Below, piece after piece: positions 1-64,000 of a DNA stretch of 64,000 bases. The DNA lies in the NCBI RefSeq assembly GCF_000150275.1, contig NW_002060980.1:158962-222961 (forward strand). The letters are read 5' to 3'. The position numbers and the translations under genes were made by a program. Position 1 is the first letter of the stretch; each line of letters begins with the position of its first letter. The notes below the pieces were generated by a model. It was not told the DNA's origin. It made no database searches and saw only the letters and a list, made by a program, of their open reading frames with translations. Origin of the DNA: Trichoplax adhaerens. Lineage: Eukaryota; Animalia; Placozoa.

Positions 1-1901
1 ATGGCATACAACACAATTGGTAAAATAGTACAAGGGTCACTTCCAGTACCGAAACGATTGGTTAAGCTGAATTTTACTAAACTTTACAATGTCAGCAGTG
101 ACGAAATTTTATCTCCAAAATCGGGCTATATGAATATTTCAGATTGGTGTATAGGAAATATCATAGGCTCAAAAGCTCTCCATGTAGCACCGTGCACAAT
201 TAGTGGTAAGTTCTTGATTTTATTATAGATTCAATATTACAAATTCAATACTACTGTAGTTACGTTATATATACGTGACATATATAACGTATTTTTGCGG
301 TTTGTTGATTTTAATTCTTAATTTTATTGTAGATTCAATGTTATAAATTCAACACAGATATAGTTACATTATACATAGATAAAATATTTTGGCCGTTTGT
401 TGAATTTTATTTTTGATTTTACTACAGATTCAATATTATAAGTTCAATACAGATAGAGTTACATTATACATGCGTGACATATTTTTGCCATTTATTGATT
501 TTCGTTGATGTATGCCATTACTTGCAACCTGTATATATATACAATCCAAATTCAATTGGTTTTTTTCCATTGCTGAAAGATACTTGCTGGACAGGCATTA
601 CCAACTACCATGGAGGTTATTATGGAATCACACATCAATTGATAACTATTCTCAATGGCCAGCGATTGAATTGCACAGAGAAAATGAATAAATTAGCTAA
701 AAACTTAGGAGGAATTCAAAAAGTAAAAGAAGTACTATGTACTCAAATTTATTATCAAATGCAGAAAGAATTAAAGAAAGGATTGAAGAATATCCAGATG
801 CAGGATCTATTTCTAGAACAAATTTTTGTATGTGGAGGCTGGATTGGCTATCAACAATTTCTGAAAGCACAATATTTATCGATGATGTTAAAATGGCAAA
901 CTAAAGCAGGCTGCTTTATACCATATTATGGTCCATTTATTAGTTTGCACCCCAAATTCAATAAAAAGTATGTTGCTACTATATTAAAATAGCTAATACT
1001 ATCACACTAGCCATAAATTATATCGAATTAAAGTAGGGATGATTACTATAAATTTTCAATCATAAGAACTAACATATGTCAAGTATTAAAAACTTATAAC
1101 GAGTCCTTTATTATATAATGTTGCATAGTTATACTCGAGATAGCAGCCAATATTCTTCTGCAACTGATGAACTACGAACAAATCTGATTACACCAGGTAA
1201 AATTAGACTAGGAAAATTACAGCTTTTTCTCTTTAACTATTGATATGTAACGCGTTTAAATTAGTATTATCTATGAAAATTTCTGTAGAATTGAATTGCG
1301 AGTTTTGTAATTAAATTTTCATGATATTATAGCTTTTGTTTAGATTTACTATAGTTATTATTTGTGCTATTTAACTGATTTGCTTAGCATATCAGCACGC
1401 TGGCCATTTTAAATAATACTAGATCTTGTATAACATCCTTCAACCCCACTAAATAGAGTATATTATGAATTAGGCAGGCATATCGCTAGTAATTGCATAT
1501 GATCATTTAGTATTAATATTAGGAGCCATAAATTTTATATTGTTAGCACAATATGCTATAGAAAGATATCTTAAATTAGTATTGTAAATGATTATGTTTC
1601 TTCCTTTCAAAAATTCTAGATGGTTGTTATGAACATAGAACTTCAGTAGCTTTGATTGATGTATCGATATATTTATATTGGAATTCGCATAAAAAGCAAT
1701 CATTGCATTTATCAACTATGACTACATTGACATCGACAAGATACAAGTAGTAGGAGGCTATTTCTAGCATTTACTGTATTTGGAATCATTGCAATTGGAT
1801 TAGCGGTCATTATGGTCTTCGTTATTATTTTAACCATGTACTATATATGCCCCTTTCGTGGTAAAGCCTATCCTTATCATAAACTTAACTATGAAGAATA
1901 A
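1..1901 (+). CDS. UPF0764/C16orf89-like protein, copy 1 (5' end outside window; frameshift before the TM segment)
   Basis: Exons <1-205, 580-967, 1129-1196, 1620-. GT-AG introns. Family motifs SDxC..IIG..PC, YxITHQL, LCxQIY, QDLFLEQ..CGG, KWQ..GCF, DGC..H. In-frame TAG at 1748-1750; the TM plus YHKL tail lies in a shifted frame ending at 1901. Confidence 0.85.
226..520. repeat. ~100 bp x3 tandem repeat in intron of copy 1
   Basis: Units starting (t/c)agattcaat.ttat/c.aa.ttcaa...gttac.ttata at ~226, ~330, ~425. Confidence 0.8.
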
Positions 1902-3877
1902 AATTTACTAGTGGCAAGGGAAATTAAGGCTGTAATTAATAAGTATTAGCTTCTCATATATCGATCGTGGTTCACTGTAGTTAATGAAATTGAATATATA
2001 GAAAAGGATGCAATTTACCGGATTCAGTTATTATCATTTTCTATATCAAGACCTTTTACATGTATTATTGACAAGGATAATTAATTCTAAAACTAATTTT
2101 GTAATTGCTATACATAAATATGACTCTCTATTCAAGGTATATTTAAACCTGTTTAAATTGTTACGATACGGATTAATTTGTACCAAAACGAAATAAATTT
2201 AAATGTGAAGAATAGCTGGCACAATTAATTACTTTTAAAACTTTTGGATATGAATTAAGTTATAAGACTTTAATTTCTTACATATAATATGTTAAATATT
2301 ATCCTATTGGATTGATGTTACACTTTCAACCACTAATATGGAGATAGGAATAGCACTTATTCATTTGAAACAATTCTATTTCTCACTAAATAACAATATC
2401 GTCAGACCGTATTTAATTGACATTTTATTTATGTACTGTAGCGCAAGATATCTAATGTTTATATCGTTTCCATCGATTTACACTTACTTAAATGTTTACC
2501 TATAATCTAACTGTCAGTCAATATTATCTATTTAATTAAGCAGCATGCAATACTTTATCAAGGCAGTTGGAATAGCGATGTTTATTCATAGTAATCTAAG
2601 TAGTCTATTTATTAAAGCCTTCCCTTGACAATTTGTCCTTCTATGACATTGATATCATGTCCAATAAATTAATCCTTTTAAGCGAAGAGATTTTCTTTCG
2701 CAATCATGAGTGATTGCGAGGGTTTATTGATAGTTATGATACTGGATAACTCCGTAAATAGCAATTATTAATACGAGTAAAACTTTTTCTTCTTTAGCCA
2801 GTTTGGTAAGCCAATATGAAGTATGTACAATTGATTTATATATCAATTCTAAATGACAAATTAAATACTTATAGTAGGATAGAACCTGATGGCTCATGGT
2901 AAAAGGACGTGTGATTCATAAAATAGACTTTTCGAATTTGTAATTGAACCGTATCTTATGGTCGATATTTGATCGATTACCAAGTACAGCTGAAAGTTGC
3001 GCCAGCATTTTACACTAGAATGGAATAATTCAACTGGTGCCAATAAAATCATTCAAGGATTAGGCTTGATATCGATGATAATTAATCGACGTTAAAAAGT
3101 ACTTGAATTATTTATTAATATCACGTGAACATGCTATTAATATTAGCTAATGAATAGTTACAAATAAAATTGATATAAGAAGAATAAAAGCTGGAACAGA
3201 ATTGTTGGTTTAACAATTGAAGAATTACTTATAGGGAGAATAAAAGTTTTAGGGTATTATTCGTGATTGAATACGTTAATTAAAATAAGATGCCCTTCGG
3301 CTAATTCTTCATTAATAAAATCTTTATGAATAGTTTTCATTCAGTATAAAGTAGAAGACTAATTGTTATCCTATATACCGATTATAATACTGTCTTACTT
3401 TTGTATGTCTTCAATAATTAGATCAAAAGCTCGTTACAATTATCTGAATATCAATTTATCTAGCACGATAGTTATTCCATCTACGACCCATTTCGATTAA
3501 CTTTTGATCAACACCACCTGTCGATAGTTAGCTTTCCTGGTACATCATCTTCTGCTAAAATGTACCTATAGCAATAAAATACTTTAAATAGCTTGATGTG
3601 TCTATGGAGTACATAATACACTCATAGTTTTATGATCTTATAGTTTACAGTTCGATAGTGTAAGTTACAGCTACCAACGTTGTTGGATCGTTCTCACATT
3701 CCGTAAACTTCCAAAGATAGCCAACTCCTACGGAAGGTATGGTGTCGTATCTTGGTAGATTAGACTTTTACATGATTAATTAGATATGCATCTTAATATT
3801 ATCTAAAAACTTCAATTTCATTTATTAGTAATAATTCATACAAAGTAACTTGAAACTTGTATTCTCCCCAAAATTAG

Positions 3878-6800
3878 ATGAATATCAAGAAATCAACAAC
3901 GATAATTGGCATAAATTTACTTTTTTTGCTGTTTTTGGCTGTTCATATCGCTAACACAGACGCTGCAACTTTTGTAAAAAGTTATCATTATCCTATTCCA
4001 GCTAATGATCAAATAATTAAATCATTAGAAGGATTGATTTACTACTACGAGAAACATTATCAATCCATCATATTTGACGCGTATTATGGACTCATCAGAA
4101 GCGAAGGTATTATTTCAATCTTTAAATTGATAGTTATCTAGCTAGTAGCACGGATCTGGCAAACAAATGTATGAAAATTGAAGGTGTTTTAAATTATAAT
4201 GACGAAAAGTTTACTCTTTCTAACGATCCTACGTAATATTATATAGTTAATTACTGCTATATATTTATTAAGATTAACACAGGAATTGATATTTTGACCC
4301 TCAATTAAATAATTTTAATAACTTGTCGATATCAAATCAATTTAGTACTGGTATATGATTGTAGTAAATACGTTTAGTTATATTGTTAGTCGTAAACATC
4401 GTAAACACTTTGCAAGTAAACTATTATCAAGACGATTGTAATCGTAGTCTCCATGGAATTAGAGTACAGTTTCAAATCCATAGTGAGTGGTTTAGAAAAC
4501 TAACATCAAGCTAAAATGGTAGAAAATCGTAAATCCATAGGGATTATTTATGTAAATTTACCTTAGACTAAGTCATACCTCCTTTATTTAGGCTACTAAA
4601 AGTGGTAAAAGCATATAATGTAAGTTTTACAGTGTCAGTTTTCGTATGGTTTTAAGTTAGAATCATTAACGCATGTAAAATTAATCGTAACCAGCTTACC
4701 GTAATATAACTAAATCAGCAAAAAATTACTTACTGCGTGAAACGTTGTTCTAAATTTTCTCGCTTTTCTTAGTAGTTAACATGTAAAGGATTGCATTATC
4801 AGCTACCGAATACAGAGACACTAATGAATAATAATTAAAATGATTAGTAACTCAGTGAATTTTGCAAGAAAATTTCTATGATAGATGAAAGACAGCTGAC
4901 TTAACGCTGACTCCAATGGTATATAAACGATATTGAAGATAAATCGTTATCATCTAGCTTGTAATGAAATTAGTCACCGATATACTCTTATTCAAGACTA
5001 AGAGGGCCATAAAGTCCTGAAATATAACTGCATCAGTTTTAAAATACACTTTAGAGCAATATAATTGAATCACCTTCGCTCATTCATACTAACTAAAATG
5101 GATAAAAATCATTTCTGACTATTACTGTACAGTATCCTTGTTATACGTGTATTAAAATAATTCATTTGGATTTTGCACATAATGCGTATTCGCAAAAGTT
5201 AGATTTTTATTGATTAAGCGTTTATGAAAATACAGTATACAGTATCACTGGTTCGCCATAATCCTTCTTCAATAGTACTTTTATCGTGTATAGTCGAAAA
5301 TGTTATCTATCGCCAAATCTTTAACAAATAAACTAAAATATTTATTTAAATTTTGTGATAATACAGCATGAACTATACAGAAGATATACAGGCACTGATT
5401 ATATAATTGTAGTTACTCAATGATGAATGATGGCACAGGAAACTTCTGCATAAAGTATGGGTGTAATCCAGTAGTACTATTAAATTATTGTAAAAAATTG
5501 CCATAGACATCCCAAATTGTTCTACCGAACTCCGTACGATAATCATCTTTCATTAAATTATTACTCTACCTATTTTTGGTTCATTTATGATAGTTATTTA
5601 CTGTTAATACTCATTTCGATTGGACAGAATCATGGACTACTAGATTTATCCATGATGTGTCTAGTTAGGTAGTCCATGACAGAACCATCCAGAATTCCTA
5701 ATGCATCATTGGTAAAATTACAAATTTCAAATTTTTACTGGTACATATTTATAGTATTTCAGCAAAGCGATCAACGTATATGGGATCGATTGGCATCGTT
5801 CTTAGCATTCGTTAAGAATCATTTAGAAACAATCACCAAAGATGATAAAAATTTGTTACCAGTTTACGAAATTACCCCATGTTTCCGTATTTCGTTAACA
5901 TCTTTCATTTCACTTGATCCTCTTGTAAGAGATGTGTATTAACTAGTTATAATTTAGATATAGTATAACAGTTTCAAAAGCCTTCAGTAAAGGTCAATTT
6001 TCATCCTACTTTTTGTAATATAAGTATAAGCTCGTATATTGAAATTTAAAATCTTACTATGCTCGATTTAACCTTAAGAATTCTGTTTATTCTTCCTTAA
6101 AACATGGAACACCTTGAACAAAATTTTAAATCATCATAAAATATTTTATTTTTGAAGATTTTATACTAGCTACCATTAAGGATTATCGTAATGGAGTGTC
6201 AACGTTAAATCCTCAACAAATTAACCGTGTGGAGCGAATTTATAACAGGATCGTGGCTGTATCAAAACGAATTAAACCAATATTAGCAAATAATTCCACT
6301 CCGTATTCTAGTCTTCAAAAAATCGTACAGAAACCAGTTCCGGTAGCTAAACAACTGGTTAAGCTAGATTTTACTGAACTCTATAATGTCAGCAGCGATG
6401 AAACGTTATCCGAATTTTCGGGTTATATGAACATTTCAGATATATGTATAATGTCCATTATAGGCTCGAAAAAGGTCCATCTGCCCGTATGCACGATAAG
6501 TGGTAAATTTTTGATATCATTTGTAAATTAAACATAGCTGTAGACACCTACATAAAATAATCTTACATTTCTTCTACTTCTTGTCAGCTTTGAAATAAGC
6601 GTAAATAAAAACAGTTTAATTAAACTTTACGTAAATCTAAACTCAAATTGATTTTCATTGATGAAGATACTTGCTGGGCAGGGATTACCAACTATCACAG
6701 TGGCTATTATAGTATCACTCATCAATTGCTAACAATTTTCCATGGCCAACAATTGAACTGTACCGATAAATTGAACAAATTAGCTAAAAATTCAGGAGGA

Positions 6801-8345
6801 ATTCAAAGAGTGAAACAAATATTATGCACTCAGGTTTATCATCAAATGCAAAAGGAATTAAAGAAAGGCCTAAAAAATATCCAGATACAGGATCTGTTTT
6901 TAGAACAAATTTTCGTATGTGGAGGTTTGGGTGGTTACGAGCAATTTTTAAAACCACAATATTTATCGATGATTTTAAAATGGCAAACGAAAGACGGATG
7001 TTTTACTCCATATTATGGTCCATTCGTCAGTTTACATCCTAAATTTATCGTAAAGTATGCCATTATTAGGGTGATAGTATTTAAATTAATATTTAAATTA
7101 GCATAGATCATATCAGCTTTGATAAGTACTAAATCCGACTTTCTGCGTAAAGTGATGTAAATTTTCTTTCTTGTAAACTAATACATGTTGACTATTGCAA
7201 TATCGTGATAAAGAATCATCCATTATACTTCTTTTTCATAGTCGCACTAGAAATGCTGGCCATTATTTATCGTCATCCCATCAATTACGGACAAACCTGA
7301 TTACACCAGGTAGAAATTTGTTGCTATTAATCATTGAACTAGATCTCGATACGAAATATAGAAAGATGATGTGAACCTTTAGTCAATTTGTGTTATTTAG
7401 CTTACTGAATCAAAGATATACCTGCTAACTGTATTATTTAAGTCTCTTACTTAATCATATGCCGTCATGATAATAATTATTTAATAATATATTAGCAACT
7501 GTTATTTAATCCTCATTCTAATAGGTAAGCTACCTGTGAGCAATATCGAGTTAGTATAGTTTGTCACAAGTAATTAGGTCTCGATATAGTATGATGAGGT
7601 GAATCCTTTTGTCAGTTTGAGTTATTTAGGTTACTGAATCAAAGATATTGTAGCTCTTAACTACATTATTTAACTTTTTACTTAATCTATCGTCACAATA
7701 GTTATTTGACGTCATATTAGCAAATATTATTTAGTATTCAGTTCTAGCAGATAGGTTACGTATGATTAATATTGAGTTCGTGTAGTTTTGTCTCTAGTAA
7801 TTTTATATTACTCAATAGGAACTGAAGAGACAGATAACACATTATGCCGCATTAAAAAATACTATTCAATCTTAAATTCTAATGGCTATATTGAAATATA
7901 CTGAATTAGTAGAGTTTATTACAAGTAATTTTATATACTTATAGTGCATTAGAAGCAATAGCATACTTTATACTTTTAATTTAATGTGGTATGGTCTAAA
8001 ATGATATTCTAGATTACCATAGCAATTTCTCTGCTTATTTTTTTTACAAAAATCGTAGATGGTTGCTATCAGCATAGAACTTCAATAGCGTTTGGCTTAA
8101 TATCAGTATATTTATACTGGAATTCTCTTAGCAATCAATCGCCTCATTTATTAACAACGACAATGTTAACGAATGCAAGTCCGAAGTGGGTGTCTGTGTC
8201 TATTACTATACATATAATTGATAGCATTGCTATTGGATTTGGCCTTGTTGTAATAATGATCATAATTTCAACAGTAATAATGTATTTCCTTTTCTCTCGC
8301 CATCGACGAAGACATGTTTATCGAAAACTTAGTACTAACGAATAA
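3878..8345 (+). CDS. UPF0764/C16orf89-like type-I membrane protein, copy 2
   Basis: Exons 3878-4106, 6158-6502, 6667-7054, 7242-7309, 8059-8345, in frame (intron phases 1,1,2,1). Signal peptide, family motifs, C-terminal TM and YRKL tail. Closest paralog of copy 1. Confidence 0.9.
7341..7800. repeat. ~235 bp direct tandem duplication in intron 4 of copy 2
   Basis: ag.tctcgata...gtgaa.c.tt..gtca.tttg.gttatttag.ttactgaatcaaagatat occurs at ~7341 and ~7577, with similarity continuing through both units. Confidence 0.75.
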
Positions 8346-10175
8346 CTATTACAACTAAGGGGGGAAGTAAAGGAATCTTTGAATATTAGTTTGTCGCATC
8401 TTGATCATGATTCAATATCATTAACGATAATCTATATTCCATGTGTAAAATGACACAATTTATCGAATTATGCCTATGGTGACTATAATTGTGTATCTAT
8501 GTGCTAGTTACATGTAATGACAATGAGCAAAAAGGAAAAATTAATTTATATATATATATATGTATCGTTTTGGATAAATCTACGTCATATTTTTACATAA
8601 ATTACGATAAATTAAAGTCACATTTTGATTACATTTTCTAATGTAAACCGTATCCAAGTATAATTTTAGATGTTATGGTACAATTCAATCATTCCTTATT
8701 AAAATTAAAATATTAAGCGACATATCGTTAAATTAATATCACATTCCCATTTGTTTTTTCGATTTCCTTTTTCCCTTGTAATATATAAGCGCTGGTTAGT
8801 AAATGATAAATACAGCTATAAATTGCATTAAAATATCTTTTGTTATCTTGTGAATAAGATATATGTCAATACTTTCTTAATCGATTGATATTTACTAATA
8901 CATAATTATTTAACGCATATACCGGGTATAACTATATAAACAGAAGATAACGTCGATGCTGTTTGGGCTTTATTCTGATTAATTATAAGTTAATGGTATA
9001 AATCTTAATAATGAGGAAGCTAAAAATAAGACTAAACAGCTGAAATAACGTTATTTAAGATATAGTAATATATACTGTGATTCAATTATTTATCCTCTGA
9101 TTATGAAAACGTAATGTATTTTAGACACAATAATTAAGTATTTTCATTCACTGTCGTTTCAATTTGCTAAAGTCTTGTAGATGATAATGATATTTGTTAC
9201 TTTAATAAACTGATATCATTCTTAAAAATACCTCTCTTATTATACGGGTAGTATAAAATCAGCTTGTTACTTTATTATAACTGCAAAAGTAGACATAACT
9301 GAAGGAAAGTGCTTGTGCATCATATTCCTAATAGATTGTCTTTGAGTTATTTTAAACTCAGATTTATTTATTATAGTACACTAAATATAATTCATTAAAT
9401 ATGATTCAAATAATATTAGCTCTATACTATATCTTATATGTTCACTTTTACGTATACGTATCATGAAATTATTTTCTATTATAGCATATGCTATTAAACT
9501 TATATTTTATACAATTTAAAGCAGTTAAGATCAATAGTATTGAAGGTATGCTAGTTAAAATTATTATTACGAAAGTAATTTGTCCATAGAAGTCACACAA
9601 ACTCTACTTGATTCAATGATAATAGATTCGCTACAATCGACTTTCAGACAGCTAAAGTAAATGATGATGTTAGATATTCATTTGTTATTTGGGACTAATA
9701 GCATCCATAGATGAATCTTTTAATAAAAATTTAATATCGTCTGCCTAAATAGAATAATGCAAAAACTATTATGCTAAGTAAATTATATTTATTTACAAAA
9801 CAATTATACACGAATATAATTTATGAATATATTCTTGATATGAAAAGATATTGCCTTTATGAAAATTCATAGATGTTATTTTACAAATTCTACCACTTGA
9901 TTCACATTAATCAAGTTAGCAATTGTAATCTCATGCCTAAATGATTTAGAGTTTACTTACTAATACAATCAAATTGCGAAATAACGAGGAATTATAATAC
10001 ATTTTAAGTATAGCTAATACCTTAAATACCTGGCAGGCTTTCTAAATTCTATTACAATTAGATTCGCCAAGAATTTGAGTACTGATGAGAAAATGCATGC
10101 TAGAGATCCTAAGAAGAGCAAAAGATAGACTATCACATATTAATAAACTACACTAAGTCATTTAACTTCAAAAAT

Positions 10176-12725
10176 ATGGATATTAAGAAAAAAAGAACAT
10201 TTAAAATCTCACTGGTGTCTTTTACTCCTCTTCTCCTTGCCTTACCTATTTTTTCGGTTGCAGTAAGTAATACTATCACCAGCAGCTCTTACTCTCCTCC
10301 AACTTATAATCAAATGATGCATGCCTTAGAAAATTTACTTCAATACTATGAAAGGAATGCTGAACATATTATCGTAGATGCCTACTATGGATTAAAAGTT
10401 ACAACCGGTAAGTAGGATTTGTAACTACTGTACTGTACTTCAATCACTGTTTGTATCGTAATCAGCAAAGAGAAAATATGAAAAAGCTTCATATCGAAAA
10501 ATGCTTGATAATATCGATGGACGCCATGACCTTTAACTATACCCTAAGCTGTGACAAAGTGTTAACTCTAAGTATAATACTTTATATCCATGTGTTTAAC
10601 AATTTAACTATTACACATTATTGCATGTTTAGGATACTTACATGACCGTTATGTCGTTCATCTAGTTTTTGATATTCTGTAAAAGCTTGAGATAACTGTA
10701 ACTGATCATTGCATCTTAACACCTTGCTACGATGTTTGACGATAACATTGACGTCGTAATGGGGCTAGCTTAAAATTGTCATCTATAGTCATTATTTAGA
10801 CAACTTTACTGCATTTCTCGCACTTAAATTCTAAAAGGTATCATTACCTGCAAGCCGATTTAATATTATTGTACTTATATGAGAATTGCAAGCATTTTAA
10901 TATTTAACCAATAATCATTTAGAAGGGCTATAAGAATCTCTTAACGTATAAAATGTAATCTTGTAATAGCTAATGATACTTTTATTGTCTATTCATCAAT
11001 CCGACATGTAGCATTAATCCAACAGACTATTCACAGCTATGAGAATGGAAAATCGAAACTGGAAGAGAAACAAATTGATCGTCTTAAACAAATTTATCAA
11101 GATGCCCTCCGAATTTCAAAGCGAATCGAAGAAACATCAGGGCGTAATTCTTCAGCATATATGAAGCATAGTAAAATGCTACATACATCTTTCCCATTCC
11201 CTGAACGATTAGCCAAGTTAGAGTTGGTCAAAGATACTCCTAATAATAGTGGCAATAGTTCCATAGATTTTATTAAAATATCTGATCAGTGCTTGTGGGA
11301 TATGATGGGTGGAGGACTACGTCATCCACCAGTTTGTACAATTAACGGTAAGTCATTTATTGGGCGTAATAATATTTTACTATACCTATTGAGTCAATTT
11401 AGTTCGCAATTTCAAAATGCTCGTACGACTCTATAGTCTATCTATGCTATACTAATATATCTACGTATAAAAGATTAATTGAAACGAAGTAACCGAATTT
11501 ACTGCTCTGTTACACACTGTTAAAGATTCTTGCTGGCGTGGACTGACGGATTTTAGTACAGAGGGCTACATAATAACTCATCAATTTTTATTAATATTTG
11601 TTGGTGAGCAATTTAACTGTACTGAGAAAATGAATCAACTCAGCCAAAATTTAGGTGGAATTGAAAAAGTAAAACAGGCTCTGTGTACTCGTATTTACTA
11701 TCAAATGACGAAAGCTTTAGAAAAAGGTTTAGTTACTGGAAAGATGCAAGATTTATTCATAGAGCAGATCTATATCTGTGGAGGTACTGGTGGCTACCAG
11801 CAGTTCCTTCGTCCTGAATTTTTATCTATGATCCTAAAATGGCGAACCAAAGATGGATGTTTCTCGCCCTACCATGGACAATATATTAGTTTACACCCCA
11901 AATTGGCTAGGAAGTAGGTTATCTATTAGCCATAAATTATGAAACAATAGTATCTAAAAAATAGCATTGCTATTCTAGTATTGGTTTACGGAGAACTCTT
12001 TAATAAATTAAAATCCTATTAAAAATTGAAATGTAACATTTGCTAACGATGCATAACTTGCATTTCTTCTACCAAAAGTAGCGGTGGCATAAGTGACATC
12101 TATCATCTTAGGAAAACCCGAAAGCTACTAGCTAATCTAATTTCACCAGGTAATACAGATACAGCTTTATCATTTATTATCCGCCTATATGAAGTGGCGA
12201 TCTAAAAATGAATTTTTTACTATTAATTCGTTATTCTATTTACACCATATCGTTATTAGTCAGTCTTTTAATTATATAATTACATAAGTACTACATAGGT
12301 TACAATGTGACTGATTCGATAATTATCAATAACTAAGGGTAAAATGTATTTCTATTAAACAGCGAATACTAGTATTTATCTTTCATTTAGTAGTATCTAA
12401 CCTTTGAAACCTATGCTTCCATTTAATTATAGATGGATGCCATGAACATATGACGGCTTTAGCAATGATTGATATCGCTCTATATTTACGTTGGCTTTCG
12501 TTCCGGGAGCAATTACTAACAACCACTTTTACTTCAGTTACAGACGTGAGCAAATCTATTTCAGTAACAAGCATAAGCAAATCTGCTTCTTTATCACCAG
12601 GCATTGTAGCTGGTATCGTTATTACCATTGTAGTCATTGCTGTCATTATTTCACTACTATTCGTTTACTTTGCTAATCCTTTCCATCGCGAAAGACAAGG
12701 CTATCGAGTTATCAGTTCAAGATAG
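10176..12725 (+). CDS. UPF0764/C16orf89-like type-I membrane protein, copy 3
   Basis: Exons 10176-10407, 11012-11347, 11526-11913, 12079-12149, 12433-12725. Same intron phases as copy 2. S/T-rich stalk, TM, GYRVI tail. Confidence 0.9.
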
Positions 12726-15596
12726 CTTAAGTTCAGTTATTAATAATACTACTGAAGGTAAGACATTGTGTCTAGCTAGCTTCGTTATATGAACACCTTC
12801 ATTAAAATAGCAATTTCAATAAAATTGTATTTAAATGTGTGTATGAGCGAGTACCAATCGAAGGAATAGAGCAACATTTAGACTGTCGTATAGCCTAGAT
12901 TCGCAAAGACTATGTAGATCGTACAAATATTCGCTGTCACCATGGCGTAAGAGTTTATGAATAAAGTGATCAACGTAAGAAAATCTGAACAGAAAAAATT
13001 AATAGTCCTTGATTGTTAAATTGATGATAGTTAGGGTGGCAAATGCTTGAGTTTATATGCAATCCCTATAAATGCGGTCTTTAACATAAACTTTATTCTA
13101 CCCTATCACAATTCGTGTTCTATTTGCAGTTCAGTGCGGATACTTAACAAATTATTAACATGATAGCATAGCTGCATTAAAAAAGAGTTTCATTATTTGT
13201 CTTGAATTAGTTGCTACAAGTTTAAGGGTTATCGTACGAAAATTATAGATTCTGTCCTATTAAAAACTTAGCATTAGGAGTATATGGTAGCATAAGAGTA
13301 ACAAGTACGAAGCCCTATTATACCGTTCTTCTTATAACGATAGTAGATTGATTATACTAAACTTGCTATCGTATCTAAGAAAAAAATCGAGTTAGATTGA
13401 ATCCATCACCTGTCGATATCGATAATGGTATATAATCTGTAGTATAGTTGAGAATACTGTAGATGCATGGGTTAATGAGATTCTGTTAATAGACTGTTAC
13501 TTGTATCTAGATGAATTGTGTTAATAGTTCAGTTCAAAATTGGTCATTTCTAGCAAATATTAAAGACAGTAGAAAGAATAATATGAAGAATACAACGGTG
13601 TATATAGTAAAAGTTGATGATAATGGCAATGAAGTAAAATATAATCCTGCAATTTGAAGCTTTGAAGACAGTCATAATTACCTTTCTCTGATGTCATACA
13701 TGTTGAAATATGCAGCCATATCTAAGCCACATATTGCTACAATCTACCAATTGCAATATCTACTCATATAGTAGTAAGACCATGGTTAAGTCTTCAGATA
13801 GACTTAATGCAGCAATACGGAACTGAACTGCTACATGGTTTATAAATTTTATTGCAATTTATAAAGAGACGTATACTATAATACAGCAAAAAAATATGTT
13901 TAAAAGTAGTTCTGACATTATGAGCTTCAATCATTGGGTACAACAGTGGAGTATTGACAAATTATGGTAAAGTAAGTACCGACATTATCCTATTCTTGTA
14001 TTCTATGTAGTAAACTCTCATAAATATAGTCTAGTTGTTAAACTGATGACTTACTGTTGCTGATGAAAGCTAATATGGTTAATACTATGTAGATATAAAA
14101 GCATTATATATTACGCTTAGATAGTATACGATAAACCTTACGATAAGCTATACATTCTTACATAATAATCTATTCTTTAGCTATTTATATTAGTAAGTAG
14201 GACTAATGGTTCAGCATCCGTGCTTACAATTATACAAATGTAGTCAACTTGCATTAGTGTAAACCTGTGTCAATAAGTATGAGACTGGTCCTGAAAATTA
14301 GAATTATCGTTTTAGCTATAGCTAATTCGGTACGTTAAATAGCAACATAGAAACTACTGAAATCTTTAGCTGATTATTCATGAATCGAAAATTTTTGACC
14401 TTTCTTTATATTTTTAGTATTATAGAAAAGTAGAAATAATACATAGTAATTGATCCTCGACGAACATTACTGTATTTACTTGAATCAATTAACGGTATTA
14501 GGTAAATTGGATATACTACCTTAATGTATAATTAGTACATACAATTAAATTGATCACTTTATGAATAATTTACTTACATACTAGTTCCTTCAGCCGTGTA
14601 ATTAATATCCGGCAATTTCTTTATACCTATTCAATATAAAAAAATGAGTGATGATAGTATTGCATGGGCTATTTAAATGGTAGCCTTTATTGAGATCAAT
14701 GCTGTACTAAATGGTATTTAAAACACGGTACAGTATTACTCTAAGGGTTGATTATAAATTTCGAATATTAAATCTGGAAATAGATACACATCATGGATTA
14801 GATCGTGACAAAATTTGTAAAGGGAGTAGATTTTATGATATCCTTTATCTTCTCGTAAACTCATCAGAGGAATTTAGTAACGAAGAAGCTCTTTAGGTTG
14901 AAAGAAAGGAGTAGTCGGGATAGTATAGGGAAACATTTACTTTAGCGATCGGAAGATTAATAGTACACACAAATAATACTTTGCACTCTATCATTATACG
15001 TTAGAGTAAAAGTGGAAAACTATTGTCGTTAATTAAGTTTATCAAGTGGTCAAGATTCGTAGCAGCTGTATACATAGATTACAATGCATGAGATTGAGAG
15101 GATAATTTAACACCCTGAAGCATATAATTTTACTACAACAGTTTCAAGACAGATACAGTATAGCCGCAATGGTGTTCCACTCATCACAAATACTTCCAAT
15201 TAACGTTCGACAGCTTCCAATTTAATATAGCTCAATCTAATACACAGATGTAATTAAGAAGCATTCTATTTTTAAATGCTGTGCAACGGTTCCTATGCAT
15301 TTTTTTGTTTTGAAAGCCAAGGGCATAAATTATTAGATTTAGTCTATTTTTAGCAAAGAATATATTGTATTCAACTCTATAAAGAACAGAATTACTAATG
15401 CATTCATTCTTTATGTGCCAGGTTTAATAATTAATTTTCGTAGCAATATAGGTGGTATTGATATGGATGTTGCATAATTTCTGGACGGATTGGTTACGGT
15501 ACAATTTAATGTGTGTACATATATTAAGTTAAATCGTTATTCTTCAAAAGCTTTCTTAGCTATTTAACTACATTAGAAGCGATTTAATTAGCTAAA

Positions 15597-18195
15597 ATGG
15601 TAAGAGCGTTTAAACTTTTTCCCGATTTCGTTCTTATATTAACTTTACTTATTAGGCAAAATCAATGTGCTCACATCGATTATGATCGAATGATTTACGC
15701 CATCGAAGGTCTGGCTGACTATTACAGCGCAATCAAGCAAGAGATAATCATTGATAGTACCTTGTCATTTCATTTTACTAAAGGTAAGATCCTAGTAATA
15801 TACAAAAGGCGAATCCGAGAGATAATTTAAGTTCAAACTCTGAACTGGCTAAATTTTCACAAGATCACGACAGTTAATGATAGAGAAAATATGTATAAAA
15901 ATGATTCGATTAACGTTGGTAGAATTGTGTTTGCTGTTAGAATGTTCCTGTATTCTGTTATTTTATTGTCGAATACAGATTAGGTTACCATTTTTAGATT
16001 AACTGACTTCAATTTACCTCGTAGAATGCAAAATGTCCTTTGACAAGTCTTTTATTAGTCTAAATAAAATTCCCTTACTGAATTATTATTAGCTTGCTTG
16101 CCTCCTAAATCTTTTTGTAGATAGCGACTATACGTTATGAAATAGATAAACTATTGTAATATAAGATAGAAATATAGGTATTATGTTAGTGAATGTCACA
16201 TAGGATGTTGCTTTAATTTATACTATAAAATTGTCATCAAATTTGCTAGGGTACTTAAGAACCATTTTAGAAGATGCATCTAGAAATGAATCGTTATTAA
16301 GTCATAATCAATTGGATCGTGTGACAAAATTATACGATAGGTTTAGAGGATTGATAGAAGATACTGCACCCACTATCAGCCAAAAACACTACCAGTATAA
16401 ATTTCTGATACCGCTTTACGTTAGAAATTTTAAAGTCCCACGAAAATTACGAAAGCTTAATCACACCTATGTACAGCAAAGCCAAGAACATTCAGTGTCT
16501 CGTCATTATTCCAATCAATGCTTATGGGAGATAGTTGGATCCTGGCCATATTATAGACGACCATGTAATTTATCAGGTGATTCTTGACCGTACTAATCTT
16601 AAATTGGTTACGAAAGTCTGTAAGCTTATGAAAGCAATTTACCATTATCTAAAAAGGATTGGACTATGTTAAAAATGCAATATAATGTTCCCAATCAATA
16701 GCATGCAACATGCCCATACTTGTGCTATGTTCTCGATTTATTTATTTTTATGTGTTGCATCATGGTTACATACGTATACTGTACGTATAGTTGTATACTG
16801 TATCTGGTTCTTATAGACGTATAGTTCATATAAATTATGACAACTAAGTAATAGTTCTATTTGATTCTTTGATTTGTTCCAGATATTTGCGTCAAGTTTA
16901 TTTCTCAGTTACACAGCAACAATTATATAATTACACATCAAGTATTGGCATTATCATTTGGTCGCCAATTCCACTGTCAACATCAGATTGCCCCCTTATC
17001 TTCAGCTTTTGGCAGTGTTGGTAATCTAGAGGCTATTCTATGCTCAAGAGTACATAAAGAAATGTACAGCTCTCTGTATAAAGGCCTAACTAATTTAAAA
17101 TTACAAGATTTATTCACTGAACAGGTCGATGTATGTGGCTCTTTAGAATTTTTCGAAGATTTTATTAATGAAACATACGTTGACATGGTGTTAGAGTGGC
17201 AAACAACTCAAGGCTGCTATATGCAATATAATGGAACTTACACATCCATATTTCCTAATGAGAGGTACTATTATCTTTTTGTATTGCTAAATTTATTTTG
17301 AATTATAAATGGTAACTGCTACTGGTATATAATTAAGACGAAAATCTCCATCAACTTTAAAGTAGAGAAGTAAGGTATCCTATTTCGTAATAGTCCAGTC
17401 TTTCGAAGAATTGATATTGACAACAAATGCCGTTCTATCAGCATAATTATCTACGGTTGGCGACTAGTTTACTGTTCTATTAATATGGCAGATATTTTAT
17501 TTTATATTACTTACATTTGAACATTATATATTGAGAGAGCACAGTGCCATCGATGTGGTTATGTTAACAGTAGCTTAATCATTTAATGATAAAAAGTTAG
17601 AAAAGTGGTAACATAATGAATTGATATAGTTACTTGATCTTCTTTACATGATTTAACTGAATCCTAGTAACGGCACCAAGTTAGCGCCATACTATTCACG
17701 AAGCAAACGAAGCGATAGCACTGGAACAGGTATTTGAAAGTAAAGTACTTGCGTCATTTAAAGTTTAAATGGATTTTAGCTAATGTGATATTATTACTTA
17801 CAGTTACTCAGAAATATCGTCATCCGTTACATCATAATTCTTCACTTAGAATAGTAAAATTTATAAGCTTTCCGCAATAGAAATTAATTGAATGCCTAAC
17901 TTTCTATTACAAAAGGTATATTATTGACTCGAATTTCGATTGTTTTATTTAAGATGGTTGTCATCAGCATATCTCCTCTACAGCTACTGTGTTGATTGTT
18001 GCTCATTTGCGTTGGTTAACTTTAAAGGGTGAACATAGTCAAGCAAGTGGAGCCAGTGGAAAATTAGTACCAAATTACATTCTGGCAGTGGTATTAATAA
18101 TAATTATGGCTTCTGGTGTAGGAAGTGTCATCTTTTTATATATCAAACGAACAATTAAGAGGAGGCACTATCATCTGGTTAAGCAACAAGAATGA
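15597..18195 (+). CDS. UPF0764/C16orf89-like type-I membrane protein, copy 4
   Basis: Exons 15597-15783, 16250-16576, 16883-17264, 17668-17729, 17954-18195. Motifs YIITHQ, QDLFTEQ..CG, EWQ..GCY; RSKR in exon 4; TM and YHLV tail. Confidence 0.9.
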
Positions 18196-21037
18196 AATTA
18201 CTTTTAACGTATAGGAAGGAATAAACGGCAATACATGAATAATAAATTACTGCATGACACTATGCTGCTTGAAGTTACTGAATAAGCAAAAGGGTAGTTA
18301 ATGCGACGGTCATACATGTCGTTCCATGTCGAAGATAATTATTATTTTGCTGCCAATTGATAGAACAAGTATATTGTTAATCATTGTAATGTAATCATTT
18401 CACTGACACAACGTGTACCATACAGTATAATGTATATTGTCCAACAAGGAAAATTCAAAACAGGATTAGCGATTTTAGTTATCAGGTTTCATTTAGAAGA
18501 TAAAGCACTACAGTAAATGGGTATTTACTTACTTGGAACGCTATGTACGTCGGGTGAGACGATAGTATCTTAGCCTATAGAATATCCATACGCGCAATAT
18601 GCGATTCTGCGATGACATTGTAAGATAATTTACTAGTCTGGTTCGGATGCTGTATTGGAAGTGTTTTTAATAGGCTCGTATAATAAGACGACAAATAAAT
18701 TCCCATTATGAATTAATTATGAATTAGGATATGATTTTTAATCGTCATTTCCCTGCCATGGTATGGCTCAATTACAGTGCACGTGTACTGAAACGCTATC
18801 TGTCCAGTACTTCCGCATTGGAAAGATTTACAAGTAGGAAACTCTGCCTTAATATATAAACTTGACTTCACTGTGCAGATAGGCAACATTTTTAACCCTG
18901 TGTCTAGTGTAACAATGTCATGAATCGGCTCTGATACTTAATTTCATAAGTTCTACATCTATAATTTGGAAACGTCATAATGCAATTAATGGAATTATTG
19001 AAATTGTTAACTAATTTGGAAGCAGTTGAATGCCAGTAAGTCAATGAAATAGACAAGTTTAAGCAGTTTTGTAACGACCTGTATTAGTATGATAGACACA
19101 ACACCTACATATGAGGATATTACATGAAATAAAGTACAGTTGTCAGAATAGTTTCTTGTGAACGAAATACCAAAAAATGCGTTCGAAAAAGATTCGCGAT
19201 TAGATAAGTTATCGATGGATGCGAGACTTGCAAGTATTAATGTAGGTAGACGCATTGATATCAAAAATGTGTAATTAGGAAAAATATCTCCCTCAGATCG
19301 TGTTAATGTCTTGGCAACATAGGATTGTATTTAAAATTGGCACTTTATCACAGTAAAGTCATGAAGAATTTCCTCTAAGAAGTCCCTGATTTATTGTCTA
19401 TTCATGAGGCAGCCTTTGATGAAGTGAGTTGTAGCAAGTTAGTGATAGTTGTCCTTTTTTTTCTCTAGCGCACGTGCACCATTCTATCCGTAGTAAATAT
19501 TTGAATTTGTATTTTTGTACCTTGCTTACTCAGAATAATAAAGTACAATTCATGATTTATATATAACTTGTATCGCATTTTGGGATAAAATGAATATGGT
19601 ACAGAGAGTCATACTGAATAGTACTTGTATATTGCAGGTGAGGTTAATATTTTTACGTATCGTGTTTCACATTTTTCCGTGATATTGTTCTATCCGATTT
19701 TGCACAAAGCATTACTTTACCGAAGATTGAATTTGTAAATCAGATATTTCGGTGCAGTATATCAATTTATTGCGCTGTTTGGCTACTTAGGCTAGCCAAG
19801 ATGATGGACGCCTAAATACACTATATGTAATTATATAATTTAATTACTCATGCAATTTGACGGTATTGCTTGGACTGTGAAATTCTATTCTTCCATGACT
19901 GAGGTAATATACACTCACTTCGATTATATTATAACTATGTTTTCATACATAGTCATAAGAAGAGTTTTATTGCCAATCAATATACCAGTCCTTTGTGGAA
20001 ATGAGCCATTTTTTTATTGCAAAGAAGTACCTTGAAACAAGAGGTGATTTCTAAACAAATACCACGGGAAAAATTACAAGCTGCGGGAAAATCCACGCGT
20101 GTGCCCAAGTGAGCACACACTATGGGTTTTGATTGGGACACAATTGGTTGTTAACTGTCATTAGGGCTGTCAGAGTTTGGGCTTTCGATTTTAATCTCTT
20201 GCGTGCTTTTCAATAAATGGAATACCCCCAACAACCAGCAATGACTTTTTTTTTTATCTCCAGCGTCTGTACCGTACACAGTCGATAAGATATTCATCGA
20301 TCCATAAAGGCGAAGGTACGATAAGGTAGACTACCAATGACTGCAGTATCCGTGAGAAGGGTAATTGACTGAGGACTAGAAGATGCAATTTTTACCAATG
20401 GTAACTCATGATCGTATTTGAAATGGTCCTAATTCAGTAAGCATTTCCAGCGATGACAGAATTGATAGAAGCCATCTTTCAGTCCTTGCTCAAGTTGAGC
20501 ACTAGCAAATTTGTATACTACTCCTAGCAAAGAAAGCAAAATGATTTCATTGCTGTGTGCTTTCGTATGCTAGTTGAAGAGTATTTTGTAATGTTGTTAT
20601 CGTCCCAATGCTGTCCGGTCAGTACGATAGCCTCGGTCATGCATAGTAAGCAATCAGTCGTAATAGCCTATCGTAGGTCAAGATCCGACGACGCTTTCAA
20701 GGTACAATACAGGCGATAATGTTTATCGTTGAAGATTGCGTTATTCTATCGACACCCACTTACTGATACCAACTGATACAGGTGAAAATCTCTATCCCAG
20801 GTACGCCCATGACAGTCCCCAATCATGCGTACAACGTCAGATACCGTCGCTATCTGACGTTTTTGTTGATCTACTGGACTGCCTTGAAAGATAGCGTCAA
20901 TTGCGTCTAGCCTGAGGTGAATAAACTGACGGTATAAATACGAGCGTGATTGAAGGTGAAGGGATCCATGCTTCAAGTGCGCTATTGGTTACGCGTCGTG
21001 ATTGCTCGAATTGCAAAGTGGGAAGCTTGCGTTGGGA

Positions 21038-23118
21038 ATGGCGGATAATTATCGTAAAGTTCATAGCATTAAGCCACAACAGAAACGTAAAACACCCATG
21101 TGTGCAAGATGTAGACGACATGGAATCGAGATTCCAGTTAAAGATCATAAACCCACTTGTCCTTACAATGAATGTGATTGTGATAAGTGCAAAGAATATT
21201 TTAAAAAAAAGCGCAACTCTGACTCGTACAACTCCAATGAATTCGCTTCACACGGTAGGTCTTGATAAAACGATACAAACTATACCTTTCTTCGGAAAAT
21301 GCCTTTTAATAAAATAAAAATGCAAGGTTGTTGCCTAAAGGAAATATGGTCATGATGCATGTCTTATTACAAGCTATACTTTACTGAATGCTTTGTGATA
21401 CAGGTAGTGACAGTACTCTTTCAAGCTGTAGCATTTCACAAAATTAAATTGCACTTTGACTTACTTGATAGTACATTGAATTCGAACCTCCTAATTATCC
21501 TCTATTTTTGTCAATTAACTGCTGTAAATGGCTGAAATGAACTGCATAGAGGATTGTTCAGGGTTTTTTTAGTATTATATGCTATTCTACGCTTCAAAGT
21601 AGTAGGGGACGGTATCTTGGGAGAGTCATTTCATCGAATAGATTTTATTTCAGATACTGTACGTATTTGTATTTTTCACTGTATTGTGCTATACGCGTAA
21701 ATTGAAATACCACGTCGTAATACGTATATACTCATTTTGTATACAGTATATGTATACAAAATTTGTACTGTTGGTATTCTGCCGGCTAAATTTCGTAGAA
21801 ATTTTCGTCATATATTGTCATACATCAACAGCAGATAAACAATTAAGACGTCCCGAGCTAATCTATTATCCATAGGATTGTTGGAATTGACAATTTGGCA
21901 ATACTGTACATAGGTGCTATTGTGAAATGTTCTACTAGTACTACGCGAATTAGCCTGTGATTTTTGGAAATTTACTAGTATATCTCGTCAGGTATTCAGC
22001 GGTCTGTCTAGAGAATTTCAAAACACTGATGGGAGAAATTTACTACTGTAACATCAAAGAATAGGCAAATCAATTTATGGACCTACTATTAGCTAGTAAA
22101 ACATGGTAGACATTCTAGCAATTAAGTCTATCGTAATGCCCAAGTCCAACACGGTAATGCATTGTATAGGTGAAAGCTCGCTTGGCTTATTAGTTATAGC
22201 TTCCAATTTGCTAGCCAATCATACCGAAATGCTAATATAGAAAAATATTAGCGCCTATGATTGATATTATTCTGAAATGATCTTTGTTATTGCTTAGCCA
22301 AGTGAATAATAATGAGCTCTAATGAAGATCGACAATAAAGAAATTTTACGAGATACTGTCATTTTAAGCTGTTCGCGAATTGTCAGTAGTTGAGTTCCTT
22401 TTCGGTAATTTTTGTGACGTTATCACTATTTCTTTACAGTATACTGAAATATGAACAAAACATATTGAAAAATTGTTTACAAATTTTAAGAAAGCGCAAG
22501 TAAACTAAATATCAACTACAGTAATGGCGATGACAACTATTTTCATTGTCGTTCTTATGCTACATTTATTTCAAAGTGTCTTGGAAAATAAATAAGGAAC
22601 TTTGCTTATCTAATGTTCAAAGTTGGGAGCGCTTAGTTATACATCTCTAAAATGTTTATGCGACTATATTCAGTTGGTAACTTGCGAATCTAGTACGTTT
22701 ATAAAATAAATATTTACCTTTATATTCATAGAGGATGGAAATTTCCCAAAAGATGACGCTTGTTATTATTGGTGCGAATGGTTAGGAAAAATTTTTCCCG
22801 AAGTTCCACCAGAACGAAGAGAAGAAATCCTAATCCGATCTGGCATGGACGTAATGAAGAGTATATTGCATTTAAAAGTGAATTATTATAGGTTCCAACA
22901 CCCATACAGTCAACAGCTAGCGAATCTTCCTAGTTTAATGATGAAGCACCCATATTGCAGTAACATCTGCAATTCGTTCCTTCGATCACCTCCATTTTTA
23001 GAAGCAAATGGTTCCAGCTAATCAAGCAACGACGAGTCCTTCGGTAGCCTCTCAAACGGACGCTGTTGCAGCGCTTATGTCTTTAACTAGAGTCAATATG
23101 AAAAATTTGGGTAGATAA
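21038..23118 (+). CDS. Dmrt: Doublesex/Mab-3 related transcription factor (DM + DMA domains)
   Basis: Exon 1 (21038-21254) encodes PMCARCRRHG...KDHKPTCPYNECDCDKC, the DM zinc module. Exon 22732-22877 encodes WLGKIFPEVPPERREEILIRSGMDVMKSILHL (DMA/CUE-like). A probable last exon 23002-23118 follows a TTTTTAG acceptor in frame. Confidence 0.85.
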
Positions 23119-25329
23119 AAACTAATTGCTTTAAATAATTTATCAGTGTTATACAGTGCGCAAATGTATAGTACTGTGGCTAAATACATTGATTGTTAGC
23201 AATTGAAAAGTAATTTTGTATGCATAATTTCCATTCAATCTCATCAACATGTTCTATGCATTGAAACCATTGCTTTATCAACTACTGTGTACTATGGGGT
23301 TCAGATACAAGTGCAGTATAATGCACAGTTAAGTTAGTTTTGCTAGTGGAAGAGCTGTATTTTCTTCGATACAGCGGATGATTTTTGCGGGAATAATTTT
23401 GAGAATCAGTTCTAGTAGGACGATAACACTTAATGACTGTACAATATGAAGTTTGTTCTGCAATTTATTATGGTGATGGAATTTTGCTAGTTTTTTTTGA
23501 TTGTCAACTGTATTTGGTTATTATTTACTGAAGATGCAGTTATAATCTTTTAATGCCGCAGTTGGTTTGTTTTATTAAATATGCGATTAATTGCAACGAT
23601 TGCAACATTTTGCCCCTAAAGTATGGACGTAGCAGTAGGATGCTTCAGATGGAAGTATTACTCGTCATCAGGATTGTTATCCTCTTCAGTGCTGTAATTG
23701 TATTTTAATAAGCTTTCTTGCTATTGACATAGACATATACTAAATGTTGTTGTTCAAGCCAGGCACATGTCGTGATCGCTTCGAGTCTGGATACTTACCG
23801 CTAAACACTGGCAATAGTTATCGTAATATGTTCAAGTTATTTTTTCTTCGTAAAACTAAAGACTACTTTCATTTCTAATTCATTATTATACATCACATAA
23901 CAACATAGAGTACCTGTTTTTCAATTGAAATCAAAATAATGATAATAAAAAGCATGTTATTTTTTCATGCAAGCCTTCAAATGCAATGTATTCGCGGCTC
24001 TTCTTCAATCAGCACATTGGTACAGGGATCTTGATGATAAAAAGAGAAAACTGATAACAGTCCGATACCACTGCAATATAACAATGCCAATTATTTATTA
24101 CACGGGCATAAGTAGTTTATCTCTTGCAAATGCACTTTACTTCCGGTTTATAAAATCAGGGCTATATTGTACTACTTTAAAAAGAGAGAGATTATTCCAG
24201 ATGTCAAGCACTGGTACAGCCGAGTAAGTAGTAGGATAGAAGCATTTCAAGAGCTATTTATCGGACTTACCAAAAGTAAACTGTTTAGTGCAGTGGGACA
24301 GTCAAATTGATATGCCGCTGATCGACATGCTGTAGGATAAACTGCGATAAAACGACAATGTATCTTGGTGGCAATCCTTTCCTTCGCTGATATCATTCTA
24401 CACAGGCATGTTTCTTTTCACCTAATTCAAACAACCACTATCACGGTCAGTCATTGTATCGGTCTACCTATTTAGGCGTTAGATTTTATTGCAATTTGTT
24501 AGACTGCTTGATGGCTATGGCCATCGTTCTAGGCGACATAAAAAGATATTGCCATCGGACTATTCAAATCAATTCCAGATGTCCATAGCTAGACTACACT
24601 TATATTAACTAAAGTTTGTACTGCATAGGCCTCATGCTATATACGATACAATGGAGTACTCTATGTCAATACGAGTAGTCTGCTATTCTGCTGGTCAATA
24701 TGGAATTAGAATTCATCGATAGTCGCTCGTCACTGTACGATATTAGCATGGCAGACAGTATCGCCCTACCGAGCAATAAAATCCCTAAACTGTCACAAGC
24801 AATTTCTTGAAATACCTCCAGAATTTAGTGCCAATTTTGATTGATTTATACCGTTTCCACCTATTACAAATCAACTGATTTGTTTATACTATCAAAATTA
24901 GATTAAATTAGCATCAAAGACATGAAAATAAGATCAAGATCGGATTGCTAAGGATAGAAATTTATCTGCTATCGCATACCGATAAATTATTTCTAGCGCA
25001 TATTTCGTTATCATGCTATCGTCTTGGCTGTGAAAACGAGAAACTTTGATACGATATAAAACTATTCTAAACTACAGTACTGGACCCATAGTGGATGAAT
25101 CTGGCCAATTTTGCCGCCCTTCTTCCTGCTGCTGAAATCTCTCTAGTCTATATCGCTAGAAATGCGACGTTCGCCATTTCTTATCACACGCAACAAGAGT
25201 GTGGGACGCCCAGTATTGCCACTATACGGTTATCAATGAAGATAGGCTGTGATCGAACCAAGTAGGACGCTGCTCAAGGCTAACATGCAATTTGTCCGCG
25301 TGGAAAATTGAGAAATTTTTCTATCTTGA

Positions 25330-27050
25330 GTTAAGTTATTTACTTACATTTAGGTGCAGTTCGTGGTAGCAAATAAATAGAGTTATACCAATGTATTTAC
25401 TCCCAATAAGGCGATATAATTATACAGTCATCATCAAAGTTGATGAATATCATTCAAATTTATCAAGCAAATTCAATCATCGACGATAAGTTTAATTTAG
25501 TTTTCAGCTTTTGCAAACCATAATCCTACAATTCGTAGTAATTCTGAATTTGAATAAATTGTATGGGTAAATGAAGTAGTGAAAGATTTGATTTCAATGG
25601 TGCTTAGATTCAGCCCTTTAAAAAATGATATTAATGGAATATAGCCGGATAACGTCATGACGGCTTTGATTTCGATGATGTTTAGTTTCAGCTCTTTGAA
25701 AAAATCATATCATTCCGTCATTTTTTAACCTATTCTAGTCAGATAGTTCATTGAATACTTTGACTTCAAGGATGCTAAGTTGCAACCCTATTAGAAAAAT
25801 TACATAATCCTTTTCAGTTACCATACTTCTTAATGTAATACTTGTATAGTCCGATAACGTAATGAATGCTTACTTTTAGTCCCTAGAAGAAATCATAACA
25901 TTCCTTCATTTACTAATCAAATAGAGTAGGATATAGAAGTCAATGCTTTGATTTCAATGGTGCTTATTTTTAGCTCTTCGAAAAATCACATAATCCCCTT
26001 CATTGACTCTAATTCTTATTGCAATGCCGTTGGATAACGCAATAAATGCTTAATTTACCGTCATTCTTAGCCGATGAGAATTATGGTCAGATAACGTATT
26101 GAATACTTTAACTTTCAACCATGCTAAGCTGCAGCCCATATGGAAAATTATAGTACATAATTCCTTTCACTTAATATAATTCTTAAATGTAAATATAGTC
26201 GAATAGCGCAATAAATCATTTTGATTGTAATGATGCTTAGTTTCAGGCCTTTATAAAAATCATATCATTCCTTCATTGGCCATTATTCTTATGGAATATG
26301 GCAGGATAGCATAATGATCAGTGGATCCTTTAATTTCAATAACATTTATTTTCAGCTCTTTGAAAAACCACATAATCCCTTTCATTTATTGTAATTTTTA
26401 ATGTACTGTAATAGTGTAGGATAACGCAATAAATGCTTAGATTTCAATGGTGCTCAGTTTCAGCCTTTTGAAAAAAATCATATTATTTTTTCTATTTACT
26501 ATAATTGTTAATCTGGAATGATCAGATACTGTAATAAGTATGTTAGCTTCAATTATTGCTCACTTTTAGCCCTGTGAAAATCATACTATCCCTTCTATTG
26601 ACCATAATTTTAGTTTAAAGAGTCAGACAGAGCGAACAAGGCTTTCCTTTAAAATTACGCTAATCCCTCACTTGTTAGCTTCGGCTCTTGGAAAACTTAC
26701 CTACCCAGTAATGTGCTTATTGACTGCCATTCCTAATCGAATGGGGTTAGATAGCACAACGAATCAATTTCATATAGATTTACCTTCTCTTGCACTAAAT
26801 TGGAGAGTAGAGTAGAAATAGCCTCTTGCTGATAAATATGGTGATATGCGACTGCATAGTCAGTAGGATTACTTTACTACTGGACTGACGTAAATCCATG
26901 TGCTCATAGCAGACAGATAATATCATACATCTTGGCATTTCGTTCTGCGATACAACTACGACATTTCTATAATCCATTTGAATCAAGAAACAATAATCAT
27001 TGGTATACCAATAAAACTACCACGATGAACAATCCAAGATACTCGATGAT
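25330..27050 (-). pseudogene. Possible decayed LRR-like surface protein gene
   Basis: The minus strand reads a hydrophobic leader (YLGLFIVVVLLVY), a Cys cap-like segment CRSC...IIC...GFTSV, then repeats such as LKLSTIEI*AFIALS, LKISTIEIKAL and LQLSILEVKVFNELS. Many stops and frameshifts. Confidence 0.35.
25580..26700. repeat. Degenerate ~105-110 bp tandem repeat (~10 units) with a ~350 bp higher-order duplication
   Basis: Recurring gatttcaatg.tgctta.tttcagc.ct..gaaaaatca.at.at.cc at ~25590, 25668, 25762, 25950, 26110, 26223, 26332, 26440, 26546. Confidence 0.8.
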
Positions 27051-27699
27051 GTATGTGCACCGTGAAAGCAGCAGCAATAACCCGCTTCAAGGTAGGACCA
27101 CGGTAGAGCATGGAAAGCTAGAATTTTTTCTTGGTCGATGGTTCGATTGAATAGAGTGTAGTCGTAGATAGCTAGCATCGAAGTCTACCACGGAATAGAA
27201 ATATCACCGATTCAATGATGAATTACATATCATATCGCCTGTCATTAATGGGGTTGAGTTTTATTATGTCGATGCAAATAATTTGGAATCTGTATTAACT
27301 TGAGAAAACTCAACCACTTTTTAGCTCGTCCAGCCTTAATTTTGACACGTGCTTTCCTTATATCGATTCAGAGCAAGGCTGATTAGTTCCAACATAGACT
27401 AAAAATACCGGTGTTTTAGTAGCTCATGGTTGCGATAAAAAGGAAAAGAATTTTGTAAATTATTGTTGTGCCTATGGCATAGATAAATATTAATTATTTC
27501 ATTCTAAGCTAGGCCTATTTTCTACACATATTTGTTTAAATGAAGGAAGTTGTTGTAGTCGTGAAAATAATATCGTTAGCTATAATCAACAAATACTACT
27601 AGTAACAGTATTGACCGTACTTTATTCATCAATAACATGCTTAGCACTATATAGATCTGTCGCAACTATTTGTTGTTGAGCAAACATACCATCATCCGG

Positions 27700-29040
27700 C
27701 CCTTGTATATTTTACCTAAATTAGACCCCGTGGATATCGACTGGTTAAGCTATCGATTGCAAGATAGCAAGCATAGCGAATGAGATGATGACCTATGCGT
27801 ATATTTGCATCAATGCTAGTTGCTATTTTGACATGTTAATTCGAAGTTATCAGACCAGTTTGTATGGGAGATTGTAGGGAGTTGGCATACGTTAGATTCC
27901 TATCCTTGCCAAATCTTAGGTAAAGTAAAATGGGATTTATACACGTATATACCTCATGCTTTATAGTGAAAGAGATGACTTAAATTGAAAGATTCAAATA
28001 AAGAAGCGCTCGGTATGAAATGATGGAAAAACTTTCACCCTGACATTCTTCATGGTAACTTGGATAACTGAACAAAATATGCATTGCTATTCTTTGTTGA
28101 AAATCAATATTTTTTAAATTGAAAAATTTTATTACTGTATTAGTATTATACTATTGTACTTTGTAGGAAAATAATTTTCACTGACATTAGTAAGAGTGCA
28201 ATCATTCAATAAACAGAGTAGAATCTTTTTATTAAAATTAGAAATGGCATGATCATTGACCTAAGAAATTATAAAATATTTTACCTTATATTATAATCTT
28301 GAATGATTAGGAAAAAGATCGCAGTAAATATTCATAACAGCTTTTTTAAGCGATAAGTCGGTGTTTATAGTCGGTATGATTGGGATTAATATCGTGGTTA
28401 TTGAGTCTAATTTGCAATGGAATAGTACTATGAAAGAAATACTTTTTCGATTTTCATTAATGATAATTTCGATTTCGTTGTATCACAATTTAATAATAAT
28501 ATAAGCATTCTATTGAAAAATCGTCCAGAAATAAAGTTATTCGGTGAAATACATAATAATACGTTTATAAATCATAATCAATTAGAATGCTTATTGCTAA
28601 GATTAGTGCATGCCGTACATCGCTGAATTTCGAAAGTAGCAAGAAATTATACATGTACAATTTTTTATGATATTGTTACTGTAGATTTATTGCTTTGATA
28701 TTCTATATTAACTATAAGATTCATTGTGTAATACTAATACATAAATTCTTAAAATTGTTCTAGATGGCGGTTACTAACATTTATCTGCCTTAGTGACAAG
28801 CAACATTGCAGCCTACATTAGATGGTCGTCATCAAAATCTCGTCGCGAAGTAAAAACCATATCTACTCCACACCCTGAATCTAAGTCGCTACCATTTGGT
28901 GTAGTAATCGCATTCATTAGCGTAGGAGCAGCTATAGCATGTACCTTAGCAATTGGAAACGACTATTACGCATACTCAATTAATTAAAGAGCCCAGAATG
29001 GAGTGGTTACTATCCCATAAAACCTACTGAAGATCAATAA
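27700..29040 (+). pseudogene. UPF0764/C16orf89-like pseudogene (copy 5, most like copy 4)
   Basis: SDQFVWEIVGSWHTLDSYPCQIL with a donor after 27919 matches exon 2 of copy 4. The last exon from 28764 reads DGGY*HLSAL..YIRW.., then a TM and an out-of-frame GYYPI tail. No large exon 3 was found. Confidence 0.75.
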
Positions 29041-29728
29041 TATTGTTGTTGTGAAAAGTTATTTTCGATCTGATATACTAAATTTACTCACGTATTGATA
29101 ATGCTATGTTGTATTTTAATGTTTAAATTATCTAAAGCTAAATATATATATATGTAAATTCGGGTACTAGATACCAATACTGTATTAGGTGTAAAGAGGA
29201 ATATTAAATTATGGTGTAGTCATAATTTGATTTATTCTTTCTATATAAATGACGGAGTATCAAGAATATGCTACGTTCTTACAGTATATTATAACATTGC
29301 AATATCTGATGTGCCATGATAAGAAAAATAGTTAGTCATTAATGTAATTCTTTACACAGGAAATTTTTATTCACAGGTATAAACTTTTACACCGTAGTCA
29401 ATGAATGAATAGTAGTAGTAGTAGTGTGATTTTGTTGCCGCAAGGATTGTACACCATCGTTACTTCAAAGGTTCACTACGAGTAGTGTTGTCTAAATATG
29501 TACCAAATATATATGGCATATAGATAAACAACAGGGCATAAACTTCATCAAATTGCCCTAATAGCAACCTCAAACAACAATCAATATACATAAAAAGTTA
29601 AGCTTTACACCCGATGCTACATATACAAATATACTTTAACATCGCGAGTTGACGAAAATTGCACTTAGTAATATACGTAATCGAAGAGCATCATCCTATA
29701 ATGTGCTCAACTTATTCTTAATACTGAA

Positions 29729-32700
29729 CTAAACCCACGCTTGCCAACCGTGAAATAATTTTGATAAATTTTTAGGTTCTCTCGCTTCATGAATTAGATG
29801 ATTAACTTGCCCGCTAATACTTAATACGATACCATTTTCTGTACCGTTTAATTTTTGTCTAACGCGTAAAAGTGCTCGTTCAGCCATTTTATTTCCAGAA
29901 GATTTATCTTGGGTAGTTTTATCTCCACGTTTATAATAATCAAGTAATTCTTCATCACCAGAAGGCGTGCCAGACGAATCTTCATTGCCAGTGTTCTCCG
30001 TCGATCCATGATCTTTGCTACGCCGGCGTTGTAGCGCAATTGCTTTCAATGGACTAATATTCCAAGCGTATAGAGGATCATATAGCAAAACTTCTAAAAT
30101 AGTTAGTAAGGAATCTTGGGAATGACGCATAACTGCCATTGTCTTTTCACAGCATCGACGAAATACACCTTCAACTCCAGTTATACCCATACCATCTACT
30201 ATATCTCGAGTTAAACGAAATGGGACAGTCTCCGGTGTAGGTAGTACACGTCCTTGCTCGAATGCAATACCAAAATCAATGTGAATTAACTCTGCTGTAG
30301 TTCGGTCGACCAGGATATTTTGTACATGGCGATCACCAAGCCCGACAACGTAACCAACAATTGAAGATGCTGCTACACTTCTTGTATAGGCTAAACGCCT
30401 TTCAAACCATTCAACAGGATTTAAAAAGTTTTCGAAAAAGAAGTGACGAAATACCGGATGAAAATGATCGGTAATTTCATGATAAGAATGAAGTTTATTT
30501 GTTGAATTTGCAAGCTTTCTCTTACAATCCATCGAAGCCCAATCCTTTGGGTTATAACGCTTATGTGCACCATGAAGTTTAATATCAGATCCACCTAACA
30601 AATATTGACCTATAGGTTGAGTATTTTCACACCATTCAACGATACCAGAACGTTGAGATAATGGAATTACCTACAGTATTAAAAATTTTTTAAATTACTT
30701 TCCATATTTTATGAATGTACTACGAGCGTATTACGCCCATAAAGGAAAACAATAAAAATTGACATCATTTGAGTTTATGTGAGAAATATAAGAAAGGTTA
30801 TCCGAAATATTTTTTCAACAATATGTGCACTAATAACGTACAATTCCTACTCTGTTTCATTTTTGTGAACATCTTAAATTCATTACTATGACCCTATGAG
30901 CCATAATGCTGTTATCAACTACTGGCATGTCAAAATTAGCATGGTGACTAAGATGTGGTTTTTACATATTGTGCTCTAATGACTGTAGTTGCAATTAGAT
31001 TAATTACATCAAATGAATTAAAATGTACTGCTTAAAATATTAGTGCAACTAAGTTCAACGGCAAGAGTACTACTGTACTCTGATATAGAATAGATAGCAA
31101 TATTGCGATAATCTAATGCATTTAACTTACTTTATACGTTCTTATTCGGAGCTTACGCTTCGACGCTTCGACGTCACTTGATAGTAAGATATTAACTAAA
31201 CAAAACACTTGCTGCATAACAGCATCCTGTCGTAAATCATCTTTGCCTTTGACTAATTGTTGTCTTGTTACTCCATCTGTACCAATACAACTTATTATCT
31301 TTGGTAAGTTAATGCCACCAACCAGGCGAAAATGGCTCTCAATTTGTTCAATGTAAATGACATTTTCATATTCACATGTAGGGTCAATTTTGATATCACA
31401 GGTTAACATTGGCGCTTGGTGACTAGCATTAATTTTAAGTAATGCTAAATCAGATGGAATTGGAACTGATGTCCGCATATACCTATATTGATGAGGTACT
31501 TCAGAATATGCTAGTTCAATGTATGCGTTGCAAAGTCCTTCTAACGTATCAATTAAGTTTCCAATTTTACTAAAACTCAATCTAGCAATCATATTCCTAG
31601 CAGCATCGGTCAGTTTTTGATCAACTAGTAAGCTATCGCGTTTATTAGTATTTGACCGTGCTTTAAGACTTTCGCTTGAATTTTTACTCAAGCTGTCGCC
31701 TATATAAGTAAAATCTTTTTTTGCGTTGCTTAGTGCTAATATCACTGGTAAAGTATGAAACGGGTGTTCTTGCGCAGTGCGAAAGATAATTTGATTAAGG
31801 CTATCAGTAAATAGTTTTTCTGCCGTAGAACTACCCATTCTAGCTGCTAGTTGATACATTAATGGAAGAAATTTCTTTGATTGTATTTTTAGTTGTTCTT
31901 GACCAATAATTTCGTTGATATTGTGGTACTGCCAGTTTTCAAACCATAATGAGCATAAGCGAAATACACGCACATCATGATCGTCACCAAATTGTAAGCA
32001 ATGAATGTAATTAGTAATTGCAAGTTTTAGAAATTTGATTTTGTCATCAAGCAATTGCTTCTCTTCCGATTCGTCAATTCTACTTTGTATTTCTAACAAT
32101 TTCTTATATCGTCTAGCATTATCTTGTGTATTAACGCTCTTTGTGCCTTTTAGTAATTCTAAATCAGATTTGGATTGGCGAATCAAGTGCTTTTTTTCTT
32201 CAAATTCATTCGATTTTAAATAAGTTACAATTTTTTGATATTGTGCATCAGCATAACAACCTAGCGATAAAAATGCATCAATAGAAATACTTTGCATTTC
32301 TTCGATACTATTTTGTAATAGCTGTATTGATTTACTTAAGTAATTTTCAATAATATTGTTTGGATTTTCGGAATAACTGTCTCCCAGCCATTTGCCGTAC
32401 AGACCTAATGCACGACAATACAATGCTTTAACATTGTTGTCATTATAACCATTTGATTTCTGTTGCCGTTCTATATCACTAATTAAACTCTGTATAATGC
32501 ATTTACAAACATCTTGTTCACCTTTAGCCCAAAATAACTGTGATTCTTCCAATTGGCAATGCCAATTACTGCAGATATCTACTTTATCTTGGTTGTACTT
32601 AATGAGTAATTGCTTCCAACGAAATAAGACATTTTCTGCTAACTGATATCGACCAGCTTGTCGCGCCAACTTTGCATACATTTGTAGGTGTTTGGTTAGA

Positions 32701-35700
32701 GCGTTTAATATCGGCGCTACTTCAACTTTATATTGAGGATTACTGATATTGTATTGTGGATAGTTAGATGCAAGTATTAAATTTAGCGAAGTACAACGAA
32801 GTGTAATGATTGGCTCTATTAAACTGAAGTCGCTTTTAAGGTTATGAGTCGATAATCTTTGATCCCATTCCTTAAACAAATCAGCTAAGTCTAATCCGTC
32901 AAATATGTAACGGCCAAATTCTTCCAACTCTAGTAGCTGTTGTAATTTCATCATTGAATCATACATTCGAGTAATACTTTCTAAACTGTTTTCACTAATT
33001 TCCTTCATAATACCTGATCTTGATTTCTTTATTAAAGTGGTTAATGTTAATTCATCTTTATCATCAATAGCACGGATAGACTTATACAAGTTACAGTGGA
33101 AACCGTCGGTTGGAATTAATTTTTGAGTATCTAATGAAATTTCAGTCCAACAAGTTGAACGCCAAGCATTTTCATATAGATATTCAGAAACTTCTGAAGA
33201 TTTATCCGGGTACCTAGTTAATAATGTAGTCAAGCACATTTCCATGGAATGGTATAGCCCTGCGTTTCTCATAGAATCAATTAATGTTAAGTCATGTAAT
33301 TCATTCGATGGCCTTGCTGCTGAAGGATATTTAATCGCATATTGTGATTGAATATCGTATACACTTAATGCTTGATTCCACTTGTCTTCATGTCGATACA
33401 TTTCTACTCTACCAGCTAACGATGCTAGATGTTGTGATTCAATGCCGTAAACATAATCGGGCTCACCAATATTGCTATAGGCTTTCGTAAGTAAAGAATG
33501 ATAATTTGTTTCATCCAATTCTTCATCCTCATCCCTATTGGTAAAATCGATTAGTTGAGCTAGAAATTTTATAATTTATCTCAGTAAACCATTCTTGACT
33601 GTTGCTATTATGTACAAAGCTAGTAATGATTGACAGACGTACAACATACTATAACAGTATATTATAGTATGTCACTTACAATTCTTGACGATAATTGTGC
33701 CATATTTCAATGTATAAAAGAGAAGTATAATAAGCATCGCAACTTTGTGCGACACGAGCTAAATCGAGAAAATTTAAATCTAACCAAAAGTTATTTCCCC
33801 ATGGAGTTTTCGATCTAAAGTAGTAGCAAAATAAGACATTAGTTTCTAGGCTTAAACTTGGTTAGATAACCAGTGTTGCGAACAATGCACAAAGCTTTGA
33901 ATCATCATGAAAAGAGTATATTGAAACAGCGATTACAATATGTTCTTACCCAGGTTTTTCTTGCGTTCGTAGGTAATTGATCATATCTAAGATTGCTTTG
34001 TAGGATTCCTTGTTAGAATTACTCACTACTTTTGTACTATCGCTCTGTGAATTTTTGACGACATTATAGTCGTTACTAACACCTTTAACATTAGCTTTAG
34101 ATAAAAATGTTTGCAAGGAATGTGAGAAAATAGCTCGTGCGTCATGACCAAAGGATGAAACAATATCTTTAACTAAATATGGAAAGCTAAATTCAGCAAA
34201 TTCTGCCTATTTACAAAATAAAATTAAGAACGAAGGGGAGAGCATAAGGATAACACACTTGCGATATATTGGAGGAGATATATGTTAGCACTCACTTCGA
34301 GAGCATAAAGGGAACCCAAACGTTGTAAGATAGCATCTTGAGCACAACTTGCTAGCTCACTTGTCAACTGTACAATCCATTCAGAATGAGGGATGGACAG
34401 TTTAGAGTCAAAAAAACGACGAACAACCCGATTCAGAGCACTTAATTGATAGTCACTATTAGGGCTATCTATTGAAGTACTTGGTGCAAGCTAGGTATCA
34501 CAAGCAAGAAAGGAATTAAGAGTGCATCAATAACTGTCATAGCTCTAGTTCATCATTATTTTAATACAGCCAATTGTAAATATGCCACTACGTGTCAATC
34601 TTTACTAATTACTAGCTGATATCCTGCAGTATATGCCGCTAAATACTCCAAGCTGCTATTACATACCATATCAGTAAACGGCGTTAAATACAAATTTAAC
34701 CCGTAATGATGAAGCCGACTAGATACAAGAAGCTCTTTACATTTTGGTAAGGATAAAATTGATTTCAAACATTTCGATGCCGCTTGGACGATCTTAACAC
34801 TAACGTAAATAAATTGTTTAGTATAAATATGTTGATAGACAGTATTCGAAAAAATCAATGTAATTTCACGTACTCGTGATTTATAAGAAAATTGGATAAG
34901 TAATTTAATAACATAACAGTTCGCTTTTCTTCATCGTGAGATGAATTAACTTCCAGTTCATAAGACTCTATTTCGAAAACAGATATCGAGATGATGATAT
35001 CTACATCCTTTCAAATGTTTTTAGAAGTATATCAGAAGCATTGATATGATCTAATTTCAATAACTTACTTTTACATGAATTTAAGGCAACAGGATTTAAG
35101 CTGACTGCACCTAACTCTCCCAAACATCGACTAGCCTCTTCCTGGATCTGACAGCTAATGTCAGATACATTGGTCGAGAAGAGATTTGTCATTTCTGAAC
35201 TTCGATTAAGTTGTAGTAGCTTGTGAATTACTTTGGCTAACAGTTGATCTGTTATTAAAGAAGTCAGTCATGATATGGTACGATTAAGAAATAATGTAAC
35301 ATAATCTGTACATCATTATCCATTGATTTAACAATACGAGCGCATTTAGTATAATATGCATTCAGATTAAATTAACTTGAAAAGATATTAAGGAAGCAAA
35401 TCAACTTATCTGACCGTATTCAGGACTGTCTAACTTGACAAAATCGTTCCTGGATCTTTCTAATAATTTCTTAATAAAGCGAATTCCATCAAGTCGATAT
35501 GCAGAGGAGGTATAACTGCTGCCGTCCGCTAAAGATTCAAGTTCCTTACAGTAAAAGATCACCAATAACTTTAATAACTCCGCTCCATTTAAAATATGGT
35601 GATAATTACGTATTACATAATTACAGGAAACTCTGGAAGATAACTTAATCGGGTAATACCTACCTGTAATAATGATACAGATTCACGTTTATCTTTTTGT

Positions 35701-38700
35701 ATGTTAATTAGTTCTGTAAACGAAGATAGTTTAGGCAAAAGATCCAGTGATTTCAACGCTTCTATATATTCACATGGCCTTTCATTATCGCTAATCAGGT
35801 AGTTGATCATTCCTTTTGCCTTTAGTAGATAAACAGATTGAAGGTATTAAGTCGATGTTAAATAGTACAAACTTATTAAAATATTACATTTTTTCCAACT
35901 GCATCCTGGCGCTCAGCTATTGGTACCAATGTAGTAATAACCACTTGCAAATGCTGGCTAAATTCCTTCATTTGATTTAATTCGGTAGAATGATGACTTT
36001 TGTTAGCGACAGTGATCATTTTACTATTAGCAACATGAGTTTAATTAATTTTGTTAGTCGCTACCGTTGGTAACTTCTTTAATCCAGCTTCACACACAAG
36101 TTTTAACAGCTCTAAACATCCATTTATTATATCATCTTCGTATGCATTAATCACTAATGGGAACAGATATTAAACACCTAGCAGTTAAGTTAGAGGTAAC
36201 TGAAACCTTCGGATATGCAGCATTTAAAATTGTGACTCTAATTATTATTATAATATACCTTTGAGGTACGTAACTTACCTGCCTTCGTTGAGTTATTGCC
36301 AACATCAATTATTCTTTTTTTACAAGGTTTGCTCATGGTTCGCAATAAAGTAAATATAATATCTCTTAAAATGAAGGCTGCGTTATTTCTGAATCCATTT
36401 GGAAATTCTTTAAGTAACAGTTGTACAAACAGCCGATACATACACAGCTCTCTTCGTCGTTCATAGACAAAGTGTGCTTTATCCAAACGCATTGCTAGAG
36501 ATAATAGTACGCTTTGTATCCCATCCTTTAACAATTTAATTATCATATTACTTTCTAACAATCTTTCAACTATAGTTAATTATACATATACGCATGTATA
36601 TATGGGTGTACAGATGGCTCAATCTTATACTACAGTATTAATGAATAATCTGTTTGATTTATCTCTAAAGTTTGTTAGGTAATGATAATTTCAATATCAA
36701 TGCAATTAGTGACTTACTTTAGAATTTCCTAATAATGATACTAATATGGACTTGTCAGTTTTCCTCTTTAGCCAGTAGTTAACAATATAATCCAAGGTGT
36801 CTCTGATAGTGTAAGCAGTATAGTATGGAGGATTTGGTTCAGGATCGTCATCCCTAAAATAGAAAGAAAGAATTTAAATTCAATATTTGAATTATCACAA
36901 AATGTTACTTTATATAATTGTTTTTCATAAAGTAATGATAAAGAAAGAGACAATAGTATAAGCTTACAGCAAAGGATCAGCATACATGATTAATAAACTC
37001 AGTGATTCAAAAATAAAACAAAAATATAACGATTGAGAACTAAAATTACCAATAGGCAATAACCGTAATGTATTATGTTGGCGCTACCGAATTCATTAAA
37101 GCACTTTGTAAATAACTGTTGGTAGCTAATTTACACTTACTTTGTAAATCGGGCGGTGTCTGATGGTTCACTAGGAGTTTCATACAAACATGACAACAGA
37201 TTCACGACTATATCATCGATTTTTTGGCAGACAAGCTTACGAACAGTCTATAAGGAATATGTGAGCATAACGTAAGAATAATCTAAATTTGAACTATTTA
37301 TACGAGTAAAACGTAATAAATTAACCAGAGTATTTTTAAGGCTTTTAAAAACAGTCAAAGAAATTCGCTACTAATTTCCTGATACTAAAACCTACATCTT
37401 TACTAAGTAGCTGTTCTATAATATGGTAGCTAGTCAAGGCTTTCCTAGCTAAACTACTCTCGATTTCGGTCTTAGGTGTACTCTTTTCGTCGGAAATTCC
37501 CAAACTAGGAAAAATAGAAACCACGCAGTACGAAAAACAACGAGAAACAACTTCTTCAATATTTTGCCGAGCAATTTGGACGACCGTCTTTAATTGCGAA
37601 GAATCACCATTAGCTATTATCCTTGGAATAAGCTCTAATTGATATTCCCTATTGAATAATTCATATAATATGCATTTACCTTACTAGTAATTAGGAATTA
37701 GTATGCACTATTGATATACTCGACTAAAACTTGGCTCTTACTGTATAAATCTTTGCATGTCTAGTTCTTTGAGGCTCTGATCAGATAAGCCCAATAATTG
37801 AAATGGAAATTCTAATACTTTTAAGTTTTCCTTAAGCCATCGATGAATAATATATCCAAGATGTGGGCGTAGATAACGATCTACTCGTTCATAATTTAAT
37901 GACTGTGCAACACGTGTAAGGATCTATTTATAACATAATTACGATGTCATTAATTTTGACAAGCTCATTCTTGTGGTAATAGTGTTAATTACCATTACCT
38001 TATAAATGATGTCTAAGTAATGTTTACTGTTTTGTGCAATTCGAAAGATAAGAAACAGTGCTTTTTTTTCGCATACTGCAACATTAATAGCAATAGTAGC
38101 TAGGGTTGCTAACACACTGTGTGTTTTATTATTAGTTAAGTCATGATGAAGATCACCAGTATCACTATCTGAGCGATTAGATTCCTAGTCAATAAGTAAA
38201 TAGCGCAAATTAAAGCAAGGCCAAATCAAGAAACTAAGGCGCTCTACATAATAACTGACCTTGAAATTAATCAGCTCCAATATTGTCGCTTCGACTTCAT
38301 CGTATATTTTTTGTTGTTCTACCTTTGGCAATTGTGAACAAACTTCGGTCTTATTGTTTGACCTAAAACATTTTTCGAACTTGTACTTTGCAAAAACGGA
38401 CGCCAAAGATGTTGATACGAACATTCTGACTTCATGATCGTCGTCACCAAGTAAGGTTAAATACATTTCCTTGATCGATTTGTCTACATGTATTATACAA
38501 TTTATTAAATTTTTTGTACGAGTAATATTATAATGTATCGAAAAGTATTTATTTCATCGATATTTCGATATCACTAAAGGTATATAATTGTAGCAATAAT
38601 ATAACGGTGAATAAGGTATTTAGGATTGCCTTATTACCTGCTGCAGCAGCATCAGTAATTTGGTTGCAACACTGTGAGCTTGAATTAATCTATATTATAG

Positions 38701-41700
38701 GAAAAAATTTTAGTATCGTAAGGCGGTTTCATGTATAAATTGTTACCTTTCATAACGAGTGCACCATAAATAAAATTTTTTTTTCAATATTAAAGTTATT
38801 AATTATTAAATAGATAAGTCGCTAACCTTAATGTACTGTAAGAGACATTTTGCAAATTGAATTTTGACGTTTGTGCTATAAGATCTTTTATAGCTTGTAG
38901 CAGACAGTAACTTCCTATAACAAATAATTATTATATAGTTATGTATTATTTAATAAGAACGCTACATACAAGAAAGGAAATATTACCAAAATGCGGTTAA
39001 GATAGTGCAACAAATCTCTCTACAGGAATCCACAATTCTTTTATTGCAGTAATACTTTAAAGGCATAAAGTGTTGCGATAAGGAGTGAAGCATCCTCAAT
39101 CCTTCTACACATATAATATTATCCCATTTATTGTTTCTTATAATTGCCAGTAAAAGTTCTAACAACACTTGAAGATCTTCTGCAGGGAGGTCGGAGTCCT
39201 TAAACGCTAGGATGTTGCCACATTTAAAAAACTACGTGTATGATGAAGTTACGTTAGGTATGATATTAGTAGATAGTATGTAAGCCAGAAAAACGAATAT
39301 ATTAACTAATAATTTTATAGTTAGCAAACCAATTGCAAGTCCACCGGTTTTCTGATGCATTCCAATGGAGTCTGTCATGAATTCGAGATCAATTTTAGGT
39401 TAATATCATTAAATTACTCTATGTTCATGCTATGTTAAAGCAAATACTTTATTAGATATCTGACATAATGTCAAACTTAGAGGTACCATGTACCTGTCTT
39501 GAGAGAATATCTTTCAATCTTGGATTATACAAGGTATGCAAAACTTTACTATCAATTCTTAAATCTGCACTTATGGGTATATTATTATTTCCTGACGATG
39601 AATTGTAAGAGTAAGCCTTTGATAGAAATTCAGCACAAGCAATTCTTTCTCTTTCTAAACGATTTATGTTCTCAAGCCAAGGATTTTGACGGTCTAGAAG
39701 CGAAAATTATTTTCGTAAACTCGATCAATTTGATAATTAGTTGACTTTAAAATTAATATAAATCCATTTAAGTTAAGTAACATTCGATACCAGAGTTCAC
39801 AAGCGCCGGAATGCTTTTATTTCGACTAGCCGGTTGGCCTTCTATATCAAATTCATCACTACTAAGGTTAGTATTTCTTAATTTCGTCCCTTCATTTTGC
39901 TGTAATACGAGGTCATTACTTAGTATAAAGCAAGGCGATGAAAGGCTAATACAATCGTGCGATTACCATATGATTTAATGACTGTTAAGTAAAACATTTA
40001 TAACAGCTGCAACATTTGTAGCTGATATCTGTCTAAGGTACCTTTCCTTCTAGTATTTGGAAGAGTAAGTTGAGGAGCGATTCAGGAAATACTTCTCGTA
40101 ACAATGTAAAACTAAAAGACAATCGAGACGTTCGCTATAAAAGGAAATGAGACTAAGTTTAGTGTTAATTTGTACGTGATACAAAAAGCTTTCGCCTTCA
40201 TGTCTTACCTCACTTTCCGAAATTGTTGACTTGAATAAGTTCTCGCAAGGAAACATTTTTATTAATATTCGCAAAAACTTAGTCAGAAAGGAGTCCTCAT
40301 CCTTATAATTAATGCTGCTGGTGCTTGTTCGTATACTCTGATTAATAACGGTTAGCGATAGCTGCAGCATTGTCTACAGACGAATAAAAGGAAGTTATAT
40401 AATTATAATTATTGTTGGTAGTAGATGTAGCGTGCACAATTTATGGTAAGAAAATATAAACGTGAGCAATATTTAACAGCAAACGGTAGTAGCCTCATAC
40501 ATTCATGCTCTGAAAGGTATCGGAATTGCGCAGTTCAGATTCACTGATATAATTGCTTTGAATTAGACTGTAAAATATTTTTGATATGATACAGCAATGC
40601 CATGCTAATCCAACTAACAGTATTTCGCTAGATTTACTTTTCATGGAAGTTTTCTGCAGGTTAAAGGTGTTAGACTCATAATTAAAAACATGTTTTAAAG
40701 ATGTTATATTATCATCAGTAACTTGTTAAAGAATACCTACATCGATCTCAATAAAATGTGAAAATTCGTTGATTCTCTTAGTACTTTGATTCAATAGGTC
40801 TAATAGATATTTGACTAGATTTTTAGCGCAAGTTCCATTTCCGATAGGTGTGCAGCTAAATGAAATACATAGAATTAACTACTTATTTAAGTATATCTCC
40901 TAATAACAAGAACCAATTATACACATATAGTCGCCTGCATGTAAATCTCTCAACGGATTAATTTAAATACAGCTAGGCTTGCTAGATCTGGAATGGTATA
41001 TATGCATACTTCGTAGATTTATTCTTATTTTCTTCCTGTCAAATTATAAATAGATAAACATAAAGAACATTTCTTGCTAAGTTAGAAACAAGTACTGATA
41101 AAGACAAATAAATTGAAATAACTAATTAATTCTATCATTTAAACTAGATTTGTGATGTTTTAAATGGCTAAGTATCAGTCATTTCATGCAATATATACCG
41201 CGTTTTTTCTAAAAGATTGGTAAACTTCTCGTATTTCAGTTAGTCGTAAATCACAATCATCCATAGAAGAATCATGGTCAAAACTTCTACATGAAAAATA
41301 ATCATCTTCGGTTATGTAACTGCTGCTATTAAGTAGTAGCAAGACTTTAACAACTATAACTATACGAACATGGACGATCATAAAGTCTTCCTTGATAAGT
41401 ATACAGATCGTCGTTGAAATTACCATAACTGTCACTTTATCCTAATTCGTTTACGTACATATTTTCTAACGCGGGAAGTAAGCCAACTTGACGCCGTGTA
41501 AGAGCAATCAGAATATTGCTGATAATTTCAGGGTTAATCCTAAATCTGTGCATTTATACCTATCATTTTCATATCTACAAAGCTACAGGTGTGGTAAGTA
41601 AGAACTCATAAACAGACCTTTGAAGCACTTGTCTTAATTTTGGATATACGGTCGTAGTACCATCATCATTAAAATCGTCATTGTCTATGAAGGGTAGTAA

Positions 41701-44700
41701 CCATTTCATCAATTGACATCTTAATGGATGCAATACTGTGACCGCTATTGAAGTACTGGTAATTGATGCACATTCCGGTAAGTCATACTTTCGAAGATAT
41801 GTTATTAGAAAATCTAGTCCGGATCTAATTCAATTTAAAAACAGGCAACATACGCAGATAAATTACAATCTTAATAATTCAAAAATACAATTTAATATTG
41901 CTATAATTGTTACTTCGTAGGACCAACAGAGCCATTGAACACGACTTCCCACGGAATGGAGAATGAATTCATGGAATTGCGGGATAGCAAGTAAGTTAGT
42001 ACACTCAATGCAGGATCATCATACTCTTTCGAATTTACGAATCTGTTCGGTTGAGTAAACGAAGTCGTATAAGTTAATAATAAGAAATAAGTTACTGTAT
42101 AATCAGTTAATTTATAATTATCACTAACATTCATCGTTATACTACGATAGTAAATTCTGCAATATTACCACCATCTACGATCTGCTATATAGTAATCATT
42201 ATATCCAACGATATTTACCTCCATGTTTCTTTCCAATAATTCCGTAAAGTTACTTCTTCAAATTCAAGACTAGATTTCTTTTCTGCTTTAAGAATCATAA
42301 CATTTATAAGGCAATATATTTATTAATTACCTCACTACCTTAATTTAACGAATGTAACTAGCTTAGAGTTAATGTATTTAAATCCTTATATAATAAATAT
42401 GATGCACCTAAACAATAAATCCTTAGTAAGAATTCTGACTCCGAAGTTTAATTTAATTGCAATAAGCTAAATATAATACCTTTAGTATGACAAGCTGCAA
42501 GAAGGCTCCGCTCGGCTCGAAAAATCAAATTTAGTATATCGCGTCTATAGAGTAGATTATGTAAGTTGTTACTTGATCTAGCATATGATACATTCCAATC
42601 GAATTATGGCCATTAGATACTGATTCAAATATTGTAGTACTACAATTTTAGTTCGGATAGATACAGTTACAGGTACCGTTTAAATCTAGAACGCAGGTTG
42701 AGAAGTATCTTAAAAAATTGTTGGTAATGCATCGGGCTAAGATCATCAGGATATTTGTTTATCACTGTGGTAAATAATTGCAACCTGGCAAGACAGTAGT
42801 TTAGCAAGATATAAGATAATTTCGCGTTTTTTCCTTTTTATGAGAAAGCTAGCTTCATCATTATGCAGTATCAGTTCAACGTACCAAGCGCAGATATCAT
42901 TATCTTGACTAGAACTTAATCTAGACTGCATCTCAGTCCACTTCGATTCAACCTTAGTCTTTTTTCTAGGACTTTCTATACAACAATTTTAGAAAATATC
43001 AGGTATAGTGTACTTGTATCTATTAATATTATTTAGCTTCTTAAACATATAATTGAAAAATATAGCAGACCTTCCGTAGATAAGTTATCACTGGCATAAT
43101 CTTGCATTTTAGTTACCTATGGTAACAGTTTTGATGATAAATATACAGCAAGATATGATCGAATTGTTAATGTTAACACAACAACAATGTTGTAAATTAT
43201 ATAATTATTCGAGTTCTCCAAAGATAAAACGAAATATAGTGAGACTATATTTATATCTTTGACAAAGTTTGGAAACGGTTATAATTAAGACATAATTGTG
43301 TTAGCCTCCTAACCTGATGTAAAATATCCCCCATGACGTCGACGTATAAATGCGAGAATGATATACTGTAAATATAAAAAGAATCTTACTTACTGATCGT
43401 ATAAATTTAACGGTTGTACTAAAAATTATCTAGTACAATTGTTATTTTTTATATCAGATAACAAACTTGGAGATTTTATTTTTGGTAAGTGCTTCTGACT
43501 CCAATAGCTCCAACAAATCTTGCATATTTTTCTATAACATTTGTTATAAATTGTTAAAAAATCCAACTGTCGCGGAGAACCGCTGTATAATACTCGCATA
43601 AAAAAGTTACCTTCCAATCAGCTGACAAATGGACATCTGCTCCATCAACCGTGTTGTCTGTCCCATTAGGGTAACGCACTGCCAATTGTATCTTCATGAA
43701 CAATACTATTTCATCCTAATTGTACGAATTTATTAACAAATTGATTATGTTACAGCAGTAATTACCTATGCAATGGTAAATACGCGTATATCATCTCGAA
43801 ATTAAATAATACGATATACCTTGCAATCTGATCGCGATTTATTCCACATTTCTAAAGCACAACGTAGGATTCGTTCACCAATTCTACAAACATATCTACG
43901 ATAGTTAATGGCGACAGCAAGCTGAAAGTGGTTCCATGCAGAAAGAATTCCTTTGAAGATGTGGACGTCTAACTTTTGGCTTCAAAACAAAAATGGTTAT
44001 AATATCGGATTAATTGCTTGTAAGAGATTCTAAAAAGGTCAACATTCTCTCTATCAATGACTTACTCAACCATGTCGAATATGTTTTCAAAAAATTTAAA
44101 CAAGCAACGGTTATAAATAGCTTGGCTATGTTTCCTTGCGCCAACCAATAGACGAATTAAAACTTCAATTAAAACTTGTCTATCGTAGCCTATCGAAGTA
44201 CGATCCAACCGACATGCTTCTAATAATAGGTCACAGTAAAGATTGATAAGATCTAGAAAAGTTACAAAAGAAAAACTTTTAATTAGTGAGTAAATATAGA
44301 CTAACTAGTCACAGCAATAACAGTTGTTTCCGGCAGAAAATAATTTCATCATTCAAGTTGTAGCTATCCACGTATTAATTTCTTGATTACCGTTCCAGTG
44401 CTCATCTAGCATATCGCATTGATACTTCCAAATGCTTAAAAATTCTTTCAATAATATTTTACTATAGTCACCACCAAATAATTTTCGCATAGCTTGGTTC
44501 TTAAGTACCTTTACCATATGTCCGATAATGCACTGAGCCGATAGTATCAGTCCGCCTTTTTATGTAATTACAGTCAAATGATTAATTTCCCTATGAAATA
44601 CACTAACACAGAATCAGTTAGAATTGATGCTTACGTTTATTGATGGTATGAATTGTCGTTCGATACAGGTTTGTAACATTCTGGAGGTAAATTGAACAAA

Positions 44701-46908
44701 AATAATGTAAGGTTAAGTCCAATATTTAAAGTCTATCAGCAACGTCTTGGAGCGTATTGCTGGTAGATACAGAAATACGTATAAGTTTTAGTTCTCCGAG
44801 TCGCACTACGTAATAATGCTACACTTATAAATCGTATTATGTTGTATAATTAAATGCATATACTGGAACATGTTACTATATTGAAGTTACACAGGTTATA
44901 TTTAATGAACAGATACCCATGCTCTGCATTGTACTGTTATCGTAATCCTAATCTACTATCCCTTAGATCATCTACACGTGTTCTACCTCAGCATTTTATG
45001 ACAATCATTCTTATACCGTATTAAAATATTTAATTGCTTAAAGCATAAAATATAGCCAGAAAGATGCATTCTACTTGATTTTGCATAATATTATCTAATT
45101 TCAATGTCTTGGAATCTCGAATTTTTGCACTATTGTCTCAACAATCAATCACTTGTGATTTGGACCTGTAGTAAGAATATAGCAATCCCTAAATTTTATC
45201 TTTCAGTATTAAGGTAAGAATAGAAGTAATCATATATCTTAATATTAACTAGATGTCACGATAGAAATTTATCTTCCAATAGTAGATTCATTAAACTTAC
45301 TGTTGTTAATCAATGAATTAACTCTATCATAAGATTAATTCGTATTCATTGGACTAGTAAATAATAGATCAGCAATCTCATTATGATACGCTTGATATTT
45401 TTACTTAAGGTCCTATTGTATCATGAACAAGTGCTATTTTAAAATATCAAACTTTGCTGCAAGAGTTAATGCAATAGTATTTGCTCACAACAGCTCTAAA
45501 TGGTATTAGGTAATTTTGAGCGACTATCATGCGAGCATTATGCGAGTATATCGTACAGACTTTCACAATGCCGAAGGTATTTTGTGTCATGACGCTATTG
45601 TATACCATTGCAAATACGAGCAAGCCAAGCATAGCATGAATCAGACATGATAGATCGAATTTTAATGTTAATTAGTTGTCTTACCGTTTTACGTTTCTCC
45701 AGTGAAGGCAGCGATGATGATGCATGGTATACTTTTGTGCTAGATTTGCTTAACGCTTCTGCTTCAAGACGGACAAAGCTACAAACGGACTCGTACACTT
45801 CATTCCATGTAATTGCATCCAGACCAGAAGAGGAATTTATTGTCCTGCTGTCTAGTAATTGAATAACCTCATCATGTTGTAATAATAGCTGTATTTTCTC
45901 AGCAGCATTCTAAAATAAAAGTAAAATTTGATCGGAAAAGGAATTTAAAAAGTTAATTGTTGTCAAGATCAATGACAGTTAATTCTGATTTGAAAAATTT
46001 TAATCTAACTATGATCATAGAAGGAAGTAGTACACTATACTATTTTGGCAACGTATGCAATACTCGTAGGCCATAAAATTGGTTGCAAATTGCAGCTATG
46101 TTGCTGCCAAGAGCCCTACATCATGATCACCTTGATGTATCATTAGCAACCTGTAGTAGTGATTGGAAACTATAGTTTATGGTATTATAGTAGTCAAACG
46201 CATTATTTGGCAGCATACGAATACGAGTCAGCTATTGATTAGTTCGAAATTGCAGTTACGTTGTTGCTGTAATTACTCCTCATGCACACCACTACGTACA
46301 ATATATACAACAATGTTAATTGAAGTGCAAGCCAGGCCAATGGCATCCAACAATCATAAGCTAACCTACACCACTGTAAGATCCTATCATTGAAATTCTA
46401 ATTCAGTTTAGGTTAAAATGCATTTTTGTCCGTTTTTCAATTTTCAATCCTGTAGTAATATTTACATTTACATTCATGACAACTTAAAGTTGATTATACA
46501 GTAGTCTTGCAGTGATCGCAAGCACGATCACGATTCTTAGTTTAAAACTGGATGCTTATTTGTTCATGTCTGCTATATCATTGGTGAGCGACATTATCAG
46601 CAACTACCTGATCAATTAGGACTGGATTTGGTCCGATTAAACACTCGAATCTCGAGCACCTTAAAAGCCGACATGATCAATACTGTACGGTGTACTGTAC
46701 ACATCATGTTGACGTTTACGCGTTTAAGTGACTATCCAATCATGCTGCATATTGAACGGATTAGTAACACCTACTCGTAGCTACTTATTCAATTATGGTA
46801 CATGATATTCATTGGATGCAATTGTACAAGATGATGGAGAAATACCTTTCGCTCGGTTTGCTTCTCCGAAGTTAATTTCTTGCAACAATCAATAATCGAT
46901 CTCTCCAT
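29729..46908 (-). CDS. ATM: Serine/threonine-protein kinase ATM (multi-exon)
   Basis: Start exon 46908-46846 encodes [21 protein letters not shown] (TAN motif). Many small HEAT-region exons follow. FAT/kinase exon 33534-31131 ([23 protein letters not shown]). Last exon 30670-29729 has [25 protein letters not shown] and the FATC end [12 protein letters not shown]. Confidence 0.95.
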
Positions 46909-47084
46909 GATACGAGCACTTTTACTTGATGCTTTGAGGCTGCTTCTAAAGTTGTGGCGATTTGAGAGCGGAGCTCTCTTACTGCACGCTTTACTATCAT
47001 CTATCTACACTATGCACTGTGCAGTACGTCCAGTAATACAGCACAGTAGAGTAATGGAGCTTGTCTAGGCGCGACCTGCTTGTC

Positions 47085-47235
47085 CAAGAAACTACAGTAC
47101 TGTACTGTAGGTCTAGTGACGTAAAATATTATACTGTACTGTACTGCACAGTACAGTACAGTACTGCAGTACAGTATAAGTACTGTAGTAAAAGTACTGT
47201 ACAGTACAGTACTTTTGTACAGCATACAGTACACG
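47085..47235. promoter_or_regulatory. TACTG/CAGTA pentamer array upstream of ATM
   Basis: Dense tactgtac/gtacagta units in both orientations ~180-330 bp upstream of the ATM ATG. The regulatory role is inferred from position. Confidence 0.55.
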
Positions 47236-49324
47236 GTAAAAAGTTACTGAACCTCTGACAGGTCTATCAAATGGTAATACTATCTGTTAAATGAGCACAT
47301 TATCGTAAACCGTCAGCAAAGCGACGGGAGTTTGCACTAGTAAATATTGAATTTAACAAATTACAGCAGTTAATATTAGTACATATTAGCTGTCAGGGAA
47401 AATTTTAATTACTGCTTCAGTAGTAGATTCATGATCAATAAGTAGACCATCTGATACGCGTTTTGCACATACGAGTTCGTAAGCATATTTCACGGCTATT
47501 GCCACAAAATGATTAGAACACCACTGAACCGCTAATAAGTAACTAGAAATTGCTGTAGTAATTGTGCTTAGCCTCAATGTACTATAGAGAAACTTCGATT
47601 TAACTGGATTGTGCATAATCTATCCATACTGTTTCGAAATTTCATTTTAAAATAAACGCTACAAAAATTATCCCAAATTGAACTACTAAATCATGATTCA
47701 GCAATCCAAAGCACAGCCATGCGCTGTTACTCAGCTTCATACTACTGTAATGTACTGGTAATGTTCAGAATTACAGGTTCATGATCAGCTAACTGAGCTG
47801 AGACTCGCAATGGACTTGACTACACCGGTGATCACTGAAGGGAACACAGTTTTATTTAAGGATATAAAAACAGGATGTTAAATGAAATTTTTGTAGACTC
47901 CTTTTGCTCATGTTGTTACTTGGTATGATAACTGCGCTTGTTCACACGTACTGTACGAAGCCTCGTCATATTAAATCTGGAAGAAATTTCAGTTTACTAT
48001 TACTGGTTGCATGCACATGGACAACTGAACAAGTTGACTGCTGTTTCATTAAGTACGCGCACGTTAAACTGTACATTATAACGGCAGTGATCATTACACA
48101 CACGCAGAATTAGCTACTGGTAGTAATATTTTCACTGTTTGTGTGCATATTATTAAAGCTAGTACAATAGCGATTCGGTAAACGTGCATTATATATACTT
48201 TATCATTAATGAATAGTAAAACAAAGCAGTATTTATCTATAAAGCATGTTCAAGTATACTTATCTTTAGTGATAATTTTCTCATCTTTTTTCAACTAAAC
48301 AATTCATAAATAGCTAAAACATCGATGGTGTTTTGTATGCGTACGTGCACACTGTTCAGTATTACTACTTCGATACCATTTTACCACGTCTACGTAATTA
48401 AAATTGATCGTCGATTTTTGCCAGTTATTTTCACGATAAGTTATCTTTTAATTAGTTATCTGCAGCACTAAATAGATGTATCTAAGCTAATTTTGCTTGA
48501 GTTGTACAAAATAGATGCAATCAATTTGATAATGTACCGGTAATTGGTAGCGAGTGATTTATTTGCTATACTGTATACTACAATCGTTTACTACTATAGA
48601 ATTTATAGTGTATATATACGTAATTATACATTCAAGACTGCAGATGATATTGATCAGGATGTTACCCTAGAAACGTACATTTTCAAGATCAAGATACTGT
48701 TTTAATTCAATTGATTTGAGTCTTGATTGTACACCAGACAAAAAAATTTCAGACAAGATTTACGAATTTAATTTATGCAATTTTGTGAACAATACAATAT
48801 CACATTGCATCTTGACGTATATGAACAACTATAGGATATAATTAAATGGCAGATCATATATTATCGCGTATTTATTATTAATAAAGTTATACATAAATAT
48901 TTTCTATTCAGTTAAGAGTGTAGTCTCGTTATGAGTACTATCGCAAGCCGTGGCTTCAGTTACGGAAATCAAGCATACTGGAGGTACATTCCGTTGCTGT
49001 ATTGTTTAATACGTGTTAGCTTTAGCACTCTTATCTGAAACCGATATATTAATGATACTCTTCATATCAAGTGAGTACGATTAAATACGGTGCTTATCTT
49101 GGTAAGTAAGGGCATTGATAGAATGCTTGGGGAAATATTTCGGTTGGATAGATAGGGATTCTCGTGTAATGATATTTGCTAGTAATTCCTACTATAGGTA
49201 AAAACTTTTCAAATAGTACACAACTAGTTGATAATGATATGTTATACAGATATTAAATCGTACTAGGAGGAGGTGGTAATAGCGAGTACGATAGTAAGTT
49301 GTATTAAGCTAGACTTATCTGCTT

Positions 49325-52300
49325 TTATAATTCATCATATTTACGCTTTTTAAAACGTGGATAAATAATAAAGCCAGCAATGGCACCAAGAACGACAACC
49401 AACAAAAGACAAACAATAACAAATGCATATACTAGACCGTTGTTGCTTTTAGGAGCTGTTGTCGGGTGTGGTATTCCAATGTGTTTAAAGCTCCACCATC
49501 GTAAAGATGTTGCCAGTGAGGCGAAAGCAACGGTAGAAACATGTAAGTTACACTCATCTAGAAAAATTGAAGATATTTATTAGAAAGCATTATAAATACT
49601 ATTAATATCATCATTGGAGTAACATCAATTACAGGCTAATGGTCTGCTTGTTATCAATAAAGTTAAAACCGTGATATCATGTAAGCTAACCGTATACTGT
49701 AGCAATAATTAACGCACTTCCAAGATACATAAGAATAGAAAATAATTGATTATTTATTGGCTGCAATTACGAAAGTACCGTAGACAGAAAGTTTTAGTTC
49801 ATATTCAATAATTTCGAGACTTCAGAAATAGATATTTGATTGCAAACTATTTCCATGAATCTATTTAATTTTATGGTAGAATAACTTTAACATGAAGTTA
49901 TTCTACAATATAATAGCTACAATACTCTTCGATACCGTTGTATTCTAAATTACCTGATGCAAGATCCGCCCTTGAGTTAATTAGTTCTAACGATGAAGAT
50001 ATTTGAACGCTATTGTATAAACATAACATGCAGGGTAAGTGCATTATTCTTATAATATAAAATAGGTTGTTAAGATAGAATTTTATAACGGTATTTTATT
50101 AAGATACACACTAAAGGCACCCGTAGTATGGTACTTCATACAGCGAGTACAACAAAGTTGAGCAAATCCATTGATATAGAATCAACTAATAATGCATTCG
50201 TTCGAAATATTATTGCATTAATTATCTTATGCCATTGAAACATTTACCTCTGTGATCTTCGATTACGAGCGGAGTTTTTGAAGCATCCGCTTCTTGCTTG
50301 ATACTTGAAAACTTGATGCAATGGATAAATGCTAACAAATTCAACATATCCAAACATTCCACCACATATAATGATTTGTTGTAGTAGTAATTCAGCTTTA
50401 TTTATATCAGAAATGTTATTATGTAGAATTTTTTTAAAGTCCATATAAATTCTAGAACATAAACTCTCTTCTACCGCCATCAGACGACGTATTCCACCAG
50501 CTAATTTAACTAATTTAAATCCACAATAATCAAGCTGACGAATGAAATAATCCGTATAAAGTTGACTGACAGCTAAACCCATTCTTGTTCCTGGTTGTGA
50601 AATGTAATTCCAACAAGCCTCTGTCGTATTAAAATAAAAAGATAAGATTAATTAAGGTTACAATATGAAATATTACATATGCATATAATGAAAAAATAGG
50701 AGCGTTAATTCAGTTGAGTTGGTTAAACTTATAAATACTGAAATATAAAAATAAATCATTTAAATTCTAATAATTTGATGGATTTGATGTTAACGAACAG
50801 ATTATAGCTGTATGATCATTTTAATGAATGTTATGGTAGTAGTTCAAAATGTTCATTGGATACTTTATCATTTACTGTACAGCTGATTCAAAAGTACGTT
50901 ACTTAATTAGGACATTGACGGATGGTATTAAGGCATTGGTCAAGACATGAAAGCTTCTTTTTTAACTTATAAAAACATTTTCCTGGCTGCTACTTTGTTA
51001 CGGAATGAATTATCTAAGCACTGCATATCCTGTATTGATTCTGGCTAAAAACGGAAAGCGTGATAGCAATTATTTAAAGATGCTCAAGGATTGTAAATAT
51101 ATAACATAATCGCATTTTTCATCGATAGGGTCATTGATGATTATGGAACATTAAATACCATAATTTTTAACAAACATTTTTGTGAATTGATTGTTTTTCT
51201 GTCGATTAATGATAATAGAGCTCAAGAGTCAATTTCATAATTGAACTTAACCTACAGTAACGCTAATTTTAGACAGCAATAAGCTAAATAATAAGGAAAA
51301 CCGATAAGGGAATTATAAAGATTTGGCGTTTGTTTATTAAATATCGGGAGTCATTGTGATAGCAATCTCTAGAGTAACGTTTAGTCGATCACCCTTAAAT
51401 CTAGAAATATGTTTAACTTCAATTCGTGAACGAAGATAATAATAGTCATCGAATAGAAGAACAAAAGCTGGCAAATCTCATTCATACTTTTGTGTATGAA
51501 TTATGTTCTATACTGTACAATCGTACTGAAATTTCGAGCAGATCATCTTTATTACTCTAGATCTTTAAAAAGGCAATTTAATGGTGATCATTATTAGATG
51601 AATATAAAATCTTACAGATATTATCTTATATTCCGTACCATACCTGTTACATTGCAACTAGCGGAGCCGATACTGCCGCTAAGTGTAGTGGCGATACAAA
51701 TTTCAGACATATTAGATGGAAACGTATTAGCTGGAGTCGGTCCTGAAATAGGAAGAGATGGTTTTGTGCCATTGATATAACGCGCTACGGCAGCAAAGGA
51801 CACTTCTTCACTAAATACTAATCGATATTCAGGTGAAAATTTTTCCAGCGAATTTTGGAATAGAATGTTTACCGCTACATTCATTTCACTGATTCGCTTA
51901 ACATCTTGTGAAGATAAATATGAATTTTCCAGGAAGTACTCTTTCGTTATATCTCTGAAAGCACCTGAAATGAGTAATTCGAATCTCCCATTAAACAAGT
52001 TTTCCGTATTCGGAATACACAATAGTTAGCACAGCATATTGCTAAGTTAAAACGTTATCATCAAAGGAGTAACGACCAGTTTTATTGTTACGTTTACAAT
52101 ATATAAACGTAAAATCGTAATACTCTAACCTACGACAGCATTTTAACTATGTGTTCGGTAGTTTCTTAAAACATATGTATCATAAGAGCCTTCTAATTGT
52201 CAGTCAGAGTGTATCAGAGGTGTAGTTTAGGTAATGACAATAGTTTTAAAATTTTCATTTATTTTTAGTGGCTTAAATGTATACGATGATTAAATCTTAA

Positions 52301-52879
52301 CGTAAATCTTAGTATTATACTTGTTTATTACTAGTTAGTGATTAATAATAGGTGTAAGAAACTGACTGCATTGATCGTCTAATAGTATAAATATTATATC
52401 TGCACAAGTAACGTAACGCTATCTGCTTTCACTGGTAGCAGAGACTTTTCACTACTATGTCTATAAAGATCAAGTGGAGAGTTATTATAAGTGAAGGTTG
52501 AAAAAGTTATATTATCATTTATACTCAATCTCTCAAATGTATACAAGCGAAATTTCAAACCTTTTCGTTAATTTAATAGCTTGATAAAATTCAGAAATAT
52601 GCAAGAAAATTAACAAAAATAAAAGAGTGAACTCTCGCTTTAAAATTAGTAACCAGCTTAGTACTTACTTATTGCTATCAATAAGTTGTAAGCATCCAAC
52701 CATTTTAAATTTGCCCTTTCCTTCTTAATATATTTTAATAATTCTTGCTCTGCCCTGATGGTATGGTTAAAACTTTCTTTTCTAGGATCTATCGATGCTG
52801 AAATAGATTTAATACCAGCGATATTATCGAATGAAAGAGATGAAATTATAAGGATCCAGATCAACTTTTGCAATTCCAT
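49325..52879 (-). CDS. UPF0764/C16orf89-like type-I membrane protein, divergent copy 6
   Basis: Exons 52879-52669, 51964-51644, 50620-50248, 50009-49954, 49557-49325. Same intron phases as copies 2-4. Signal peptide, LCSRIY, ICGG, GCF, RNRR, DEC..H, TM, ends KRKYDEL*. Confidence 0.85.
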
Positions 52880-55735
52880 GGCCGAGATACCACTACGACT
52901 GCAAGATGAGACTAATTTTTAACAATAAAAAGGTCAATCTGACGAAAAATGTTAAAAAGACAAGAAAAAAATGTATATAAAGAGGCTATAGCTCTAACTT
53001 TTCTTTGAAACGATCAAAAACGCTAATGAATAATAGTAAGCAATAATCAATAATCAAATGACGATGAAGGCAATAAAGAAAACCATTCTTTTGTTTTGCA
53101 AATTATAAGACAAGTGCAACGATAATGTAATAACGACGGTTTTGTACACAGCAATACAACTAATTAAGTATTCATTTATTGCTTCATATTTTCTGTCTTG
53201 ATTGATGTAGCATATCATCTTCGTCTGAATTGTTTAAGCAAACAATTCAAATGAAATGTACTCTTTCATCTTCTTTTCCAATCAATTATAGACAATGGAG
53301 TCAAGGTATACTTAAATTAGACTACTTAGTTTATAAATATTTCATGATCCATTATCAAGTTTATACGTTTTGATAGATAAAAAAAATATTTAAAATTTCA
53401 ATGAAGATCATCAATTCAGATGCATCTATCACATTGTAATACAGTGAATGATGGATGATACATAGAATAGGGGGAAATCGAAAATATCTGATAATCTTTT
53501 ATGTTATCAGAAATGTTGATTATAATAGGACAGTTTGAAACGTAAAATTAAGCTAGTAAAGATTGCTACTGCATTACTTACTAAGTAATAGTGATGAGAT
53601 TTTGGTAATGGAGAAAATATCAGAGTAAATGAGATCGAGAAAAGTAATTTGTTAATTTGTTAGGGCAAGAGTGATTGTCTAAAGTTGCTTGGAAAGTTAC
53701 AATTTCGGTGTAATATTAACATACTAACTGAGAAGCGAAGGTATCATGCCTCAAACGACAATGAAATGAACTGGTTGATATTGTACCTATATCCTCAAAT
53801 GAACATTTTTTGATACCGTTACAAATTAATATATGCAGGACTTGGTCAATGACTCAACTCAGATGTGAAATGTGTTTATAACCATGATATGATTCATCCA
53901 AAAGTATTGCCGCAAGATATAAATAAGAACTGTAACACCGTTCATGTACTGTCAATTGACAATTGTGCTTCTATAGTATTACTGTAAAATTTTTTCTTCT
54001 AACAGTGCCATAGAATTGAAACTAGACAGTATCATACAGCATAATCAGATTTTAAGGCTAAAAAATTTATTGGCAATGATTTCGGCCGTACAATATCGGC
54101 GTAAATACTTCAGGTTTTGCTTGCTATATATCTCTGGCTATAGTGAATTTTATTTTCTTCACAGGCCTCATCTAACCTTTACATAATCAAACAAAGGTAG
54201 TATGACATTAATAGCATTGTATGTAATAAAAATAATTTTCTTTCGGCTTAATTTCTTTTTCCTTCATTTGCGAATGGTTTTTGAATTGATTTTGACTTCT
54301 ACCATTGTCTGATTGCAATTGTATATGCGTAGAAGAAGCTATACAATATTATTGAGGCCTAGACGATAGTGCCATTTCTAACGTTGTCTTGGACCTATAA
54401 ATACATCTTTCACAAAAGTAATAGATGCATACCTACGCGTATTAGCATTTTTATTGTTTAGAAAAAAGGCAGGTGTTCTATTCAAGTCTGAGATGTCATA
54501 ATCCTTACCTAATATATCGTCATACTTAATACTAACTCTTGTAAGTATCAGATCTATTGACAGCCGGTACGTAGGTGCCAATAGCGTATAAAAAAATAGA
54601 TGTGTATGCGAAGGATGAAATTGACGGGAAATAGGATAATCTAGTGCTTGTTACCGTATTTGATAACTCTCATCTATATTCACGCTAGTAAGGATTAGCA
54701 TTGTTGATTGTCATGGAAGCCTCTATACGGATATCAAAGCGTCCATCTTAGCTTCAAAAATGAACAATTAAAATAATTCAAACAGGCGAATTTAGTGCGC
54801 ACAGAAGATAACATCGGTGTCATAATCTCATTTTAATTCCTGCGATATTCTACTTTGCCTAGCAAACTACTACTACCTGTATTAAAAAATGCGGTATTTA
54901 CTATTAGTACGTATTATTTACAAAACCGTGCTTTGAATACCACCTTGATTAATATATAAGTAGCTCTTTTTCTTTTGAATCGCGATAGTACAAGTTATGA
55001 CAAGTTATCAATGGCATTCGTAATATGATCAAAGGACTATCCTATACATAAATTAGACAATTGCGGCGGTTTTCTTATCTAAACTCATTATTTTATGGTG
55101 CTTTCATTTTCCCATGATTCCAAATGAAATGTCCAGTGTATGACTATTACAGGCAAAGGATTAAATAAAATCTTAGGTATTACTCTGATATCTTATTAAA
55201 TTATAGAATTGTAAACATCAATTCATACGAATGGAGTATTTAGACTAATTTTTTTTTGAAATGTTGTTTATACGTGACATCGTACGGGCCCCGTCTATAT
55301 CCGTATGATCCTCACTATGGGAGAATGCAAATGACCAGTTCTGTACAAAAGATAGACTAACGCGTCAGTAAAGTACCATGCCATGGAGTGTAGTTTCCGC
55401 CATAGAGTTAGATAAAAGAAAGAGCTTTCTTCTTTTACACCTATGACTTTTCGCACTTTGCTGCAAGAAACTGTCTGTCTCGTACTTTAACGTTGCATAC
55501 TGTACTGTACTTCGGGAGCCTGACTGTTGCAGTCTGTAAAACAAACGAGTTCTTCTTATAGTGTTTACTTATAAAATTAACAAATAAATTTCAGTCGCAG
55601 CTTTTGTTCGTTAGTAATGCGAAATCGTAGAGGTAAGAGTTAAGTGTCTTACCTCGACTAAAGTCGTATACGAATGCCACTTACTGAACGTGACCAACGG
55701 TGCTAATTAAGTTAACCATCAACGTGTGATGAAAG

Positions 55736-56175
55736 TACAGTACAGTATAGTACACTGAGTACAGTAGAGTACAATTGTACAGTACTGTACAGTACTGTAC
55801 TGTAAAACTACAGTATACTGTACTGTAAAGTAAATGTATTGTACAGTACACTGTACTGTAATGCGCCGTCAACGCTACAGGAATCATACAGTAGCAAAAA
55901 TGATGTCGCTATGATGCGTACTGCTCTACAGTATACAGTACACTGAGTACAGTACAGTGTTCCAGCGGGAAATGCGGTGCCACTACGTACAGGATGATAA
56001 AGTAATTGCGGTGTGATATTACTATACAACGCATTTCCTACTGGAAATATAGTACTGTACACTATTGTACAGTACTATATTGTATACTGCAGTAACAGTA
56101 CCTATCATAGCGACATCATTTTTGCTACTGTATGATTCCTGTACTGTACTGTATGTATTGCACTGTACTGTAGAG
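55736..56175. promoter_or_regulatory. TACTG/CAGTA array containing a long inverted repeat upstream of YIF1
   Basis: Pentamer arrays; perfect 40 bp inverted arms at 55876-55915 and 56104-56143; inner arms ttccag..ggaaatgcg / cgcatttcc..ctggaa. Confidence 0.7.
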
Positions 56176-56214
56176 TGTAGAACTATCTTGTACGGATGAC
56201 CTGCAAAGACCATC

Positions 56215-58882
56215 ATGGATCCTCCGTTAAACTACGACAACGGTTAGTTGAGTTATAAATCCGACTATCAATCTTTAAACTACTTTGATCTTGGTTCATT
56301 TTTACACATCAGCCTCTATCTTATAATGCTATACTGTATGAGTACAATGGATAAGGTGTTGCTTGAGAAACCCAACATAGTTTAGAAGATTCTAAAATAC
56401 GTCCGGTACACGAAATCGCTTACTGTAATACTGCACTCACTGCCGCAAACTCGGCTGTACTGTACTGTACAGAACGAAACCCTCAGCCGTGTATGGCTTT
56501 CCAGTCCTTGTGTATTAGTTGAATTCTATAAATCAGATATTTCATACATGTAGAATGATTATGATTAGGATATTCTTGAATATTTTGCGACTGTACAGTA
56601 TATTGTCGAAAACGATAGTATCTTAAAGCAAGAAAAGAAATTCCAACGAATACTGTCTTGATTATTTTATACTTTAGTTAACAAATACTCTACTTTGGTA
56701 TAGCGGTTTCTAACCTATTCACTAAGAATGATGATCAGTGATCTGCGCTAGGAACTTAGGAATCATCTTTTTTTGTTTATATCTGGACTTGCAGATTGGA
56801 GTAGCAACGATGACAGTTTTCTTGAAGGGTAGTACTTTTTTTGCCTATTTATGAAGATTTACAATCTTTTATGATAGTTTGAAGCATTCATTTATTAAAA
56901 TCGAAGATGACAATCAGTCTATCTGATTCTGTAGTAGATATTATGCTGAACAAATTGCGCATATATTACCATACAACAATTTTTGCACTTTCATTGTTAT
57001 ACAAGAGTGCCTGGGTTAGTCAGAATTAGTGTAGTAGGTCTTAATCAATTCCGGATATGTAGTATGTAAACTTTCTTCACATACTGTTCGATGACTAATT
57101 GGTGTGATTATTCTTAATGATAATTAGTTCATCATCGTAGCCAATATCCAGATAATACGGGTTCATCGGAATATTACAACCCGGTAAATTCACAGCAGTT
57201 CTTCGATGACACAAGCGGACAGGGCAACTATCGTGGTGATGCCAATTCACCACCTCCATCGACCGTGCCTAATAAAATGTTTACTGACCCTCTTGCTAGC
57301 ATGGCGCTCCAGTACGGTAGTAATATTGCAACTTCTGGCCAGGAATATGTTAACAGTAACGTAAGAACACTTTACCGTATTACAGATTTATACACACTTT
57401 CCCGTAATTAATTTGAATATCCAATGGAATTATTGAGCTGTATTTACCGATCAAATGTATCTTTCATGGCTGCATGACTGTAGTTTGCTAGATTTATTCC
57501 AGTTACGAGCCTGAAATACTACTTTGCTGTGGATAATTCCTACGTTTTTCGTAAACTCCTCCTCTTATTGCTACCTTATGCACATGCGGTAAGTACTCTG
57601 GTGGAAAATTTTAACCCATAACAGGATAAACTGCGTACGCTATTTTAAAATAAAATTGACGTACTGTACTTCAATGATACAATACAATGATGATTTATTA
57701 AATCAATAGCAAATACTGAATAATTTACAAATTGATAGGCGAGTGATATGTAATTATATGGCAACAGCTGTAATTAAGTTAAGTTATTCAAGTAAAGATA
57801 TTGCATTTGACTAGTTATTGTACAGTAATATTTCAAAATTTTACTGGAAAACTGCTTTAGGTCTGATTTTAATCCTTAATTATTATAGGACTGGTCAATT
57901 AGGTATGCCAAATCAGAACCGGTGGCACCGAGACATGAAATTAATGCTCCAGATTTATACATACCGCGTTAGTTATATTAATATCCAATTTTCGATGTTC
58001 TGAATAGACAGCAAAGTGAAACAAAATTCTTGACAATATCACTTGATAATTCTCGTTTGATCTAAATTGCAGTTATGGCATTCGTCACTTACGTCATTAT
58101 CTCCGGTTTGGTTCTTGGAGTTCAAGATAAGTAAGTTAGACATTTATTGACGTACTAACGCGCAAGCATCAGTATTATTACAAGTGCTTCTTATTTATTG
58201 AAGCCTCCTGATCATCTAATCTATTATACAAATTTTATTGGCATATATGACAGATTTTCACCTGAACATTTAGGAATAATCGCTAGCACAGCCTTTGTGA
58301 TGGAATTCCTAGCCGTGTGCTTAATCTTTGTCACTCTTTATTTCATGAACATCAATTCCGCTATTAAAACATTTGACCTAATTGCGTTTTTTGGCTATAA
58401 ATATGTCGGGTAAAGCTTAAAACATCATTAAAGAATACTCGTTCATTAGCTTATAGAAAAGTAAACGTAGCTGTAAAAAAGTATGTTTAACAAAATTAGA
58501 ATCTATTAATGGCATTGAAAATATTGTATATATTTACCAGTTATTATATTAATCAACAGAATGATCTTCTGCATTGTTATTGGTGTGCTTACAAACAGTC
58601 TCGGATACTATTGCACTCTTGGTTGGACAGGTTTGGCCGTTAGCTTTTTCCTGGTAAGGTTACTAAATGTTTCAGCATTCTTGTTAGCGGATTAATGAGA
58701 ATAAAATTAAAATCGAGTTTATATCCGATTATTAGGTTCGCACTTTACGATTAGTTATTTCTCAGGAAGCGACGTCAAACGTAATGGGTCCTGTCGGCAA
58801 AAAAAGGATTTACGTTTTGATTATGATAGCATTATTGCAACCGATTATAATGTATTGGCTAACCTATCAGTTTATTAAGTAA
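56215..58882 (+). CDS. YIF1: Protein YIF1 (Yip1-interacting ER-Golgi membrane protein)
   Basis: Eight exons (56215-56242, 57128-57360, 57484-57588, ~57889-57967, ~58073-58130, 58254-58409, 58560-58653, 58736-58882). Motifs [52 protein letters not shown]. Confidence 0.93.
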
Positions 58883-59145
58883 TGGAGATCTACTACAAAC
58901 AATATAAGGATTAGATGTTATGTGGTTCATAAAACATGAATATTGAAAATACATTATTTTGTACAGTCATAAAACTATTTTAACTTGTTACTTCAAATTT
59001 CACTATTAGGATAAAACTCGTAAATTATTAAAATATACTTTAAATTGATTTGTACTGATTGGTGGTACATTGATGGTAATGGTCAAGTTTTTTAAAACTA
59101 ATAAACGGAGACAAAGCAACACTTGCACAGATATTTTCTTCAAAA

Positions 59146-59350
59146 CTTTATTTTTTATCAATCGTTATTAAAATTTTAGATATTCAAAATAGAACGTTGG
59201 CTTGATAGGTACTGTAACGTAGATGTATACGCAGCTTTATTTTTTCATCAACCGTTATTAAAATTTTAGATATTCATGTCACCAATATTTAGAGCTATTG
59301 AAAGATATTGTTATAGAACGATGGCTTGATATACTGTAATGTAAAAGTAT
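59146..59350. repeat. Short direct duplication (~90-110 bp x2)
   Basis: ctttatttttt..atcaa.cgttattaaaattttagatattca...atagaacg.tggcttgata..tactgtaa.gta occurs twice. Confidence 0.75.
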
Positions 59351-60597
59351 AGGTACTTTTAGAATCCCTAGTAACTCATGCGGTTATAGTTTATAGTCTA
59401 TGCGTATTAAATTTCTGTGATAGCTGTGAACTGTGAAGTTACATTTAGCATAACGCACATATATTATATCCACTATAGCGTAGATTAATTGTATATTATG
59501 ATTACCAGCATTATGACAATTACAAGCCACTAACAATAATGCAGTTTAATAATCAAATTGAATATTTTATTTAATTGTAGTATAGCTTGTTTTAAAATCT
59601 TGCTAAATAGGGAATAAAACTGCTAGTTTTGACTTACGAATTATTGCAATCAGAACTTGTGATAGGTGTATTGTCTACATAGTGCAATATAGGCATACAC
59701 TATGTGATCGATAACATAGACTAGTATAGAGAAGCAAGAGGTTCCGGATGAACCAGGCAATAGATAATATGAAGATGTATTTTTCAGTGCTAATGTTGGA
59801 GAATATCATTATAATCGTTGGTAAAAAGCTGTTATATTGATGTTAAGATATCGAGATTGGAGATTATTTTTTGATGCTACTTATATTTACATTCGCACAA
59901 TAAAAGTGTAATAATCTCAAGACAATATGTATAAATAATCTAAAATTAGGTTATAGCACAATGTTGAGCCTAATACGATTTTATACTACTTCCAGAATAA
60001 TTTATAACTTTTATCAATTTGCAAAGAGGAGTAAAAGTAAAATTTTCTAAGAGTGAGTTGGAAGTTATTTTAGCCGTTTAAAAATTTATCTATTGTAATA
60101 AACTGTGATCACTGTTGAACAATTTAACAAAGTGTAAAACTTGAAATTTAAAAACGATGTATAATTTAAATATCTAAATCATTCATTTTCGCAGTGTAAA
60201 CGAGCACCTGCAAAGAAATACACATCTTGGCAACATAGCCTACTGGACATATAGAAAGTGAAATCTTGAAAATACAGAATACATGATACCGCTTTGCAAA
60301 ACTTGTAGATACTTACATAAATGTTGCCAAAACTGGTAGAGCAGTGCGTGTTAACATGTATCATTTACTATACGATTTATTAAAACAAATCCTTACGCAT
60401 CTACTCATATGTTAATTGTAACATATCACACACTGTAACGCAGAATAAAAAATCCAGCAATCAGAATTATTCAAACAAAATGCATACACTATATTATAAA
60501 AATTTCAGTTCGTAACCTACTTTAGCTACAATGGCACAAATAAAAACTTTGTCTTTTTTATTATTGCGGATTTTATGCCTATTAGCTTAGATAAACG

Positions 60598-62362
60598 CTA
60601 CTGAATCTGTCCATAAGGACCGTCTCCGTATATTCCTAAGTATCTCATCAGAAGCGGTGAGATATAGGTTACGGTAAAACCAATGATGCCATAATTAATA
60701 AATCTGTAAGGTAGTTCAACTGCAGCTCTCTTGCTCGGTTCTACTTCAGATTTGGGTAAGATCAATGGAAGAATTGTGAATATGATACTTTTCATAACAG
60801 CTCGTAAAGGTACAATAATAATAATAACAAACGTCCATCTTAAAATGGCCATAGCTATGGAGTCAAGTGTTGGTATGCTAATAGGACGTGGAAATTGAAA
60901 GCCTTCCTCTGGTAGTCTCCCCAATGTGCGACACTGCAGCCACAAACCTATACAAGCTCCAACAGAACCGGATAAAATCATTGTAGTATCGCCACGAGTG
61001 CTTGTCCAACGATCTTTTGGAGCTGGATATAATAATACTAAGATTATAGATACTATTAATATAACTACAGGCGAGTACGGAGATGATAATATCCACACAT
61101 CCAAATCATTCATTAATAAAGATCCAGTTATTACAATCGGCAATGTCATCAGGACACCAACAATAACTTGCTGTATTACCGTATGGCAAAGGAATACAGA
61201 AGATATCAAGTTAGAGAATGATTAGCAGATCTATGATCTTGCTATTCTTGTTATACTACTATGACATAACCTACAATAAATAGCATCGAAGGATGCAGGT
61301 AGCAACGTAACAATACTGTATATATGATAAGTCTATGTATTGTAAGAGGATGTAATTGGCTATACTTAAGTATACACATTAATATCTCTACATAATTACA
61401 CAAAATTATGGTATTCTTGATGCTTTTATACAAGTATAGATGCTAATAAACCATACGAATTTACGAATACTAACCCACAAGTCATGCATCCCTAGGTATA
61501 ATCTTGATAAGCAAACAAGAATCGTCCAAGAACAGGCAATCGTAATACCTAACCATTTCGGATACTATCAGAGTAATTAAACAGTTCCATGTTAATTATA
61601 AAATGTCTGCGTTGCATCCATCATAGAAAAGCGTACTGGGAGCTGTGCTCAGATAATCGTAACTTATGAATATGCGAGCTTTGCTGGTTGCTGCAGTATA
61701 CATTCGTAAGAGTACATAGTTCTTAATTAAACAATAATACAGAACGTGTATACTGTAAAGAGTGTAAGTTACGGGCAAACTCTGAAGTAATATCTCATTT
61801 CTTAATATGCATATGCAATGCATACCTCGTAACGCAGGTAAGTGCTATAGAATAATGCAAACGGCATCGCTGTTCCCATCATAGCATGGGTGGAAGGCAT
61901 ACCATATTCAGTGTCATAGCGAGATTCTAATCTGGCAACTGGAGGAGATGGAGGTCTAGGTTGTTTGATGATGTCTTTGGCAGCCTGTCCAATGTACATA
62001 ACAAGGCACCAATAATAGCAACCTTGTCGAAATGCACACTGATCGATATTAAATAACAGGAAAGGGAAAACAATGACGTAGAAACCTTCATTACATAAAA
62101 ACGCTCCAGCGTGGAATAGCGCGTGAAGGAATCTATTGGTAATCAGATAATTTATGACGGATGGATCATCTTGCCTACTTTTCAGCTTTTTCGCAGGATT
62201 ATTACCGTGGCGCCGCTTTTTGGGATAGTTGCTTGAAGACTCGTCCGAGGTGCAATTACCAATCGAATCGTTAGACGAGTTAGATAAAACCTGAACGCCA
62301 CATAGTTTTTGAAAATCGACTACGAGAGTAGGATTACTAAAGAAAGTGGCTACGCTATTCAT
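60598..62362 (-). CDS. SGPP1: Sphingosine-1-phosphate phosphatase (PAP2 family)
   Basis: Exons 62362-61826, 61564-61475, 61170-60598. PAP2 motifs KDIIKQPRP, EYGMPSTHAM, SRLYLGMH, plus TRGDT and VELPYRF typical of SGPP1/2. Confidence 0.92.
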
Positions 62363-62879
62363 TTCTAAACTTCAATTAAAACTGATTCGAATAGTTATTT
62401 CAATCTCAAACTTGTATAATACTGTGCATCCACTAGTTGAGTCGAATTTCAGATCGCGGATGCTTCTACTGTACCCCACTTTTTAAGTAATCGTATAGTA
62501 CTGTACTGTATTTAGTAATTTATTTATTTACTATCTAACATTGAGAAGCTGGCGTATGTATGAAGGCTGTAAGATTAACGTCACGAGGGTGGACTGGACT
62601 TGACAGGACACATACGGTACCGTACTAGGCTCTGTACACATATTACACCATAACAAGTACAGCAGTGGCGTTGCTGATTGCCAATGCCTACTGCACGCTA
62701 TTCTGTCCAGTGTGCAGGTCAAAGTCTCGATGTCTTGACCAGCAGACATACTGTATACCCACAGTCCCACATGCACTTTCAATCAACACAAGGTTGCTCT
62801 ACGCATGTGAAGAACAATACAGTACAGTATAAGACGTATTGCTGTACCCTCTGTAAAAAATCTAAATTGATACTACGCA

Positions 62880-63581
62880 TGCGGGAGTAAATTGTTGAGG
62901 GAATTTCAAAGACCGATTATCCGGTTTATCTTAGCCGTTTTCGACTGTTTATATGAGGAGTAAAATTCGAAATCGGAAAAAATACTCCAATAGCGTTTTG
63001 ATCATATACCAGTCTAATCCACTGGGTCAATTGGTCGAACAAATCTCTATCATCGACAGTCAGTTGATATAAGCCATTAGTAAGGCAGTAAATCGAACAA
63101 TCTTGTCTCATTACTGCTAGACTAAGGCTATGTGACTGTAATCTATACAATTGCTGTAAGATCATTGCGATCGAACACAACTGTATGCATCAATCGCGAT
63201 GCAAATCGCTTACGATGTGGTTGTATGTGATAGGCAATGCCAATCTATACAAACCTAGCAAATTGAAACCTTGTGTTTCATCAAATACTGTGTATGCACT
63301 ATGAATCTTCAACATTGATTTTATCGATCGATTGAAAAACTTCATGGGTTACCAGTAAGGAGAAGTGTCAAAGATGTGGCAAATAAAATAGGTATTTCTT
63401 ACTTCATTCCCGTGACGGAAATGTCAAGTAAGATTAGATACCTTGATACAAATTGTTGTAGCACTATGAGCTATCATTGTATTTTGATAGTTCAACAGAG
63501 TAATTTATAGTTCAATTGTGCAAGATTGTACTTATTTTAAGTACTTGATTGTGAATTGAGTATAATTGCTTTGTGAATAGC
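62880..63581 (+). other. Probable 5' external transcribed spacer of the rDNA unit
   Basis: Non-coding sequence directly 5' of the 18S start. The left boundary is a guess. Confidence 0.5.
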
Positions 63582-64000
63582 AACCTGGTTGATCCTGCCA
63601 GTAGTCATATGCTTGTCTCAAAGATTAAGCCATGCATGTCTAAGTATAAGCACTTGTACTGTGAAACTGCGAATGGCTCATTAAATCAGTTATCGTTTAT
63701 TTGATCGTACATTACTACATGGATAACCGTGGTAATTCTAGAGCTAATACATGCGAAAAGTCCCGACTTTGCGGAAGGGATGTATTTATTAGATCAAAAA
63801 CCAATGCGGGCTTGCCCGGTGTTTGGTGATTCATAATAACTTATCGAATCGCATGGCCTTGTGCCGGCGATGCTTCATTCAAGTTTCTGCCCTATCAACT
63901 TTCGATGGTAAGGTATTGGCTTACCATGGTTACAACGGGTAACGGAGAATTAGGGTTCGATTCCGGAGAGGGAGCCTGAGAAACGGCTACCACATCCAAG
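63582..64000 (+). rRNA. 18S rRNA: 18S ribosomal RNA, 5' part (truncated by window)
   Basis: Canonical start AACCTGGTTGATCCTGCCAGTAGTCATATGCTTGTCTCAAAGATTAAGCCATGCATG and the conserved GATTCCGGAGAGGGAGCCTGAGAAACGGCTACCACATCC. Confidence 0.99.

Follow-up and report, generated by a model that had tools for sequence, protein, structure and literature searches.

Predicted membrane anchoring and tyrosine-based tails in a placozoan expansion of the DUF4735 (C16orf89/UPF0764) family

What kind of protein is encoded by a cluster of related genes in the placozoan Trichoplax adhaerens, and which of its features are particular to this animal? The cluster lies in the 64,000-nucleotide stretch of DNA analysed here (G000:C1377:158962-222961; hereafter the window). 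The original prediction saw in it six paralogs resembling C16orf89/UPF0764, each with a transmembrane (TM) helix and a cytosolic YxxPhi motif, and took them for a lineage-specific family of endocytosed or lysosomal surface proteins. To our knowledge, C16orf89/DUF4735 is a conserved animal family without known function. Literature searches for the DUF4735 domain itself, for Trichoplax together with C16orf89 and for the gene identifiers found no paper, and the papers found on C16orf89 report only that its expression is enriched in thyroid and lung and that it is detected in body fluids.

All six paralogs were located within the window by PF15882 matches and paralog comparison. DUF4735 (PF15882) matches two large exons of every window copy at E values of 1e-13 to 1e-46, and the exon-level scores (50–158 bits) lie well above the gathering cut-off of 31.2, which confirms the family assignment for each copy. 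The end of the profile (positions 260–283) aligns with the start of each last exon. Four copies (G2, G3, G4 and G6) are apparently intact; G1 is frameshifted by 1 nt, and G5 is a decayed pseudogene. The tandem array extends beyond the start of the window, with exon 1 of G1 and a seventh tandem copy, G0, lying upstream. A PF15882 profile search of the Trichoplax adhaerens genome gave 21 exon matches at 11 loci; the genome total is 12 loci, seven within and just upstream of the window and five elsewhere, so that the six copies originally described are present but the family is larger. Nine of the paralogs form a single clade (SH-aLRT 95). The tandem array, the dispersed copies, the decayed pseudogene and the frameshifted copy agree with the proposed birth-and-death mode of evolution, and the set represents the metazoan DUF4735 (C16orf89/UPF0764) family as expanded in placozoans. 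In contrast, other invertebrates usually have a single or few DUF4735 copies per genome in the sampled records, and vertebrate C16orf89 is one gene, against about a dozen Trichoplax paralogs.

The window genes were modelled and searched exon by exon (Table 1). All intact copies (G2, G3, G4 and G6) were verified to have five exons, separated by introns of phases 1, 1, 2, 1 with GT-AG at all 16 junctions. In each of them the final domain helix, the stalk, the TM helix, a basic stretch and the YxxPhi motif all lie on the last exon. The G6 model is identical, residue for residue and over five exons, to the database protein P0161 (Trichoplax sp. H2 TrispH2_010435, 397 aa). A word search based on a mixed alignment retrieved just P0129 and P0161; among proteins of 242–771 aa, no database model of G2–G4 was found. 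In the stalk of G1, a single 1-nt shift puts the domain helix and the TM/YHKL segment in different frames. G5 shares about 67–87% nucleotide identity with L006 and has lost the large exon 3; its last-exon remnant (28763–29030) contains an in-frame stop and a frameshift ahead of GYYPI. An open reading frame at 5673–5939 was considered as an extra exon of G2 and rejected: it has no paralog or Pfam match, and exons 1 and 2 join in phase.

Table 1 DUF4735 gene copies in the window (window positions unless another locus is given).
Feature	State or content	Span	Strand	Exons	Basis or remark
G1	cut by window start	1..1901	+	exons 2-5: 1-205, about 580-967, 1129-1196, 1619-1901	tblastn against paralogs, ORF pieces, small exon
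G1 exon 1	upstream of window	L001 7513-7749			
G2	intact, predicted 434 aa	3878..8345	+	3878-4106, 6170-6502, 6667-7054, 7242-7309, 8059-8345	Pfam DUF4735 E 6e-46, 3e-13; GT-AG, phases
G2 last exon	final domain helix (C-x-x-H), S/T-rich stalk, TM, basic stretch	8059..8345	+		
G3	intact, predicted 438 aa	10176..12725	+	10176-10407, 11012-11347, 11526-11913, 12082-12149, 12433-12725	Pfam, junctions; tail GYRVI
G4	intact, predicted 399 aa	15597..18195	+	15597-15783, 16250-16576, 16883-17264, 17668-17729, 17954-18195	Pfam, junctions; tail YHLV
G5	decayed pseudogene	about 26733-29137	+		colinear with intact copy L006 (contig C1398)
G6	intact, 397 aa	49325..52879	-	52879-52669, 51964-51644, 50620-50248, 50009-49954, 49557-49325	identical to P0161; C-terminal YDEL

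Every exon 1 starts with a methionine, then basic residues and a hydrophobic stretch 15–20 residues long. The ectodomain before the TM helix contains eight conserved cysteines and four to seven N-glycosylation sequons, and a basic tail follows beyond the membrane. Judged from hydropathy, the distribution of cysteines and sequons and the positive-inside tail rather than by a dedicated predictor, the intact genes are predicted to encode type I membrane glycoproteins, as had been proposed.

The structure and ESM Atlas steps were run on the whole database proteins P0161 and P0010. Two AlphaFold models (pLDDT 85 and 86, pTM 0.78 and 0.79) predict that the DUF4735 ectodomain forms an (alpha/alpha)6 toroid like that of six-hairpin glycosidases and terpene cyclases. 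The top 50 structural neighbors of both models were all (alpha/alpha)6 toroids, among them GH9, GH88/GH105 and GH76 enzymes, epimerases and terpene cyclases; the best Z scores were 13.7 over 256 residues and 14.6 over 259, a level that is also possible for helical repeats. Over 200–260 residues, the predicted fold matches GH9, GH88/GH105, GH76, N-acylglucosamine 2-epimerase, class II terpene cyclases, LanC, thioester domains and transcobalamin (Z 10–14.6). The structural check proposed with the original prediction yielded toroid neighbors for the models, but Foldseek against the PDB returned nothing at an E value of 0.001 or below. Neither the PDB sequence profile, nor a Pfam tally over 100 homologs, nor ESM Atlas features linked the family to a characterized one. 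The (alpha/alpha)6 enzymes and binders differ from DUF4735 in lacking a detectable sequence relationship to it. Because no sequence or profile relation to characterized glycosidases was found, we do not file the genes as glycosidases, and since Foldseek, the PDB profile and Pfam gave no link to a characterized family, no activity can be named. Four motifs, G-Y-x-L-T-H-Q, D-L-F-x-E-Q-x-x-x-C-G, W-Q-x-x-x-G-C and C-x-x-H-x-T, are conserved in at least 90% of 150 homologs. All conserved cysteines and polar positions are kept in G0, G1, G2, G4, L002 and L005; one conserved position each is changed in G3 and L006, and two to four polar residues are lost in G6, L003 and L004.

The gene structure bears on whether the proteins are anchored at all. 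If the TM exon were left out of most transcripts, the products would be mainly secreted, like vertebrate C16orf89. Soluble forms do occur in the family: the isoforms P0156, with a TM helix, and P0009, which is soluble, come from one Dreissena gene, Schistosoma isoforms without a TM helix exist, and the G1 frameshift would truncate the protein in the stalk and leave it soluble. The public model P0001, of the paralog on C1403, also terminates within the last intron, but this end reflects simple read-through of a GT donor; the large exon of this paralog seemed to match the Pfam profile over its full length, which hinted at a soluble ending, but we rejected this because the DNA has a phase-1 GT donor there and, ahead of the C-x-x-H exon, the usual acceptor, so that the extension is intron. 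The final toroid helix (pLDDT above 90) and the TM helix with its tail lie on the same exon in one open frame with no stop between them. The TM helix therefore cannot be skipped without breaking the predicted fold, and a full domain lacking it would need an unusual internal splice or cleavage. Moreover, TM helix and tail are conserved in orthologs, and the database model P0129 (TRIADDRAFT_60908) includes the TM exon of another paralog. A search for RNA-derived contigs found none, and inclusion of the TM exon is read from gene models and exon content. We consider it very unlikely that the proteins are mainly secreted.

The original prediction treated membrane anchoring as a distinguishing trait of the Trichoplax genes, and this part of it was not supported. 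Among the non-placozoan representatives whose C-terminus is complete, about one in four has a C-terminal TM helix and a short basic tail; these come from a sponge, flatworms, molluscs, a brachiopod, an annelid, a crustacean, a crinoid, hemichordates, amphioxus and a tunicate. Because so many other invertebrates have it, anchoring is no placozoan novelty, and its spread from sponges to amphioxus indicates that the anchored form is probably old. The anchored proteins of Oscarella, Schistosoma, Haliotis, Lingula and Owenia resemble those of Trichoplax in signal-like N-terminus, domain, linker, C-terminal TM helix and basic tail, and the same architecture is seen in Homarus, Antedon, Saccoglossus, Branchiostoma and Styela. 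They differ in that many have linkers several hundred residues long and in that YxxPhi is rare, occurring at position +5 or later in 4 of 28 non-placozoan TM tails. Lophotrochozoan long forms have a conserved basic tail with a tyrosine followed by H-P-R, unlike the YxxPhi of Trichoplax. Across Metazoa, then, the TM helix is general, which is one half of the condition set for refuting the original prediction, whereas YxxPhi, the other half, is not. Vertebrate C16orf89/UPF0764 shares with the Trichoplax proteins the PF15882 domain, the eight-cysteine framework, the conserved motifs and a signal-like N-terminal segment; relative to it (no vertebrate sequence was among the matches listed), the Trichoplax proteins appear to be extended by a stalk, a TM helix and a cytosolic tail. 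These comparisons suggest that the membrane anchor was inherited from the metazoan family and that placozoan features are limited to the YxxPhi tail and the copy number.

The six tail motifs are present as described: YHKL, YRKL, GYRVI, YHLV, GYYPI and YDEL in G1 to G6, respectively. Genome-wide, 10 of 11 readable tails contain YxxPhi, compared with a mean of 2.1 in composition-preserving shuffles, of which 0 of 20,000 reached 10; the frequency is beyond chance. The tyrosine occupies the same alignment column in nine of ten sequences, the exception reading S-R-K-L, and L005 is the paralog without a tail tyrosine. The tails, placed on the cytosolic side by the basic cluster after the TM helix, are 10–22 residues long and run from that cluster into Y-x-x-hydrophobic. 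In eight of ten, the motif lies 6–10 residues past the first charged residue after the membrane, and in eight of ten it ends 0–4 residues from the C-terminus (four in G2); in G0 and L003, it sits 15–16 residues into the tail. A Gly-Tyr pair is limited to G3, L006 and the pseudogene G5, plus L014, the ortholog of L006. The YDEL end of G6 was also inspected as an endoplasmic reticulum signal of the dilysine or KDEL type and dismissed: it is on the cytosolic side and has no lysine at position -3.

Orthologs in other placozoan DNA keep the motif while its flanks vary (YSRI/YTRI, GYLRI/GYYSI and one YQVL copy). The YHLV of G4 reads YHVL in its ortholog in another placozoan (L018), the two tails being identical at about 6 of 16 residues. 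Two other placozoan lineages have the same 11-residue tail as G6, with five synonymous and no non-synonymous codon differences. Such conservation has to be weighed against the view that the motif is a functionless relic of one ancestor and that the proteins act as do their anchored homologs in other invertebrates, which manage without YxxPhi. All copies derive from few ancestors, so the tail counts are not independent, and this favors a relic. Yet the last exons have diverged between placozoan lineages to 54–85% protein identity while the tyrosine and the hydrophobic residue at +3 persist in every ortholog pair seen, and the pattern stands far above composition-matched shuffles. A relic thus appears unlikely.

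YxxPhi is a short motif that SH2 domains, PTB domains or other readers may recognize, or that may have no reader at all. The proteins might accordingly be stable at the surface or shed, forming a receptor set in which the tail tyrosine is a phosphorylated SH2/PTB signaling site comparable to a half-ITAM or an ITIM; ITAM and ITIM motifs, too, have YxxL/I at their core. Binding receptors would suit the expansion, the divergence of the ectodomains and the disappearance of polar residues from G6, L003 and L004, and the S/T-rich stalks would permit shedding. However, these very short tails hold a single motif, with no second motif or docking region, and it lies mostly 6–10 residues from the membrane and 0–4 from the C-terminus. 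Sorting signals typically sit at such distances, which leave unusually little room for a kinase or an SH2 domain to gain access, and we regard a signaling role as improbable.

With modest confidence, we favor a placozoan expansion of anchored toroid proteins whose tails are read by mu subunits and which are endocytosed or lysosomal. Each intact gene would encode a signal-like N-terminus, a disulfide-rich toroid ectodomain, a stalk that is short or rich in S/T, a single TM helix and a YxxPhi tail. The mu subunits of clathrin adaptors would recognize the tails; genes with mu-homology domains are present at several loci of the Trichoplax genome. The proteins might then be endocytosed from the surface and/or sent to late endosomes and lysosomes, as are proteins with LAMP-, CD63- or TGN38-type tails. 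From general knowledge of such signals, LAMP1/2, CD63, TGN38 and lysosomal acid phosphatase similarly have a very short basic tail with a membrane-proximal Y-x-x-hydrophobic near the C-terminus, and the glycine that precedes the tyrosine in only three Trichoplax copies typifies lysosomal GYxxPhi signals. Signals of the lysosomal subtype also lie 6–9 residues from the membrane and at the C-terminus or close to it, a spacing that most Trichoplax tails show even where the glycine is lacking. Their luminal domains are unrelated to DUF4735, and the likeness is in working principle alone. At the surface or in the endolysosomal lumen, the toroid would bind or process the ligand of the family, plausibly a glycan or lipid. 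The sorting, and any part in digestion or recognition, is at this stage an inference.

At present, this is a well-supported annotation with a hypothesis, and no new kind of system. It adds three testable points: a predicted alpha/alpha toroid with a near-invariant polar pocket, a widespread anchored form, and about a dozen placozoan copies with a conserved tyrosine tail. Should the tail function as proposed, the genes would provide handy endolysosomal markers and cargo in one of the simplest animals.

Most paralogs keep the near-invariant Tyr, His, Asp, Glu, Gln and Cys-x-x-His residues, and the toroid therefore probably still binds or processes a ligand; the paralogous ectodomains form a ready set of variants with which to search for the ligand or substrate of the family. 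A more far-reaching reading, which we put forward tentatively and hold to be rather doubtful, is that DUF4735 is an unrecognized metazoan ecto- or endolysosomal enzyme family: a toroid with a Tyr/His/Asp/Glu/Gln/Cys-His active site, descended from an anchored ancestor, with a LAMP-like tail in placozoans and a secreted form in vertebrate C16orf89. Placozoans digest food after endocytic uptake, and on this reading they would have multiplied the gene and acquired the tail to direct the enzyme into the endolysosomal lumen. The substrate class in that case would be glycans or lipids, and the ancestral form a type I membrane protein.

The DUF4735 family (PF15882; C16orf89/UPF0764) is known though uncharacterised, and membrane-anchored members are already present in public databases; our literature search found no paper on such members. 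What the window adds is a lineage-specific expansion whose members carry a standard sorting motif. Two by-products are more general: the toroid fold predicted for the ectodomain and evidence for wide occurrence of the anchor.

Both large exons of every copy in the window match the Pfam DUF4735 profile far above cut-off. Five clear copies were found by tblastn with exon ORFs as queries, and the sixth, the pseudogene G5, by a permissive search combined with six-frame reading. In G2, G3, G4 and G6, donors and acceptors fit the reading frames, 16/16 junctions are GT-AG, and introns at common positions share the phases 1,1,2,1; the predicted products comprise 434, 438, 399 and 397 residues, respectively, the last being identical to TrispH2_010435 of Trichoplax sp. 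H2 (P0161). The fourth exon, found in every paralogue, is small (18–22 codons) and ends in a C-A-G/G-T donor. In every case, the start of the last exon encodes the domain's final helix (C-x-x-H-x-T ... L-x-x-Y-L-R-W; Pfam positions 260–283). With no stop in between, there follow a stalk that is short or S/T-rich, a hydrophobic segment of ~21–28 residues, a basic cluster and a tyrosine motif. The profile matches, splice junctions and last-exon readings thus agree with the original prediction of six copies, a five-exon layout in the intact ones, a TM helix and tail motifs. G5 aligns colinearly over ~2.4 kb with an intact copy on contig C1398 but lacks exon 3 and the greater part of exon 2; its last exon is interrupted by a stop and a frameshift. 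In the stalk of G1, a single 1-nt shift puts the TM helix and YHKL out of frame. If real, the shift would make the product a secreted protein that stops just past the domain, a natural anchored-to-soluble conversion; alternatively, it could be an assembly error. It is the sole visible defect of G1, and L012, the co-orthologue from another placozoan, reads in frame here.

A six-frame Pfam search of the whole Trichoplax assembly placed DUF4735 exons at 11 loci. Outside the window lie an additional member of the tandem array (G0, ~5.5 kb upstream of G1), another copy on the same contig and one copy each on C1403, C1397, C1394 and C1398. A TM-encoding last exon is present at 11/11 loci. The public model of the C1403 paralogue (P0001) reads past the last GT donor, ends in the intron and lacks the TM exon 133 bp downstream; this ending is probably an annotation artefact. 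In a tree of the large exon, whose 119 columns are too few to order the deeper branches, nine paralogues (G0–G4 and the C1397, C1394, C1398 and second C1377 copies) form one clade (SH-aLRT 95), the C1403 copy pairs with an orthologue found in DNA of other placozoans, and G6, on a long branch, has no certain place. Birth-and-death evolution, as had been proposed, fits the combination of a tandem array, dispersed copies nested in it, a decayed copy and a frameshifted one.

Searching 1.84 billion representatives by HMMER with the near-intronless C1403 exon gave 182 matches. Of the 150 listed, ~30 end in a TM helix and a basic tail of 11–22 residues. By source name, these include Oscarella (a sponge), Schistosoma, Paragonimus, Calicophoron, Haliotis, Lingula, Owenia, Homarus, Antedon, Saccoglossus, Glandiceps, Branchiostoma and Styela; anchoring is therefore not peculiar to placozoans. 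Soluble forms occur in Nematostella, several gastropods and Dicrocoelium. In Dreissena polymorpha, a single gene (LOC127871388) is annotated with an anchored isoform (P0156, 604 aa) and a soluble one (P0009, 433 aa), and Schistosoma japonicum isoforms differ in a like manner, so splicing may switch the family between the two forms in other animals. The wide taxonomic spread, together with just eight changes of TM state among 131 scored rows of the large-exon tree, indicates that anchoring is old or recurrent in the family. A canonical YxxPhi motif at +5 or later is present in 4 of 28 non-placozoan anchored tails, about chance level. It is the motif, not the anchor, that is the placozoan feature. 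Among the non-placozoan homologues, long forms of 620–850 aa (P0014, P0018, P0022, P0031, P0041, P0062 and P0137; P0014, the one traced to its source, comes from the mollusc Haliotis) have in common a cytosolic tail that is strikingly conserved: basic residues followed by I-R-Y-H-P-R, with the tyrosine ~12 residues past the membrane and without a hydrophobic residue at +3. The Oscarella tail has a tyrosine at +8.

Across the Trichoplax genome, the tails read YQKV, YHKL, YRKL, YRVI, YHLV, YDEL, YSRI, YRRL, YQKL and YLRI, and S-R-K-L stands at the aligned position in the C1394 copy. The motif is thus found in 10/11 tails against 2.1 expected, and 0 of 20000 composition-preserving shuffles reached 10, a count that yields no probability by itself because the paralogues are kin. 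Other placozoan DNA, from an ENA metagenome and Logan assemblies of SRR30664515-17 and SRR6854575, offers a stronger argument: in orthologues whose last exons fall to 54–85% protein identity, the tyrosine and the +3 hydrophobic residue are kept in each, while neighbouring residues are altered. The rival reading of the motif as an inert relic faces this retention. Over the 11 codons of the G6 tail, 5 differences are synonymous and 0 non-synonymous; the rest of the exon has 18 and 12, respectively, and the sample is too small for significance alone. Placozoan G6 orthologues also lie on the marine metagenome contigs L008 and L009 (ENA ERZ23499115 and ERZ27263980) at ~75–80% exon nucleotide identity, indicating that environmental data contain usable placozoan genomic DNA.

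An even number of conserved cysteines and 4–7 N-glycosylation sequons before the TM helix, with a basic cluster after it, would place the proteins in type I orientation by established cell biology. Adaptor mu subunits, for which the genome has genes, would then read the tail. LAMP, CD63 and TGN38-type signals sit in short tails, only a few residues beyond the membrane and close to the C-terminus; the Trichoplax tails have a like geometry. Because of this match, we lean slightly towards the proteins cycling between surface and endosomes and/or going to lysosomes; rival readings give the tail tyrosine a role in phosphotyrosine signalling or take the products to be mainly soluble.

Structures predicted for P0161 (from a 150-homologue alignment) and the anchored amphioxus homologue P0010 (100 homologues) are confident, with pLDDT 85 and 86 and pTM 0.78 and 0.79. 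The best 50 structural neighbours of each among representatives are all (alpha/alpha)6 toroids: GH9, GH88/GH105, GH76, 2-epimerases, class II terpene cyclases, LanC-type cyclases, thioester domains and cobalamin carriers. The top scores are Z 13.7 (rmsd 4.9, 256 residues) and Z 14.6 (rmsd 4.5, 259 residues), a range that, as the search tool warns, can come from helical repeats. Since the list is uniform and nearly the whole domain is covered, an (alpha/alpha)6 toroid is a reasonable prediction, with no subfamily prominent; no link to a characterised family came from Foldseek, from a PDB sequence profile, from a Pfam tally or from the ESM Atlas. Eight cysteines and a polar set (Tyr, His, Asp, Glu, Gln and the Cys-x-x-His of the last helix) are 87–99% conserved in 150 homologues, as expected of a disulfide-stabilised domain with a putative binding or catalytic pocket. 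Six Trichoplax paralogues have the complete set and two differ at one position; two to four positions are lost in G6 and the C1403 and C1397 copies.

The window (contig C1377, 158962-222961) has a G+C content of ~30–36%, introns break up its protein-coding ORFs, and no tRNA genes were found in its 64 kb. TRIADDRAFT_60908 (P0129) and P0161 map exon by exon to the genome and the window at 97–100% identity, which confirms the assignment to Trichoplax adhaerens. One exon of the ATM-like PIKK gene spans 798 codons; its Trichoplax sp. H2 model has 3114 aa and includes a TAN domain.

Locations of DUF4735 features and neighbouring genes
Feature	Position	Strand	Remarks
1-nt shift in G1 stalk	window ~1700-1745	+	
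DM (doublesex/mab-3) DNA-binding domain exon	window 21002-21265	+	Pfam E 1.6e-14; between G4 and pseudogene G5
ATM-like PIKK gene	window 29729 to ~48000	-	FAT, PI3/PI4-kinase and FATC domains; between G5 and G6
YIF1-family gene exon(s)	window 58198-58413	+	downstream of G6
PAP2-superfamily gene exon(s)	window 61802-62362	-	downstream of G6
Second C1377 copy outside the window	C1377 12.7-13.8 kb		
C1403 paralogue	L003 3591-4117	-	three exons only; best Pfam score in the genome
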